NCBI GenBank assembly: GCA_942491805.1
Contig: CALOCG010000031.1
Span: forward strand, 20,514 to 84,513
From: Nitrospinota bacterium
Lineage (GTDB): Bacteria; Nitrospinota_A; UBA7883; JADGGD01
Reading direction: 5' to 3'
DNA: 64,000 nucleotides
Shown here: positions 1-64,000 of the stretch, one piece after another
Position numbering within the stretch: position 1 is the first letter of the stretch
Layout of the letters: each line of letters starts with the position of its first letter
Position numbers and translations under genes: made by a program
Notes under the pieces: generated by a model
What the model was told of the DNA's origin: nothing
Databases searched by the model: none
Seen by the model: only the letters and a program-made list of their open reading frames with translations

Positions 1-105
1 CACCAGGTCGAAATCGGCGCGGCTCTGGCGGCGCAACATGCCGGTCAGCTCGCCGAACGCGAAGGGGTCGTTCCGGACCAGGAGATAGATGAGATGTTTG
101 TTCAT
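1..105 (-). CDS. hypothetical protein, N-terminal fragment (gene continues beyond the left edge)
   Basis: The reverse strand reads ATG (103-105) then MNKHLIYLLVRNDPFAFGELTGMLRRQSRADFDLV with no stop up to position 1. It is too short for the ORF track and I recognise no family. Confidence 0.3.
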   Translation of the reverse strand, partial: MNKHLIYLLVRNDPFAFGELTGMLRRQSRADFDLV

Positions 106-198
106 GGGGTTTCAATTATAGACCCTTGCGACGCTTTTCAGCCCATCTCTGTCGAATCTTTTGCGGCGCCGAAGTCCCTTTGCGACGATGGGCGCACT

Positions 199-229
199 AA
201 AAAACCCAGTCGGATAGACTGGGTTTTTT
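199..229 (-). terminator. rho-independent terminator hairpin (symmetrical, could act in both directions)
   Basis: A-run 199-204, stem CCCAGTC 205-211, loop ggata, stem GACTGGG 217-223, T-run 224-229. It lies downstream of the minus-strand gene 431..862. Confidence 0.65.
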
Positions 230-293
230 AGTTGTCGAGCCGGAGCAAGACCGGTACTGAGAAGCTACCACCACTTCTTCGTATATATTTCGG

Positions 294-327
294 GTCCGCC
301 AGCGGGGGAGTGGTTCCGCTGGCGGAC
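294..327. other. perfect 12-bp inverted repeat / hairpin in non-coding DNA
   Basis: GTCCGCCAGCGG (294-305) and CCGCTGGCGGAC (316-327) are exact reverse complements separated by a 10-nt loop. No flanking T-run; function unknown. Confidence 0.5.
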
Positions 328-430
328 AAAGCAGGGAGGCGGATAACGTGCGGGGGCACGTTGATCCTTTTCGGCCCTATCCAGTCGGCCGATCGTTTAG
401 CCTTCTAAAGCGTCGTTCGTCACTCCCTCG

Positions 431-862
431 TCAGTAGGTCGTCAATTCGTTCGTATTCGGTTCGGCGCCCCCCAGCGGCGCGGCGCTCTTCGCATTCGTG
501 TTGACCATCGTCTCGTCGGCGATCAGGTCGAGCTCTCGTCGGACCGAGTAGGCCAAGTCGCGGGTCCGTTCGTTTTCCGACCGGGCCATCAGCCGGGCGG
601 CTCCTTCGCGCAGAAGGGGAAGCCCCTCCGCGCCGTAGGTCGCCCGGGCCTCTTTCACCAGTCGTTCCACGTCGGGCCCTTTGGCGCCACTCACCGCACG
701 GGCGATCATTCGTTCGCCGACGGTGGTCATCGCCCCCTCTTCGACCCGATGAGAGGCGTGGTTCGTCATCATCGGCGTCTGGTCCACATAGGCCACCGCT
801 AGAATCGTGCAACCGATCATCAAGGTGATGATCGCGGTTACCGGCAGGTTGATGGCATCCAT
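431..862 (-). CDS. hypothetical membrane-anchored protein
   Basis: ORF 431..889. A hydrophobic helix (LPVTAIITLMIGCTILAVAYV) follows the internal Met, so ATG at 860-862 is the more plausible start. The remainder is soluble and Ala/Arg/Glu-rich. No family recognised. The overlapping ORF 420..875 is an Arg/Gly-rich shadow frame. Confidence 0.45.
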   Translation of the reverse strand: MDAINLPVTAIITLMIGCTILAVAYVDQTPMMTNHASHRVEEGAMTTVGERMIARAVSGAKGPDVERLVKEARATYGAEGLPLLREGAARLMARSENERTRDLAYSVRRELDLIADETMVNTNAKSAAPLGGAEPNTNELTTY

Positions 863-1055
863 GTTTACTCTCCAATCGATACGATCCATAACAAAAGCAA
901 CGAACGTGCCGTTTTTGGTATCATGGCCATAGCATTAATAATCATGTAGTTGCGTGTTCAAACATCATGCAGGTTCTCATCGCCCCCCTTATTGACGGCG
1001 ATTTTCTTCAATCCTCCTACCAAAATGAGGGATGCCCCTCATCTATAATGGGAGG

Positions 1056-2875
1056 ATGACCGACCGATTCCACCATCTCCGCGACACTCTCGACTCGTTG
1101 CCGACCGAGCCGGGGGTCTATCGCATGAAAGACGCCGCCGGAACGACCCTCTACATAGGGAAGGCCAAGAGTTTGCGGCAACGGGTGAGAAGCTATTTCC
1201 AATCGGGTGCGGCGTTGTCGTCGCGGATCGCTCTGATGGTGGGAAGAGTGGCCGAGATCGATCTGGTGGTCACCGCTTCCGAGATGGAGGCGTTGGTTCT
1301 CGAAGACAATATGATCAAAGAGAGCCAGCCGTTCTATAACGTCTTGCTGAAAGACGATAAAAACTTCCCCTATCTGAAACTGACCGCCGAACGGTATCCC
1401 CGGTTGACTCTCGTCCGCAAAATCGAAAAGGATGGCGCCGCCTACTTTGGGCCCTACGTTTCGGCGGCGTCGGTCCGCTCGACCATGCGTCTGATCCAGC
1501 GGCTCTTCCCGTTGCGGCAGAGTAAAGACGATCTCGACAAAGCGCCGGTTCGCCGCCCCTGTCTGAACTTTCAGATGCGCCGCTGCCTCGGCCCATGCGC
1601 AGGGGAGGCGACGCCGGAAGAGTATGCGGCGGTGGTGGAGCAGGTGAAACTCTTCCTGAAAGGGAAGAACGACGAGCTGTTGGCGCTGATGGAAAAGGGG
1701 ATGTGGGAGGCGGCGAACGGCGAACGGTTCGAAGTGGCCGCCCGGTTGCGCGACCAGATCGAAGGGGTGAAACGGCTCAACGAGCGACAGTCGGTCACCA
1801 CCGCCGGAGACGCCGACGAAGATGTGATCGCCGCCTGCGAACAGGGGGGAAGGGGATCATCAAGATCTACCAGGTGCGAAACGGCAAGTTTCGGGGGGAG
1901 CGACACTTTATCTTCGACCGGCTCGACCGGCTCGACCGGGCCGAAGCGCTCGGGGCGTTCATACGCCAGTTCTATACCGGCGGCATGGAGATACCACGCG
2001 AGGTGCTGGTTCCCGAACCCCCCGACGGCGTCGAGCAGTTAGAAGAGCGATTGTCGGCGACGAAGGGGCGGAAAGTCTCCATCGTCGTGCCGCAACGGGG
2101 ACGGAAAGCCAAGCTGGTCGAGATGGCGGAGAAAAACGCCGCGCTAAAGCTGGCCATCATGGTCAATTCCGAAGAGGGGCTGCAAACGGGGTTGGCGGAA
2201 ATAGCCGAAAGAGTCGGGTTGGAAGAACCGCCACGGGTCATCGAAGGGTACGACATATCGCATACGTCGGGGTTGCACGCCGTCGGGTCGGTGGTGGTCT
2301 TCACCGAAGGGGTGGCGACGAAAAAAGAGTATCGGAAATATAAGATCAAAACCGTGGTTGGGACCGACGACTTCGCCTCGTTGGCCGAGGTGATCGAACG
2401 CCGTTTCATCCGGATGGCGAGGGAAGGGGGGGAGTTCCCCGACCTGTTGCTGATCGACGGCGGAAAAGGGCAGATATCGTCGGTGGTGGCTGCGTTCGAG
2501 CGGATCGGGATCGAGCCGCCACCGATCCTCGGTGTGGCCAAAGGGAGCGACCGGGAGAATAGCGAGACCGACGTTTTCATCCGGCCCGGTGGCGAGACGG
2601 CGCCTTTCCCTCCGTCGTCGGCAGGAAGGCATCTGTTGCAACGGGTTCGAGACGAGTCGCACCGGTTCGCCGTGGCGTATCACACGAGTTTGCGCGACGG
2701 GAAGATGACGAAGTCGGCGCTGGACGAGATTGAAGGGGTCGGGGCGAAGAGAAAGCAGCTTTTGCTGAAGACGTTCGGTTCGGTGAAAGGGATACGGGAA
2801 GCGTCGGTGGAGTCTATCGCGGAGGCGTTGAAAGTGAGTGTGGCGGTGGCGGAGAGGATACACTCACCGCTTTAA
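1056..2875 (+). pseudogene. uvrC: excinuclease ABC subunit C (UvrC), frame interrupted once (possible sequencing artefact)
   Basis: The GIY-YIG region (EPGVYRMKDAAGTTLYIGKAKSLRQRVRSYF) is in ORF 1032..2042. The rest of UvrC (KIYQVRNGKFRGERHFIF ... GVGAKRKQLLLKTFGSVKGIREAS) is in ORF 1595..2875, a different frame. The sense switches at the G6AA run 1844-1851, where one base appears to be missing. Likely start is ATG 1056 (MTDRF). Confidence 0.9.
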
Positions 2876-2887
2876 ACAGGGTGCCCT

Positions 2888-3310
2888 ATGAGTAATTGCG
2901 CGTGTTGGGATGTGTTCAGAGAGTTGGGGGAGGGGGACATCCTGACGATCGTCACCATCCTCACCGACGCCGCCACCGTGTACGACGACGAGATCGCCGC
3001 TTTGTTGCAGGTGACGGCGGAGGAGGTGGCCGCCGAGATGGCGGCGGGCGTTCGCTACTTCGGCGCCGAGATGACCGCCGACCTCGTCGCCGTCTGCGCC
3101 GTGGAAGAGGGGGCGACCGGTTTCACCCTGACCCGGCTTGGCGTCCTGCCGCCGTTGCAAGGGTTCGGCGTCGGCGGCATGCTGTTGCGCGACCTCATCA
3201 AAGAAGTGACGAAAGAACGCCCCCTCACCGTCCACCTCCCGGAACCGCTCGCCGGACTCGCCCCGTGGTTCGAAAAGATGAGGGTGGAGCTAGAATTATC
3301 TAAGAAGTAG
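2888..3310 (+). CDS. GNAT-family N-acetyltransferase (putative)
   Basis: 140-aa ORF. LGVLPPLQGFGVGGMLLRDL fits the Q/R-x-x-G-x-G/A acetyl-CoA pocket of GNAT enzymes. The last ~8 codons lie in the AT-rich tract that begins near 3283. Confidence 0.5.
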   Translation: MSNCACWDVFRELGEGDILTIVTILTDAATVYDDEIAALLQVTAEEVAAEMAAGVRYFGAEMTADLVAVCAVEEGATGFTLTRLGVLPPLQGFGVGGMLLRDLIKEVTKERPLTVHLPEPLAGLAPWFEKMRVELELSKK

Positions 3311-3343
3311 AATGATCGTACTATAAAGAATGCTTGGAAAAAT

Positions 3344-4261
3344 ATGGCTGTAATTAATCCTGACGTCTTGCAACACCTAGAGAATGCTCTGGCTACTGGA
3401 TTTGAGTATCATCGTCAGTTGGATAATTTCCTTATTCAATCTGGCGTTGATAGGCGGCAATTGGATGAAGCGAGAAGGAAAGCAGAGGCAAGAAATGTCA
3501 AATATGAAAAAGCTCCAAAGCGATATGTGGTGCAAGATTTGCTGGAGGTGCTGAGTGCTTGCGGCAATGACGGAATTGAACAGCTGACAAATATTGCCTC
3601 GAATGTGGCTAAGAGTGAGGTTGTTCAGCAGTCTCCTAGCAAGCTAGCTTTGATGAAATTGCTAAAGGATGTCAGAGAAGAAAAGCAGTCGACAGAAAGA
3701 GAAAAAAGATTGTGGCTAATTGAAAAACAGAGGAAAGAAGCTGAAGAAAAAATTCGGATTAAAAGGGATCAGGCACGAGAGGATTTGAAACAACGTTATT
3801 TAGGAATGTTGTCGTCTGACGATAACCCTCATTCTAGAGGTCGAAATCTTGAAATTCTTATGAAAGAGCTACTTGAGATAGAAGGACTGGTTCCGAAACA
3901 TTCCATTAAGCGGACCGGAGAGGAAGTTGATATAACGTTTGAAGTTAATGGGCAGACATATTTCCTTGAAGCAAGGTGGAAGAAGGAGAAGAGCGATTCA
4001 AAGGAAGTACGGGATTTTGTTGGTAAATGTGAACACATTCACGTCGATGCTCGAGGAGTGTTCCTCTCCATTGTTGGGTTTACCGTTGGCGCAGCTGAAG
4101 TTCCGAGAAAAGGGGAGTCTAGGATCATATTAATTGATGGCACACACATTATGAATGTACTGAATGGGGCTACTGCGTTTGGTGAAATGTTGAGTCAGAT
4201 GGTCCGGAAGGCCTGCGAAACAACAAAAATGTATTTCCCCGGATCAGAGTATTTGAATTAA
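3344..4261 (+). CDS. Mrr-like restriction-endonuclease-fold (PD-(D/E)xK) protein with N-terminal helical and coiled-coil regions
   Basis: 305-aa ORF in a visibly AT-rich block flanked by G+C-rich genes. The C-terminal half (RGRNLEILMKELLEIEGL ... GEEVDITFEVNGQTYFLEARWKK ... VRDFVGKC ... GVFLSIVGFT) follows the Mrr_cat pattern (helix, D, E-x-K, then v..f.g and a small hydrophobic strand). The middle is a charged coiled coil (EREKRLWLIEKQRKEAEEKIRIKRDQARE). Confidence 0.6.
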   Translation: MAVINPDVLQHLENALATGFEYHRQLDNFLIQSGVDRRQLDEARRKAEARNVKYEKAPKRYVVQDLLEVLSACGNDGIEQLTNIASNVAKSEVVQQSPSKLALMKLLKDVREEKQSTEREKRLWLIEKQRKEAEEKIRIKRDQAREDLKQRYLGMLSSDDNPHSRGRNLEILMKELLEIEGLVPKHSIKRTGEEVDITFEVNGQTYFLEARWKKEKSDSKEVRDFVGKCEHIHVDARGVFLSIVGFTVGAAEVPRKGESRIILIDGTHIMNVLNGATAFGEMLSQMVRKACETTKMYFPGSEYLN

Positions 4262-6255
4262 CCCCGCACCCTGGCGTTCCGGTCCGCTTCGATGCGGCGC
4301 ATGGAGTCTTCCCAATCGATGGCGTAGAGGTTATAGCGGCGTCCCGATAGCCCGTCGAGTTCCGCCCAGCCGATCTCTTGACAGGCGATGAGGGGATTCT
4401 CCTTCACGCTGTTGTAGACGATGTAGGAAACGAATATCAGGTTCTTCTCCGGGTAGGCGGCTTCGTCGATTTTCGTTTCGGTCAGGTCGGCGAAAGGCAT
4501 CCCCTGTATCCGACCGGCGGCGACTATCGGCGGGCCGCTCCGCTCGCCGCCGTCGTCCACTTTCGTTTCGCCGAAGTCGATGCCGACACGCAGATCGATC
4601 CGGCTCCCCTCTTTGGCGTTCCGGTTCATTTCGTCGAGGGCCGCCATGGTCTCCACCGCCACGACCACGGCGTTGTTGGCGGTTTCGAAGACCGCAAGGT
4701 AGCCGTCGCCGAGCCCTTTGGAAAAGAGGCATCCTTTCCCTTTGGCTTTCACGAGGAAAACCTCTTCGAGCGTTTTGAACAGCGAGAAGATATGAAACGC
4801 CCCATGTTGCTTCATGATCTCGGCGGACCCGGCCATGTCGACATACATCACCGCTTCGGAGCGGGTCTCCCGGAAGACGGTGGAGGGGAGCATCTCGGTC
4901 GATGCGGCGGTGAGCGGCTCTTGGGGCGGGGTGATGTCGCTGGTAGGGCGCCGTTCGGTCACCGCCTGTTTGAAGTTTTCGATGAAGGTGATGTTCCCCC
5001 GGACGGTTTTGGCGAATCCTTCCTCGGCCAGCCGGTTGAACGATTCGAAATCGGCGATCGACTCTTCTTCCATGCCGATGGCATGTTTGGCCATGGCTCG
5101 GTTGTGGTAGGGGGGTGGGTATCCCGGCATCAGCAGGATCGCTTTCGAGTAGTCGGCGATAGCCCCTTTTTTGTCGCCGGTGGCCGATTTCATGGCGCCC
5201 CGGTTGTTATAGGCATAGGCGTGGTTCGCATCGATACCGAGGGTGGCGGAGAAGTCGTGGAGCGCTTTCGTTTTGTCCCCCATCGCCGCCCGGGTGTTTC
5301 CCCGGTTGTAGTAGGCGGCGGTCAACCGGGGGTTGCGTGCGATGGCGCGGGTATAATCCCCCACCGCCTCTTCGTAGCGCCCCAACGACGAGAAGGCGTT
5401 GGCCCGGTTGTAGTAGGCGTCGGCGTAGGTCGGGTCGGCTTTCACCGCGTGACCGTAATCTTCCAGCGCCTCTTCCCTGCGCCCGAGGGTCATCTTCACG
5501 TTCCCCCGGTTGTTCCAGATCATCGGCGAAGTGGCGTCGAGCGCCAGCGCGGTATCGTAATCGCCCAACGCCTCTTGGGGCTGGCCACTGGCGTAGCGGG
5601 CGTTCCCCCGGTTGTAGTAAGCCAAAGCGTAGGAGGGGTGGGCGTCGATGGCGGCGTCGTAATCTTCCAGCGCTTCGGTCAGTCGCCCTAACTCTTCCAG
5701 TGCGATGCCCCGGGGGTTGTGGGCGCGCGCGAAGGTCGGATCGATCTTGAGAGCGGCGGAATAATCATCCACCGCCTCGGCCTTTCTTCCCATGGACGAT
5801 TTGGCGGTTCCCCGGTTGTGATAGGCCGCCGGGTTTTTCGGGTCGAGTTCGATGGCCCGGTCATAGTCGTAGATCGCCTGTTGCGTATAGCCGAGGGCCG
5901 CTTTGGCGTTCCCCCGGTTGTTGTAGGCGAGCGCGTACGACGGGTCGAGCCGGATCGCTTCGTCATAATCGGCGATGGCTTCGGTCCGTCGTCCCAGCGC
6001 GTCGAGGGCGTTTCCCCGGTTGTTGTAGGCGACGGCGTAGCCGGGTTCCAATCGGACCGCGGCGTCGAAATCGAGGATCGCTTCGTCCTTTTTGCCGATG
6101 GCGGAGCGGGCCGAGCCTCGGTTGTTGTAGGCGGCGGCATGACGTGGATCGAGGGTGATGGCCCGGTCGAAGGCGGCGATGGCGTCGGTATAGCGCCCTT
6201 CTTTGTAGAGGGCCACCCCTTCGTCGAACGGTTTGTCGCGGGGATCGCTGGGCAT
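4258..6255 (-). CDS. TPR-repeat protein with C-terminal class III adenylate/guanylate cyclase-like domain
   Basis: 665 aa. About a dozen consecutive 34-aa TPR units carry the recurring A-Y-x-N-R-G signature. They are followed by VMYVDMAGSAEIM ... SKGLGDGYLAVF ... RVGIDFGE ... IVAAGR, which matches the metal-Asp, K-x-x-G-D and x-A-x-R motifs of class III cyclases. Confidence 0.75.
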   Translation of the reverse strand: MPSDPRDKPFDEGVALYKEGRYTDAIAAFDRAITLDPRHAAAYNNRGSARSAIGKKDEAILDFDAAVRLEPGYAVAYNNRGNALDALGRRTEAIADYDEAIRLDPSYALAYNNRGNAKAALGYTQQAIYDYDRAIELDPKNPAAYHNRGTAKSSMGRKAEAVDDYSAALKIDPTFARAHNPRGIALEELGRLTEALEDYDAAIDAHPSYALAYYNRGNARYASGQPQEALGDYDTALALDATSPMIWNNRGNVKMTLGRREEALEDYGHAVKADPTYADAYYNRANAFSSLGRYEEAVGDYTRAIARNPRLTAAYYNRGNTRAAMGDKTKALHDFSATLGIDANHAYAYNNRGAMKSATGDKKGAIADYSKAILLMPGYPPPYHNRAMAKHAIGMEEESIADFESFNRLAEEGFAKTVRGNITFIENFKQAVTERRPTSDITPPQEPLTAASTEMLPSTVFRETRSEAVMYVDMAGSAEIMKQHGAFHIFSLFKTLEEVFLVKAKGKGCLFSKGLGDGYLAVFETANNAVVVAVETMAALDEMNRNAKEGSRIDLRVGIDFGETKVDDGGERSGPPIVAAGRIQGMPFADLTETKIDEAAYPEKNLIFVSYIVYNSVKENPLIACQEIGWAELDGLSGRRYNLYAIDWEDSMRRIEADRNARVRG

Positions 6256-6276
6256 CGTTAGACCTTGCGGGGCGCG

Positions 6277-8289
6277 TCAGGCAAGAGCTTCGGCTGCGCC
6301 CGGATGGTGGGGGAACGGCTCGTTGGCGGAACGGCTCTTTCGCCAGTCGACGAGGAAGATGTCGTACCGTTGCCCGCCGAGCCCTTTCAGTTCGGCCCAG
6401 CCGAGCTCGCGGGTGACGAAGGCCGGATCGTCGGCGATCGATTTGTAGACCGCGTAGGTGATCAGGAGTCGGTCTTTGTAGGGATAGTCTTCTTCTTTCA
6501 CCTTCAGCAGGCTGAAAGCGTCGGGGCCGATTTTTTCCAACCGGGCCGCCGCCGTCACCGGGATGCCGATCCGGTCGTTATCGTGAACCACTTTCGTTTC
6601 ACCGAAGTCGATGCCGATGCGGATGTGGAACCGATATTTTTCGTAGGCGGTTTTGTTGTAGCGGGCCAACTCGTCGAGAATCTCGACGGCGGCGGCGGTG
6701 GCCTGAGCGGGGCTATCGAAGATCGCCATGAAGCCGTCGCCTAACCCTTTGCGGTAGGCGCATCCCCGTCCGCGTGCCTTGTCGTTGAAGGTGTCTTCGA
6801 TGAACTTGAACAGCGAGAAGAAATGGAACGCTCCGTAGACGTTCATGATCTCGGTGGAGTTGACCATGTCGAGGAAGAGGGCCGCTTCGTTTTTGGTGTC
6901 TTTGAATAACGAAGCGGGGGTCCGGCTGGCGGGGGCGGCGTGGATTTCGTCGGGGGTTTCGAGTTGGGAGAGGTCGCCGCCTGAGGCCATGGCCGCTTTG
7001 TACTCTTCGATGAAGGCCCGGTCACGCTCCACGGCGTGGGCCATCGAAGGGTCGGCGAGCCGGATGAACTCTTTGTAATCGGCTATCGCCTCTTCGGTCT
7101 GCCCCATGGCGAACCGGGTCCGCGCCCGGTTGTGATAGGCGACGGCGTAGGAGGGGGCCAGCCGAATCGCCTCGTCGAAATCGCCGCTGGCTTCCCGGCG
7201 CCGGTCGAGCCCCAGCTTCATGTTCCCCCGGTTGTTGTAGGCCGGGGCGTGGTTCGGGTCGAACCTGATGGTCTGGGAATAGTCGGCTATCGCCTCTTCC
7301 CGATGTTTCATCGCCGCCTTGGCGTTGCCGCGGTTGTAGTAGGCGACGGTCAGTTTCGGTTCGATGGCGATGGCCCGGTCGTAGTCCGCCACGGCCCCGG
7401 CATGGTCGCCGAGATCGTATTTGGTGTTTCCTCGGTTGTAGTAGGCCTCGGCGAAATCGGGGTCGAACTTGATCGCGTGTTCGTAGTCTTCCAACGATCC
7501 CATTTTGTCGCCGAGAGCTTCTCTGATGTTCCCCCGGTTGTTGAAAGCCAGCGAAAACTTCGGGTCGATGGTAATGGCTTGGTCGAGATCGTCCATCGCC
7601 TCTTTGAGACGCCCCATAAGGAACCGGACACCGGCCCGGTTGTAGTAGGCCAGCGAGTAGCGAGGATTGAATCGGATGGCGAGGCTATAGTCCCGCTCGG
7701 CCTCTTCCCGGCGTCCCAGGTCGTCTTTGGCTTTCGCCCGGTTGTTGTAGGCCCGTGCGAACCGGGGGTTCAAACGAATCGCTTCGTCGTAATCGGCGAT
7801 CGACTCTTCCTTCTGCCCCAACGACCCTTTGGCCGAACCACGGTTGTGATAGATGGTGGGGTTTTTCGGGTCGAGTTTGCTGGCTCTGTCGTAATCGTGG
7901 ATCGCCTCGTCGAACTGCCCCAGGGAGAAGCGGGCGTTTCCCCGGTTGTTGTAGGCGTTGGCGTAGTTGGCGTCTATGGCGATGGCGGCGTCGTAGTTTT
8001 TGATCGCCTCCTCTTTTTTGCCGAGGGCGTCGTGGGCGTTTCCCCGGTTGTTGTAGGCGACGGCGTAATCGGGCTCGATTTCGATGGCCCGGTTGAAATC
8101 TTCGATGGCCTGTTCCTTGAGCCCCAAAGCCGACTGGGCGGAGCCGCGATTGTTGTAGGCGGGGGCGTGGCGCGGGTCGAGCCGGATCGCTTCGGTGAAG
8201 TCGGCGATGGCGGCGTTGTGATCGCCCGACTTGTAATGGTCGATGCCCCGCTCGAAATAGGCTTTCGCGTCGCTTAAAGTGTCGGCCAT
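6277..8289 (-). CDS. TPR-repeat protein with C-terminal class III cyclase-like domain (paralogue of 4258..6255)
   Basis: 670 aa with the same architecture. Cyclase motifs are ALFLDMVNSTEIM ... RKGLGDGFMAIF ... RIGIDFGE ... VTAAARLE. It ends 21 nt upstream of the next gene's start, so the two are probably co-transcribed. Confidence 0.75.
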   Translation of the reverse strand: MADTLSDAKAYFERGIDHYKSGDHNAAIADFTEAIRLDPRHAPAYNNRGSAQSALGLKEQAIEDFNRAIEIEPDYAVAYNNRGNAHDALGKKEEAIKNYDAAIAIDANYANAYNNRGNARFSLGQFDEAIHDYDRASKLDPKNPTIYHNRGSAKGSLGQKEESIADYDEAIRLNPRFARAYNNRAKAKDDLGRREEAERDYSLAIRFNPRYSLAYYNRAGVRFLMGRLKEAMDDLDQAITIDPKFSLAFNNRGNIREALGDKMGSLEDYEHAIKFDPDFAEAYYNRGNTKYDLGDHAGAVADYDRAIAIEPKLTVAYYNRGNAKAAMKHREEAIADYSQTIRFDPNHAPAYNNRGNMKLGLDRRREASGDFDEAIRLAPSYAVAYHNRARTRFAMGQTEEAIADYKEFIRLADPSMAHAVERDRAFIEEYKAAMASGGDLSQLETPDEIHAAPASRTPASLFKDTKNEAALFLDMVNSTEIMNVYGAFHFFSLFKFIEDTFNDKARGRGCAYRKGLGDGFMAIFDSPAQATAAAVEILDELARYNKTAYEKYRFHIRIGIDFGETKVVHDNDRIGIPVTAAARLEKIGPDAFSLLKVKEEDYPYKDRLLITYAVYKSIADDPAFVTRELGWAELKGLGGQRYDIFLVDWRKSRSANEPFPHHPGAAEALA

Positions 8290-8383
8290 CGTTTATCGCA
8301 ATGATTGTTGAGTAGCTACGATGATAATATGAACCGGGCGGCGCTTAAACCTTTATCCACACGCCGACGCCCGACGAGAGACG

Positions 8384-9094
8384 ATGGATTTACTGGAAAC
8401 AGGGCTCTCCCGGTTCCTTATGGACCGATTGCCTCCCCCCCTTCGGGTGACGCTGACCGACAATCGGCGGGCGATGTTCAGCTATCGCCGCCGTCCCGAC
8501 GGAGTGGGGGAACTGCGGGTGGCCCGCTATTTCGCTCTGGCCGACCACGAGACCCTCGAAGCGTTGGCCGCCTATCTGACCGGCAAGAGCCGCCGTCTGT
8601 CGCCGTTGGTCCGCTCCTTCGCCGACCGGCAGGCCCCCTCCGTCGATCGGACCAAAGAGGCGCGACGTCGCGCCCGTCCGGCGGGGGAGCATTTCGACCT
8701 TGCGGCCGTTTCCGCGAAAGTGAGGGGAGAGTCGTTCCCCGCCATGGAGCGGGTGACCATCACCTGGGGACGACGCTCCACTCCGACCAAGGGGAGAGCC
8801 CGCAAACGAACGATCCAGCTCGGGTCGTATCAACCCGACGGCGACCTGGTGACCATCAACCCGGCGCTCGACGCCCCCTACGTCGCGCCGGTCTATCTGG
8901 AGATGGTGGTCTACCATGAGCTCCTCCACCGACTCCAAGCTCTCGACACCCCCAAAGGGGTTCGTCCCCGGTTGGTCCACGACGCCCGGTTCCGCGGGGC
9001 CGAACGACGGTTCCCCGGTTACGACGAGGCGATGGCGTGGGAGAAGGCGAACCTCGCCCGGCTCCTGACCGACCGGCAGGAAACGAAACGGTGA
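8384..9094 (+). CDS. DUF45/SprT-like zinc metallopeptidase-fold protein (HExxH)
   Basis: 236 aa. ITWGRR...[17 protein letters not shown]...[14 protein letters not shown]...[15 protein letters not shown] resembles the YgjP/DUF45 pattern (rWGSC ... i.ln..L ... HEL.H ... H...F ... P.y). Confidence 0.55.
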
Positions 9095-9102
9095 AAGGGA
9101 AC

Positions 9103-9790
9103 ATGCCCGATCTTCCCCCTCCGGGCGATCTGAGCGATTTCGATATCGGCCACGCGGTCCGCACATTGCGCCGATGGATCAAGAAGTGGAAAGTCCCGGT
9201 GGTCACCATGTATAGCCGGACCAATCTCCGTCCGGCGTTTCAGGTGCTCATCTCTTGCTTGCTCTCGCTGCGGACCCGCGACGAACAGACGGCGGCCGCC
9301 TCGGCCCGTCTCTTCGCGGTGGCCGACACGCCGGAGGGGATCGCGGCGTTGCCGGTCGAACGGATCGAGAAGCTGATCTACCCGGTCGGTTTCTATCGCA
9401 ACAAGGCGAAGTCGGTCAAGGAGGTCTGCCGCCTGCTGGCGGCCGAGCATGAGAGCGAGGTCCCCGACGATATCGAGACCCTGCTCACGTTGCCGGGGGT
9501 GGGGCGGAAAACGGCCAATCTGGTGGTGACGCTCGGGTTCAACAAACCGGGGATCTGTGTCGACACCCACGTTCACCGGATCTGCCATATCTGGGGCTAT
9601 GTCTCGACGAAAAATCCCGACGCCACCGAGATGGCGTTGCGGGAGAAGTTGCCAAAGCGGTACTGGATTAAGATTTAACGACCTGCTGGTCAGTTTCGGC
9701 CAAAACCTTTGCCATCCGGTGTCGCCGAAATGCAGCCAATGTCCGTTGCTTGATGTCTGCCCACGCCTGACGGTGACCCGCCATAGGTGA
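9103..9790 (+). pseudogene. nth: endonuclease III (Nth), frame interrupted once near the 3' end (possible sequencing artefact)
   Basis: The HhH-GPD core ([11 protein letters not shown] ... [13 protein letters not shown] ... VDTHVHRI) is in ORF 9037..9678. The [4Fe-4S] loop (NDLLVSFGQNLCHPVSPKCSQCPLLDVCP) is in ORF 9557..9790. Removing one T from TTT 9674-9676 would give YWIKINDLLVSFGQ. Likely start is ATG 9103 (MPDLPPP). Confidence 0.9.
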
Positions 9791-10011
9791 GGGGGCGCGT
9801 TCCCTGCGCAGGGCGCTCACTCGACAGACGATACCTGTCTTAATGCGTCCATCACATGTCCGTTTGGGAGCCTGACGCAAAAAACACCCGCAAGAGCGTG
9901 CGCGGCGGTCGTTTTGGTTTTCGTTTCGGGGGTGCTGCGCCGCCTCCTCTTGAAGGCGCAAGTGCAGGGTGCGTGGCCGGATGAGAAGGTGTAAGATAAG
10001 CAGTTGAACGT

Positions 10012-10713
10012 TTGATTGAACCAGTGGATATGACCGAAACACAAAAGACCCTCTGCTTGGGCGTCTTCAGCGCCCGAGGTGAGCGAAAACTGTTCCCTCT
10101 CGACCGCGAGCGGATGGTCCTCGGCAGAGAGGCGCCGTGCGAGATTTATCTCCCGGACCCCTCGGTCTCCAAACGGCACGCCCTCATCGTCGTCGAAGAT
10201 GGAGACGTCACCATCCACGACGGGGTCGACGGCGCCCCTTCGTCCAACGGGGTGTATGTCAACGGGGTGCGGATCGAGGGGAGCGCGCCTCTATCGGTCG
10301 GGGACGAACTGATGACCGGGGTCTTTCGGTTCACCGTCGGCGACGCAGAGGAGATGACCCGGATCCCGTCGCTTTCGGAGGTGCGCAAGGCCAAAGACCT
10401 CCCGCTTTATCTGGCGCAAGGGGATTTCGCTTTCGTCGGCGACGAAGAGGTTATCGCGCGGGTGACCGAGCTTGCTTTGACGGTGACCGAGATCGAACGG
10501 ATGTTCGACGACGCCCTTGACGACGCCATGGGGAACCATCAACTCAAACGGGTGGCGTTCCTCTCGCGGATCAAGCGACAGATCATCGACCAAGGTACCT
10601 CCACCTCGTCGATTGAGACCGTTTCTGCGGAGAAAGATCATACGTTACGAGTGGTCTTCATCGTCGCCGGGTTGGCGGCGGCGCTGGCGATCGGCATGGG
10701 CCTTTTGGCCTGA
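10012..10713 (+). CDS. FHA-domain protein with C-terminal transmembrane anchor
   Basis: 233 aa. The FHA signature is MVLGREAPCEIYLPDPSVSKRHALIVVEDGDVTIHD...SSNGVYVNG. The C-terminal hydrophobic helix is VVFIVAGLAAALAIGMGLLA. Confidence 0.8.
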   Translation: MIEPVDMTETQKTLCLGVFSARGERKLFPLDRERMVLGREAPCEIYLPDPSVSKRHALIVVEDGDVTIHDGVDGAPSSNGVYVNGVRIEGSAPLSVGDELMTGVFRFTVGDAEEMTRIPSLSEVRKAKDLPLYLAQGDFAFVGDEEVIARVTELALTVTEIERMFDDALDDAMGNHQLKRVAFLSRIKRQIIDQGTSTSSIETVSAEKDHTLRVVFIVAGLAAALAIGMGLLA

Positions 10714-10727
10714 TCCGGAAAAGGCAT

Positions 10728-11192
10728 ATGGATACGAGAGACGAGAACGCCGAAGAAGAGGTGAGCGCCGGGAAAGATACCGCTGCGCGGACGACCCGAA
10801 AGGAGGACGCCTCCGCTCCCGATACGTTCGACATGACCATGGCGATCCCGACGGAGATGGTCGGGTCGGCGCCCGACAGGTTGCTGGAACCGGCGCTTCA
10901 GATCCGACGGGAGGGGCGATGGGAACGGTTTCCGTTGAAAGGGAAAGAGGTGACCATCGGCCATCAACGCCAAGCCGATAATCAGATCACCCTCGACGAT
11001 CAGCAGGTCTCCCGACGGCACGCGAAAGTTCTGTTCGATAAACCGACCGGCGCCTATTTTTTCCTCGATGTCGGATCGACCAACGGTTCGTCGGTCAACG
11101 GTGTTCCCGTAAATCCGCACGATCCGATTAAGCTTTCGAACAACGACCAGATCAAAGTCGGCGACTCCCGGATCAACGTCTACCTCCCCTAG
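10728..11192 (+). CDS. FHA-domain protein
   Basis: 154 aa. VTIGHQRQADNQITLDDQQVSRRHAKVLFD...FFLDVGSTNGSSVNG is a canonical FHA core (G-R...S-R-x-H...S-x-N-G). Confidence 0.8.
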   Translation: MDTRDENAEEEVSAGKDTAARTTRKEDASAPDTFDMTMAIPTEMVGSAPDRLLEPALQIRREGRWERFPLKGKEVTIGHQRQADNQITLDDQQVSRRHAKVLFDKPTGAYFFLDVGSTNGSSVNGVPVNPHDPIKLSNNDQIKVGDSRINVYLP

Positions 11193-11205
11193 GGGGGGGG
11201 GGGGG
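11192..11205. repeat. homopolymeric G14 tract
   Basis: Fourteen consecutive G residues start at the last base of the TAG stop (11190-11192) of the FHA gene, in the gap between convergent genes. Confidence 0.9.
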
Positions 11206-11251
11206 CGGCCCCCTGCGTGGTCGTCAGGGAATCCCCAAACACAGGTTCCAT

Positions 11252-11282
11252 TAAAAACGCCCCCAGCCGAAGCTGGAGGCGT
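11252..11282 (-). terminator. rho-independent terminator of cytochrome c gene copy 1
   Basis: On the minus strand, ACGCCTCCAGC-ttcg-GCTGGGGGCGT is followed by TTTTT (plus-strand A-run 11252-11256). It lies ~30 nt past the stop of 11310..11678. Confidence 0.75.
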
Positions 11283-11309
11283 TTGTCGGTTCCGCTTGAA
11301 ATCGAAGGC

Positions 11310-11678
11310 TTACAGCTTGTGCAGGTAAGCGATGATGTTGGCGACGTCGTCGCCTTTGAGACCGCGAACTTTCATAGCGGTTTTCTTTTTGCCGGTTTTG
11401 CCGACGCGCGCTTTCAGCTCTTCAACCTCGGCGTCGCCAGCTTCCCAAACGGCTTGGGGATCGGTGAGCCATTTCGTCATCCACTCGTCGCCGTGACGGC
11501 TGGTGACACCTTGCAGGCCGGGGCCCATTTTCTTTTTGGCGCCGGTATCGTGGCAGACCGCACATTTTTTCTGGAACTTCGCTTCGCCAGCGGCGACATC
11601 GCCAGCCATGGCGACCCCAGCGGACATGGTGACGGCGGCAAAGCCGAGAGCGACGGCGCCATAGATAAGTTTTTTCAT
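11310..11678 (-). CDS. small soluble class I c-type cytochrome (copy 1)
   Basis: 122 aa. Signal peptide MKKLIYGAVALGFAAVTMSAGVAMA, single haem motif CAVCH, distal Met region KKKMGPGL. RBS GGAGGGG lies upstream of the ATG. Confidence 0.85.
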   Translation of the reverse strand: MKKLIYGAVALGFAAVTMSAGVAMAGDVAAGEAKFQKKCAVCHDTGAKKKMGPGLQGVTSRHGDEWMTKWLTDPQAVWEAGDAEVEELKARVGKTGKKKTAMKVRGLKGDDVANIIAYLHKL

Positions 11679-12045
11679 GTTTCCCCTCCAGATATTTTTT
11701 GATGGCGAAAAGGGCGGCCGATGATCGAAAAACCACCGGATATATGCCCCTCACGCGTGGTCTTGAAGGCCTAGTATGCAGGATGAAATAAAGAATTCAA
11801 CCGTAAATCGGGCGGTTTTTAGGCGTGCCGAAGAGAACGCCATTCCAGTATCGGAGAGGGAAGATGGGGAGACGCCTGAATCAAAAGATGTTGTGAAAAG
11901 CGAGCGGCGTTCTGTAAAATGGCGTATTTTTTTAACAAGTTAGGAAAAAATGCCCGATCCTGAGGCTTTTATTACCTTGATAGACGCCTTCACCGGCCGA
12001 GAGTGGGGCGCCACGCTGACTTTTCTGGAAGTAACGGCGGGCGAA

Positions 12046-12078
12046 CAAAAAAACGCCCCCAGCCGAAGCTGGAGGCGT
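12046..12078 (-). terminator. rho-independent terminator of cytochrome c gene copy 2
   Basis: Same 26-nt hairpin sequence as at 11257-11282, with plus-strand A-run 12046-12052. Confidence 0.75.
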
Positions 12079-12103
12079 CGATGTTCCGCAGGAAACGACC
12101 GAC

Positions 12104-12481
12104 TTAGTTGCCGTCGTTTTTGTGCAGGAAAGCGATGATGTTGGCGACGTCGTCACCTTTGAGACCGCGAACTTTCATAGCGGTTTTCTTTTTGCCGGTT
12201 TTGCCGACGCGCGCTTTCAGCTCTTCAACCTCGGCGTCGCCAGCTTCCCAAACGGCTTGGGGATCGGTGAGCCATTTCGTCATCCACTCGTCGGAGTGTT
12301 TGCCGGTAGTCCCTTTGAGGCCGGGGCCCATTTTCTTTTTATCGCCCAGATCGTGGCAGACCGCGCATTTCTTCTTGAACATCGCTTCGCCAGCGGCGGC
12401 ATCGCCAGCCATAGCGGTCCCGGCGGACATGGTGACGGCGGCAAAGCCGAGAGCGACGGCGCCCGAGATAAACTTCTTCAT
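12104..12481 (-). CDS. small soluble class I c-type cytochrome (copy 2)
   Basis: This is the C-terminal 125 codons of track ORF 12104..13342, starting at MKKFISGAVALGFAAVTMSAGTAMA. It has the same RBS/ATG context (CATGTTTCCCCTCC on the plus strand) as copy 1 and a CAVCH haem motif. The long N-terminal extension of the ORF is Ser/Arg/Pro-rich shadow sequence overlapping a recognisable plus-strand gene. Confidence 0.85.
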   Translation of the reverse strand: MKKFISGAVALGFAAVTMSAGTAMAGDAAAGEAMFKKKCAVCHDLGDKKKMGPGLKGTTGKHSDEWMTKWLTDPQAVWEAGDAEVEELKARVGKTGKKKTAMKVRGLKGDDVANIIAFLHKNDGN

Positions 12482-12854
12482 GTTTCCCCTCCAAAAGTCG
12501 ATTTGAGGTTTGTCCGACAGGCGACATCGCCCAGCGGACGTAAAGGCGTCCGGTGGCAGGATATTCCTAGCAACCGGTCTTTCCCCTGTATAATAGCGGG
12601 TGCGACGGAATCGAAAACGGGATGGCCCGCTTTCTGGCCCGTCGTTTCTCGATAACCGGACAGAATCGACGCGAACGCCATTCTGTTTGGCCGAGAGACG
12701 ACGGGAATGAAGCCGATAGTAATGGCTCGTCGCCAGTGTGTCAAGGCTTTCTTTCGTCGCATCTGAAGCGACTGTATACCGTTCGTTTATAATAAAAGGC
12801 ATCCGTTTATCTCCTGCCTCGGTCGGATGTGACGGACGAAAGGGAAGGGATTCG

Positions 12855-13355
12855 GTGAAGCCTGTTCGCTTAGGGGTCAGCTCCTGTTTGCTCGGGGAGC
12901 CTACCCGATACGATGGGGGGGAGGTTACCAACACCCCCCTCGTGCGGTGGCTCGATGGGCGGGCGGAGACCCTCTCCCTCTGCCCCGAAGTCGGCGCACA
13001 GATGCCGGTCCCCCGTCCGCCGATCCACCTCATAGAAAAGGAGGGGGGGGTGCGGGCCGTCGACCGGGAAAGCGGCGCCGTCGATATGACCGATCGGCTG
13101 GTCGGGTGGGCCGAACGGGAGGGGGCGATCGTCGAGACGCTCGATGGGTTGCTTCTAAAAAGCCGAAGCCCCTCGTGCGGCGTTACCGATACGCCGTTGG
13201 TCGGCGCCGACCGAACCGGGGCCGGGATCTTCGCCGGATGGGTGATGGAGCGATTCCCCCACCTCCCCCTCATCGACGAGGAGGGGTGGGAAGACGAAGC
13301 GAAGCGGGCGCTATGGTGGAAGCGGGTAACGGCCCACGCCACGCGGCGCGATTGA
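12855..13355 (+). CDS. DUF523 (TudS/YbbK-like) family protein
   Basis: VRLGVSSCLLGEPTRYDGG ... SRSPSCGV match the conserved Cys-containing motifs of DUF523. GTG 12855 is preceded by GAAAGGGAAGGGA. The upstream part of ORF 12738..13355 has no family-like sequence. Confidence 0.7.
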   Translation: MKPVRLGVSSCLLGEPTRYDGGEVTNTPLVRWLDGRAETLSLCPEVGAQMPVPRPPIHLIEKEGGVRAVDRESGAVDMTDRLVGWAEREGAIVETLDGLLLKSRSPSCGVTDTPLVGADRTGAGIFAGWVMERFPHLPLIDEEGWEDEAKRALWWKRVTAHATRRD

Positions 13356-13411
13356 CAGTCGCATGAACCGAACGGTACGATGCGCCCCTGTTTACCAAGC
13401 TAAAGGACGGC

Positions 13412-13939
13412 ATGAAAGAGATCGAACGAATCTTCGAGCGGGGGCTTCTTTCCACCCGGTTTGTGGTGTTGATCGCGGTGTTGGCTAGTCTCGTCACCTC
13501 ATTGGCCGTCTTTTTTCTCGCCACCGTCGATGTGGTGATACTGGTGGGGCACATCGCCCACTACGCCGACGGCTCGATGACCGGCGACGAGCGGATGGCG
13601 CTGCGGAACCAGTCGATCACCCACGTGGTCGAAGTGATGGATGGCTACCTGTTGGCGACGATCCTGCTGATCTTCGCCCTTGGGCTCTACGAGATATTCG
13701 TCTCCCCTTTCGACGAAGCGGCTGCGGAGGGGGGGGAGGCCCTCTATTTTTCGAGCCTCGACGATCTGAAAAACGCCTTGGCCCGGGTGATCCTGATCAT
13801 CCTGATCGTCAAACTTTTTGAACACGCCCTTCAGATGGAGATCGCCACGTCGGTCGATCTTTTGGCCTTCGCCGGGTCGATAGCCTTGGTGGGGCTGGCC
13901 CTGTATCTCTCCCACGCCGGGGGCGGGGGGAAACACTGA
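13412..13939 (+). CDS. YqhA-family (UPF0114) inner-membrane protein
   Basis: 175 aa with the layout and motifs of YqhA: ERGLLSTRFVVLIAVLASL, a central helix DGYLLATILLIFALGLYEIFV, and a C-terminal helix. Confidence 0.7.
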   Translation: MKEIERIFERGLLSTRFVVLIAVLASLVTSLAVFFLATVDVVILVGHIAHYADGSMTGDERMALRNQSITHVVEVMDGYLLATILLIFALGLYEIFVSPFDEAAAEGGEALYFSSLDDLKNALARVILIILIVKLFEHALQMEIATSVDLLAFAGSIALVGLALYLSHAGGGGKH

Positions 13940-13968
13940 TCGACGACGCCACCGCCCGCACGCTGCTG

Positions 13969-14283
13969 ATGGGGCGCAAGAAAACGATCGAGCAAGAAAG
14001 CCTCGACGGGGCCGACGCCGCCAACGTGGTGGAGCTCGACCAATCGCGTGTGGGGCGCCTCTCTCGCATGGACGCCATGCAACAGCAGGCCATGGCGCAA
14101 GAGTCGCAACGACGTCGAAAAATCGAGCTGGCCCGAATCGACGCGGCGTTGACGCGTCTCGACGGCGGGGAGTATGGCTACTGCTTAAAGTGCGACGAGT
14201 CGATTCCCGACAAACGGTTGCAGGTCGATCCGGCTTCCCCTTTGTGTGTCGATTGCGCCGAAAAGAGCGAACGGAAAAAGTAG
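13969..14283 (+). CDS. DksA/TraR-family C4 zinc-finger protein
   Basis: LDQSRVGRLSRMDAMQQQAMA followed by YGYCLKCDESIP...PASPLCVDC (CxxC-N17-CxxC). Confidence 0.8.
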   Translation: MGRKKTIEQESLDGADAANVVELDQSRVGRLSRMDAMQQQAMAQESQRRRKIELARIDAALTRLDGGEYGYCLKCDESIPDKRLQVDPASPLCVDCAEKSERKK

Positions 14284-14284
14284 T

Positions 14285-15643
14285 ATGACCCGTCGAGACA
14301 AGATCGTCTTCTCCCTTTGCGGGCTGATCCTTCTCGCCGCCGGGGTCGATCTGTTCCATCCCCTGTTTGGCTTGAACGACGCCGAAGAGGCGTCATTGGC
14401 GACGTTGCTGATCGCGGCGCTCCTCTGGGTGACCGAAACGATTCCCCTCTTCGCCACGGCGTTCGTCATCGTCTTCTTGCAGGCGACGTTGCTGATCCCG
14501 GCGCTGAAAGCGACCGAGCATCCGTTGGCCTTTCAGGCGTTGCTGTCCCCCTTCTTCTCGAACATCATCTTGCTCTTCCTCGGCGGCTTCGTCCTCTCTT
14601 CGGCGATGCATCGGTATCGTCTCGATCAGCGACTGGCCCACTGGCTCCTCGCGCGGGTGGAGGGGAACCCGAAACGGCTGTTGCTGACCATGATCGGGGT
14701 GTCGGCGTTTCTCTCGATGTGGATGAGCAACACCGCCACCGCCGCCATGATGTTCGCCATCGCCGCGCCGATTATCGTCGGCCTGGAAGGGGCGCCCTTT
14801 GCGCGAGGGTTGGCGTTGGCCATTCCGTTCGCCTGCAACCTCGGCGGTATGGGGACCCCCATCGGGACGCCGCCGAACGCCATCGTCTTGTCGTACCTGA
14901 CCAAAGCCGGGATGCCGATTTCGTTTTTCGGATGGATGACGCTGGCGGTTCCGGTGATGTTGATAGGGCTCGTTTTTCTCTGGCGACTCTTGTTGGTCCT
15001 CTATCCGGCAGGGAGCGTGGTGGTCGATTGCGCCGTGGAGGAGAAGGGGGCGTTGAGCCGGCGCGGCTGGTTCGTGCTGGCGGTTTTCGGAGTCACCTGT
15101 CTCGGCTGGATGACCTCCGACCTGCACGGCTTCCCTACCGGGGTCGTGTCGCTGGTACCGCTGATTCTCTTTTTCGGGTTGCGAGTATTGTCGACCCAAG
15201 ATTTTCGAACCCTCTCGTGGGATGTCCTCTTCATGCTCGGCGGCGGGTTGACGCTTGGCGTCGGGATGAGCGCCTCCGGGTTGGCGACCAAGATCGTCGG
15301 CGCCATCCCGGAAGAGACCGGCTTTACGGTGGTGCTTCTCTCGTTCGCCGCGTTGGCGGCGGTAATGTCGACCTTTTTTAGTAACACCGCCACCGCCAAC
15401 TTGATTATCCCTATCGTCGTCTCCATGGGGACCGAGACCGTCGCCATGGCGGTGGTGGTCGGCATGGTCTGTTCGTCAGCCATGGCGTTGCCGGTCTCGA
15501 CGCCGCCCAACGCTATCGCCTACGGGTCGGGCGCTTTTAGCGGACGGGACATGATGAAAACCGGGTTGATCGTCACGATCTTCTGTGTGGCCCTTATACT
15601 GGTGGCAGGGCGCATCTACTGGCGTCCGCTGGGGCTTGTCTAA
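14285..15643 (+). CDS. DASS/SLC13-type anion:sodium symporter family transporter
   Basis: Polytopic membrane protein with two SNT hairpin motifs (MWMSNTATAAMM and FFSNTATANLIIP). ATG 14285 lies 1 nt after the preceding stop. The track ORF starts earlier at 14246 inside the upstream gene. Confidence 0.8.
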   Translation: MTRRDKIVFSLCGLILLAAGVDLFHPLFGLNDAEEASLATLLIAALLWVTETIPLFATAFVIVFLQATLLIPALKATEHPLAFQALLSPFFSNIILLFLGGFVLSSAMHRYRLDQRLAHWLLARVEGNPKRLLLTMIGVSAFLSMWMSNTATAAMMFAIAAPIIVGLEGAPFARGLALAIPFACNLGGMGTPIGTPPNAIVLSYLTKAGMPISFFGWMTLAVPVMLIGLVFLWRLLLVLYPAGSVVVDCAVEEKGALSRRGWFVLAVFGVTCLGWMTSDLHGFPTGVVSLVPLILFFGLRVLSTQDFRTLSWDVLFMLGGGLTLGVGMSASGLATKIVGAIPEETGFTVVLLSFAALAAVMSTFFSNTATANLIIPIVVSMGTETVAMAVVVGMVCSSAMALPVSTPPNAIAYGSGAFSGRDMMKTGLIVTIFCVALILVAGRIYWRPLGLV

Positions 15644-15880
15644 AGGAGTGAAAAACTATCCGCGTTGCCGCTGCGGTGTCGAAACCGGCGAAGTTCCCCC
15701 GGAATGGAAACCAATTCAAAAGACTGGGGGTTGAGGGATGCTCAAGAAGAGCCTTCATGGAGTGGGCGAAGACCACGGCTCTTCATCGATGGTACGCGCT
15801 ACAAGCAGGCGCACGCCCGTCTTCTGCCAGCGCCTGTCTCTATCGCGTTTTTCAGCCTCGGGGGAAAGGGAGATTTAAAT

Positions 15881-16201
15881 ATGGAACTGCATCGACAGAC
15901 CTGCCAGAAGTGCGGTTCCCGCTCCATGCGGCTGACCTTGGCCCGGGAAGAGGGGGAGACCGACAAAGTCTTCGTCAAATGCGCCGACTGCAACGAGTTC
16001 GTCGCCCGTTACACCATCGCCCAACGAGGCTACTATCACCACGGCAAAGGGTTCGATTCGTATCTCAGGGGGATCAACCGTGGCGGGGTCTACGAGAGCG
16101 CTCGGGAGCTGACCGGCGGTTTCGACGAGATCAGCGAGAAGGCGAAGAAGGAGTTCGACGAGATCGAGGAGGAGCTGAAGAGACAGGGGAAGGGGGATTG
16201 A
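15881..16201 (+). CDS. hypothetical zinc-ribbon protein
   Basis: The internal ATG 15881 of ORF 15665..16201 is preceded by GGGGGAAAGGGAG. MELHRQTCQKCGS...VKCADCNEF gives a CxxC...CxxC ribbon, followed by an acidic/basic C-terminal helix. Confidence 0.45.
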   Translation: MELHRQTCQKCGSRSMRLTLAREEGETDKVFVKCADCNEFVARYTIAQRGYYHHGKGFDSYLRGINRGGVYESARELTGGFDEISEKAKKEFDEIEEELKRQGKGD

Positions 16202-16241
16202 GAAATGGATATTGAAGAAATCAATCTTCATAGCGCCCATC

Positions 16242-16613
16242 TCACAGCAACACGATCGTGATCCCTTCGTTCCCTTTCTGATAGTCGGGGTCCCCTTTCA
16301 TTCCCGGCATGACGGCGAAGAGCGCTACGGAGGCTTCGTCCCAGTCGTTGAACCGTTCGCCGGGAACGAAGAGCCGGATGAGCCCCTCTTTTCTCCGTTT
16401 GGCTAACGATTTCCTGATCCCCATCTTGATGGCGCCTCCGACGCCGGTGGAGCCGTAACCGTGAATCAGTTTGACGACTTTCGCCCCTTGATCGCGGCTG
16501 CGGGCGAGTGCGGCTTTTAGCTTCTGCCGCGCCTCTTCGACGGTCGGCATCCCTTCTTTTAGATTAACGGTGACGACGCTACCTACCTTTTTCTTTTTGC
16601 GACCTTGCCTCAT
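16242..16613 (-). CDS. Smr-domain protein
   Basis: 123 aa. VVKLIHGYGSTGVGGAIK matches the Smr LxIHGxG core. Confidence 0.7.
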   Translation of the reverse strand: MRQGRKKKKVGSVVTVNLKEGMPTVEEARQKLKAALARSRDQGAKVVKLIHGYGSTGVGGAIKMGIRKSLAKRRKEGLIRLFVPGERFNDWDEASVALFAVMPGMKGDPDYQKGNEGITIVLL

Positions 16614-16627
16614 CGGCTTCTCCCCAC

Positions 16628-16663
16628 AAAAAGAGCCGCCTCCTTTAAGAGACGGCTCTTTTT
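16628..16663 (-). terminator. terminator-like hairpin downstream of prfB
   Basis: AAAAAGAGCCG (16628-16638) and CGGCTCTTTTT (16653-16663) are exact complements, with A/T runs on both sides. Confidence 0.5.
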
Positions 16664-16679
16664 CATATACCCCATCGGC

Positions 16680-17805
16680 TTACTCTAAGTCGTCTTCCAT
16701 CGGTTCGGTCGATTCCCCCCGCAAGAGGTAGCCGACGATGAATTGGTCGAGGTCGCCGTCGAGAACCCGGTTGATGTCACCGGCTTCGATCCTCGTTCGC
16801 AAGTCTTTGACCATCTGGTACGGTTGCATGACGTAGGAGCGAATCTGCGATCCCCACTGAATCCCTTTTTTCTCTCCGCCGAAACTTTGCATTTTCTCAA
16901 GCCGCTTCTGTTCTTCGAGCTGAAAGAGTTTCCCTTTCAGCACTTTCATGGCGGCGGCTTTGTTTTTATGCTGGCTCCGCTCGTTCTGACAACCGACGAC
17001 GACGCCGGTCGGGAGGTGGGTGATCCGCACCGCCGAGTCGGTGGTGTTGACGTGCTGACCACCGGCGCCGGATGAGCGGTAGGTGTCGATCTTCAGGTCT
17101 TCTTCCCGGATATCGACTTCGAGCTCGTCACTGATCTCCGGCATCACCGCCACCGAGGAGAATGACGTATGGCGCCGTTTGTTTGCGTCGTAGGGGCTGA
17201 TGCGGACGAGGCGATGGACCCCGACTTCGGCCTTCATATAGCCGTAGGCGTATTCGCCGCTGATGATGAAGGTGGCCGATTTGATTCCGGCCTCTTCACC
17301 GTCGAGCTGGTCGAGTAGCTCGACTTTGAATCCGCGCCGCTCGGCCCAGCGGTAATACATCCGTTGCAGCATCGAGGCCCAGTCTTGCGATTCGGTTCCC
17401 CCGGCGCCGGAGTGGATCTCGACGATGGCGTTGTCGGTGTCGTGTTCGCCGGAGAGCATGGCCGCAAGCTCCACCTGCTCGGTTTCGCCGGCCAAGGTTC
17501 TCATTTCGGCCAGCGCTTCCGCTTCCATGGCCGGGTCGTCTTCCATTTCGAGCAGTTCGGCCATGTCGCGGGCGTCGCCGAGCCGTTTTTCGAGCGCCTG
17601 ATACGATTCGACCGCTTTGGTCAGTTGGGCGCGTCGTTTTAGGATCGGTTGGGTGGCCGCCTGATCGTCCCAGAATCCGTCGGCGGCGATTTTGACTTCG
17701 AGTTTTTCGAGTTCTCGCAATTTGCCGGGGAGGTCAAAGATGCCCCCGGAGACGGAGGAGTTTCTCCTCGGTTTCGGCGAACAACCCAGCGAATTCTTCG
17801 TTCAT
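16680..17805 (-). CDS. prfB: peptide chain release factor 2, expressed through programmed +1 frameshift
   Basis: ATG at 17803-17805 gives MNEEFAGLFAETEEKLLRLRGHL, then an in-frame TGA. The +1 frame continues DLPGKLRELEKLE... into ORF 16680..17720, which carries the SPY (SPF-type) and GGQ (SGAGGQHVN) motifs. Confidence 0.95.
17733..17739 (-). promoter_or_regulatory. prfB: RF2 autoregulatory +1 frameshift site CTT TGA C with upstream SD-like GGGGG
   Basis: The minus strand reads CGG GGG CAT CTT TGA C. The E. coli site is AGG GGG TAT CTT TGA C. Confidence 0.9.
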
Positions 17806-17847
17806 CAGCCCAAGACTCCTTGTTACAACAAAAATACGCGACGCCGA

Positions 17848-18669
17848 TCATCGACGCCGCGCGGATGATCGGCGGTTATTTCTTTTTAGTCGCCTTTTTC
17901 GCCGACTTCTTGGCGACCGGATTTTTAGTGGCCGGTTTCTTGACCGCTGGTTTCTTGGCGACAGTCTTTTTGGCCGTCGGCTTTTTCGCCGCAGGCTTTT
18001 TGCCCACCGGTTTCTTTTTCGCGGCGACCTTCTTAGCGGGGCTCTTCCGCGCCGCCGGTTTCGCTTGCCGCCGAACGGTGGATCGAGAGAAACTCCCCCC
18101 AAGGCGATGACGGTCTTCTCGTTGGCGGCGATCAGTTCGTTGAGCGCGTGGGTCACCGCTTCGCCGATGCTCTCTTCCACCAAGACCATGACCACCCGGC
18201 CGGCCGGGGTGGCGACGCCGGGAATGTTGGGGATGGGGGTACCCTTGTCCTGATGCTGTTTCAACCGTTTCGTGACCATCTCGCCGGTATAGAGCTCCTG
18301 CTCCCGGAAACGGTAGGTAAGGTTGACGTAGTCCCGTTCTTTAAGTTCTTCTTCTTCGGTTGCGGAGACGATGTTCTCCATCCGGGAACCGGTCGGTTTT
18401 TTGCTCCCCTTCTTCATGAGCTTCAGGACTTCGTTGAAAAAGCGTTCCTTTTTCACTTTTTCCGGTAGCATCTCTTGGGGAATCTTCGAGCTGATCTCGA
18501 AGAGATATTCCTCCCCCTCGGTGCGACAAGGGCCGATTTCGTAGGTGACCCCTTTCACCATAAACCGGTCTTTCTTCTTGGCCGCATGACGGCTACGGAA
18601 CCGGTTGCGGACTTCGCCAAGACTTTGGTTAAGATGCTGAAGGAAAAGCTGTTCTTTAAGCTGGCCCAT
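17848..18669 (-). CDS. hypothetical protein; the C-terminal tail is probably Lys/Ala/Pro-rich (histone H1-like) in another frame ending at 17886
   Basis: 273-aa ORF whose last ~70 residues are an implausible Arg/Ser string using AGA/CGA codons. The neighbouring frame reads AKPAARKSPAKKVAAKKKPVGKKPAAKKPTAKKTVAKKPAVKKPATKNPVAKKSAKKATKKK-stop with G/C-ending codons. The junction is at the C6 run 18095-18100. Confidence 0.5.
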   Translation of the reverse strand: MGQLKEQLFLQHLNQSLGEVRNRFRSRHAAKKKDRFMVKGVTYEIGPCRTEGEEYLFEISSKIPQEMLPEKVKKERFFNEVLKLMKKGSKKPTGSRMENIVSATEEEELKERDYVNLTYRFREQELYTGEMVTKRLKQHQDKGTPIPNIPGVATPAGRVVMVLVEESIGEAVTHALNELIAANEKTVIALGGVSLDPPFGGKRNRRRGRAPLRRSPRKRNRWAKSLRRKSRRPKRLSPRNQRSRNRPLKIRSPRSRRKRRLKRNNRRSSARRR

Positions 18670-19280
18670 AGCGCACGGTTTCTAGAGGGGTGGATATAGG
18701 GGATATCTTATACAACGCGTTGCAGAATAGCAGACTCCGGCGAGCCGGTCAACGGGAATCGGGAGAAGGGATGATGGCAATTGAAGACATTACAGGATGT
18801 TATGGGGCGGCGGAGCGTGTGCGCAAAAAAATGACGGCTACGGAGAGGAGATCCGCAACCGTCTTCGCCTTGGTTACCGAACATTCATTTACTTGGTCTT
18901 GCCCTACATAAGAGCGGTGATTCGACCCTGCTTTCATCCGAAGAGACTTCCGGAGCCGGTTGGGCCGTCTCACGCCCTATAATCCAGCATATGCCATGCC
19001 AAATGGGCACATTTTGCAAGTTGTTGAAAATAGATCAATTGTATCGTGGCGTTGAGGGCCGTTTGGGGTTGGCCCTGTCACATTACCGGGCGCCATCTGC
19101 TTCGATTCCGGGCAATTCCAGGTATTGCCTTGTTTATCAGATGCTTGAGGTGGTGATACTTAATCGTGGCGCCCTTCGTCGGCGCCACGAAAACGTATCA
19201 GTTGGTGGTACTGAGGTACCATTCCATCATTCCTCCGTTGCGGTCGGGAATGGTTATGGTATTATTGGCGTTTCAAAATC

Positions 19281-19355
19281 GCCGGTGTAGCTCAGTGGTA
19301 GAGCAATCGATTCGTAATCGATAGGTCGTGAGTTCGACTCTCACCATCGGCTCCA
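19281..19355 (+). tRNA. tRNA-Thr (anticodon CGT), CCA encoded
   Basis: Hand-folded cloverleaf. Acceptor GCCGGTG/CATCGGC (one G-T pair), D arm GCTC-AGTGGTA-GAGC, anticodon arm ATCGA-TTCGTAA-TCGAT, variable loop AGGTC, T arm GTGAG-TTCGACT-CTCAC, discriminator T, then CCA. Confidence 0.95.
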
Positions 19356-19551
19356 TACCTATGCGGTGGGCGAGGTGCGCTACCTCGATTGCTCTCTCCG
19401 CTCCTCATTGAGCCCCCCCGACAGCTCAGTCACCCATAAGGCGTAGCGACGGGAGCTCCTTTCTTTCATGTAGTATGAGCTTAATAAATGACTACGGCGG
19501 ACTGACCTCGCCGGTGTCGTTCTTTCAAGCGTATGTAAGGGGGAACTCTCG

Positions 19552-20991
19552 ATGCTCTCAGGCAAGAAAACCGAAAATCGCCTCAAACGGGATACGAACG
19601 GTACCAGCACCTATGCCACACGATTCTGCGTGGTCCCGGCGCCGACGGATAGAATCCCGGAAGAGGGGCGCCCGGCGGACGCAGCCTATCAACTCATTCA
19701 CGACGAAACGAACTTTGACGGGAATCCCGCTCTCAACTTGGCGAGCTTCGTCACCACCTGGATGGAGCCGGAAGCGGAGAAACTGGTCAACGAAAACATA
19801 AACAAGAACTTCATCGACCATTCCGAATACCCGCAAACGGAAGTACTCCACCACCGCGTGGTGATGATGCTGGCGAACCTCTTTAACGCCCCGCACGATT
19901 CGGATCCGGTGGGGACCGCCACCATCGGCTCGTCCGAAGCGATTCTCTTGGGGCTCCTTGCCCACAAATGGAACTGGCGAAAACGGCGTGAAGCGGAAGG
20001 GAGACCGACCGATAAACCGAACGTCGTTTTCGGCGCCGACGTTCATGTGGTCTGGGACAAGTTCGCCCGCTATTTCGATGTCGAGGCGCGGATCGTGCCG
20101 ATGGAGCGGGATCGGTTCCTCATGAGTGTGGCCGAGACGGAAAAGCTGATCGACGAAAATACGATCGCCGTCGGCGCCGTGTTGGGAACCACCTTTACCG
20201 GTCAGATCGACCCGATCGCCGAGATCAACGACCTGCTGGAACGGTTGCTCGAAGAGAAGGGATGGGACATTCCGCTCCACGTCGATGGCGCCAGCGGCGG
20301 GTTTACCGTCCCGTTTATCGATCCGGCGTTCGTCTGGGATTTTCGTCTCTCCCGGGTGAAATCGATCAACGTGTCGGGCCATAAATACGGCTTGGTCTAT
20401 CCTGGCGTCGGTTGGTTGATCTTTCGGGATCGGGCCGATCTGCCGGAAGATCTTATCTTCCATTGCAACTATTTGGGTGAGTCGATGCCGACCTTCACCC
20501 TCAATTTTTCCCGTGGGAGCAGCATGGTCACCGGGCAATACTACAACTTCATTCGGCTCGGAATGAAGGGGTATACCGATATCATGTCGAACTCGTTACA
20601 GAACGCCCTTTATCTCTACGACCGCATCGCCGAAATGGACCGTTTCGATTTCTTCTGTTCCAAAGAGGAGTTAAAGACGCCGGTGGTCGCTTTCAGATTA
20701 AAAGAGGGGACTTCCTATACCGGCTTCGAACTGGTCGAAAAACTCCGGGAGCGAGGATGGATCATTCCCGCCTACACCCTTCCGCCGAACGCCGATTCGA
20801 TCATCGCTATGCGAGCGGTGATCCGGGAGAATTTCAGTCGCGACATGGCGGAGATCTTGGCCGAGGACATCGAAAAAGCGTGTGTCTGGCTCGATAAGAA
20901 CGGAAGGGTCTCGGAGCCTGAAAAGGCCGACCACCCGGCGGCGCGGATCAAAAAGCTACACAAAGAACGGAAAGGGCATCATATCTGCTGA
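19552..20991 (+). CDS. gadB: glutamate decarboxylase (PLP-dependent)
   Basis: 479 aa. NLASFVTTWMEPEAEKL, NFIDHSEYPQT and the PLP-lysine motif SGHKYGLVYPGVGW are characteristic of bacterial GAD. Confidence 0.95.
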   Translation: MLSGKKTENRLKRDTNGTSTYATRFCVVPAPTDRIPEEGRPADAAYQLIHDETNFDGNPALNLASFVTTWMEPEAEKLVNENINKNFIDHSEYPQTEVLHHRVVMMLANLFNAPHDSDPVGTATIGSSEAILLGLLAHKWNWRKRREAEGRPTDKPNVVFGADVHVVWDKFARYFDVEARIVPMERDRFLMSVAETEKLIDENTIAVGAVLGTTFTGQIDPIAEINDLLERLLEEKGWDIPLHVDGASGGFTVPFIDPAFVWDFRLSRVKSINVSGHKYGLVYPGVGWLIFRDRADLPEDLIFHCNYLGESMPTFTLNFSRGSSMVTGQYYNFIRLGMKGYTDIMSNSLQNALYLYDRIAEMDRFDFFCSKEELKTPVVAFRLKEGTSYTGFELVEKLRERGWIIPAYTLPPNADSIIAMRAVIRENFSRDMAEILAEDIEKACVWLDKNGRVSEPEKADHPAARIKKLHKERKGHHIC

Positions 20992-21067
20992 TCGCCCCTA
21001 CGCGGGGGGCGACGGGCGCTACCGTCACTCAAGAAGAGTCGGCCTCGACAGCTTGAGGTCCGTTCTC

Positions 21068-21898
21068 TCACCCCCGTCGCATCCGGTCGGCTTCGATGAC
21101 CACGGAGCGATAGTCGAGTAACGGCGCTTCGAGTCCGCTCCGCAAGCTGTTGGCGATGACGACGCCGACGTTTCCGGCCAGTTCGGCCATCTCTTCGTCG
21201 GTCAGGTCGAAGGCGAGGAGGATTTCGTCGACCGGGTCGCCGCCGGGGCCGAAGAGGCGCAAGCTCACCTCCACCGGCCCGGTTCGATAAAAGAGCTCGT
21301 CGTTGATCCGGGCGCCGATACCGGAAACGGCCCGGTCGGAGAGGAGCCGGTCGGTCATTTCTTCGATGAAGGAGTCGTCGAGGGAATATTCGCCGAACTC
21401 CCGGTCGAACCGGTCGATCAGTTCGTCGGCGGCTTGGTCGAGCAGGTCGAGAATCTCGGAGAGCCGTTCCCCGGCGTCGGGATCGCAGAGGGGAATGCGA
21501 AAAAGCCCCCGTTCGTGCGGGGTCAGCGCCACCGGTCCGGTGAAGTCGACGAGGGTGGCGTTTCGGATAGCGGGCATCCGCCCCTCTTCGTCCGGGTCGT
21601 AGCCGACCATCTCCCGCTCTTCGCCACCGGAGGTGACGAGCGCTTCGACCTCTTCGACCTCCAGCGGCTCGTGGTCGTTGGCGAATTCGCCGTTGACGTA
21701 GAGGACCGGTCCTCCGTCGTCGAACTCGAGGGCGGCGATGCGGACGACGAACCGGCCCGAGTCGAAAAGGGGTTCTCCCCGGTTTCGCTCGGGGAAAGGG
21801 ACGGCGTGGCGAACGGGCGCGTCATTTTTTTGTTGGCGCAGGTACCAAGCCAGCCCGATGGCGAAGCCGAAAACGGCCCACGTGATCCAGTCATCCAT
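21068..21898 (-). CDS. hypothetical membrane-anchored protein
   Basis: 276 aa with an N-terminal helix WITWAVFGFAIGLAWYL and an acidic soluble remainder. It starts 7 nt after the stop of the sigma-54 activator gene, so it is probably co-transcribed. Confidence 0.5.
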   Translation of the reverse strand: MDDWITWAVFGFAIGLAWYLRQQKNDAPVRHAVPFPERNRGEPLFDSGRFVVRIAALEFDDGGPVLYVNGEFANDHEPLEVEEVEALVTSGGEEREMVGYDPDEEGRMPAIRNATLVDFTGPVALTPHERGLFRIPLCDPDAGERLSEILDLLDQAADELIDRFDREFGEYSLDDSFIEEMTDRLLSDRAVSGIGARINDELFYRTGPVEVSLRLFGPGGDPVDEILLAFDLTDEEMAELAGNVGVVIANSLRSGLEAPLLDYRSVVIEADRMRRG

Positions 21899-21904
21899 AC
21901 GGGA

Positions 21905-23419
21905 TCATTCCTTCCCGATGCCGAGTTCCTTGATGAGCCGGGAGAGATAGGTTCGTTGCACCCCAAGGGCGAGGGCGGTTTTCGAACGGTTCCCTTTATG
22001 TCGTCTCAGGGCGTCGGCCACGAAGACCCGTTTGAAGCTCAGTTGCGCTTCTTTAAGGGTGACCCCCTCCGGCAAAGCGAGCTTGCCCACGGCATCGGCG
22101 GGGGAGGGGGGGCGGTTGTCGACGACTTCGGGAGGGAGATCGTACGGTTTGATCGTCTCCTCCTCGGCCATGATGACCCCCCGTTCGACGGCGTTGTGGA
22201 GTTGGCGCACATTACCGGGCCACGGGTAGGCGACGAGCGCTTCCAAAGTGGCGGGGGCGAGACGGAGACCGGGAATCTTCCGCTCTTTACGTAACGTGTC
22301 GAGAAAGGCTTCGGCCAAGAGGGGGATATCTTCGGGCCTTTCGGCCAACGAGGGGAGATGAATCCGCAAGACGTTGAGCCGATAGAAGAGGTCTTCCCGA
22401 AAGTCTCCCTCCTCCACCTGCGTCTCAAGAGGGCGGTTGGTGGCGGCGATGACCCGGACGTCGACGGTGACCGGTTTTTGTCCTCCCAGCGGCGTAAAGG
22501 TCCCCTCCTGCAACACTCGCAGCAACTTCACCTGCATGGCCGGGGTGGTCTCGCCGATCTCGTCGAGGAAGATCGACCCTCCGTCGGCGGCGGTAAAGAG
22601 GCCGGGGCTGGCCCGGTCGGCGCCGGTGAAGGCGCCCCGTTCGTGGCCGAAGAGCTCCCGTTCCAGCAACGTCTCCGGCAGGGCGCCGCAGTTGATGGTG
22701 ATCAAAGGGGCGTTGGCCCGGTCGGATCGTTCGTGGATCAATCGGGCGAAAAGCTCCTTGCCGACGCCGGACGCGCCGGTGATAAGAACGGTGGAGCGGG
22801 AGGCGGCCGCCTTCAGGCTGGTCTGGATCGCTTCCTGGATGGCGACGGAGTTCCCGACGATGGGGCGGGTCAGGAAAAGCTCCTCCTGCAACTTGGCGAT
22901 CTTGCTGGCGGCTTTGACCAGCGCGCGGCTTTTTTCCAGCGTCATGGCGACCAGGTGGGCCAGCGCCACCAGTTGGTCGAGATCCTTTTCGGTCATCGCC
23001 TGACCGTCGTTCCGATCGACCGCCTCCAACACGCCGATGGTCTTCTCGTCGACGATCAGGGGCGCCGCCGCAATGGAGCGGGGGGTGACGCCGAGCCGGC
23101 GAGCGATTTTGGGGGACCAGCGGGGATCGTGGGCGGCGTCGGCGGCCAAGGTCGGTTCGCCGGTTCTCACCACCCAACCGGCGATTCCTTCACCTTTTTC
23201 GAGCTCGAGTTCTTGGATCGACTCCCCGTCGACCCCGGTGGCTAGATGGAAGAGGAGTCGTCCGCTTTCGGGTTGTTCCAAGAGGAGCGACGCCCCGGCC
23301 ACGTCGAGCAGACGGGGGATGAAACCGACGAGGGAACGGAGGAATCCTTCGTGGTCGGCGACGGCGCCGACCAGTCCGTCGACTTCGTCGCTGTCGGCGT
23401 CGGTGGGAACCGGTTTCAT
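21905..23419 (-). CDS. sigma-54-dependent transcriptional activator (GAF - AAA+ - Fis-type HTH)
   Basis: 504 aa. N-terminal GAF-like domain, Walker A GASGVGKE, GAFTGA loop (ERGAFTGA), C-terminal HTH (KTALALGVQRTYLSRLIKEL). Confidence 0.9.
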   Translation of the reverse strand: MKPVPTDADSDEVDGLVGAVADHEGFLRSLVGFIPRLLDVAGASLLLEQPESGRLLFHLATGVDGESIQELELEKGEGIAGWVVRTGEPTLAADAAHDPRWSPKIARRLGVTPRSIAAAPLIVDEKTIGVLEAVDRNDGQAMTEKDLDQLVALAHLVAMTLEKSRALVKAASKIAKLQEELFLTRPIVGNSVAIQEAIQTSLKAAASRSTVLITGASGVGKELFARLIHERSDRANAPLITINCGALPETLLERELFGHERGAFTGADRASPGLFTAADGGSIFLDEIGETTPAMQVKLLRVLQEGTFTPLGGQKPVTVDVRVIAATNRPLETQVEEGDFREDLFYRLNVLRIHLPSLAERPEDIPLLAEAFLDTLRKERKIPGLRLAPATLEALVAYPWPGNVRQLHNAVERGVIMAEEETIKPYDLPPEVVDNRPPSPADAVGKLALPEGVTLKEAQLSFKRVFVADALRRHKGNRSKTALALGVQRTYLSRLIKELGIGKE

Positions 23420-23429
23420 CGTATGATCC

Positions 23430-23549
23430 TAGCAGGTTGTGGAAAAAGCCCCTTCATCTCCTTTTCCCCCCGTCCGCCAAAAAACGCGGTTTTTGGCGGA
23501 CTCCATTTCTCAGTCACGCGTCGTTCCTGAAAAACGCCGGTACCTCCCC
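23430..23549 (+). repeat. intergenic ~119-nt repeat element, copy A (central hairpin 23472-23501)
   Basis: TAGCAGGTTGTGGAAAAAGCCCCTTCATCTCC...GTCCGCCAAAAAacgcggTTTTTGGCGGAC...TCAGTCACGCGTCGTTCCTGAAAAACGCCGGTAC aligns almost base for base with 34498..34616. Confidence 0.8.
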
Positions 23550-23643
23550 GTACCGGCATAACAGGGCGTCGGAAACAGTTTTTCAAAACCCTGCCCGAGA
23601 GGATGATTTTGACTCGTCCCCCATCATACCCCACCCCGGCGAT

Positions 23644-24586
23644 TTATAACCCGGCGTTACGGAGGGATTGGGCCGCTTCTTTCTGGTCGTCGGTCGGCGT
23701 CGGCGGAACGGTGACCGCCAGCCGGATGTAGAGATCCCCTTTGCCGTTCGTCCCCAGTTTCGGCGCCCCGGCGTTTTTGATCCGCATCTTTCGGGTCGGG
23801 TCGGCCCCGGCGGCCACTTTCAAGGTCCGGGGGCCGTCGAGGGTGGGGGCTTCGATCTCCCCGCCGAGGAGCAGGGTCGAGTAGGGGGCCGGAACGGTAA
23901 CCGTCAGGTCTGCGCCGTTCCGTTCGAAGGTCGGGTCGGTCGGAACCGAGACGATGAAATAGAGATCGCCCGCGCCCGCCGGGCCGGGTTGACCTTGTCC
24001 TTTGAGCCGAAGTTTCTTCCCACTCTCGATCCCGGCCGGGATCGTGACCGAGACCGTTTTCTTTCCCTGTCCCGTCGAGAGGGAGACATCACGTTTCCCC
24101 CCTTTCATCGCTTCCATGAAGGGGACCGTCAGCGTCGCTTCGATATCGCCCCCTTTTTGCGGCGCTCTCTGGCGCGGATCGAACCCGGCCCCGCCGAAGG
24201 GGTTCCCCCGTCGGCCCCTGCCCCCCCATATCAAACCGGAACCCCCCTTGCCCCCCACGTCCGCCGCCGAAGAACATGTTGAACAGATCGCCGCTGAAAC
24301 CGAAATCGGAGAAGGTCTGGTGGGCTTGGGCGTCGCGGAAGATGTCTTCGGCGTTGTACTGCTGGTGGAACCGGGCGTGCCCATAACGGTCGTAGGCGCC
24401 CTTTTTCTCGTCGTCGGAGAGGACCGCATAGGCCTCGCTTATCTCTTTAAACTTCTTCTCCGCCTCGTCGTCTCCCGGATTTTTGTCGGGGTGATACTTC
24501 TTGGCCATGTTCCGGTAGGCCTTTTTGATTTCGGCCTTGCTGGCGTCCTTTGCGACGCCGAGGAGGGTGTAGTAATCGTTTGCCAT
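23644..24586 (-). pseudogene. cbpA: CbpA/DnaJ-like J-domain co-chaperone (no zinc finger), frame interrupted once (possible artefact)
   Basis: The J domain ([11 protein letters not shown]...KKYHPDKN) and G/F region are in ORF 24089..24658. The DnaJ C-terminal domains ([21 protein letters not shown]...GDLYFIVSV...GDLYIRLAV) are in ORF 23644..24429. Sense switches at the C7 run 24221-24227. Confidence 0.85.
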
Positions 24587-24672
24587 AGTTCTCTTCGTGT
24601 TGTGCCCCGGACATCGGGCTACCCAAGACCATATGAGATGGCCGCCATAAAAAAGCAACCTCGCCGGGGAGA

Positions 24673-25872
24673 TTATCTGCGTGACGAAGACATCTTCGCC
24701 AAGAACTCGACGATGGCGTTGGCGGCTCTGGTGGAAGCCCCCCTCTCGCCGAGCGCCCGATGGATCGCTTCGAGCTTCACCCTCTGCTCTCCCCGTTTCG
24801 CCGGTGAGCGGAGATACGACAAGGCGACCTCGGCCACTTTCTCCGGCGTCGCCTCCCCTTGGAGGAGCTCCGGCATCACTTCTTCTTTGGCGATAAGGTT
24901 CGGCAACCCGGCGTATTTCACATGGATCAACGCCCGTCCGATGATATACGAGAGACGGTCAACTTTATAGAGAAGCATGGTCGGAGTCTCGGCGATGGTT
25001 GCTTGTAGCGTGGTCGTTCCCGACTTGGCGATCAGAAAATCGCAGGCGTTCATCACCTCCCACGATTTCCCCCGGACCACTCGCGACTCGATCCGGGCCT
25101 TCTTCGCCTCTTCCTCGACCATCGCCGCATCGACCGACTCGGCGCAGGCGATCACCCCTCGCACCGGCAACTCTTTGCGGATACGCTTCATCGCCTCCAG
25201 CATCACCGGCAGGTGTCGCTCCACTTCGCTTCCCCGGGAGCCGGGTAACAGCCCCACCAGCAGTTCCCCCGGACTGGCGCCGAACTCCCGGCGGAGTTCC
25301 TCCCGGTTTTTTAGAGGGGGGAGTTCGTCGAGCAACGGATGGCCGAAGAAGCGGGCGTTTAAACCCCGTCCTTTGTAGAACTCCTCCTCGAAGGGGAGAA
25401 CTACGATCATCATATCGACGAAGCGCTGGACGGTCTTGATCCGATAGCTGCGCCACGCCCAAAACTGAGGGGCCACGTAATAGAAGACCGGTGTCCCCGA
25501 TTCTTCGACCCCTTTGGCGACCCGCAGATTGAAGTCGGGGAAGTCGACCAGCACCACCCCGTCGTAGAGGCCGGTGGCAAGCTTGGCTTTGATCTCTTTG
25601 AGCGCTTTCAGATAAAAACCGAGTCTCCCCAGAGGACCGGCGAAACCGACGGCGGCCATCTCTTTAATGTCGTAGAAGGTGGTTCCGCCGGCGGCGCGAA
25701 ACCGGGGACCGCCGATCCCTTCGACCACCAACCCCGGAATCCGCCGGATCAGTTCGGCGGTCAGCCGTCCGGCGTAAAGATCGCCCGACTCTTCACCGGC
25801 GATCAGCATGATCTTCCGGGCGATCGGCTTTCCGGCCGAAGGGCGGATCAGGTCGTCGAGACCAGGGGGCAT
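24673..25872 (-). CDS. lpxB: lipid-A-disaccharide synthase
   Basis: [22 protein letters not shown] near the N-terminus, with LpxB-like sequence over the full length. The true start may be the internal Met before LIAGE. Confidence 0.9.
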
Positions 25873-26002
25873 CGGTTCACTTTCGGGTAAAGGTAGCTAA
25901 GGGACCCATTCTAGACCAGCCTCAGTGCGGTTACAAAGGGGACTTGTCCCTTTTACTCCCGAATGGATCATTTCATATCGGTCGGCGGGGGTTGTGGGAT
26001 TG

Positions 26003-26018
26003 TGGCGCCACAATTGCT
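26003..26018 (+). promoter_or_regulatory. candidate sigma-54 (-24/-12) promoter, embedded in a perfect 16-bp palindrome
   Basis: TGGCGC-cacaa-TTGCT compared with consensus TGGCAC-N5-TTGCW. The invariant GG and GC are at the correct 12-nt register. It lies ~170 nt upstream of the lipoprotein operon start (26187). The palindrome ATTGTGGCGCCACAAT spans 25999-26014. Confidence 0.5.
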
Positions 26019-26186
26019 GTTATCTATCGCAAGCCTCGTGGTGGGGTCGGGACGTTGACGCTCTCTTCGTGAAAGGGGGATAAACGGCCCATCGGAACAA
26101 AAATAGAGGGGTATTGGGTGGTGGCGGCGTCAAAGGGTTGGCGTCAAAGAAGATGCTACCGGCGCCAATTTCCTTCGCCTGCGACA

Positions 26187-26807
26187 ATGGAGCCTACCGT
26201 GAAACGATCGGGCGTCCCCCTTATCGGGTTGGTGATTTTCTTGCTGATGGGTGGTTGCACCTCGCTTACCCGCCTGCAAGAAGAACATGACGCGGGTGGT
26301 CCCGCACAAGCGTTCAATAAGGAGATACAAGTCATCGCCATCGAGATGGTCAACCGGCTGCGGGAGTTCGATCCGACCGACGAGACCGTGGCGGTGACGA
26401 CTTTCGTCGATCTCGACAACTTCGACGAGACCAGTTCCTTTGGCCGCTATGTGGCGGAAGACCTCGGCATGGAGCTTTTTAAACTCGGCTTCCGTCTCCG
26501 GGAGATTCGGCAGCGGGTCCAGATCAGCATCACTCCTGAAGTGGGCGAAGTGGCCCTGACCCGCCAAGCTTCGGCTTTGATGCAAAGCGCGCAAGTCGAT
26601 GCGGTGGTCACCGGCGCCTATTCCCGGTTCGGGAATCAGGTGGTGGTCAACGCGCGGCTCATCGACGTCGATACCGGCCGGGTCGTCTCGGCGGGGCAGA
26701 TGGTGGTGGGGGATTATTTCGGCGGCCCCGTAGGAGAGCTGCTTGACAAGGGACAGCCGGGGCGCAGCATCGCCGTGCCGGTGATCGCCACCAAACCGGG
26801 AGCGTAG
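26187..26807 (+). CDS. FlgO/TolB-N-like lipoprotein (one module)
   Basis: Lipobox LLMGGC after the internal ATG 26187. Module signature VAVTTFVDLDNFDETSSFGRYVAEDLGMEL...VDAVVTGAYSRFGNQVVVNARLID. Confidence 0.55.
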   Translation: MEPTVKRSGVPLIGLVIFLLMGGCTSLTRLQEEHDAGGPAQAFNKEIQVIAIEMVNRLREFDPTDETVAVTTFVDLDNFDETSSFGRYVAEDLGMELFKLGFRLREIRQRVQISITPEVGEVALTRQASALMQSAQVDAVVTGAYSRFGNQVVVNARLIDVDTGRVVSAGQMVVGDYFGGPVGELLDKGQPGRSIAVPVIATKPGA

Positions 26808-26960
26808 CATGGTGTTGAAAAACGTTTTCGAAGCAGGCTCCGGCAAGAGAAAGCAGGGAGAAACCGGAGCGTATATGGAAATGCGTGAGGATTGCGATCC
26901 TGATTTCGATACTCCGGAACCAACGCAGATAGTTTTTCAGCGCCATGATAGGAGAACGCC

Positions 26961-28220
26961 GTGAAACCGCATCGAACCGTCGTCCGCCTGCTCGGCGTCT
27001 TTCTGGCGCTGACCGTCGGAGCGACCGCCTGCTCCACCTATAACAAGGAACCCGATTTTAGAAGGGACCTTGCGTCCGACCAGGACGAATATGGGATGGA
27101 CGCATGGCCCCCGAAAGAATCGATCTATACCCAACGTTTTGTCTGGAAGATGCGTTACCTCGCCCGTCAACTGGCCGACGGGAACGACTCGGTCGGCGTC
27201 TCCCTCTCCCCCCGCCAGTTCGGCGGCCATGCCAATCGGCAAGGGAACGGGAAGACGGTTTTGATGACGACGTTGGCGCCGGTGGAAGATCTCTACCGGG
27301 CCACCCCGTTCGGGAGGATCTGCGCCGAGCAACTGATGACCGAGATGAGCGCCTTGGGGTATCGGGTCATCGAGCCGAGGAAGACCACCGGCTATTACAT
27401 AAAAGATCACGAAGGGGAGTTCTCCCTTTCGCGGAAAGGGAGCGAGGTCGCCGCCGTCCATCAGGTCGACGCCGTGTTGGTGGGGACCTTCGCCCGCTCC
27501 GGCCCGCAGGCGTTGATCAACGTGCGGCTCGTCGCCGCCTCCGACGCGGCCATCCTCTCCGCCGCCACGGCGCAGATGGACTTACGGGGCGACCGGTTCC
27601 TCGAAAGCATGATGGACGCCGCCGCCTACGACGAGATGACGACTCCCCGTCGGGAACGATCACAAGACGATACCGGGATTCTGAACTATCGCCCCAAACT
27701 GCAACCGGAGACCGATCCCTATTCGGTGACCCTCGATCTGATGATCCGGCAGATGGCGCAAAACGCCTTCGAGACGGCGCCGAAACTGATGAGCGGCAAG
27801 AAGCCGCGTATCATGGTCGCCACCTTCGTCGACATCGATCATCTCTACCGGGCCACCACCTTCGGGCGGTTTCTGGCCGACCGGTTGATCGGCGAACTGG
27901 CCACCTTCGGCGCCGACGTGGCGGAGGTGCGGATCACCCCCGAGATGTATACCGACATCCGCATCGGCGAACTGGCCATGACCCGCGAAATGTCGCAGCT
28001 CATCGGCGATCACTCCGCCGACGCCTATCTGGTCGGCACGTATACCCGCGCCGGAGATCAGGCGTTGGTCAACGCCCGGCTGGTGATGGGGCAGAGCAAA
28101 AAAGTGGTTGGGGTAGGTCAGATGGTGGTCGACGCTGGACCGAAAAACAAGTTCGTGCAAGCGATGCTCGAAAACGAAGTGACAACCGTCATGCCGGGCG
28201 AAACGGTGGAAGGGTACTGA
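26961..28220 (+). CDS. FlgO/TolB-N-like lipoprotein (two modules)
   Basis: GTG start after AGGAGA; lipobox TVGATAC. Two copies of the module: LAPVEDLYRATPFGRICAEQL...VLVGTFARSGPQALINVRLV and VATFVDIDHLYRATTFGRFLADRL...YLVGTYTRAGDQALVNARLV. Confidence 0.55.
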   Translation: MKPHRTVVRLLGVFLALTVGATACSTYNKEPDFRRDLASDQDEYGMDAWPPKESIYTQRFVWKMRYLARQLADGNDSVGVSLSPRQFGGHANRQGNGKTVLMTTLAPVEDLYRATPFGRICAEQLMTEMSALGYRVIEPRKTTGYYIKDHEGEFSLSRKGSEVAAVHQVDAVLVGTFARSGPQALINVRLVAASDAAILSAATAQMDLRGDRFLESMMDAAAYDEMTTPRRERSQDDTGILNYRPKLQPETDPYSVTLDLMIRQMAQNAFETAPKLMSGKKPRIMVATFVDIDHLYRATTFGRFLADRLIGELATFGADVAEVRITPEMYTDIRIGELAMTREMSQLIGDHSADAYLVGTYTRAGDQALVNARLVMGQSKKVVGVGQMVVDAGPKNKFVQAMLENEVTTVMPGETVEGY

Positions 28221-28221
28221 C

Positions 28222-28776
28222 ATGCGAATGGTACGTAACGGCCTCGTGACGCTGCTCCTGCTGGCGACGGCAGGGTGCGCCTCCGGCGGCTATGGTATGA
28301 GCGGTCGTGGGGGAACCACCGCAGGCGGCGACGAGTTCGGCGCCCGCTATATGGCCCAAGTGGTCAAGAGCCAGCTCCGCGCGCGCGAAGTCCTCGATCA
28401 GCCGGTGGTGGTCACCACCTTCGTCGATCTGAACAACCTGAACCGGTCGTCGGTCTTCGGGCGGGTCTTGGCGGAGCGTTTGCTCAACGAAATGCATCTG
28501 GCCGGATTCACCGTCTCCGAGATCAGAAAAGGACGGGACATCTTCATTCGAGAAGAGGTCGGCGAGATGATCCTCTCCCGCGATACCCGCGAACTGCTGG
28601 GGCGGAGCAACGCCCGGGCCGTGCTGGCCGGAACCTACGTCGCCACCGACGATAGCGTCATCATCAACGCCCGTCTTATCGACGTCAATTCACCTCTCAT
28701 CCTCTCGTCCTGTTCGTATAACCTGAGGATGAACGATAAAGTCATGAAACTGCTGACCGGCGAATCCCCCTTCTGA
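28222..28776 (+). CDS. FlgO/TolB-N-like lipoprotein (one module)
   Basis: Starts 1 nt after the previous stop; lipobox LLATAGC. Module VVTTFVDLNNLNRSSVFGRVLAERL...VLAGTYVATDDSVIINARLID. Confidence 0.55.
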   Translation: MRMVRNGLVTLLLLATAGCASGGYGMSGRGGTTAGGDEFGARYMAQVVKSQLRAREVLDQPVVVTTFVDLNNLNRSSVFGRVLAERLLNEMHLAGFTVSEIRKGRDIFIREEVGEMILSRDTRELLGRSNARAVLAGTYVATDDSVIINARLIDVNSPLILSSCSYNLRMNDKVMKLLTGESPF

Positions 28777-28808
28777 CCGGGCCGATAATGCAAAAGGAGA
28801 CGAGACCG

Positions 28809-29258
28809 ATGAAACTGATCGCGCTGGCCTTGGCGGCCGTGGCCCTTCTTCTACCACCCGGCGGCGCGCAGGCCGAAACGATGACCGGGAACATCCAGGC
28901 CGAAACCCCGGTCACCGGCGGGGGCGCCGCCTCCACCGTGGAAGTGGGGGAGACCTTCCGCAAAAATCCGACCGCCGTCATCACCACGACCATCCTCCCT
29001 CCGACCATTCGAAAAGTCTCCGTGCTGGTGGAGAGTAACCCGGCCAACGCCGACATCGAAGTCGACGGGGTCTACGTCGGCGCCACGCCGGTGCAGATCG
29101 CCCTCAAAGAGGGGGTCCATCACGTGAAAGTCTCGCGGGAAGGATTTCTGCCGTGGGAGAAATCGGTGAAAGCTTATAACGGGCTTACCGTCTCGCCGAC
29201 GTTGGTGCAGGAATCTATTATCAAGCGGGACACCACACGCTCGGCGCAAACGAAATAG
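28809..29258 (+). CDS. PEGA-domain secreted protein
   Basis: Signal peptide MKLIALALAAVALLLPPGGAQA. VLVESNPANADIEVDGVYVGATPVQIALKEGVHHVKVSREGF fits the PEGA domain pattern. Confidence 0.6.
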   Translation: MKLIALALAAVALLLPPGGAQAETMTGNIQAETPVTGGGAASTVEVGETFRKNPTAVITTTILPPTIRKVSVLVESNPANADIEVDGVYVGATPVQIALKEGVHHVKVSREGFLPWEKSVKAYNGLTVSPTLVQESIIKRDTTRSAQTK

Positions 29259-29480
29259 GAAGAGCCTTCGACACCCCGCAAGATGACCCCCTCCGTTCCG
29301 TCTTTGAAGTAGGATAGTAACCGGCGAACCTAACCCGTTTCGTCCGGGAGACTCGTAGGGTCTCCCAAGCGGAACGGCCGAAAGTTTTCTTCGGTTACGT
29401 TCACCCCCGGCAAGTTGATTTGGTTTCCGTTCCGGGGGTACCTTGTCTTTTTCAAAAGAAAGTGACGCCTTGGGGGTTTC

Positions 29481-31602
29481 ATGACGTTTGGCGTAGCGGT
29501 AAGGGATCAGCCGGTTCAGTACCTCAAAGGGGTCGGGCCGAAGAAAGCCGAACTCTTGGCCAAACTCGGCGTCACCACCGTCAGCGATCTTTTGTTCCTT
29601 TTTCCGCATCGGTACGAAGACCGGAGCGCCGTCAAGAAGATCGCCGAGATAGAAGCCGGCGTCGTCGAAAGCGTTCGGGCCACCGTAAGAGAGGCTCATG
29701 CCTCGTACCGGTCGCGCGGCGGGCGAAGAGTGTTCGAAGTCTCTTTCGGCGACGAAACCGGCGTGATGAAAGCGATGTGGTTTAGAGCCCCCGCCAAAGC
29801 CTACCAAGCCCGGTTCGAAGCCGGGAGCCGTTGGCTCGTCGCCGGCAAAGTCGACTACGACAAATATCGGGGGAGCAAACGGATGACCCACCCCGAATGC
29901 CTTCCCCTGAGTGAAGAGGAAGGAGGGGATGAGGAGGCCGTACAGGGCCCAAAAATCATTCCGGTCTATCCCCTCACCGAGGGGCTGCAACAACGAGCCA
30001 TCCGAACCGCCCTCGCAGCGGCCGAAGAATATGTCGAAAGCCTCGTTGACTTCTTGCCCGACGAAATGAACCAGAGCTATCGTTTGCCCAGCTTGGGCGA
30101 CGCCATCCGGCAACTGCATTGGCCCCAGCCCGACGCCGACGTCGCGCAATTGAACGACGGACAGAGTCGGGCGCATAAGAAACTTGTCTTTAACGAGTTC
30201 TTTATCACTCAAGCCGCGCTGGCGTTGAAACGAAGGCAAGAACGATCCGCCCCCGGCGAAGCCTTCATCGTCGATGAGCCCCTCATGGCGAAGATTCGCT
30301 CCGTCTTCCCCTTCGCCTTCACCGGCGCCCAAGAGCGAGCCTTGATGGAGATCGCCAAAGATTTCGGTTCCGGCCATCCGATGAGTCGGCTCTTGCAAGG
30401 CGACGTCGGCTCCGGCAAAACCGCCGTCGCGCTCGCCGCCGCGTTGATCGCCGTGCGGAACCGGAAACAGGCCGCCATCATGGCGCCGACCGGAAATCCT
30501 CGCCGCCCAACATCATCGCAACGTAACGACGTTGTTGGAAGGAACGTCGGTCAACGTCGCCCTGCTCACCTCCGCCTCCCCGGGGAAGAAAGAAACCCTC
30601 GCCGCCATCGCCGACGGCAGCGTCCATATCGTCGTCGGCACCCACGCCATCATTCAAGACGGCGTCACCTTCCACGGCCTGGGACTCGCCGTCATCGACG
30701 AACAACACCGATTCGGCGTACGGCAACGGGCCGCCCTGATGGCGCGGGGCCATCGGGTCCATGCCCTCATCATGACCGCCACCCCGATCCCCCGAACGCT
30801 TGCCATGACCGCCTACGGCGATCTCGACGTCTCGATCATCGACGAACTTCCGCCGGGGCGGAGCCCCATCGCCACCACCGTCTATCCCCCGTCGCGTCGG
30901 GGCGAAGCGTTGGAGCGAGTGCGGGACGAAGTCGCCAAAGGGCGGCAAGCCTACGTCATCTATCCGTTGGTGGAAGAGAGTGAGAAGCTCGAACTGAAAG
31001 CGGCCACCACCATGTTCGAAGAGTTGCAACATGACGGGCTCGCCGGCCTTCGTCTCGGCCTGACCCACGGGCGGATGAAGTCGATAGAAAAAGAGGCCGT
31101 CATGGCCGCCTTCCGCGACGGAACCATCGACGTCCTTGTCTCGACAACCGTCGTCGAAGTCGGTGTCGACGTCGCTAACGCCACCGTCATCATGATCGAA
31201 CACGCCGAACGGTTCGGCCTGTCGCAGTTGCATCAGTTGCGCGGGCGGGTCGGAAGGTCGTCTCATACGTCGCGCTGTCTTCTGATGGCCGATACGGGCC
31301 CCGGCGCTCCCGGCTGGGAACGATTGAAGGTGATGGCCCGACATCAAGACGGTTTCGCCATCGCCGAAGAGGACTTGGCGATACGGGGCGCCGGCGATTT
31401 CTTCGGCGTCAAACAGTCGGGCGTGGCCGAGTTTCGTCTGGCCGACATCTTGCGCGACAACGCCATTCTTGCCGAAGCGAGGAAAGTAGCGTTTAATCTG
31501 GTGGAGCGGGACCCGACCTTGGCCGATCCGCAATGGGCGACCTTAAAACAGGGGGTCGAAGCCAACTGGGCGAAGCGGTTCGCCTTAGGAGAGATAGGGT
31601 AA
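29481..31602 (+). pseudogene. recG: ATP-dependent DNA helicase RecG, frame interrupted once (possible artefact)
   Basis: The wedge domain and Walker A (GDVGSGKTAVA) are in ORF 29481..30983. Helicase motifs (VIDEQHRFGV, MTATPIPRTLAMT, QLHQLRGRVGR) are in ORF 30532..1602-frame. Dropping one G of GG 30492-30493 restores APTEILAAQHH. Confidence 0.95.
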
Positions 31603-32487
31603 TGCGACAACGATTGATCGGAACGCTTCTTCTCTTGCTCGCCTCATGCGACCCGGCCGCCGACGGAACCTATCAGGGGTACGTCGAAGGGGAATACGTC
31701 ACCGTCGCCGCGCCTCTCGGAGGGCGGGTGATGCGGCTCGCCGTCGATGAGGGGGCTCGGGTGAAAAAAGGGGAACTTCTCTTCGAACTCGACCCCACCG
31801 CCGAGCGGGCGCAGCTGACCGAAGCGAACCAGCGGGCCTCGGGCGACGCAGGCGAAGCGGGAGCGAGCTCGTCGCAACTGGCGGCGTTTCAGGCGGCGCG
31901 CGATCAAGCCAAAGCCGATCACGATCTGGCGGTCGCCGAACTGAAACGGGCCCGGCGTCTCTCCACCGGCAAGGTGATCGACCAGGCGACCCTCGATCAG
32001 GCGACGGCGCGGGAAGCCGCGACCGCCGCACGGCTACGACAGGCCATGCGAAATATCGAAGCCGCCGCCGCCACGTCGCGCGCCGCCAATGCGGTGGTGA
32101 CGCAGGCCGCATGGCGCCTGAGCCAGATGACCGGCGTCGCGCCTGCCGATGGTCTCGTCATCCTCGTCGCCCGGCGAGAAGGGGAATGGGTGGCGCCGGG
32201 GGGGCGGGGTGGTCCGGCTCCTTCCCGACAACGGTCGCCTCGTCCGTTTCTTCGCGCCGCAATCGGCTCTCCCGACGCTTGCGCCAGGGACGAACGTCAC
32301 CGTCACCGCCGACGGTTTGGCGTCGCCGATCCTCTACCAGGTCACCCGGGTCGGCGAGAAGGCGGAGTATACCCCCCCCTTCATCTATAGCCGCGAGAGC
32401 CGCGAGAAACTCGTCTTCCTTGTCGAGGCTCGCCGCGATGGCGCCGACGGTCTCCCCCCCGGTCTGCCGGTGACGGTGACCCCGTGA
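31602..32487 (+). pseudogene. HlyD-family periplasmic adaptor lipoprotein, frame interrupted once (possible artefact)
   Basis: ATG overlaps the recG stop (TAATG); lipobox LLLASC. Biotinyl-lipoyl-like hairpin (VAAPLGGRVMRLAVDEGARVKKGELLFELD), coiled coil, then the beta-barrel part in ORF 32149..32487. The switch is at the G7 run 32198-32204. Confidence 0.7.
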
Positions 32488-33398
32488 CACGACGACCAGT
32501 CATAGAGGTAACCGGACTGGCCAAGTCGTTTAGAGGGGTTCCGGCGGTGAAAGGGATCTCGCTGACCGTCGAAGAGGGGGACATCTTCGGTTTCCTCGGC
32601 CCCAACGGGAGCGGCAAGACCACCACCATTCGGATGATCTGCGGCCTCCTCTCCGCCGACGAAGGGGAGGGGACCTGTCTCGGCTATGACGTCCGAACCG
32701 AACAGGCGTCGATCAAACGACACGTCGGTTACATGACCCAGCGGTTTTCTCTCTACGAAGATTTAACGGTCTGGGAGAATCTCGATTTCATCTCGCAGAT
32801 GTTCGACATCCCGCAACGGAAGAAAGTGGTCGACCGGGCCATCGAACGACTGGGCCTCGGTCATCGCCGCGACCAACTGGCAGGGGGGCTTTCCGGCGGT
32901 TGGAAGCAGCGGCTCGCGTTGGCGGCGAGTCTGATGCACAAACCAAAACTGTTACTGCTCGACGAACCGACGGCCGGGGTCGATCCGGCGGCGCGGCGCG
33001 ATTTCTGGGACACGATCCAGTCGCTCGCGGGAGATGGGGTGACGACACTGGTCTCGACCCACTATATGGACGAGGCGGAACGGTGCAACAAACTGGCCTA
33101 CATCGCTTACGGTGACATTTAAGCCCAAGGAACCGCCGCCGAGGTGATCGCCCAGTCAGGGCTTGCCACATGGGTCGTTACCGCCGACGCCGCTTGGTCT
33201 TTGTCGCGCCGTATCCAGACCATGCCGGGGGTGGAGCAGGTGGCCCTCTTCGGCGCCACGCTGCACGTCAGCGGACGGAACGCCGACGCCTTGGCCTCGT
33301 CGATGCGCATGTTGGCCGACGAGGGGCTTTCGGTCAAACCGGGGGCGCCGGGGTTGGAGGATGTCTTCATCGATCTGATGCAGGGGGTCAAACAATGA
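32484..33398 (+). pseudogene. ABC transporter ATP-binding protein with in-frame TAA at 33120-33122
   Basis: Walker A GPNGSGKTT, signature LSGGWKQR, Walker B LLLLDEPT. ORFs 32484..33122 and 33144..33398 are in the same frame, separated only by TAA. The sequence reads ...AYIAYGDI-stop-AQGTAAEVIAQSG... Confidence 0.9.
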
Positions 33399-34500
33399 TG
33401 GCCTTCTTCTCTCCCACCCGGATGGCGGCGGTGATGGTGAAAGAGTTTCGCCAGATGCGCCGTGACCGGGTGACCTTCGCCATCATGATCGGCATTCCCA
33501 TCATGCAGTTGATCATCTTCGGCTACGCCATTAACTTCGACCCGAAAGGATTGCCGACGGCGATCACCTACGCCGAAACGAGCGACCATACCCGCGAGCT
33601 GATGGCGGCCCTGCGGAACAGCGGCTATTTTGAAATCATAGCGCCGAAAGTGACCGAGGCCGAGGCGGCTCGGATGCTCGACCGGGGGGAGGTCCAGTTC
33701 GTCTTCTCGTTCCCCTCCGATTTCGAGCGGGCGTTGTTCCGGGGAGAGTCCCCTTCGATCTTGTTGCAGGTCGACGCCACCGATCCGGTGGCGGCCGGGA
33801 GCGCGTTGGGAGCGGTCACGACCATCGTGCCGACACTCTTCGGCGGCGCATCTTCGCCGAGAGCGACACTGACGGTCCATCGCCTCTACAACCCGGAGTC
33901 GGTGACGCGCTACAACATCGTGCCGGGGTTGCTCGGCGTGGTGTTGACCATGACCATGGTGCTGGTCACCGGCGTCGCCATGACCCGCGAACGGGAACGG
34001 GGGACCATGGAGAACCTTCTCTCGACCCCGGTCCGCCCGTTGGAGGTGATGATCGGGAAGATCATCCCCTACATCATCGTCGGCTATATTCAGGCGGGGC
34101 TGATTCTCTTTCTCGCATGGCTCATTTTCAACGTGCCGATGATGGGATCGATCGCCCTCCTGTTGACGGTCTCGTTTATTTTTATCGCCGCCAACCTTTC
34201 GGTGGGGATCACTTTTTCGACGGTGGCGCGGAACCAGTTGCAGGCGGTGCAGATGGCGTTCTTCTTCTTTCTCCCGTCGTTGCTTTTGTCCGGCTTCATG
34301 TTCCCGTTTCGCGGATGCCCGAATGGGCGCAGTGGATCGGCTCGATTCTGCCGTTGACCCACTTCTTGCGCATCGTCCGGGGGATATTGCTCAAGGGGCT
34401 GACGGTGGTCGATATCGCGCCGTTCGTCTGGCCGATGGCCTTATTTATGGTGGTGGCATTGACCATTGCGGTCATTAGATATCGAGAGACCCTCGATTAG
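33395..34500 (+). pseudogene. ABC-2 type transporter permease, frame interrupted once near the 3' end (possible artefact)
   Basis: ATGA overlap with the ATPase stop. MVKEFRQMRRDRVTFAIMIGIPIMQLIIFGY is a typical ABC-2 N-terminus. The last two helices (MPEWAQWIGSILPLTHFLRIVRGILLKG) are in ORF 34117..34500. One base appears to be missing around 34311-34317. Confidence 0.8.
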
Positions 34501-34616
34501 CAGGTTGTGGAAAAAGTCCCCTCATCTCCTTTTTCCCTCGTCCGCCAAAACGCGCGGTTTTTGGCGGACTCCCTTTTTCAGTCACGGGTCGTTCCTGAAA
34601 AACGCCGGTACATCCC
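34498..34616 (+). repeat. intergenic ~119-nt repeat element, copy B (central hairpin 34540-34569)
   Basis: Starts at the TAG stop of the permease gene. It is the same sequence family as 23430..23549, with the stem conserved and the loop differing. Confidence 0.8.
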
Positions 34617-34663
34617 TGTTGGGAGCGGTCGATGATTCCGGCTTTCTTTTGGTACGTTTTCTC

Positions 34664-37294
34664 CTAAAGATACGCCCGGAGTTTCTCGGCTTCTTCCTTG
34701 AACTTCGCCAGTTTCAGCCGATCCTTTTCGACCACCTCCGGCGGCGCGTTGGCCACGAAGCGTTCGTTGGAGAGTTTCTTGTCGTAGACCGCGATCTCCT
34801 TTTCCAGCTTCGCCAGCTCCTTCTCGATCTTCTTCTTTCGCTCGTCCATATCGACAAGCCCCGCCAGATCGACGAAGAGCTCGCACCCGGCCGCCATGCC
34901 GACCGCGAAATCGACCGGTTTGTCGTCAAGAGAGTCGATCAGCGTAATCGTCGCCTTCGTCAGCGTATTGATGAACGGCGCCTGCCGCGTGACCACATCG
35001 GCCACGGTCGTTTTGTCGCCGGTGAAAAGAGAGGCCGAGACCGTTTGCGACGGTTTTACCGACAGCTCCCCTTTGATGTTGCGGATAGCGACGATCACCT
35101 CCATCACCACCCCCATATCGGCTTCGATAGCGTCGTCGATCCGCGACGCGTCGACCTTCGGGAACGCCGCAGTCGTCACCATATCGCCTGACGGTTTGAA
35201 CCGTTGCCACAGCTCCTCCGTGATAAACGGCATGATCGGATGGAGCAAGCGCATGGTCGATTCCATGACGTGGGCCAACGTGTGCTGCGCCGCTTCTTTC
35301 CCCGGCTCCCGTCCCGAGAGACGCGGTTTCGACAATTCGAGATACCAGTCGCAGACCTCGTTCCAGGTGAAACGGTAAAGAGCGTTGGCCACCTCGTTGA
35401 ACTTGTAATCGTCCAACGCTTTTCGTACATCGACGATAGTCTGATTCAGGCGCGACAAAATCCACCGGTCGGCCAAGGCCAGATCGTCCCGGTCGACGTC
35501 GGTGGTCGTCATGTCGAACCCTTCGAGGTTCATAAGGGCGAACCGGGAGGCGTTCCAGAGCTTGTTGCAGAAGTTCCGGTACCCTTCGATCCGCTCCTCC
35601 GCCAGCTTGATGTCACGTCCCTGCGCCGCAAGAGCGGCGAGGGTCATCCGCATGGCGTCGGCGCCGAACTTTTCCATCACGTCCAACGGGTCGATGGTGT
35701 TCCCCGACGACTTGCTCATCTTTTTCCCTTCCGCGTCGCGGACGAGAGCGTGGATATAGACATCTTTGAAAGGCGCCTGACCGGTGAACTTCTTCCCCAT
35801 CATGATCATCCGTGCGACCCAGAAGAAGATGATGTCGAAGCTGGTTACCAACGTCGAGGTGGGGTAGAACTTATCGAGCGTCGCCGTCTTCTCCGGCCAT
35901 CCCTGTGTCGAGAAAGGCCAGAGGGCCGACGAGAACCAAGTGTCGAGAACGTCTTCTTCTTGCGCGATGTCCGACGAACCGCATTTCGCGCAGGCCGTCG
36001 GGTCGGTCCGGTGGACGGTCATATGTCCGCAGTCGGCGCAGCTCCACGCCGGGATGCGGTGCCCCCACCAGAGTTGGCGCGAGATGCACCAGTCGCGGAT
36101 ATTCTCCATCCAGTCGAAATAGAGATTCTCCCAATGCTGCGGGACGAACTTCACCTCGCCCGACTTCACCGCCTCGATAGCCGGAGCGGCAAGGGGAGCG
36201 ATCTTCACGAACCATTGCGGCGAGACGTCCGGTTCCACCACCGACGCGCACCGGTAACAGGCGCCGACGGCGTGGTTATGCTCATCGACTTTCACCAGAA
36301 GCCCCGCCTCCTCCAGATCGTCGACGATCTGTTTACGGGCGACGTACCGGTCGAGCCCTTTGTAGGGGCCGCCGTTTTCGTTGATCACCGCGTCTTTGTC
36401 GAAAATCTTGATCAACGGCAGGTCGTGTTTCCGGCCAAGCAAAAAGTCGTTCGGATCGTGGGCCGGGGTCACCTTCAGCCCACCGGAGCCGAAGGCCATA
36501 TCGACATATTCGTCGGCGATGATCGGGATCGCCCGGTTGATCAGCGGGATCAGGACGTTCTTGCCGATGAGATGTTTATACCGCTCGTCGTCCGGGTGGA
36601 CCGCCACCGCCGTGTCGCCAAGGAGCGTTTCGGGTCGGGTCGTGGCGATAACGAACGAGGCGTCGCTTCCCTCCACCGGGTAGGTGATGTGCCACATGTT
36701 CCCGGCTTTTTCTTCATGCTCCACCTCGATGTCGGAGAGGGCCGTGTGGCAACGGGGGCACCAGTTGATGATGTACTCGCCCTTATAGATCAGCCCTTCG
36801 TCGTAGAGGGTGACGAAGACTTCGCGGACCGCTTTGCTGAGTCCCTCGTCCATGGTGAACCGCTCTCGCTCCCAGTCGCAGGAGGCGCCGATCCGCTTGA
36901 GCTGGTTGATGATCCGCCCACCGTAGATCGCTTTCCAGTCCCACACCTGCTCCACGAAAGCGTCGCGCCCCAGCGCATGCCGGTCGGTTCCCTCGGAGGC
37001 CAGCTTTCGCTCCACCACGTTTTGCGTGGCGATACCGGCGTGATCGGTCCCCGGCATCCAGAGGGCGTTGAAGCCGTCCATCCGTTTGAACCGGATCAGG
37101 ATGTCCTGCAACGTGTTGTTGAGCGCATGGCCGATATGAAGAGCGCCGGTGACGTTGGGAGGGGGGATGACGACGGTGTACGACGGTTTTCCGGTCGGCT
37201 CGTTTTCGTCGGCGTGAAAAACCCCCTTTTCGATCCAGGCGGCGCCCCAACGTTCTTCGACCTCTTTCGGTTCGTACTGGCTTGGAATGTCCAA
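34664..37294 (-). CDS. valS: valine--tRNA ligase
   Basis: 876 aa. HIGH motif (PNVTGALHIGHAL), KMSKS motif (KKMSKSSGN), C-terminal coiled coil. Confidence 0.97.
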   Translation of the reverse strand: MDIPSQYEPKEVEERWGAAWIEKGVFHADENEPTGKPSYTVVIPPPNVTGALHIGHALNNTLQDILIRFKRMDGFNALWMPGTDHAGIATQNVVERKLASEGTDRHALGRDAFVEQVWDWKAIYGGRIINQLKRIGASCDWERERFTMDEGLSKAVREVFVTLYDEGLIYKGEYIINWCPRCHTALSDIEVEHEEKAGNMWHITYPVEGSDASFVIATTRPETLLGDTAVAVHPDDERYKHLIGKNVLIPLINRAIPIIADEYVDMAFGSGGLKVTPAHDPNDFLLGRKHDLPLIKIFDKDAVINENGGPYKGLDRYVARKQIVDDLEEAGLLVKVDEHNHAVGACYRCASVVEPDVSPQWFVKIAPLAAPAIEAVKSGEVKFVPQHWENLYFDWMENIRDWCISRQLWWGHRIPAWSCADCGHMTVHRTDPTACAKCGSSDIAQEEDVLDTWFSSALWPFSTQGWPEKTATLDKFYPTSTLVTSFDIIFFWVARMIMMGKKFTGQAPFKDVYIHALVRDAEGKKMSKSSGNTIDPLDVMEKFGADAMRMTLAALAAQGRDIKLAEERIEGYRNFCNKLWNASRFALMNLEGFDMTTTDVDRDDLALADRWILSRLNQTIVDVRKALDDYKFNEVANALYRFTWNEVCDWYLELSKPRLSGREPGKEAAQHTLAHVMESTMRLLHPIMPFITEELWQRFKPSGDMVTTAAFPKVDASRIDDAIEADMGVVMEVIVAIRNIKGELSVKPSQTVSASLFTGDKTTVADVVTRQAPFINTLTKATITLIDSLDDKPVDFAVGMAAGCELFVDLAGLVDMDERKKKIEKELAKLEKEIAVYDKKLSNERFVANAPPEVVEKDRLKLAKFKEEAEKLRAYL

Positions 37295-37343
37295 GGTAAA
37301 ACTCCGTTCGGATGCTTATATAGAAACGGGGAATTATATCAGC

Positions 37344-37808
37344 TTATGCCTCGGCCATGGCCATGATGATCTCCCACTCCTTGTCGGTCACCGGGGTGAT
37401 CGAGAGACGGTTCCCCCGGGCGATCACCTTCATGTCGCGCAAGCCGGGATGCTCTTTCAGCGCCGCGAGGGTCACGATCTGCGGCAAGTGTCGGACATAG
37501 GTGACGTCGACGTTGACCCAGCGGGGATTGTCGGGGGTCGCTTTCGGGTCGTAGTATTTGCTCTTGGGGTCGAACTGGAACCGGTCGGGATAGGCCTCTT
37601 TCGTGATCTTCACCACCCCGACGATCCCCGGTTCGGCGCAGTTGGAGTGGTAGAAAAAGCCGAGGTCCCCTTTATTCATCTCGTCTCGCATGAAGTTCCG
37701 GGCCTGATAATTCCGCACTCCGTCCCACGAGTCGGTTTTTTTCGGGCAGGCTTTCAGGTGGTCGAGTGAAAAGGTGATCGGTTCCGATTTGAACAGCCAG
37801 TGGCGCAT
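37344..37808 (-). CDS. EVE (PUA-like) domain protein
   Basis: MRHWLFKSEP...WDGVRNYQARNFMRDEMNKGDLGFFYHS...GIVGV...NRLSITPV matches the EVE/DUF55 family pattern. Confidence 0.8.
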   Translation of the reverse strand: MRHWLFKSEPITFSLDHLKACPKKTDSWDGVRNYQARNFMRDEMNKGDLGFFYHSNCAEPGIVGVVKITKEAYPDRFQFDPKSKYYDPKATPDNPRWVNVDVTYVRHLPQIVTLAALKEHPGLRDMKVIARGNRLSITPVTDKEWEIIMAMAEA

Positions 37809-37906
37809 GGCCCCTCCGGTGATGATGTTTTGAGTAAGGCTTTGTATTTTATGATAAAATTACCCGATTAGCCACTTCGCCACCTCTCTCGAAACGGAAC
37901 AGAGTA

Positions 37907-39427
37907 ATGCGGGTTCTTGTTGTCGACGATATGGGTCCTATGCGACAGACGGTCAAGCGAGCGATGATCGGCTTGGGCGTCACCGACATTTCCCAAGCCA
38001 AAAACGGCAAAGAGGCGTGGGATATGATCATCACTTCTCACGACACGCCGAATCGGTATGACCTCGCTATCGTCGACTGGAACATGCTCCCGGTTCCCGG
38101 CATCGACCTTCTCAAACAGATCCGCGCCGACGAACGGGTGCGCGATCTTTGGTTCGTGATGCTGACCGCCGAGCAGTTGAAGGACAACATCATCGTCGCC
38201 ATTCAAGCCGGGGTCGACGAATATATCGTCAAACCGTTTACCCAAGGGGCGCTCAAAGAAAAGCTCGAACGGTTGACGGTGTTGAAACTGTCGCAGATCA
38301 AAAAAGATATCGACGCCGCCTTCGCCCGCCGCAAAGAAGAGAACCCCGGCGAACCTGCGTCCGACGACGAATACAAGGCGATGCGCGGACGGATTCTTAA
38401 ACTGGTCGAGCTTACCTCTTGGAGTCATGTGGCCCCTCTCTTTATGGGGCGCGTCTCGCTTCGCTACGGCAAACTCGACGAAGGGGAGAAGTGGCTTCGG
38501 ACCACGATCGCCCGCGATTTTGGGGTGGTGGAAGCCCACGATCTGTTGTCGAAAGTCTTGCGGAAGATGGGGAGGGTCGAAGCGTCGTTGGCCGAGCTGA
38601 CCGTCGCCTCCGTTGAGCGCCCGAAAGACGCCGGGCTGAAACGACGATTGGGCGAAGCGTTTCTGAAGGCAGGAAGGCTTGATGAAGCGGTGAAGACCCT
38701 CGACGAAGCGGTGCGCCTGACCGAGAAAGAGGGGAAGAACGGCCATAATCTCGCTATCGGGAAAAGCGCTCTTGGCGCCGCTTTAGTGGCCCATGGCGAA
38801 GCGACCGGCGATATGGCCGAAGAACGGGAGGGGGTCGCCGATCTCGAACAGGCGACGAGCGCCGATCCCGATCTTTTGGCCGCTCACTACAATCTCATGG
38901 TCGCCTATCGGAAGACCGGACAGCAAGAGGCGGCGGCCAAGGTCTTCGCGCGGGTCTCCGTCATGGAGCCTGACGACGCCGAAGGATGGCTCGCCTTAGG
39001 CCAGGCCTTCGCCGATCAGGAAGAAAAGGGAAAGGCCCTGTTCGCTTTCGGCAAAGCGGAAAGTTTGGCCGACGGCCGGTATGACGTCTACGAAACCATT
39101 GGGGTGGCCCTCCATCACGCCGGATGGGGAGAAGAGGCGCTCGACTGGCTCGCCAAAGCGGCCGAAATTAATCCCTCCTCGCTGGTTCCCTATAATCTCA
39201 GGGGGATGATCTACCGTCGCTCGGATCGCTATGGGCTGGCGGTGAAGGAATACGAGAAAGGGGTGGCCCTTGCGCCCGACGACGCCGGGTTGCGGTTCAA
39301 TCTGGGGGTCGCCTATTTCAAGTCGGGCCACGAAGAAAAAAGCGGCCCCTCTTTTGCGAAAGCCAAAGAACTCGATCCGACCATGACCGAGGTCGATAAT
39401 TATCTGGCGAAGCTCAAGGGGGTCTAA
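37907..39427 (+). CDS. response regulator receiver domain fused to TPR repeats
   Basis: CheY-like N-terminus (VLVVDD ... DLAIVDWNM ... IVKPF), followed by several TPR units. Confidence 0.85.
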   Translation: MRVLVVDDMGPMRQTVKRAMIGLGVTDISQAKNGKEAWDMIITSHDTPNRYDLAIVDWNMLPVPGIDLLKQIRADERVRDLWFVMLTAEQLKDNIIVAIQAGVDEYIVKPFTQGALKEKLERLTVLKLSQIKKDIDAAFARRKEENPGEPASDDEYKAMRGRILKLVELTSWSHVAPLFMGRVSLRYGKLDEGEKWLRTTIARDFGVVEAHDLLSKVLRKMGRVEASLAELTVASVERPKDAGLKRRLGEAFLKAGRLDEAVKTLDEAVRLTEKEGKNGHNLAIGKSALGAALVAHGEATGDMAEEREGVADLEQATSADPDLLAAHYNLMVAYRKTGQQEAAAKVFARVSVMEPDDAEGWLALGQAFADQEEKGKALFAFGKAESLADGRYDVYETIGVALHHAGWGEEALDWLAKAAEINPSSLVPYNLRGMIYRRSDRYGLAVKEYEKGVALAPDDAGLRFNLGVAYFKSGHEEKSGPSFAKAKELDPTMTEVDNYLAKLKGV

Positions 39428-40771
39428 TCCCCTTCGGGCGGCGCCACCGGCAGAGCGACCGTCAGGCGGGCGCCTGTGGTCGGTGACGCGTCGATGGTCA
39501 CCGAACCGCCGTGGGCTTGGCAGGCCATGGCGCAGAACGCCAGCCCGAGGCCGTATCCCCCCGCGTTCCCCCCCCCCTCGGCTTGTGCGAAAAGATCGAG
39601 AACCCGCTTCCGCTCGTCAGGAGGGATCCCCTCCCCCTCGTCGTCGACATGAAATCGCAGGCATTCCTCCTCGCTGGCGAGAGAGACGGTCACCTTCCCC
39701 CCAATGGGGAGTGGCGCAAGGCGTTGTCGAGTAGATTGGAGGCGATGCGGCGAACGACCCCTTCGTCGCCGGTCATCGGCGCGGTGTCGGGGCCGACATA
39801 GGCGAGGGTGATATCGTCATAGCGAGCGGATACGGCGAACTCCCGCACGAGGCCTTTCAGAAGCGCCGCAAGGTCGAAGGGGGCCACGGTCAAGTTCATC
39901 TTGCCGCTCTGGATGCGATAGCTGTCCAACGACGACTTGATCATGTCGAAAAGCCGTTCCCCCCCGAATCGGGAGAGTTCCACCAGTTCTTTTCCTTCGT
40001 CGGTGAGGGGGGTTTCGGCCAGCGCCGAGAGGTTGGAGAGAATAAGCGCCAGCGGGTTTTTGAGGTCGTGGACCATCATGAACATCAGGCGCTCTTTGAG
40101 CGTCTCTTGCTCCTTGGCTTCGCTGAGGTTTTTGAGCGCCGAGTCGAGCTCTTCCCGCTGCGCCGCCGACCGGGCGGCGAGTCGACGGGTTTCGGCGTTT
40201 TTGTTCAGCTTGGCCATCTTCACCGCCACTGCCGCCAAAGCGCCGTCGAGGGAGCTGGTTTCGTGGGCGAAGAGCGGATGGGCGCCGGTGATGCCCGAGA
40301 CGTTCAACACCGCCAGCACGGTCCCGTCGACACCGGTGATGGGGAAGGAACAGAAAATGTCGGTCGGATACTCTTCTTTCTGCCGATCGTTCTCGGTGGG
40401 ATTGATCTGGCCGATATCGGAGAAGTAGAACGGCTTTTTAGTGCGGATCACCTGCGCGCTGACCGATTCCCCCCCCGGGTCGATGGTCTGGCCGAGGCTC
40501 TCCGGGCGGTAGCCGCCGACTGCCGCCGCCACCTGCCATACCCCCCCTTTTGTTTGAGGACCAGCGAGGCCGACGTTCCGTCGAGGAGTCCTTGCAACAC
40601 GGCGAGGATTTCTTCGAGCGCTCGCCTTGTCGAAGCGCCCGACGAACTGTCGATGGCGACCAATGCGTCGCGGGCCGCCACCTGCAAACGCCAGAAGGAC
40701 CGCTCGTCCATAGTTTCCCCCGCGTGGTCTTGTCGGGCCAGACGGATAAAACGTTCGACGTGGTCGTTCAT
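39424..40771 (-). pseudogene. GAF-domain sensor histidine kinase, frame interrupted twice (possible artefact)
   Basis: It is split over three ORFs (40448..40825, 39690..40532, 39424..39693). These contain the GAF region, the H-box MMVHDLKNPLALI, and the ATPase G-boxes DEGEGIP / GGYGLGLAFC. Switches are at the C7 run 40541-40547 and the C6 run 39697-39702. Likely start is ATG 40769-40771 (MNDHVERF). Confidence 0.85.
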
Positions 40772-40872
40772 AAGGTTCCTTTGAGGATGGCGAACGGTAG
40801 AAAAAGCCACTCCAGAATAGCGCAAAAGCCTACCGGCGGGATAGAATCAAGCGACTGCAAAAAGGGGAAATA

Positions 40873-42051
40873 ATGGGGCGGTTGACGGTGATTGCGCCGG
40901 TGAAAGGGGAAGAGGCGATGACCGAGCTGACCTTGCGGTCGCTTCGCGCCTTCTGCGGCGGCGCCGTCGGTCGGGTGATGGTGGTCGATAACAGCCCGGA
41001 TAACGCCACCCGTAAGCGACTCGACGCCCTGCGATGGTCGGCGGTCGAACGGGTCGTCGGGGCGCCCGACCTTTCTTTCTCGGCAGCCTGCAACCGGGGG
41101 GCCGACGAGGCCGACGAGGGGACGTTGCTTTTTCTCAATAACGACGTCGAGAGTCGGGCCGACTGGCTGACCCCTCTGCGTGCGCTTCATCGTGAGACCG
41201 GCGCCCTCGTCTCGGCGACGCTGACCTATCCCGACGGTCGCTTACAACACGCCGGAGAGGCTCTCCCGATGTGGGGGAACCCGTTCATACTCGGCGACGG
41301 CGGCGATGTCAACGATTCGCGTTATAGCGGTGTTCGCCGACGATGGGCCGCTATCGCCGCGCTTCTCCTCATCGACCGCTCTCTCTTTGAGGAGGTCGGA
41401 GGGTTCGAAGAAGGGTATCGGTTCGGCCTTGAGGATGTCGATCTCTGCCTGAAAGCCGGTGAGGCGGGGCGCCCGACGTTGGTGGCGGCCCGCACGGGGA
41501 TTATCCATCACACTTCGCAAACGGTGACGAAACTCCCCACGGCGGAGCGACAGGCGACGGTGGCGGCCAACAACACCCGATTCGCCGAACGATGGGGGGG
41601 GATGATCGAAGAACGGCAGGCGGTCTATTGCGAAGGGCTGCGGACACGGGGGGTCGAGCGATTGGTCATCGCCGGGGCGGGACGGGCCGCCGCCATGGCG
41701 GGGGGCGTTCTTGTTCGCCACGGCCTGACGGTGGCAGGTTATCTTGACGATACCGAGGCGGTACTTCCCGACGATGCGCCGGAAGCGCCGATGGTCGGGT
41801 ACGACGACGCGAAACGGCTCGGCGCCGACGCGATCCTCCCGGCTTCGGGGGGCGTTGGCCGCTATCGAAGCCAAACTGATGAACGCCGGGATAATGTCGA
41901 TGATGATCGACCCCGAGCTACCTCCCGGCTGAGGGAATCGTATTGCCACCATTACGGCGGGGTTGATAGACTGTCGGGATCGACGACCTTTTCTCTTCGA
42001 CGACACAACCCTCAGCCCTTCGAGGACGATGAACGAACCGACCTCTCCTGA
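40873..42051 (+). CDS. family 2 glycosyltransferase with C-terminal Rossmann-like extension (the 3' end may really finish at 41932 in another frame)
   Basis: VIAPVKGEEAMTELTLRSL...VVDNSPDN...LLFLNNDV...GFEEGYRFGLEDVDLCLK is a GT2 (GT-A, DxD) pattern. After the G6 run 41847-41852 the listed frame becomes Arg/Asp-rich with weak third-position G+C. The alternative frame reads GALAAIEAKLMNAGIMSMMIDPELPPG-stop. Confidence 0.7.
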   Translation: MGRLTVIAPVKGEEAMTELTLRSLRAFCGGAVGRVMVVDNSPDNATRKRLDALRWSAVERVVGAPDLSFSAACNRGADEADEGTLLFLNNDVESRADWLTPLRALHRETGALVSATLTYPDGRLQHAGEALPMWGNPFILGDGGDVNDSRYSGVRRRWAAIAALLLIDRSLFEEVGGFEEGYRFGLEDVDLCLKAGEAGRPTLVAARTGIIHHTSQTVTKLPTAERQATVAANNTRFAERWGGMIEERQAVYCEGLRTRGVERLVIAGAGRAAAMAGGVLVRHGLTVAGYLDDTEAVLPDDAPEAPMVGYDDAKRLGADAILPASGGVGRYRSQTDERRDNVDDDRPRATSRLRESYCHHYGGVDRLSGSTTFSLRRHNPQPFEDDERTDLS

Positions 42052-44962
42052 TGACATTCCCGGCCTTTCTCTCGAACGGTCGATCCCTCTCACAGGCATT
42101 CCCGAAGCGGCGCCGGTCTCCTTTCGCTCTTTGATTGTCGATGGCGACGGTCGCTTCTGGACCACCGACGAGTTCAACCATCGGATTCTCGTCTTTTCTC
42201 CCGACGGGGTATGCGAACGGGTGGTCGGTGGACAGGGGAGTGGCGAAGGCCAGTTCTGGTATCCGGCCGGGATGGCCCTTGTCGGTGACGAAATATGGGT
42301 CTGCGATAGCTGGAACCACCGGGTCCAACGGTTCGCTCTCGATGGATCGTTCGTCGGCACGTTCGGCTCCATTGGAGCCGACGACCATCAGTTCGACGAA
42401 CCGGTGGCGGTGGCTCCGTTACCCGACGGTCGCGTGGCCATTCTCGACCGGGGGAACTGCCGCATTCGGGTGGTCGACCGTCAGGGAAAACCTCTTGCGA
42501 CCTGGGGCGAACGGGGGACGTGGAGCCTCGACCGAGATGGGGTGACCGAAGCGATCATCGCCGACGGGGTGAAAGGGATGGTGGGAGATACCCCTCTCCT
42601 GCAATTTCCCATGGATATGGTCGCCTGCCGCGAAGGGCTTTTGATCGCCGATACGTGTAACCATCGGCTGATGACTGTTTCTTTTGAGGGGACGGCGCTT
42701 GACGTCTATCCCGGTCAGCCTTTGGAGTGGCCGAATAGGGTGACATCGTTGAGCGATAATCTTTGGCTCATCGGGGGGATCAACATTCCTTCTTCCCTTT
42801 TTGATCATCACGAGCGTCATCGGCTTGAAACGACGACAAACTCGGGGGTGAGGATCATCTCTGCTGTCCCGAGAGGTGACGGTAATGTGGTCTGTGTTGC
42901 GGAAGGGGAAATGTCTTTCGCCAGCTACCATATTGATGAATATCTGGCTTCGTCTTCTCCACCGAAAGGAGAACGAGAGCTCCTTTCACTGGAAGGGTGG
43001 GCGATGACGATCGCGCCCGTTCAAGCGGCTTGGCTTTTATCTCGAGTGGGAGATGCGACGTTCGAAGAAGTGACGGTCGCATTCATTGCGCGAGTTGAAG
43101 AGGCTTGCGTCGGTTTGTCTAAAAGCATAACCGAAGGCCAGGCCCACTGGATGAATCTGTTGGTTCAGAGAATGCAGGCGCGCGTTCGAAGGTTGCGAAG
43201 CCCCTTGGGTTCCTCCGATGAGGAGGAGGCGAAAGCATTCTTGACGCAAACGGCGCTTAGTCTTGATACATTGCGATCGGACAACGAGATACAAAATGCG
43301 CTGTTTGCTCTGCTGATTGCACTGATGGGGCGACTGGGAAAATCGTGGCCTCAAGAATCACGTCCCCATGTCATGGCGGTGAACATGGGGCATCGACTGG
43401 ATGAGGATATATCCTCAGTGCGGAGCGAATTTGAAAAGACCGTCGAAATCTTGAAGCGAAACTTGGAGAACCCGGCGACGCTCTCACTGGAAGTGGGAAT
43501 TCACGCCACCGCTGGAATGGTATTCCTCGCCGACGCTGAGCGACGATTAGTTCGACTATTCGATGCGCTACCGGGAGCGCTTCTTCGTGAATCGACGATC
43601 TCTTTAGACCCTATTCTGGAAATTGAGCGAGGTTCCGTTCTCTTGGAGAATTTGGAGAGCAGAATCCTTAGCGTTCTGATCGTGATGTGCGGAGAGGAGA
43701 AGAGAACCGAATCAATCGTCACTCTTTGCCGATTCGCCCTTTCTCTTTGGAATGTGAAGGCGACGTATGTGGCTCGGGATGGCGCTCTACTACTCTCGGA
43801 GTTGGGCGAACATGAAAAGGGGATAGCCCTTTTGGAAGAAGCTCTCCGATGCGACCCGAAAGACCAGATTGCGCTATTCCAATTGGCGAAATTATCTCGG
43901 GACGTCAATGCGACGTCGGTCTATCGTTCGGCGGTTGAGCGAATTCAAAGTCGAGGGAATCCCGACGCTAGGGCGTTAGCCGCCTTGTTCGGAACGCTCG
44001 ACGCTCTTGACGCCGAGGATGGCGCCCTAGCGGTCGAACGGATGATGCCGTTGCTTGAGCCAGAGGTGGCGCAGACAACGCCGGAGGGGAGGCATTGCGC
44101 GTTGCTTATGCAAGCGGCAGGGAAAGCTTTCTCGTTGGGGCTGGTTCCGCTGGCGAGAGTCCTCTACCGGCGGTTGAAACGGAAGCAAACGATGGCAGGA
44201 GTCGTCGGGGAGGGGAACGCCCTTTTCCTGATGGGATACAACGAGGAGGTGATCTCATTAGTGGACGACTCGTTGAGCGCGACCAACGCTCGAGCGGCGA
44301 TGCTGAAAACTGACGCATTGTTGGTTAGCGGTAGAATAGGGGAAGCGGAAAAACTTTGGCGTGCGTCTCGTGAAACGATGTCCTCATGGCCGACCGATTA
44401 TCTGATTAAGGGGGCTCAAATCGACTTGGCGGCAGGTCTACTCGGGGAGGCTCTCGCGAAAGTAGAAAACGCTTCTGACGTAACGGCAAAGGATCCTAAA
44501 ACGCTTGGTTGGCGAGCCCTCCTCTTGTGTCTATTGGATGATGAGCGATTGAGCGACGTCGTAGCGGAGATCGTAGAGGGGCCGCGCGGGGGAACTATCC
44601 AAACGGTGCTTTCTCGTTTCCAGTCGCGACCACCGGTCCCCCCCTTGGCTCCTGCTGGCGCCGGCGGACCGATGGCGTTCCGTTTACGATTTGAACGAGC
44701 ATTGGCGGTGGCGTTCGCCGATCCCGAAGAGTGGGACTCTGCGCTATCGTTGGTTATCGAGGCGGCCTTGGATCGCCCCTACACGTCTTTCCCGACGCTT
44801 ACGCCGGAGAAAGATCGCGCCAGACTCGAAGAGCGCCTCGCCGAGATGGCGGAACGTCTGAAAAGTGGGGGGATTCTCCTTTCGTATACCGCTTGCGGAA
44901 GCGTGATGTATTGGATCAATACGAGCCCTCTCGATAAACGGGGCGACCTTCTCGACCAATAG
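42029..44962 (+). CDS. NHL-repeat beta-propeller protein with long all-helical / TPR-like C-terminal region
   Basis: NHL units occur in the first ~280 residues (NHRILVFSPDG, GQFWYPAGMAL, NHRVQRFALDGSF, HQFDEPVAVAP, NCRIRVVDRQG, NHRLMTVSFEG). About 690 helical residues with TPR-like stretches follow. Start ATG 42029 (MNEPTSP) comes after GAGGAC. Confidence 0.65.
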   Translation: MNEPTSPDDIPGLSLERSIPLTGIPEAAPVSFRSLIVDGDGRFWTTDEFNHRILVFSPDGVCERVVGGQGSGEGQFWYPAGMALVGDEIWVCDSWNHRVQRFALDGSFVGTFGSIGADDHQFDEPVAVAPLPDGRVAILDRGNCRIRVVDRQGKPLATWGERGTWSLDRDGVTEAIIADGVKGMVGDTPLLQFPMDMVACREGLLIADTCNHRLMTVSFEGTALDVYPGQPLEWPNRVTSLSDNLWLIGGINIPSSLFDHHERHRLETTTNSGVRIISAVPRGDGNVVCVAEGEMSFASYHIDEYLASSSPPKGERELLSLEGWAMTIAPVQAAWLLSRVGDATFEEVTVAFIARVEEACVGLSKSITEGQAHWMNLLVQRMQARVRRLRSPLGSSDEEEAKAFLTQTALSLDTLRSDNEIQNALFALLIALMGRLGKSWPQESRPHVMAVNMGHRLDEDISSVRSEFEKTVEILKRNLENPATLSLEVGIHATAGMVFLADAERRLVRLFDALPGALLRESTISLDPILEIERGSVLLENLESRILSVLIVMCGEEKRTESIVTLCRFALSLWNVKATYVARDGALLLSELGEHEKGIALLEEALRCDPKDQIALFQLAKLSRDVNATSVYRSAVERIQSRGNPDARALAALFGTLDALDAEDGALAVERMMPLLEPEVAQTTPEGRHCALLMQAAGKAFSLGLVPLARVLYRRLKRKQTMAGVVGEGNALFLMGYNEEVISLVDDSLSATNARAAMLKTDALLVSGRIGEAEKLWRASRETMSSWPTDYLIKGAQIDLAAGLLGEALAKVENASDVTAKDPKTLGWRALLLCLLDDERLSDVVAEIVEGPRGGTIQTVLSRFQSRPPVPPLAPAGAGGPMAFRLRFERALAVAFADPEEWDSALSLVIEAALDRPYTSFPTLTPEKDRARLEERLAEMAERLKSGGILLSYTACGSVMYWINTSPLDKRGDLLDQ

Positions 44963-45244
44963 CGCCGCCGGTGGGAAGTCCTCAGACCATGCGGAGAGGC
45001 GGATGCTATACTTCTTTCCTTGTGAGCCGCATCGACTTGGGTTGTTTTGGGTAAAGTATCGCCCAGCAAACGCCGATAAGGAGTTGTAGCCCTCTCTCTG
45101 TAATGGTTGCTTTGTGGGGCTTTGGCCCACCAGCAGGGGGCGTAAGGGTTGTCGAGGCGGGTGAAAGCCAGAGGCGCAGAATCTGTTCGACTTTCCGAAA
45201 CGGAGTTCGGAAGGCCGCCTAAACGTATGTAAGCGGGAAATCAT

Positions 45245-46477
45245 ATGTCGCAAAAGGTGTTGATCTTGGGGGGTGACGGTTTTTGTGGTTGGCCCACCGC
45301 ACTGCATCTGTCGCAACGGGGGTGGGACGTCACCATTGTCGATAATCTTTCCCGGCGAAAGATAGATGTGGAACTTGAGTGCGAGTCGCTTACGCCGATT
45401 CATCCCATCCATGCCCGTCTTGCCGCTTGGAAAAAAGTGTCGGGCAAAGATATTGAGTTCCACTTGCTCGATATCGCCGAAGATTATGACCGGCTGTTGG
45501 AGCTAATTCGGACGGTGGAGCCGGACGCGATCGTTCATTTCGCAGAGCAACGGTCGGCCCCCTATTCCATGAAGAGCAGCGCGAGCAAGCGGTATACCGT
45601 CGGGAACAATATCAACGCGACCAACAATGTTTTGTGCGCAATTGTTGAGTCGGGTAAGGACATTCACGTCGTTCATCTCGGCACCATGGGCGTCTACGGA
45701 TACGGGTCGGCTGGATTTAAAATCCCGGAAGGATACATCACCGTGCGGGTGGAGGGTGAGGGCGAAGCCATGGGCGTCCGACAACAGATCATGTATCCTC
45801 CCGATCCCGGTAGCATCTATCACATGACCAAAACGCAAGACGCCCTTCTGTTCTACTACTACAACAAGAACGACAAGATCCGGGTCACCGACCTACATCA
45901 GGGGGTTGTCTGGGGAACCAACACCGAAGAGACCATGATGGATGAGGTGTTGATCAACCGATTCGACTACGACGGCGACTATGGGACGGTCCTGAACCGC
46001 TTTCTCATGCAAGCGGCCGTGGGGCATCCTCTTACCGTTCACGGTAGCGGAGGCCAGACCCGGGCGTTTATTCATATCCGAGACAGTGTTCGATGCGTCG
46101 AGTTGGCGCTCGAAACCCCGCCGGAAAAGGGGGAGCGGGTTCGGATCTTTAATCAGATGACCGAAACCCATACCGTTTTGGAGCTGGCCAACAAAGTTAG
46201 CGGTCTTGCGGGAGGCGAATTGTCGTTCCTCCCTAACCCCCGGAATGAAGCGGCGAATAACTCTCTCCACGTGGAGAACGCCTGTCTCTTGGAATTGGGG
46301 CTGAAACCAACCAAACTAGCCGATCCGTTGCTGGAAAGAGAAGTCGAGTTAGCGAAGCGATTCGCGCAACGGTGCGACCGGTCGAAGATACTCTGCACCT
46401 CATTGTGGCATCGACAGGATGCGGTCAAAAAGAGTCCCTCCCCGTCTGATGCGCCTCTCTCCTCCCGGGTGTCATGA
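45245..46477 (+). CDS. sqdB: UDP-sulfoquinovose synthase (SQD1/SqdB family)
   Basis: 410 aa. LILGGDGFCGWPTALHL, SIYHMTKTQD and LINRFDYDGDYGTVLNRF are the hallmark motifs of SQD1/SqdB within the SDR superfamily. Confidence 0.9.
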   Translation: MSQKVLILGGDGFCGWPTALHLSQRGWDVTIVDNLSRRKIDVELECESLTPIHPIHARLAAWKKVSGKDIEFHLLDIAEDYDRLLELIRTVEPDAIVHFAEQRSAPYSMKSSASKRYTVGNNINATNNVLCAIVESGKDIHVVHLGTMGVYGYGSAGFKIPEGYITVRVEGEGEAMGVRQQIMYPPDPGSIYHMTKTQDALLFYYYNKNDKIRVTDLHQGVVWGTNTEETMMDEVLINRFDYDGDYGTVLNRFLMQAAVGHPLTVHGSGGQTRAFIHIRDSVRCVELALETPPEKGERVRIFNQMTETHTVLELANKVSGLAGGELSFLPNPRNEAANNSLHVENACLLELGLKPTKLADPLLEREVELAKRFAQRCDRSKILCTSLWHRQDAVKKSPSPSDAPLSSRVS

Positions 46478-48840
46478 CACATCAGGGCGGGAAACCGAAG
46501 GTTCTTTTTGTCCTTTCCGACGTGGTTGGGCCGGTACGTAACGGAGGGATCGGGACCGCCTACACCGCTCTTGCGCTGGAACTCGCTCGTGCCGGGCAGG
46601 AGGTTACGATCCTCTATGCTCTGGGCGACCATTGCGAAGATGCGTCTATCGAGCATTGGCGAAGGGAGTATCAAGAGCGGGGGATTCATTTTGAGCCTCT
46701 CCACTCCCGTCAACCCCTCGAAGCTCATGTCAACCGGCTGGCTCAAAGGTCGTACGACGTTTACGAGTGGATCAAAGGGCGTCACTACGACATCGTCCAT
46801 TTCCATGAATGGCAAGGGAACGGTTACTACCCACTCATGGGGAAAAAACTGGGACTCTGCCTGACGGAGGCGAAAGTCTGCGTCGGGATTCATAGCCCCA
46901 CGTTGTGGAACCTAGAGGGAAACAAGCGGTTTGTTTCGCGCTTGGAAGAACTCGAAGCCGACCACATGGAACGGAAAAGCGCCGAATGGGCCGATCTGGT
47001 CTGGTCGGCGAGCGATTACATGATCGACTACGTGACGCGACGGTCGTGGCGTCTTCCCAAGGAGCGAATCGGCGGTCACTATATTCTGCCGACGGTGAAG
47101 GAAGCGGCCCCCTTTCATCCGGCTCCTCGCCCGGTTCGTGAGCTGGTATTCTTCGGTCGTCTTGACGTCCGCAAAGGGTTGACCCTCTTTTGTGACGCGG
47201 TGGACGCCTTGGAGCGGCAAGGGCAAGACGATTTCACCGTCACCTTTCTCGGGAAGCGGGCGCGGGTGTTCGGGGTCGATAGTGAAGAATATATTCGGGA
47301 ACGGGCGCGGTCGTGGCGTGTCGAATGGAAAATGGAGTATCGATTCGGCGATGAAGCGTTCGCCTACCTAAAAGAGGAAGGGCGTATGGCGGTACTTCCC
47401 TCCCTGGTCGACAATATGCCGCTGACCGTTCTCGAATGTGTTCACTTAGGGCTCCCTTTCATCGCCGCCCGCACCGGTGGCATCCCCGAGAGTATCCAGG
47501 AAGAGGACCGGGAGGCGAATCTTTTCGAGCCGACAATCAAAGGGCTTGCCGAGAAGATCAGAGGAGCGTTGGATCAGGGCGTTTCGATGGTCCGGGCGAT
47601 GACGCCGTTGGCCGAAAATCGGGCCGCATGGGTTCGGTGGCATGAGACGACCATCGCCACAACGGGCTCCTCGACCTCAACAAGCGGGGACGACCTGCCG
47701 TTGATTTCGGTCTGCGTGACCCATTTCGACCGGCCCGGCTATTTGGCTCAAGCGCTCGACTCCTTGCGCAAGCAGACCTATCCGAACATAGAGGTCATCG
47801 TCGTCGACGATGGTAGTCCTTCTGTCGAAGCCCAGCGATATCTCAACGAACTTGAGCCGGAGTTTGAACGGCGCGGCTGGAGGGTGCTACGCCAGGAGAA
47901 CCGTTTCCACGGTGCGGCCCGCAACAACGCCGCGTCGATAGCCCGGGGCGAATACATTATGTTCATGGACGACGACAATGTGGCTAAACCCCACGAAGTG
48001 GAGTTGTTCGTGCGGGCCGCTCGTTTCTCCGGGGCTGACATCGTCACTTGTTTTCTCGACACCTTCTCCACCGAGTTCCCGCCGGAAAGCGAGTTTGACC
48101 GGGTTTTCAGATGGCCCTTTCTGGGGCCTTCCCCGTCGGTGGCTCTTTTCAAAAACTGTATTGGCGACACCAACGCCCTTGTCCGCAGAACCACGTTCAA
48201 ACAATTGGGGGGATTTCACGAACAATACGGGGTGGGGCACGAAGACTGGGAGTTTTACGTCAAGGCGCTACTGGCCGATTGCGTGGTCTTCACCATGCCC
48301 GAAGCGCTGGTTTGGTATCGACGAAGCGAGGCGAGTCAGACCCGTCGCAAATCCAAGCATTATGACAATCACATGCGGCACATTCTCCCCTACTTGGAGG
48401 CGGTCCCTCCTTCGCTAAAGAACGTGATCCTCTTCGCTCATGGGCAGCTTACGCCACAGATATCCGCTTCTCCCTCGGCGTCGGCGCCCGGAACGTCCTC
48501 CACCTTGTCGCCGCTAGACCATGTCAGAAAGGTGGCCATCTATGGCGCGGGGTCGGGAGGGGGGAAAGCTTTAGGCCTGGTCGGTCGCTTCGGCTGGGAG
48601 GTGGTCATGGTGGTCGATGGTTCGCAAGAACGTTGGGGAGAGCGCTGGCACGAGTATGAGATTCAGCCTCCCGAAAATATTGTGACCGGAGGCGTCGATC
48701 TCGTTATCGTTTCCTCCACGACGGGGCGACTTGCCATAGAGCGAAAACTCGAGTCCATAGGCCTCGTGCGGGGAAAAGACTTCCGCTATTTCCTTGAGAC
48801 GTTCACCTTCGAGGATCACGAGGTAAGGATTCGCCTTTAG
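46474..48840 (+). CDS. multidomain glycosyltransferase: GT4 (GT-B) + GT2 (GT-A) + C-terminal Rossmann-like module
   Basis: ATGA overlap with sqdB. GT4 part: NGGIGTAYTALALELARAG ... PSLVDNMPLTVLECVHLGLPFIAARTGGIPE. GT2 part: ISVCVTHFDRPGYLAQALDSLRKQTYPNIEVIVVDDGS ... FMDDDN. C-terminus: VAIYGAGSGGGKALG. Confidence 0.75.
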   Translation: MTHQGGKPKVLFVLSDVVGPVRNGGIGTAYTALALELARAGQEVTILYALGDHCEDASIEHWRREYQERGIHFEPLHSRQPLEAHVNRLAQRSYDVYEWIKGRHYDIVHFHEWQGNGYYPLMGKKLGLCLTEAKVCVGIHSPTLWNLEGNKRFVSRLEELEADHMERKSAEWADLVWSASDYMIDYVTRRSWRLPKERIGGHYILPTVKEAAPFHPAPRPVRELVFFGRLDVRKGLTLFCDAVDALERQGQDDFTVTFLGKRARVFGVDSEEYIRERARSWRVEWKMEYRFGDEAFAYLKEEGRMAVLPSLVDNMPLTVLECVHLGLPFIAARTGGIPESIQEEDREANLFEPTIKGLAEKIRGALDQGVSMVRAMTPLAENRAAWVRWHETTIATTGSSTSTSGDDLPLISVCVTHFDRPGYLAQALDSLRKQTYPNIEVIVVDDGSPSVEAQRYLNELEPEFERRGWRVLRQENRFHGAARNNAASIARGEYIMFMDDDNVAKPHEVELFVRAARFSGADIVTCFLDTFSTEFPPESEFDRVFRWPFLGPSPSVALFKNCIGDTNALVRRTTFKQLGGFHEQYGVGHEDWEFYVKALLADCVVFTMPEALVWYRRSEASQTRRKSKHYDNHMRHILPYLEAVPPSLKNVILFAHGQLTPQISASPSASAPGTSSTLSPLDHVRKVAIYGAGSGGGKALGLVGRFGWEVVMVVDGSQERWGERWHEYEIQPPENIVTGGVDLVIVSSTTGRLAIERKLESIGLVRGKDFRYFLETFTFEDHEVRIRL

Positions 48841-48895
48841 CCTCCCAGACTATCCGCATGGCGCCAGCGCATTGAGAGTGGGATATTCAGACACT

Positions 48896-49849
48896 ATGCA
48901 CCATATTTACGCATCCACCGTTTTTCGGGCGACTGCGGGCTCAGAAATAACGGGGTACCTATACAAAATACGGTGGCCAACGAGAGACGTCATCAAAAGG
49001 ATTGCGGTCCCTTTCTCGTCGGGCGATCGTTTATGGGGCGCCCGAGGCGGGAATCGGGGAGGAAGAGGAGTCGCCTTCTTTGGGGGAAAGGTTTACATGG
49101 CCACGGCTACGGCGATTCTTGTTTACGACACCAACCTGTGTCTGTTGGATTCTATTCGCCATGATTACATAACGGGTATCCACGAGATCATCGTCGACTC
49201 GTCAGGCATCATGGTCACCAGTACGCTCCATGACGCTCTCGTCAAGATAGACCATAGGGGAGAGGTTGTCTTCGAGTGGTGGGGGAGTCAAAGCGAACAG
49301 ATGCAAAGGCTCTTTCATTTTCTCCCTCGAGAGCTCGTACTCGACCACCGTGATTTTAACGCCATGCCCGACGAAGCGTACGAAAGGTACGCCAACGACG
49401 AGCGGTTGCATTTAAACGCAGCGGCCCACCAAGGAGAAGAGTGGTACATTTTGTCGAACCGCAAAAGGGCTATCATACGTATCCATCCCGGCCCGGAGAC
49501 GATCATTGTGCAAGACGATGAGTTGATCTCACCCCACAATCTAATTCTCACCGATACCGGAAGATTCATTTTGAACAATACCGGTCGTCAACAGGTCAGG
49601 GTGTATGCGCGAAACGGCGATCTGTTGTCGGTCATCGACACGTTTCAGTACCAAAGCGATGAATCGCGCCAATTCGCCAACGCCGGATGGCAACGTGGCC
49701 TTATTCATTTGGAGGGAGACCGTTATCTTTGCGGAACCTCGCCAGCGACTATTTTCGAAGTTGATATCGCGTCGGGTCGAGTTGCCCCGACCCTTCGGTT
49801 GGATGATGACGTTCGCCATTGCATTCATGGCTTGGGGGTCGAAGGGTGA
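48896..49849 (+). CDS. hypothetical protein (beta-rich, possibly propeller-like)
   Basis: ORF 48872..49849 (TTG), or ATG 48896. Visibly AT-richer than its neighbours. No motif I can name; it has repeated hydrophobic-strand patterns. Confidence 0.4.
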   Translation: MHHIYASTVFRATAGSEITGYLYKIRWPTRDVIKRIAVPFSSGDRLWGARGGNRGGRGVAFFGGKVYMATATAILVYDTNLCLLDSIRHDYITGIHEIIVDSSGIMVTSTLHDALVKIDHRGEVVFEWWGSQSEQMQRLFHFLPRELVLDHRDFNAMPDEAYERYANDERLHLNAAAHQGEEWYILSNRKRAIIRIHPGPETIIVQDDELISPHNLILTDTGRFILNNTGRQQVRVYARNGDLLSVIDTFQYQSDESRQFANAGWQRGLIHLEGDRYLCGTSPATIFEVDIASGRVAPTLRLDDDVRHCIHGLGVEG

Positions 49850-49851
49850 GC

Positions 49852-52800
49852 ATGAATCCCGCGAGGGTGATCCCGAGAGACGCGACGTGCGGCCTTTCCC
49901 GCAAAAGGAAAGGCGTTCGGGGAATAAGCCTCGTCATCCCGACATTCAATCGCGGATGGTACTTGGAGAAGAGCCTGAACTCTCTTTCCCATACCAAGGC
50001 GCCCAAGGATCTATTTGAAATCCTGGTCATCGATGACGGCAGTTGCGACCAGACGGAACTTATGGTCGCGACCTTCGAAAACCGTCTCCCCGTTCGGTAT
50101 CTTCGTATCCGTGCGGGAGGGGCGACCAGGAATTGTAGCGTGGCTCGGAATGTTGGCGTCATCGAGGCTCGTTTTCCGGTGGTGGCGACCACCGATCCGG
50201 AAATCCTCTTCACCGCAGATGTCGTATCGATCCTTCTCGAACGCTTTCGACGAAGACGAAAGTCCTATGTGACCGCCGGAGGGTTTATTAAACTTGATCG
50301 GAAAAGAACTCTTGAGCTTGCGAGCGAGCTTGCGGAGAGGCAGGGCTTCATCAGCGAAAAGCAGGTGGTCGGGGAATATGATTCGCTCCAGATGAAAGGA
50401 GAGGGACGCTTCGCCGATCTCATGGCGGCGTTCGTTCCGGGGTCCTGTGATCGAAAGGAATGGCGATGGCTTTTCGACCAGTACGACGGTTTTCCGCAAC
50501 GGGTTCATCCCCACGACCCCCATGTGCTTCTCGCTGTGTGGAGAGACGATCTCTTGGCGGTAGGGGGATACGACGAGCGTTTTCGTGTTTGGGGAAGCGA
50601 AGATACCGATCTCTTGCGACGTCTCGAGACCAACATGAGTCTGAAGCGAAATTATGATTCGGCGCTAAAAGGGGTGCACCTGTGGCACACGGAAGAGGGG
50701 GGGCTGGGCGGCGCAGGGGACGAGCCTGAGGCGCGGGCCTCCGCCCGTTCGGCGAGGGTGTTCCTTACCCAACGCCAAAGAGTCGCCGCCTATCGGAGCC
50801 GGAACGGGAAGGCGCGAATATCCCCGTTCGTGGCAGGAGATATCCCACAAGCGTCGGTGGCTTTGGCGTCGCAGGATGACACGATCACGCCGACCCTCTA
50901 CGCCTCCTGTCTCGCTGAAGCGGGTGGCGACGAATGGGATGATCGGGTGAACGAATTGTTCGGCGGCCATTGCGCCGTCGCCGACCGTCTCGCCTGGCGG
51001 GGGCGACCACAAGCCGCCATGGAAACATACCGATATGCCCTCATGCGTCCTTGGGAACGATCCCCACGGACGATGGCCAAAGGGATCGCCATCGCGTGGC
51101 GGGTTACCTCGAAGCGATTGGTCCAAGAACTCCTTCGGGAACCAGAGCTGTTCGATCGCTACACTCTGGCCCTTCATGCGACTATATCGCTTGCGCGATT
51201 GGAGGGGGAGCAGGGGAATCGCGATACGGGTCTTCGCCTGATTGACGCCATCCCAAGCCAAATTGAACGCCCGTACCGAGTCGATTGGTGTCGCGCGTCT
51301 CTCTTGCGCCGACACGGAGATGAAGAGTGGGCTGAAGAGCTCTTGTGGAAAGCCCAAAAAGAAAGTGGCGGATGGTCCCTCGATCGACAGCGTATCGAAC
51401 TCGAACTGAGCGCTCTTCTTATCAGACGAGGGAAACGGGCGAGGGCGAAGTCCCTTGCCGCTGGTTGCGCTCGACGGCTCGACCGGTTCTTGTCGCCCCG
51501 TTTCGACAGCTCTACCTGCGAATATCTTGCCCATCCGGTGGTGGAAGCCCTCATGGCGGTCGACGAGCCCGAAGAGGCATGGCGCGTCATACGGCCCATA
51601 GCCACCCGTTCTTCCAGAAGTTTCGGGATCGTAAAGCGAGCGATAGAGATCGGATGCGTCGTCAGCGATGAAGAGGGGGTGGTCTCGCTTCTGTCAGAGG
51701 CATGCCGACGATTTCCCGAAAGGAGCGCTATGGCGTCGCTTGCGTCGGCGATGGAATCTTTCCAAGAAGCGAGAGGCGATACGATCTGCAGGAAACTAGC
51801 GGCGTCGCTCACTGAGCGGGGAGGGAGTCCATTCGTTCGAGCTTGGCTGGAAATGAATGAGAGCCACAAGGCGCGCAAGGAGTTTGTGACGACGCTCGAC
51901 GGAATTCCGCCAGAGGTTGTCGTCCATTCGCTCGTCATGCTCAATGACGATCACCTTTTGGGAGCGCTTCACGAAGATGAAACGGTCATCCGAGCTGCGA
52001 TGGAAACGCGGGAACTCCCGCAAGTCCTTCGGTATGTGGAGGCGCTTATACGTATAGGTCATACGGATGATGCCTCGAAATTCCTTCTTCAACCCTCGAT
52101 CCGAGATGCCGCCGCAGAGACAAAACTTGGACGGATCGAAGTTCGTTTCACTCTTGGGTTGCTTCGATGTTCCCATCTCGGCGAAGCTATCAAATATTTA
52201 AAACGGTTACATGCAAAACAATGCGTGTATGGAGCCAATGATTGCGCCGGAGCCTTGGCGGTCACTCGACTGCTCCAGAAAGAGGGAGCGTTGGATATGG
52301 CCGCCTCGTACCTATCCTCCCCCAAAGTGATTTCCGTCGGCCTTATGACCGATGCGAATGTGAACGCCATGGCGAGAGCTATCGCGGATATCCTTGGCCC
52401 CGGCAAGACCGATACGTTCCTGAAACGCGCTTTTCGACAGAAAGGGGTTATTCCCCAAGCGATCGCTCTAAGGGCGGTCACTGCGCAGGCTACCGGCAAG
52501 CGCCGCGTCGCTCAAAGGTTTTGGCGTGAGGCTCTCCAAGCTGATCGGGATCGAAACGGCGTTGTGGCCTTGTTGCCACTACTGATCAAATGGAAGGGGG
52601 TCGAAACGGTCGCTCTCGTAGCGACAACCGAGGGAATCCCGGAAGAAGATCCTCTGTGGTCACTGTTGAATTATGCGCGGTCGGTGTTGGCGGAGCAGGC
52701 AGGGGACCGTTTGGGAGCGAGCCGTTTCCGTCGACTGGTGGCCGAGGCCCCGGTGACGGAACGAACCCTTCCCTATATCGTTTCAGCTCTCTATCATCTG

Positions 52801-52926
52801 GGAGTGGCGTGTCTGAACCGACGCGATAAAAAAGAGGCTCGCCATTACTTCACCAAAGTGATCGCTTTACGCCCCGATCATCGAAAGGCCAGAGCGTCGT
52901 TGGATAAACTGGAGAAAAGCTCGTGA
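49852..52926 (+). CDS. family 2 glycosyltransferase fused to a long helical/TPR region
   Basis: ATG lies 2 nt after the previous stop. ISLVIPTFNRGWYLEKSLNSL...EILVIDDGSCDQT is the GT2 N-terminus. The C-terminus ends in a clear TPR (YHLGVACLNRRDKKEARHYFTKVIALRPDHRKA). Confidence 0.7.
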   Translation: MNPARVIPRDATCGLSRKRKGVRGISLVIPTFNRGWYLEKSLNSLSHTKAPKDLFEILVIDDGSCDQTELMVATFENRLPVRYLRIRAGGATRNCSVARNVGVIEARFPVVATTDPEILFTADVVSILLERFRRRRKSYVTAGGFIKLDRKRTLELASELAERQGFISEKQVVGEYDSLQMKGEGRFADLMAAFVPGSCDRKEWRWLFDQYDGFPQRVHPHDPHVLLAVWRDDLLAVGGYDERFRVWGSEDTDLLRRLETNMSLKRNYDSALKGVHLWHTEEGGLGGAGDEPEARASARSARVFLTQRQRVAAYRSRNGKARISPFVAGDIPQASVALASQDDTITPTLYASCLAEAGGDEWDDRVNELFGGHCAVADRLAWRGRPQAAMETYRYALMRPWERSPRTMAKGIAIAWRVTSKRLVQELLREPELFDRYTLALHATISLARLEGEQGNRDTGLRLIDAIPSQIERPYRVDWCRASLLRRHGDEEWAEELLWKAQKESGGWSLDRQRIELELSALLIRRGKRARAKSLAAGCARRLDRFLSPRFDSSTCEYLAHPVVEALMAVDEPEEAWRVIRPIATRSSRSFGIVKRAIEIGCVVSDEEGVVSLLSEACRRFPERSAMASLASAMESFQEARGDTICRKLAASLTERGGSPFVRAWLEMNESHKARKEFVTTLDGIPPEVVVHSLVMLNDDHLLGALHEDETVIRAAMETRELPQVLRYVEALIRIGHTDDASKFLLQPSIRDAAAETKLGRIEVRFTLGLLRCSHLGEAIKYLKRLHAKQCVYGANDCAGALAVTRLLQKEGALDMAASYLSSPKVISVGLMTDANVNAMARAIADILGPGKTDTFLKRAFRQKGVIPQAIALRAVTAQATGKRRVAQRFWREALQADRDRNGVVALLPLLIKWKGVETVALVATTEGIPEEDPLWSLLNYARSVLAEQAGDRLGASRFRRLVAEAPVTERTLPYIVSALYHLGVACLNRRDKKEARHYFTKVIALRPDHRKARASLDKLEKSS

Positions 52927-54704
52927 TACCGCATGCGTCAAACCGGGGGAGGCCAACGGTCGCACTTTTTATATACGACGACCTGCAAAGCGATGCGCTG
53001 AGCCTCTTTGGCGGCTCCCGTCCGACGCCAACCTTCGACTTTTTCGCATCGAAGGGGATCGCCTATCGCTCGTGTCGTCCCCACGGAGAAGAGTCGTGGG
53101 TCTCCTTGGCCGCGTTGCTGACCGGGAGATGGCCGCATAATAGCGGCGCTCATCCCTTACGATCACGAGACGCCCGGCCTATGGCCGAAGGATATCTCTA
53201 TCCGGGTGTCATCGACCTTGCTACGGCCGCCTACGACCACCACTATACGGTCAAGGTCTTTAATCTTCCTGATCTCAACGCGACCGTTCCGAAAGTGGCG
53301 TGGCACAACCGAGGGATCGTAGCTCCACATGTCGAACAGATCGCCGATCTTCTCGCCAGAAAAAGAGGGCGTCCTCTCTTTCTCGTCGATCGGTTTCGCA
53401 GCGTCAATCCGCTGCATAATGACGACGCTTCCCGGTGGGCCCTCCGGGCGGCTTTGGCCGGCGACATCGATGCCGGTCGCCATCTTCGGAACAGGAGAGA
53501 AAAGCGGGCTGCGCAAGAAGATCGCCGACTGGGGGCGATGCTCTCCACCCTGACTGACTTTGTCGAGCCGGATCGTTTGGTGGTGGCGGTGGTCGGCCTC
53601 CCGGGACCGTACGCTCGGATGGGTGGAGCGGATCATCGGGTGAAGTATCCCCTGCTTCTCTGGAAGGGTGACGGGTCGCTTTCAGGGAGACATGACGACG
53701 GATTCGCTCGCCAAGTGGATATCGCTCCCACTCTTGCGGCGTTGGCGCGGTTTGATGGGTTTTCAGCTGTCGATGGGGTGAATCTCCTTGATCATCCCCT
53801 TCCGCCTCAGGAGACGATCGCTCTAAAAGGGAACGAGCTGTGGTCCGAACCGGCGTCTCTTTTGGAGGAGGCTCGGGGGGCGTTGGGGGGAAATATTACG
53901 GAAGCCTTGCCCACCACCGGGGGGCCGATCATCCGAAAACGAATGGTTTTCGTCACCGCCCATCCCCGTTCCGGCACCATGTTCTTCAGCAAGCTTTTCC
54001 AGGGGAAAGAGTTTGCCAACGTTTTTTGTCCCCATCATAATTGGCCCGATCTTTATGAAGTCAACGAGCTTTACGGCGCCGGGGTGATGAGCCGGGAAGC
54101 GGCTCGGCAGGCCATCGTGACCGCCAGCCGGGAGGCGATGGCCCGCCCCGAAGAGGTGGTCGTTTCCGTCTCTCACAATAGCTATTATCTTCTCGATTTG
54201 TTGGCCGAGGTCTTTGTGAATAGTCGCTTCGTCTTTGTGACCCGCGACCCGCGCGCGGCCATTGTCTCCGAAGCGAATTGGCCTTGGAACACGCAGCAAG
54301 TGGAGGGACACACGTGTCGGCAGGAGACTGAAGTGGGGCGGCTAAACGAACTCCGTCGTCAAATCCCTGAGATCGGTTGGGTCGACTATTCCGCCCGCCG
54401 TTGGCGTGAGATCACCGGTCGTTCGTTGGAGGTGATGGACCGTCTGGGTGAACGAGGTTTGGTGGTTCGCTTTGAAGAACTGTTCGACGGTGATCAAAGG
54501 TATCCGGGTATGCGCGCAATCGCAGAATTCCTGTCCGGTGTAGTCCGTATCCCGCAGGAGGAGGCATGGTTGGCGGCAAGGATGGGAACAAAGGTGAACT
54601 CTTTCGACTCGTCGTATCCTTCGTGGGAGCGTTGGACGGATGAAGATCGGCAGGCTCTCTCTTTTCAGTGCGCCCCTCTCATGAAGCGGCTGGGATACAT
54701 TTGA
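52923..54704 (+). CDS. fusion protein: degenerate sulfatase/alkaline-phosphatase-fold domain + PAPS-type sulfotransferase domain
   Basis: GTGA overlap with the upstream gene. The N-terminal half has the sulfatase layout (VALFIYDDLQSD ... LAALLTGRWPHNSG ... VDIAPTLAAL), but SWVSL replaces C/S-x-P-x-R. The C-terminal half has the 5'-PSB-like FVTAHPRSGTMFFSKL and the later FVTRDPRAAIVS. Confidence 0.6.
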   Translation: MIPHASNRGRPTVALFIYDDLQSDALSLFGGSRPTPTFDFFASKGIAYRSCRPHGEESWVSLAALLTGRWPHNSGAHPLRSRDARPMAEGYLYPGVIDLATAAYDHHYTVKVFNLPDLNATVPKVAWHNRGIVAPHVEQIADLLARKRGRPLFLVDRFRSVNPLHNDDASRWALRAALAGDIDAGRHLRNRREKRAAQEDRRLGAMLSTLTDFVEPDRLVVAVVGLPGPYARMGGADHRVKYPLLLWKGDGSLSGRHDDGFARQVDIAPTLAALARFDGFSAVDGVNLLDHPLPPQETIALKGNELWSEPASLLEEARGALGGNITEALPTTGGPIIRKRMVFVTAHPRSGTMFFSKLFQGKEFANVFCPHHNWPDLYEVNELYGAGVMSREAARQAIVTASREAMARPEEVVVSVSHNSYYLLDLLAEVFVNSRFVFVTRDPRAAIVSEANWPWNTQQVEGHTCRQETEVGRLNELRRQIPEIGWVDYSARRWREITGRSLEVMDRLGERGLVVRFEELFDGDQRYPGMRAIAEFLSGVVRIPQEEAWLAARMGTKVNSFDSSYPSWERWTDEDRQALSFQCAPLMKRLGYI

Positions 54705-54778
54705 TTGGCGGCGAAAAAACAGAAGAGCTTATTCAGACAGCACAAAGATCAACAGCGCACCAAAAGAGAGATTAAATC

Positions 54779-55150
54779 ATGGCGTTATCTCCCAATCCTT
54801 ATGGGATCACCCTCGTCTCCTTCGGGTTTCGTTACGGTATCCCCAGGGCGAACTACTACTTTGACGTGAACTTTGCGAAGAACCCGGCGCGGGAGGAAAT
54901 CTGGGGTTTCTTCGCGCAACCCGACCACCAGATGCGCTCATACGTGCTTGAGCAGGAAAGCGTCGCCACGTTTATCGATCATACGGAGCCGTTGCTCGCC
55001 TTTCTTGCGACTCTGGACCAGCGACAGGTCTGCGCGTTCGGTTGCAGCGCCGGACGACACCGGAGCCCTATCATCATTGACGAACTGGCCGAGCGTCTGA
55101 AGGGACGACGCATTCACACGCAGATCGTGCATCGGGATAGCGATGACTGA
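54779..55150 (+). CDS. stand-alone RapZ C-terminal-domain-like protein
   Basis: 123 aa. LVSFGFRYGIPRANYYFDVNFAKNP ... FGCSAGRHRSPIIIDELAERL ... HRD parallels the E. coli RapZ C-terminal domain ([24 protein letters not shown] ... [20 protein letters not shown] ... HR). The N-terminal P-loop domain is absent. Confidence 0.7.
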   Translation: MALSPNPYGITLVSFGFRYGIPRANYYFDVNFAKNPAREEIWGFFAQPDHQMRSYVLEQESVATFIDHTEPLLAFLATLDQRQVCAFGCSAGRHRSPIIIDELAERLKGRRIHTQIVHRDSDD

Positions 55151-56823
55151 TACAAACGCCCCGTCGGGGATATGGACCGAGGAGGGAGAGCTTGCGCCGC
55201 TGTACGATGGGTGGAAGCGTCAGCCCTTTCGTGGCGATGTGGCCGTCATCCTCGTCAGCAAAGACCGCCCCGATCTTGTGGAGCAGACCATACGCCAAGT
55301 CCGGTCCATGGGGCATGGACTCACCGTAGACATCTATGTGATCGAGATGGGAACGGCTGAGGAGAATCTTACACCCCACACCTCATTCCGGTATGAGGAA
55401 GAGCGGTTCCGAGGCAAGTGCTACGGGCACAACGTCGGTTTGCGGTATGTCGCCGAGCGGGGGAGGTACCGGTACTATTGGTTCCTGATGAACGATCTTG
55501 TCTTTCCTCCGGGGGGAAGACACCATTGGAGTTATGGCGTCGGTGATGGCGGCGAACTCCCATATCGGCGTCATGAGTCCGGCGGAGCCCGAGGGGCCTT
55601 ATCCGTCCTGCGCTCCGGAGAAGGGGCGCGATTACCACCCGGTATCGACTTGCGATTATCTGGCTCTTTTCGTTCGGGGGGAATGCGTGGAGAAATACGG
55701 ATTTTTGAATCCAGCATTCAAATATTCCTGGGGGGCCATTCATGAGTACGCCTACCGGCTCTACACGGACGGGTGGAAGGTCGCCTATTGCGACCGGGTG
55801 ACAATGCGTCATTTGGGGGGAACCACCTATGGAAAAGTGAAAGGGGCGGTCAGCCGTGAAAAGTACCAGCTCCTGGCGAAGCAGTTCGCCGCTCGCTATT
55901 TTGTCGAGACCTACGGCAAAGAGTGGGACACTCTTTTCGGAAACGTTCTCCCCGAGGACATCGCCATTAACACCTTCCCCAGACATCGGCGTCTCTGGGA
56001 GACCGCCCTCGACGAGCAAGAGCGGGAAGCCCTTAATGCGAAGAGAGAACCGGTGGGAGGGAGCGTGTTGGAGCGTAAGATAGAAGCGCTCCATCCTTGG
56101 TATTACGACGTGATGATCGGCCCCTATCGGGTGACCCCTGGCGTTGGGTCGCGCGAGACCGCCGAGCAACTGCGTCAGCGGAAGAACTACTCCGAAACCT
56201 TGTGGGTCGATGAGGTCGCATGTCGCTGTGAGATCAAAGGAAAGCGGATCCTCGATGTCGCTTCGAACTGCGCTTATTATTCCTCTCGCTATGCCGAACG
56301 GGGAGCTGTCTCCGTTACGGCTGTCGAGGGGCGCGCTTCGTATGTCGAGCAGGGGAAGCTCTACTGGGAAAACAATGACTTTCTTCCTGAAGATAAAATC
56401 AGATTCATCCACGGCGATGTGACCGACGGTAAAACATGGCGGCAGGTGGAAGCCGACGGCCCGTACGATATTTCGCTTTGTTGCGGAATCCTCTACCATA
56501 TCGCCGACGCGGAAACCCTCCTGCGACGGATCGCCCGGGTTACGTCGGAAGCCATGTTGGTCGATACGAGGGTGGGGGACGACACCGGTATGGTTGTCGA
56601 ACCGGGAGGGTGGTGTTTCGACGCCATCGCTCAGACCAGAGAAAAACGGATTCCGACACTCGAGTCGTTGGTGACGCTTCTGGAAGAGCTTGGATTCGCC
56701 TGCGAGAGAATCGAAACCTCCGCCCCGGTCCCCGAGGGGATGAAAGGGGGGGACGACTACGCGATCGGCAAGCGGGTCGCCTTGCTCGCTACACGAAAGG
56801 TAGGCTCGGATCGTGGAGAGTGA
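55143..56823 (+). pseudogene. GT2-like domain fused to class I SAM methyltransferase (DUF1698-like), frame interrupted once (possible artefact)
   Basis: The N-terminal part is in ORF 55143..55745 (VAVILVSKDRPDLVEQTI...YYWFLMNDLVFPP). The continuation is in ORF 55498..56823 (EDTIGVMASVM...DYLALFVRGE...). The methyltransferase core is KRILDVASNCAYYSSRYAERGA...LCCGILYHIAD. The switch is at the G6 run 55511-55516. Confidence 0.65.
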
Positions 56824-57790
56824 CCTTTTGTCACGCAAGCGACGGTACGATTCCGTTCAGATTGAGCTGACGAACCATTGCAACTATCGTTGCGCGCGAT
56901 GTCCCCAGTCGACGTCTCACGGTCTTGAGGAGAGGGGCTTTGATCGTCACAAGGGGTATATGCCCATCGACCTGTTTCGACAGGCCTTCGAAGAGTCTTC
57001 CACCGTAACCGACGTGATCAATTTCAGCTTCTTTGGCGAACCCACGTTGCATCCGGCCTTCGATGAAATCATGAGGTATGTCTCTGATCGGCGGGAGGGG
57101 CTTGCGATCGTCATCAACACCAATCTTTCTCGTATGACCCATGCGATGTTCGAGTCCGTTCTGGCCGGAAGGATCGACGAGCTACGAGTAAGCGTCGATG
57201 CCGCTACGCCGGAAATCTACGACCGGGTTCGTCCCGGCAGGGGCGTGGTCGATCTGGAAGGAAGACCGACCAAGGATCGGTTTGCGGCGATTGAACGAAA
57301 ACTCAAAGCTTGGAGCCGTATCAAAGACCATTGCCGTACGCGCCATGTCTATACGGTGAGTAGCGTCAATCTCGTTGATCTTCCCGCATATGTCGATCGT
57401 TGGGCGCCGACACTGACGGGTGAGGATCATATTCTTGCGAAAATCGTCCTGACCTACGGAGGACTTATGAATGATCCTTTGGTGGAGCCACACCCCTGCA
57501 CCGTTTGGGATCGGGTGTCGCTTACCATTGATTGGACGGGGAGGATGTCGCCCTGCAACCTCGATACGAACATGAGTTTATCAGTGGGACGCCTAGGTGA
57601 AGAGGAGCTTGCGACGCTACCCTCCGGCCATGCGTGGAAGCTGATGCGGGAACGTTCTGAAGAGGCTCGGTGCGCGCCCTGCGACCGGTGCGTCGATGCG
57701 AATAACTGGAGCCAAAACAGGCTTTTCAGAAAGGGCGACCGCATTCTTCCTCGTGAGGCGGCGGCGTGGTTTGGAGGGGCGGTGTATTGA
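56813..57790 (+). CDS. radical SAM protein with Cys-rich (SPASM/twitch-like) C-terminus
   Basis: GTG start overlapping the upstream gene by 11 nt. IELTNHCNYRCARCPQ is the CxxxCxxC cluster. C-terminal cysteines: CTVWD...SPCNLD...CAPCDRC. Confidence 0.8.
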   Translation: MESDLLSRKRRYDSVQIELTNHCNYRCARCPQSTSHGLEERGFDRHKGYMPIDLFRQAFEESSTVTDVINFSFFGEPTLHPAFDEIMRYVSDRREGLAIVINTNLSRMTHAMFESVLAGRIDELRVSVDAATPEIYDRVRPGRGVVDLEGRPTKDRFAAIERKLKAWSRIKDHCRTRHVYTVSSVNLVDLPAYVDRWAPTLTGEDHILAKIVLTYGGLMNDPLVEPHPCTVWDRVSLTIDWTGRMSPCNLDTNMSLSVGRLGEEELATLPSGHAWKLMRERSEEARCAPCDRCVDANNWSQNRLFRKGDRILPREAAAWFGGAVY

Positions 57791-58665
57791 GTTTCGATCC
57801 GAAGGGACCAATCCTGTTTCTTTCGCGCGGTCATTCCGGGACGGCGGCTGTTACGCGATTGCTTATGGCGGCTGGAATCGACATGGGGGATCCGAACGAT
57901 GCGGAGGTTTTGAATCGGACCTGCGATTCGCTCCCCTTCACCTACCGATTCCAGAGAGAGATTCTTCCTGGACGGTTTACTGTTGGGAGTGGAGCGCTGG
58001 CGAAGTTCGATGAGTCGTTGCACGCTGTCGGTGTGTCGTGCGTCTCAGACCACCTGAAGGGGCGTGAACCCGATAGGTGGGGGTTCAAGACATGTGATGG
58101 CATGTTCTCCCACGAGTACTATCGCGCTCTTTTTCCCCGGGCCAAGTTTGTTTATCTGGTACGGGACGGCCGCGACGTCATCCTCTCTGGCAACGGCTAT
58201 TTCCAGATGACCAACCCTTCGTCGCGCGGGCTCCATTGGGACTATTTTTGGATACTTACCTTCGGACTCTCTGACGACGCCTCGCGGGCGCCCTTCGAAA
58301 TACCGGCCAGTCCCCGCTCCGAAGATGATGTGATCCGTCACCGGTATTGGATTCAGGCCAAGTCGTGGATTGAGCATGTGCGAATGGTCGAGGCGTTGAG
58401 GAACGAGCGACGGTTGGCGCCCGACACCTTGTTTGTTCGTTACGAAGACTTGTGCCAAGAACCGGAAAAAGAGGTCGCTCGATTACTCGATTTCCTCGAA
58501 ATGCCGATGGTCGATGGCGTCCGGCGATATTTCGAGACCGAGCTCCATGCCGACTCCATTGGAAAGTGGAGACGGTATCATCGATACATCAATGGCTCAG
58601 AGGAATCGATGGCCGAAGTCTTCGCTCTCATGGAGCCGGAGCTTCGCCTTTTGGGGTATCTCTGA
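57766..58665 (+). CDS. sulfotransferase family protein
   Basis: PILFLSRGHSGTAAVTRLL (5'-PSB-like) and FVYLVRDGRDVILS (3'-PB-like). The start may be TTG 57787 instead of ATG 57766. Confidence 0.7.
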   Translation: MVWRGGVLSFDPKGPILFLSRGHSGTAAVTRLLMAAGIDMGDPNDAEVLNRTCDSLPFTYRFQREILPGRFTVGSGALAKFDESLHAVGVSCVSDHLKGREPDRWGFKTCDGMFSHEYYRALFPRAKFVYLVRDGRDVILSGNGYFQMTNPSSRGLHWDYFWILTFGLSDDASRAPFEIPASPRSEDDVIRHRYWIQAKSWIEHVRMVEALRNERRLAPDTLFVRYEDLCQEPEKEVARLLDFLEMPMVDGVRRYFETELHADSIGKWRRYHRYINGSEESMAEVFALMEPELRLLGYL

Positions 58666-58676
58666 ACGGAGCGGCG

Positions 58677-59486
58677 TTAGGGGGATTGCGGATCGAGCGC
58701 CGTACGCTCGACAAGAATATTATCTTTTGTCGTGTCGAGGATGGCGCGAGCGGCGACGTTCTTTCGGGGCCCTTTAGGGTTTCCGGTCGCCAGCAGGCTG
58801 ACCTCGTATACTGATCCGAACATCCGTTCCCACGGGGCGGAGTCAAGGGCATAGACCAGATTGGGGCCGATGCGACACAAACGAGAATAACCATGAGTGA
58901 GGAGGATCTTGTTCAGACTCGTTTCGTGTGGGGTGTCGTGGGACTCGATGATGAAAATGCGAGGGTGATGACGAGAGAGGTCGAGTCCGCGAAGAACCTC
59001 TACTTCGTACCCTTCTACATCGATAGAGGCGAAGTCCAAAGAAAGGTCTATATGGTTATCGAGAACAGTGTCAAGACGCCGGACTTCAATGGTCTGCTCG
59101 GTGAAACCTGAAAAATACTCGCCAAAACGAGAGGCGAACCGAGTTTCCTGAGATCGGTCAAGGGTCGAGAGACTGCCCAGAGCGTTGGCGTAGAAAGCCT
59201 GACGGTCGAGGTCCTCCGGGCCAGCGGCCAGATGATACAAAGCGTCATCGGGCCGGTTCTGAGTGAGTAGGGGGTAGAAATCGGCATGCGCCTCCACGCA
59301 GACACCTCTCCATCCTTTTTGGTAGAAATGGAAGGTGTTGCTAAAGTGCATACCGTCGAGGCAACCTACTTCCAGATAACTTCCCTTCCTGTCAATGCCG
59401 AGTAGTTTTTCAACAAGGAAGTCCTCGCCGTTTTGGCTGTAGTATGGAAGGGGAGTTGTCTGAGAATCGCTTTCTTTCGTTTGCAT
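58677..59486 (-). CDS. FkbM-family SAM-dependent methyltransferase
   Basis: YYSQNGEDFLVEKLL...GSYLEVGCLDGMHFSNT...ASIDVEGYEVEVLRGL is the FkbM-type pattern. Confidence 0.7.
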   Translation of the reverse strand: MQTKESDSQTTPLPYYSQNGEDFLVEKLLGIDRKGSYLEVGCLDGMHFSNTFHFYQKGWRGVCVEAHADFYPLLTQNRPDDALYHLAAGPEDLDRQAFYANALGSLSTLDRSQETRFASRFGEYFSGFTEQTIEVRRLDTVLDNHIDLSLDFASIDVEGYEVEVLRGLDLSRHHPRIFIIESHDTPHETSLNKILLTHGYSRLCRIGPNLVYALDSAPWERMFGSVYEVSLLATGNPKGPRKNVAARAILDTTKDNILVERTALDPQSP

Positions 59487-59533
59487 GGCCTCAGTTTATC
59501 ACGAGGCGCTCAACACATATCTCGCCGTGTGTA

Positions 59534-60406
59534 ATGATGAAAAAGAAGATCGGTGTTGATTTCCACCACTGGTGGCCAATCCCCCGGCCTCCGTTGGAGC
59601 ATTTCAGAAGGATGTTCCCCTTCCTTGACGAACGATACCTCTTTGTCTTGACCGATCGACCCGATGTCACCCTCTTTTCATGCTTTGTCAACGGCGTCTG
59701 CCAATCGGTCATGCCCGACCCGGTGGGAACAGGAATGAGCGTCTTTTATACCGGGGAAAACGTTCGTCCTGACATGTCCCGTTGCGACTGGGCGTTTTCC
59801 TTTTGCCATGACATCTCCGATCCGGGCCATATGCGTCTTCCGAACTATGTGGTGCGAATGAGTTGGCAAGGCTATCATTCCGAATCGTTGATTCGGCGAC
59901 CCGACGAACAAGCGTTGAGCGAGGACTTTTCCCGGCGGAAGTTCTGCGCATTCATCCATCGCCATCCGGTCTCTTTTCGTGACGACTTTGTGAAAGAATT
60001 ATCCCGATACAAGCGGGTCGATTGCGGTGGGCCCTGCATGAACAATATCGGACACCATGTAGACGACAAGATCGCCTTTCTCGCCGGATACAAATTCGCC
60101 ATGGCTTTCGAAAACGCCTCGGCCCCCGGCTACACCACGGAGAAGATCGTCGACGCCATGCTCGCCCGCACTGTTCCTCTCTATTGGGGCGATCCGCTGG
60201 TGGCGCATGATTTCAATCCCGCCTCATTCCTGAACTACGCCGACTACGATCACGAACGGGCGTTCATCGAGAAGATTATCGAACTCGATAACGACGATGA
60301 AGCCTATCGCGCCATGGTTCTGGCCCCCTACCTTCACGACAATCGCGTCCCTCCCGTCTTTTCTCAAGAGGCGTTAGAAGAGCGTTGGCGAACGATTTTC
60401 GGTTGA
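59534..60406 (+). CDS. GT10 family alpha-(1,3/4)-fucosyltransferase
   Basis: KFCAFIHRHPVSFRDDFVKELSRYKRVDCGG...YKFAMAFENASAPGYTTEKIVDAMLARTVPLYWGDPLVAHDFNPASF parallels the Helicobacter FucT motifs (YKFNLCFEN..GYGYVTEKI.DAYFS.TIPIYWG.P). Start ATG 59534 (MMKKKIG) avoids overlap with the divergent gene. Confidence 0.85.
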   Translation: MMKKKIGVDFHHWWPIPRPPLEHFRRMFPFLDERYLFVLTDRPDVTLFSCFVNGVCQSVMPDPVGTGMSVFYTGENVRPDMSRCDWAFSFCHDISDPGHMRLPNYVVRMSWQGYHSESLIRRPDEQALSEDFSRRKFCAFIHRHPVSFRDDFVKELSRYKRVDCGGPCMNNIGHHVDDKIAFLAGYKFAMAFENASAPGYTTEKIVDAMLARTVPLYWGDPLVAHDFNPASFLNYADYDHERAFIEKIIELDNDDEAYRAMVLAPYLHDNRVPPVFSQEALEERWRTIFG

Positions 60407-60486
60407 CGTCGGGCGGAGCGAACGCTGGTTCGCGAGTGACATGATATAGAAATAGACTAGACTATAGCTCGCTATCGGGAGGTCGC

Positions 60487-61428
60487 ATGTTCTCATCATC
60501 GAAGATTTTTGTCGCCGGGCGCGGGCTTGTCGGATCGGCCCTCCTCCGGGCGCTTCAACGTATGGGATACGCGAATATCCTCTCCCCAACCCGTCAGGAA
60601 CTTGATCTCACGTCTCAAGCTGATGTGAAGGATTTTTTTGAAGAAGCGTGTCCCGAGTACGTCTTCCTTGCGGCGGCGAAGGTGGGGGGGATAGAGGCCA
60701 ACAACACCCGTCGAGCCGAGTTTATCTACGAAAACCTGATTATCGAGGCCAACGTCATACATCAGGCGCATCTCTCAGGCGTCAAGCGTTTCCTCTTTCT
60801 CGGTAGCTCCTGCATCTACCCGCGCGACGCCGAGCAACCAATGCGCGAGGAGAGCCTCCTCACCGGTCCCTTAGAACAGACCAACGAGCCATATGCGGTC
60901 GCTAAAATGGCCGGGCTGAAGATGTGCGAGTCGTATCGTCGACAACACGGTGACGATTTCTTCTCGGTCATGCCGACCAACCTCTACGGCCCTGGCGACA
61001 ACTACGACCTGAATTCTTCACACGTCCTTCCCGCCCTTCTTCGCAAGGCGCACGAAGCGAAAGTCGCCAACGCTCCGTATCTGGAGGTATGGGGAAGCGG
61101 GCGCCCCCTGCGAGAATTCCTTCACGTCGACGATCTGGCCGACGCCTGCGTATTCCTAATGAACGATCATCGTTCCCATGAGCTTCTGAATGTCGGTTCG
61201 GGGGAGGAGGTATCCATCCGGAAGTTGGCTGAAATTATCTGCTCTGCCGTCGGCTATGACGGAGAACTGCGGTTCGACCCTTCCCGTCCCGATGGGGCTC
61301 CCCGGAAACTGCTTGATACACGTCGTTTGGCCGACCTCGGGTGGACGCATAAGATCGATCTGACGGAAGGTATCGCCGCAACCTACGTCGACTTCCTGAT
61401 GAGACTTGAGGAAGGAACGCTTCGGTAA
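60487..61428 (+). CDS. fcl: GDP-L-fucose synthase (GDP-4-keto-6-deoxymannose 3,5-epimerase/4-reductase)
   Basis: 313 aa. IFVAGRGLVGSAL, FLAAAKVGGIEANN, LGSSCIYP, NEPYAVAKMAG and PTNLYGPGDN are typical Fcl/WcaG motifs. Confidence 0.95.
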   Translation: MFSSSKIFVAGRGLVGSALLRALQRMGYANILSPTRQELDLTSQADVKDFFEEACPEYVFLAAAKVGGIEANNTRRAEFIYENLIIEANVIHQAHLSGVKRFLFLGSSCIYPRDAEQPMREESLLTGPLEQTNEPYAVAKMAGLKMCESYRRQHGDDFFSVMPTNLYGPGDNYDLNSSHVLPALLRKAHEAKVANAPYLEVWGSGRPLREFLHVDDLADACVFLMNDHRSHELLNVGSGEEVSIRKLAEIICSAVGYDGELRFDPSRPDGAPRKLLDTRRLADLGWTHKIDLTEGIAATYVDFLMRLEEGTLR

Positions 61429-61438
61429 ATGGTTTGGC

Positions 61439-62128
61439 CTACTTCTCGATGAGCGCCACTAGTGAGTGGGGGGCGTTCAACTGGTGGTCGATGACCTTTA
61501 GTCCGATGGAATTGATCAGCGTGACGAGGCTATGCCGCGTGAACATCCACCAGTAGGGACCGTATCGGTGGGGGCCGTCGTAATTGAAGGGGGTGGAGAT
61601 GCCCACCGCCGTCCCACTCCCGACGTTCTCAGCGAAGTAGCGAGCGAGGACCAGCCGTTCCGCCTCTGACAGGGCGGGGACAAATAGAGCTCCCGAATCG
61701 GGAAAATCGAATCGTCCTGCGTCGTTTTCGATATGAGTAGGGACGATGAAACTTTGGAGAATGAGCCGCTCGTTAGTCATCCGGGAAAGATTGTGGATGA
61801 GGCGTGGTGGGTCGTAGTGATGATAGAGGACTCCCGAACAATGGACCACATCGAAGGCAAGACCCTCATGGTCCCGGTCGATAGTGGTCAAATCGGCCGA
61901 TACGCTACCGTATTCAGATATCCCTTTGTCCTTCATCCGTTCGTGGAACTTCTCCCACCAGACATCGTCAGGCTTTTGCACATCAATCATCGTCGCATGA
62001 GAGGCTCCGGCGGCTAGCCCGACGGAAATCTTTTCGTTAACGGTGTTCCACAAGCCCCCAACGTCGGCGAAGGTCTTGCCGGGAACGGACCGATGAATGA
62101 ACTCGTTGCGGTAGTCGATCTTTTGCAC
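61439..62128 (-). CDS. class I SAM-dependent methyltransferase
   Basis: GTG start. TFADVGGLWN...ATMIDV (motif I / acidic loop) and FDVVHCSGVLYHHYDPPRLIHNL. Confidence 0.6.
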   Translation of the reverse strand: MQKIDYRNEFIHRSVPGKTFADVGGLWNTVNEKISVGLAAGASHATMIDVQKPDDVWWEKFHERMKDKGISEYGSVSADLTTIDRDHEGLAFDVVHCSGVLYHHYDPPRLIHNLSRMTNERLILQSFIVPTHIENDAGRFDFPDSGALFVPALSEAERLVLARYFAENVGSGTAVGISTPFNYDGPHRYGPYWWMFTRHSLVTLINSIGLKVIDHQLNAPHSLVALIEK

Positions 62129-62413
62129 GTGATCCTTGGCGCTGATAAATGAATAGTATGGGGAATCCCTCGCTTGCTCGGCTCAGCCAAAACCCCCTCA
62201 TCCTAGGTCTTTTTGATGCGTTTGGCAATTACCTTAAAAGGTTCCCTCTCATCAAGAAGGGGATTCATTCACTTCGCTGAAACAGACGAGACTAGAGAAA
62301 TATTCCGTCAATTGCGGGCATCTGTCAGACGCAGTTACGTATTGCAATACATGCGCTATCCCTCATAATGAGCAGAGGATTCGCATTATTGAACGACATC
62401 GGTTCTTTCCGAA

Positions 62414-63850
62414 ATGACCAAACCAAAAATATCACTTGTCCATTGCCCAAAATGGGACGTTCGTTGTCCACCCTACTGGGCGGCTCTTTTGGCAGGCAAC
62501 TTGCGCTCGCGGGGATATGAGGTCTCACAGAAAGATTGCGATATTGAAATGTATCACCTTGTCGAGGCGGACGAACGAAAGCTTTGGGGGATGGACGTCC
62601 TAAACTTTTGGGGTGGTGTTGCAAGTGAGGAAGGTAATCTTAATGGCTTTCTCAAGAAATACGAGTCGGTTCTGGACCGGTTTGTAGATGAGATATTGGA
62701 AGAAAAACCTGACATCGTCGGTTTCAGCATTCGTCCCGGCACCAGAATCTTCTCAAGGCAATTGGCGAAACGTCTCAAGGCAAAAGCCACCGACGTCTAC
62801 ATAATATTTGGAAGTATTTCCGCGATTCATGAGCATGGACCGCAAGACCTGCCGTTTGTCGACGCCCTTTCCGTGGGAGAAGCCGATGAATCGTTTCCGA
62901 AGTTCTTGGAAGGATATGCGGTTGACGGGAGTTGGCCACAGCCAACGCCCGGTTTTACCTATCGGAAGAGGGATGGAAGTGTCGTCGAATGTGGCCCCGT
63001 TGAAGATATCCCGGCGCTTGATGGTTTGCCGCATGCCGATTTTTCAGACTATGACTTTACTCGTTATCTTCGGGCGCATACCGTTCCGCTAATGTTTTCA
63101 CGAGGCTGTGTCTACAAGTGCAGTTTTTGTTCGGCTTTCGGTAAATACATGCGATATCGGACGATCGACGTCGATGTCGTCGCCGAGAACGTTAAACGAG
63201 TTCTAGAAACTACCAATGCTCAACGCCCTCTCTGTGTTATGGCCACCGACCAATTGCTCAACGGCAATTTAAAACAATTATTGAAACTGAGCCAGAAGTT
63301 GTCAATGCTTTCTGAAAACATAAAGTGGGAAGGGATGTTGAGCCTGAGAGCGGAGATGACCTATGATTACTTGGCCACTCTGTGCCGTTCTGGCCTTGTA
63401 AGCGTATTTGTCGGCATGGAGTCCGCTAGCGAGGCGGTGTTGAAAAGAATGGGGAAACGAACGAAAGTTGATGAGTCTGAACGGATCATCAAGACCTTTT
63501 GGGAGATGGGGGTGCTGGTCCATTTATCGCTGGTTATCGGCCATCCGGGAGAAACCGAAGCTGAGTTCGAAAAGACGTACGAATTTTGTCAACGGATAAA
63601 AAAATACGTATCGGGTATTTCGGCCTCTCCGCTTAGTTTGGGCGATCCTGACTCTGGCATCGTTAAGAATCCGGAAAAGTATGGCGTGAATCTCACCCAC
63701 CCTATCCATTGGATCGCCGACGAAGGGGCCAATACGTTTTCGATACGGCAGGAAAGGACCCAAAGAATCCGCAATATTGTTGCAGAGACAGACTGGAAGG
63801 CGATCCATGCGACGACGATTGAAAATCGCAAGCTATTTCATCCGCGTTAG
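62414..63850 (+). CDS. radical SAM protein with N-terminal B12-binding-like domain (class B type)
   Basis: 478 aa. The N-terminal Rossmann-like part (ISLVHCPKW...DIVGFSIRPGT) is followed by MFSRGCVYKCSFCSAF (CxxxCxxC). Visibly AT-richer than the locus average. The B12 domain call is tentative. Confidence 0.7.
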   Translation: MTKPKISLVHCPKWDVRCPPYWAALLAGNLRSRGYEVSQKDCDIEMYHLVEADERKLWGMDVLNFWGGVASEEGNLNGFLKKYESVLDRFVDEILEEKPDIVGFSIRPGTRIFSRQLAKRLKAKATDVYIIFGSISAIHEHGPQDLPFVDALSVGEADESFPKFLEGYAVDGSWPQPTPGFTYRKRDGSVVECGPVEDIPALDGLPHADFSDYDFTRYLRAHTVPLMFSRGCVYKCSFCSAFGKYMRYRTIDVDVVAENVKRVLETTNAQRPLCVMATDQLLNGNLKQLLKLSQKLSMLSENIKWEGMLSLRAEMTYDYLATLCRSGLVSVFVGMESASEAVLKRMGKRTKVDESERIIKTFWEMGVLVHLSLVIGHPGETEAEFEKTYEFCQRIKKYVSGISASPLSLGDPDSGIVKNPEKYGVNLTHPIHWIADEGANTFSIRQERTQRIRNIVAETDWKAIHATTIENRKLFHPR

Positions 63851-64000
63851 TCTGAAAGGTAGGATATTTCCGCAGGGGTAGCGTCGTTCCGCTCGAAGCG
63901 ATGAGCGCAAGGAGGCTGTGGCGGTCCTTCGTATTTAAACGGCGCTGAGACACTTATCGCTTGCGACTCTCCCTTGCGACGCGCACGGGGCGACGTTATG

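Follow-up and report, generated by a model that had tools for sequence, protein, structure and literature searches.

A predicted UDP-sulfoquinovose synthase gene in a putative island for assembling and tailoring a glycan in an uncultured Nitrospinota bacterium

Current reviews present sulfoquinovose as a sulfolipid product of phototrophs, and a 2026 review does so without using the words polysaccharide, glycoprotein or glycoconjugate (PMC13436972). In Synechococcus PCC 7942, sqdB adjoins sqdX (PMC13436972). The operons for SQDG in cyanobacteria, Rhodobacter and Sinorhizobium (sqdB-sqdX or sqdBDC) share with the locus described here an orthologous SqdB and a GT4 gene directly after it. In our locus, however, GT4 and GT2 domains are joined in one protein, encoded in a string of nine genes with sulfotransferase, methyltransferase and radical SAM functions, and equivalents of sqdC, sqdD and sqdA are missing. 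Sulfoquinovose in non-lipid glycoconjugates is described from archaea: in the N-glycan pathways of Sulfolobus acidocaldarius, with the UDP-sulfoquinovose synthase Agl3, and of Thermoplasma, with 6-C-sulfofucose, an SQD1-type synthase supplies the sugar, and carbohydrate-active genes neighbor the synthase gene as they do here (PMC4388408; work cited in PMC12421959). These N-glycans are dolichol-linked and need AglB, whereas our locus is bacterial, shows no oligosaccharyltransferase, encodes an SqdB that is not of the Agl3 but of the cyanobacterial/proteobacterial type (around 70% identity), and has genes for fucose, O-sulfation and radical SAM chemistry in addition.

Sulfated polysaccharide loci such as xss/synechan of Synechocystis (PMC8205485) and the sulfated capsule locus of the marine Vibrio sp. 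KMM 8419 (PMC11641403) resemble ours in placing PAPS-type sulfotransferases among glycosyltransferases for what is, or in our case would be, an anionic extracellular polymer. They are of the Wzx/Wzy type, bring along export genes and regulators of their own and lack a C-sulfonated sugar, whereas our locus combines sqdB with fucose genes and two radical SAM enzymes but has no export genes. Soluble multi-domain enzymes and terminal methylation are known from the ABC-transporter-dependent O-antigen and S-layer-glycan systems of E. coli O9a (WbdA/WbdD) and Geobacillus (WsaE). The likeness to these systems is architectural only: glycosyltransferases are soluble and multi-domain, one is fused to a methyltransferase, repeat or coiled regions without catalytic function occur and, as proposed here, the chain is built in the cytoplasm. 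The genes wzm/wzt are not in our block.

Within the 64,000-nt stretch of DNA that we analyzed (the window; source contig 101,555 nt), the genes of interest form a block at 40873-63850 (Table 1). On balance, we think that the region from 42 to 64 kb is probably a glycan assembly and tailoring island for a strongly anionic surface polysaccharide with sulfoquinovose outside a sulfolipid. The ORF coordinates and junctions given in a preliminary description of this DNA are all present in the sequence, and a codon-usage frame scan agrees with the annotated frames throughout 40.8-63.9 kb. Searches of Pfam, NCBIfam and PDB upheld almost all of the families named there, including SqdB and two PAPS-type sulfotransferase domains (by profile and motif), Fcl (by PDB match and motifs), GT10 (by Pfam and PDB match), FkbM (by Pfam and NCBIfam), and one radical SAM enzyme each of SPASM and B12 type (by Pfam and cysteine motifs); the enzyme-family gene calls thus hold for the block.

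Table 1. Features of the block, with positions in the window and the matches that support each assignment.
Position	Strand	Predicted product	Support
40873..42051	+	GT2 glycosyltransferase, 392 aa	Pfam Glycos_transf_2 30.7 bits (cut-off 23.3)
42029..44962	+	NHL-repeat and TPR protein, ~978 aa	Pfam NHL 68 bits, weak TPR_14
45245..46477	+	UDP-sulfoquinovose synthase SqdB/SQD1	PDB 1qrr (SQD1), E 4.3e-106, residues 3-393
46474..48840	+	GT4 (residues 9-400) and GT2 (residues 410-630) fusion	Pfam Glycos_transf_2 104.5, Glyco_trans_1_4 60.4, Glyco_trans_4_4 49.4 bits
48896..49849	+	Protein of no recognized family, beta-rich, 317-325 aa	Coding signal in frame from ~48960
49852..52926	+	1024-aa protein with N-terminal GT2 domain, unassigned stretch of ~700 aa and TPR at the C-terminus	Pfam Glycos_transf_2 51 bits, TPR_2 32.2
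52923..54704	+	Degenerate sulfatase-like (alkaline-phosphatase superfamily) and PAPS-type sulfotransferase fusion	Pfam Sulfatase 30.5 (residues 11-77), Sulfotransfer_3 30.9 (residues 342-479)
54779..55150	+	Stand-alone RapZ C-terminal-domain protein, 123 aa	Pfam PapZ_C 83.8 bits; PDB 5o5s (RapZ CTD) E 2.5e-10
55143..56823	+	Weakly GT-A-like N-terminal domain and class I SAM methyltransferase, one gene	Methyltransf_25/11
56813..57790	+	Radical SAM enzyme with SPASM/twitch-type C-terminal domain	Pfam Radical_SAM 46, SPASM 26.2
57766..58665	+	PAPS-type sulfotransferase, 299 aa	Pfam Sulfotransfer_1 50.6, Sulfotransfer_3 50.9
58677..59486	-	FkbM-family methyltransferase	Pfam Methyltransf_21 68 bits; TIGR01444 47.3 (cut-off 37.7)
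59534..60406	+	GT10 alpha-1,3-fucosyltransferase-like enzyme	Pfam Glyco_transf_10 64.6, FucT_N 45.1 (over cut-offs); H. pylori FucT 2nzw E 1e-30
60487..61428	+	GDP-L-fucose synthase Fcl	E. coli GMER 1bsv E 1.8e-106
61439..62128	-	Class I SAM methyltransferase	Weak Pfam Methyltransf_23/12
62414..63850	+	B12-binding class B radical SAM enzyme	Pfam Radical_SAM 67.3, B12-binding 37.7 (both over cut-offs)

From 45245 to 58665, nine same-strand genes overlap or are separated by gaps of at most 74 nt. The sqdB stop at 46477 and the next ATG at 46474 form an ATGA junction, GTG at 52923 and TGA at 52924-52926 run into each other as GTGA, and further overlaps measure 8 nt at 55143, 11 nt at 56813 and, at 57766, either 25 nt if GTG is the start or 4 nt if TTG 57787 is used instead. 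Of the ten-gene translationally coupled operon proposed earlier, the junctions therefore stand, but the count does not, since one of nine genes is frameshifted and had been counted as two. The ORFs at 55143-55745 and 55498-56823 are halves of a single gene with an extra G in the G6 run at 55510-55515: codon-position GC and codon usage both switch frame at about 55500, and removal of one G yields a 559-aa ORF. In this assembly uvrC, recG and a dnaJ-like gene are likewise broken. Two starts were moved inward from the ORF opening, for the NHL/TPR protein from TTG 41963 to the likelier ATG 42029 (as read from the N-terminus) and for the GT10 enzyme from 59444 to about 59534 (coding signal and MMKKK start). 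GC content is 55.8% in the block and 59.8% upstream, with a block minimum of 48.9% in the B12 radical SAM gene; lower GC is common in surface-glycan islands. The first GT2 gene resembles the flanking genome (64.5% GC) and so lies on the left border of the lower-GC island or slightly beyond it.

The gene that heads this string is a predicted UDP-sulfoquinovose synthase. Its product has the NAD-binding GxxGxxG motif at the N-terminus (GGDGFCG, residues 9-15), keeps the equivalents of SQD1 T145 and Y182/H183/K186 in LGTMG and YHmtK (numbering counted from the 1qrr alignment), and is 67-72% identical to cyanobacterial and proteobacterial proteins named UDP-sulfoquinovose synthase; its 348 bits do not reach the cut-off of 575 of the NCBIfam equivalog NF041015. 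In a neighbor-joining tree of 119 homologues it pairs with its closest relative (78% identity, contig L010) and then joins the SqdB of Thiohalobacter sp. COW1, the nearest named one, in a clade without labeled cyanobacteria. The gene directly after sqdB on L010 is an orthologue of the GT2 domain of the GT2-TPR protein (49-51% identity), and the Thiohalobacter gene lies inside a Wzx/Wzy O-antigen-type locus in the order Wzz-SqdB-sulfotransferase-Wzy-MatE-GT2-MT-aminotransferase-Bac_transf-MT-FkbM-FkbM. In Ideonella and Methylomonas, SqdB is accompanied by a second SDR protein and a GT2-GT2-GT4 protein of 1095-1458 aa, in Ideonella also by ABC-2/ABC_tran genes.

All three of these unpublished genomic loci place sqdB among polysaccharide genes, as ours probably does; that of Thiohalobacter shares the PAPS-type sulfotransferase and both class I and FkbM methyltransferases, and the other two share multi-domain GT2/GT4 enzymes. 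They differ in having Wzz/Wzy/MatE/Bac_transf or ABC-2/ABC_tran genes, which the window does not have, and in not having the fcl, GT10, sulfatase-like fusion, RapZ C-terminal-domain and radical SAM genes found here. The uniqueness implied in the preliminary description was thus overstated: the locus is not unique in kind, and other bacteria also have sqdB in polysaccharide loci. No syntenic copy of the whole island appeared among the homologue neighborhoods compared, and a literature search found no paper on such loci or on a bacterial sulfoquinovose polysaccharide.

In agreement with the absences first reported, none of the window ORFs scanned is gmd or encodes PAPS synthesis, a priming transferase, a flippase or a polymerase, and the block has no ABC exporter, ligase or sulfite-supply gene. 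The only ABC-2/HlyD transporter of the window (ABC2_membrane_3 type) lies at 31.5-34.4 kb, with valS and regulators between it and the block. A self-contained Wzx/Wzy- or ABC-transporter-dependent locus was rejected because 40873-63850 encodes no such Pfam family and no transmembrane segment (0 of 17 proteins by hydropathy), and the status of the product as a polysaccharide accordingly rests on analogy. The same features would suit a cytoplasmic protein glycosylation system in which TPR and NHL proteins recognize flagellin, pilin, a surface-layer protein or another abundant protein and soluble enzymes decorate it directly, so that neither a lipid carrier nor a flippase is needed. TPR-linked flagellin glycosyltransferases such as Caulobacter FlmG exist, and here TPRs occur both at the C-terminus of a GT2 protein and in the NHL protein, which has no signal peptide at its N-terminus. 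The 299-aa sulfotransferase has weak PDB matches to StaL and TPST, which are peptide and tyrosine sulfotransferases, and FlgO/PEGA genes lie 12-15 kb upstream. We nevertheless consider protein glycosylation unlikely: there is no candidate substrate gene in or beside the block, the FlgO cluster is set apart from it by recG, the transporter, valS and regulators, and where the context of the closest SqdB homologues could be read, it is a classic polysaccharide locus.

The GT4-GT2 protein bears on whether sqdB serves ordinary sulfolipid synthesis. SqdX and SQD2 are GT4 enzymes, and the window SqdB (67-70% identical to its cyanobacterial counterparts) is joined by the ATGA to a GT4 domain (Glyco_trans_4_4, Glycos_transf_1 and Glyco_trans_1_4 all over cut-offs), much as sqdB adjoins sqdX in Synechococcus PCC 7942. 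This GT4 domain could still be a sulfolipid synthase, in which case SqdB and GT4 would make phosphorus-sparing SQDG or a related sulfoquinovosyl glycolipid next to a conventional surface-glycan locus. The domain is, however, part of a soluble 788-aa fusion with GT2, where SqdX/SQD2 is a separate enzyme of about 380-500 aa, and none of nine genomes from other phyla that encode homologues of the fusion (at most 42% identity) has sqdB within 10 kb of it, which argues against a plain sqdB-sqdX pair. Since, in addition, sqdB on L010 is followed by GT2 and not GT4, and sqdB here heads a continuous, overlapping nine-gene string, we hold an ordinary sulfolipid to be quite improbable.

The right part of the block adds fucose and methylation. 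Fcl keeps GSSCIYP, YAvAK and SSHVLPALL, and with them Ser107/Tyr136/Lys140 and Cys109/His179, and its 474 bits narrowly miss the NF047922 cut-off of 500. The block encodes four methyltransferase domains, one of which (61439..62128) is a distant paralogue of the one in the frameshifted gene (24% identity, E 2e-5). Five glycosyltransferase domains were recognized (GT2, GT4 plus GT2, GT2-TPR and GT10); the GT-A-like domain of the frameshifted gene, aligned by hhalign to a profile of the window's GT2 domains with 17% probability and E 0.0015, is a possible sixth.

Sulfation would involve two proteins. For the 5'-phosphosulfate loop and the 3'-phosphate motif, the 299-aa sulfotransferase carries GHSGT and RDGRD. 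A search of 1.84 billion representatives yielded just 4 full-length homologues of the sulfatase-like/sulfotransferase fusion, and its PRSGT and RDPR are invariant in all five family members. A formylglycine-dependent S1 sulfatase was rejected for the fusion, as the CxPxR position reads SWVSL and all five sequences lack Pro and Arg at this site; of the paired metal-binding Asp residues, the family keeps only the first as invariant. The SPASM-type radical SAM enzyme carries CNYRCARC (residues 23-30) and CAPCDRC (287-293), with BtrN as its best solved relative (E 3e-7). An anSME was rejected for it, since no anSME model is among the best 25 of 33 NCBIfam matches and the adjacent sulfatase-like domain is without CxPxR/SxPxR. 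The B12 radical SAM enzyme has CVYKCSFC at 232-239 and no equivalog-level NCBIfam assignment. On an unrelated metagenome contig, L018, the sulfatase-like/sulfotransferase fusion occurs twice, alongside homologues of the B12 radical SAM, radical SAM/SPASM and methyltransferase genes; the radical SAM gene that overlaps the fusion homologue is 30% identical to the B12 enzyme (E 9e-56). This recurrence beside the fusion makes the radical SAM genes a plausible part of the tailoring set. That the block instead makes a natural product, i.e., a small sulfated, methylated glycoside or a peptide modified as in RiPP or aminoglycoside pathways, seems very improbable even though SPASM enzymes often mature peptides, BtrN is an aminoglycoside enzyme, the best NCBIfam match of the B12 enzyme is a RiPP C-methyltransferase family (120 bits) and export and polymerase genes are absent, because those NCBIfam matches all score far below cut-offs, the intergenic gaps hold no small precursor-like ORF, genes of NRPS, PKS, aminocyclitol, protease or transporter type are lacking in the block, and five or six glycosyltransferase domains exceed the normal need.

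For the polysaccharide island that we favor, all block products would act as soluble proteins in an uncultured, marine-type Nitrospinota diderm; an LpxB gene and Nitrospinota best matches show that the host bears lipid A. SqdB would turn UDP-glucose, with sulfite, into UDP-sulfoquinovose, Fcl would complete GDP-L-fucose after a Gmd encoded elsewhere, and five, possibly six, glycosyltransferase domains would build the chain on the cytoplasmic side. The two sulfotransferase domains would add O-sulfate and the four methyltransferase domains methyl groups, and the BtrN-like and B12 radical SAM enzymes may oxidize, epimerize or C-methylate sugar carbons. The product would be O-antigen-like or an exopolysaccharide, with primer, export machinery and the supply of PAPS, sulfite and GDP-mannose encoded outside the window. 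The gene content, the enzyme families, the lack of membrane proteins, the split gene and the return of sub-modules in other loci are established; we infer that all block enzymes act on one product with sulfoquinovose, fucose, O-sulfate and methyl groups, whose acceptor may be a polysaccharide, protein or lipid, and likewise what parts the radical SAM enzymes, the RapZ C-terminal-domain protein and the sulfatase-like domain play. For such an island count the family and motif evidence for every catalytic gene, the place of SqdB in the tree, the sqdB loci of Thiohalobacter, Ideonella and Methylomonas, the GT2 gene on L010, the L018 module, the lower GC, the diderm host and the nine-gene string. 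Against it count the lack of priming and export genes, TPR and NHL repeats that fit protein substrates equally well, the (weak) matches to the peptide-acting StaL and TPST, the chance that the GT4 domain after sqdB is a sulfolipid synthase, and also the frameshifted gene, the lack of a syntenic whole-island copy and the end of the window 150 nt past the last gene.

More tentatively, non-phototrophic bacteria, here Nitrospinota, may build sulfoquinovose, along with fucose, O-sulfate and methyl groups, into surface glycans that are finished by a co-inherited, previously undescribed module of sulfatase-like/sulfotransferase fusion, B12 radical SAM enzyme, radical SAM/SPASM enzyme and methyltransferase. 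If so, the C-sulfonated sugar of sulfolipids and archaeal N-glycans would also build bacterial polysaccharides or glycoproteins and form an unrecognized sulfoquinovose pool, with Nitrospinota nitrite oxidizers, sulfur oxidizers and methanotrophs as a second source in biology for an organosulfur sugar that is abundant. Doubly anionic glycans with sulfonate and sulfate would be a new class in bacteria and new substrates for sulfoquinovosidases and sulfatases, and the rare fusion and its radical SAM partners would be new carbohydrate-tailoring enzymes. All of this significance rests on the gene content of an error-prone metagenome assembly from an uncultured organism.

Some smaller observations concern individual proteins. 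The beta-rich protein encoded between the GT4-GT2 and GT2-TPR genes has no Pfam, NCBIfam or PDB match, and its single-sequence AF2 model (pLDDT 38.9) is too poor to use. Both the sulfatase-like domain of the fusion and the RapZ C-terminal domain had been overlooked in the preliminary description; a complete RapZ RNase adaptor was rejected for the latter, which has only the C-terminal and not the N-terminal P-loop domain. Besides its tailoring genes, L018 also encodes an SDR protein and two others that, on visual inspection, resemble GT-A enzymes.

Profile and motif searches bore out the enzyme families that a preliminary description had assigned to the glycan-assembly and tailoring genes between window positions 40873 and 63850 (see table below). 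Its putative SqdB is 67–72% identical to proteins named UDP-sulfoquinovose synthase and scores 348, under the NCBIfam equivalog cut-off of 575. The N-terminus of the split gene was also considered as a GT2 domain, which was rejected with no Pfam or PDB match, and even "GT-A-like" is a weak call because its hhalign probability is just 17%. For the protein without recognizable family, an AF2 single-sequence model was unusable (pLDDT 38.9). Hydrophobic segments of membrane-spanning length are found in none of the 17 proteins of the block.

Predicted genes of the glycan island and the evidence for their family assignment
Predicted protein	Coordinates	Strand	Evidence or remarks
GT2	40873–42051		Pfam
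NHL repeats + TPR	42029–44962		Pfam; signal peptide absent
SqdB/SQD1	45245–46477		Arabidopsis SQD1 E 4e-106; T145, Y182, H183, K186 kept
GT4 + GT2 fusion	46474–48840		Pfam
No recognizable family	48896–49849		Profile searches
GT2 + about 700 residues without family match + C-terminal TPR	49852–52926		Pfam
Sulfatase-like + Sulfotransfer_3 fusion	52923–54704		Position of formylglycine motif C/S-x-P-x-R reads SWVSL
RapZ C-terminal domain, nothing else	54779–55150		
Split gene: weakly GT-A-like domain, then class I methyltransferase	55143–56823		hhalign for GT-A-like part
Radical SAM with SPASM/twitch cysteines	56813–57790		Nearest solved relative is sugar-type dehydrogenase BtrN
PAPS-type sulfotransferase	57766–58665		Pfam + motifs
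FkbM methyltransferase	58677–59486	-	Pfam, TIGR01444
GT10	59534–60406		H. pylori FucT E 1e-30
Fcl	60487–61428		E. coli GMER E 2e-106; catalytic residues conserved
Second class I methyltransferase	61439–62128	-	Paralog of split gene's methyltransferase
B12-binding radical SAM	62414–63850		CxxxCxxC present

Ten same-strand genes from 45245 to 58665 had been proposed to form one coupled operon. The ORF list and direct reading of the sequence corroborated the ORF coordinates and junctions, i.e., an ATGA overlap of sqdB with the next ATG, a GTGA overlap of 49852–52926 with the next GTG, overlaps of 8 nt at 55143 and 11 nt at 56813, and one of 25 nt at 57766 (or 4 nt with TTG 57787 as true start); the other gaps within the string are 2, 31–55, and 74 nt long. 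All annotated frames from 40.8 to 63.9 kb match a codon-usage frame scan trained on confident genes, which favors later starts at about 48896 (instead of 48872) and about 59534 (instead of 59444). The gene count did not hold: The string comprises nine genes because ORFs 55143–55745 and 55498–56823 are two halves of a single gene. At about 55500, 250 nt ahead of the stop of the first, 200-aa ORF, both codon-position GC and codon usage move to the second frame; the tail of this first ORF is Gly/Arg/Ser-rich and out of frame. A G6 run (55510–55515) coincides with this switch, and deleting one G from it yields an unbroken protein of 559 aa. Most likely, the frameshift reflects an indel in the assembly because three other genes are broken in it too, each into two ORFs that overlap in different frames, namely uvrC (1032–2875; G6 run at 1844), a dnaJ-like gene (23644–24658, minus strand; ORF overlap spanning a C7 run at 24221), and recG (29481–31602; break near 30500). 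These breaks point to indel errors, and RecG is unbroken (706 aa) in the closest relative, a contig of a related Nitrospinae MAG; alternatively, the frameshift at 55510–55515 may be a real inactivation of the gene. Promoter and terminator scans were uninformative, with counts equal to shuffled expectation. Elsewhere in the window, a G14 homopolymer (11192–11205) lies between two FHA-domain ORFs (10728–11192 and 11217–11702) and could be an assembly artifact, a split gene, or a slippage tract.

The preliminary description had seen no described bacterial counterpart to this locus, but its singularity was overstated because related uncharacterized loci exist. On Logan contig L010, which encodes the closest SqdB (78%), the next gene is a GT2 rather than a GT4, and this GT2 is 49–51% identical to the GT2 domain of 49852–52926. 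The next closest named SqdB (71%) belongs to a Thiohalobacter sp. COW1 locus of the order Wzz-SqdB-sulfotransferase-Wzy-MatE-GT2-MT-aminotransferase-Bac_transf-MT-FkbM-FkbM; with a complete genome of 3.57 Mb, this strain seems to be an isolate. Loci of Ideonella and Methylomonas contain SqdB, a second SDR, and a GT2-GT2-GT4 protein of 1095–1458 aa, and that of Ideonella also has ABC-2/ABC_tran genes. The presence of sqdB inside polysaccharide loci is thus a recurring genomic pattern. Its neighbors do not keep a conserved order, as usual for surface-glycan loci. In a neighbor-joining tree of 119 SqdB homologs, built without support values, the window protein groups with those of L010 and Thiohalobacter in a clade with no labelled cyanobacteria. 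A genome scan found homologs of the GT4-GT2 fusion in Sulfurovum, Bacteroidetes, Kryptoniota, Acidobacteriota, and Novosphingobium, all distant (≤42% identity), and none of these has sqdB within 10 kb. A conserved sulfoquinovosyltransferase domain was rejected, as the window proteins share nothing beyond generic GT2 similarity with the giant GT2-GT2-GT4 proteins from Ideonella and Methylomonas. The second SDR of the latter loci, an epimerase/dehydratase gene, sits directly between sqdB and the giant gene (11196–12125 on the Ideonella contig and 11206–12162 on that of Methylomonas) and could convert UDP-sulfoquinovose to another sulfosugar, e.g., sulfofucose. In a 675-aa protein from JGI metagenomes (P0111), a PAPS/APS-reductase domain (PF01507) is naturally fused to an SqdB homolog (69% identity), an arrangement that would link the production of sulfite directly to its use for UDP-sulfoquinovose.

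The 593-aa sulfatase-like/sulfotransferase fusion is rare. Only four full-length relatives (35–38% identity) emerged when 1.84 billion representatives were searched exhaustively, a word-index homolog search gave no match, and metagenome-contig scans with the fusion alignment or with the GT2-TPR protein 49852–52926 found no relative. The sulfatase motif is absent and the PAPS loops are invariant in all five fusion sequences. An anSME role for the radical SAM/SPASM protein was rejected since CxPxR is missing family-wide in the neighboring sulfatase-like domain; no anSME model is among the best 25 of its 33 NCBIfam matches. One of the four relatives lies on a metagenome contig of 62.6% GC (L018) on which the fusion occurs twice. 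A radical SAM gene that shares 8 nt with one of these copies encodes a protein with 30% identity (E 9e-56) to the B12 enzyme of the window. Also encoded on this contig are a radical SAM/SPASM protein (E 3e-11 to the window's), a methyltransferase similar to that of the split gene (30% identity, E 4e-18), an SDR, and two further proteins that look GT-A-like by eye, while no sqdB is visible in its 13 kb. Because they recur together there, the fusion, both radical SAM types, and the methyltransferase appear to be a co-inherited unit beside glycosyltransferases, and the earlier assignment of the radical SAM genes to the tailoring set gains support from this co-occurrence. The L018 segment 2139–13041, with its paralogous fusions and an additional small hydrophobic ORF of 83 aa, is an uncharacterized tailoring cassette.

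From the families and motifs directly observed in these enzymes, we infer their roles in a pathway. SqdB would provide UDP-sulfoquinovose and Fcl GDP-fucose for a chain assembled in the cytoplasm by five or six glycosyltransferase domains, which two sulfotransferase and four methyltransferase domains would decorate and in which the radical SAM pair may alter a sugar carbon. Priming and export genes would be located elsewhere; in agreement with the preliminary description, none of the window ORFs scanned is a gene for Gmd, PAPS synthesis, a priming transferase, a flippase, or a polymerase. We moderately favor a surface polysaccharide as the product, given the analogous loci of Thiohalobacter, Ideonella, and Methylomonas and the analogy to ABC-transporter-dependent systems with soluble multi-domain enzymes. 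Direct protein glycosylation, to which the TPR/NHL domains and the complete absence of membrane proteins from the block would lend themselves, seems unlikely. Plain sulfolipid synthesis with an unrelated cluster alongside strikes us as slightly more doubtful still. Cyanobacterial sqdB neighborhoods yielded no reference SqdX for comparison with the GT4 domain. A small sulfated glycoside or peptide is highly improbable; no intergenic gap holds a precursor-like ORF, and a RiPP pathway was rejected for this reason. The original interpretation as a locus for a sulfated and methylated glycoconjugate with sulfoquinovose and fucose is therefore best regarded as plausible but unproven.

Outside lipids, sulfoquinovose is known from glycans of Sulfolobus (Agl3; PMC4388408) and sulfofucose, as cited in PMC12421959, from those of Thermoplasma. 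Our literature search found no description of a bacterial sulfoquinovose polysaccharide, and the words polysaccharide, glycoprotein, and glycoconjugate are all absent from a July 2026 review of bacterial sulfoquinovose cycling (PMC13436972). Sulfated bacterial polysaccharide loci are already known (PMC8205485, PMC11641403), and the locus would be a surface-glycan island of an otherwise familiar kind. Of real interest are the apparent use of sulfoquinovose outside sulfolipid in bacteria and the rare fusion enzyme with its radical SAM partners.

The best named matches of LpxB are Nitrospinae/Nitrospinota MAGs (81%, then 53–57%), and the host is therefore an uncultured diderm of that phylum. At 90% identity, the window proteins are singletons among 15 billion sequences. 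GC content is 55.8% from 42 kb onward versus 59.8% upstream, and the B12 radical SAM gene has just 48.9%, about 7–11 points under its neighbors and the genome, which suggests separate acquisition. Upstream of the island lie uvrC, two TPR-cyclase paralogs, cytochrome c, a DASS-family transporter, prfB, a tRNA (19281–19352, the sole Rfam match of the window), lpxB, a FlgO/PEGA set, and recG, followed by an HlyD/ABC/ABC-2 transporter, valS, a response regulator with TPR, and a GAF-HisKA protein. The cyclase paralogs are tandem minus-strand genes (4258–6255 and 6277–8289) that join long TPR arrays to an adenylate/guanylate cyclase domain. Three FlgO-domain proteins and one PEGA-domain protein adjoin lpxB (26118–29258), a cluster kept in the related Nitrospinae MAG contig. 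The same contig shares the adjacency of a UPF0114 protein and the Na+/sulfate-symporter-family (DASS/CitMHS) transporter (13412–15643), a pair that may serve anion uptake in a host burdened by the heavy sulfur demand of the island. The putative prfB is a 346-aa minus-strand ORF (16680–17720) with PCRF and RF-1 domains; prfB usually has a programmed +1 frameshift site, expected just upstream of such an ORF.
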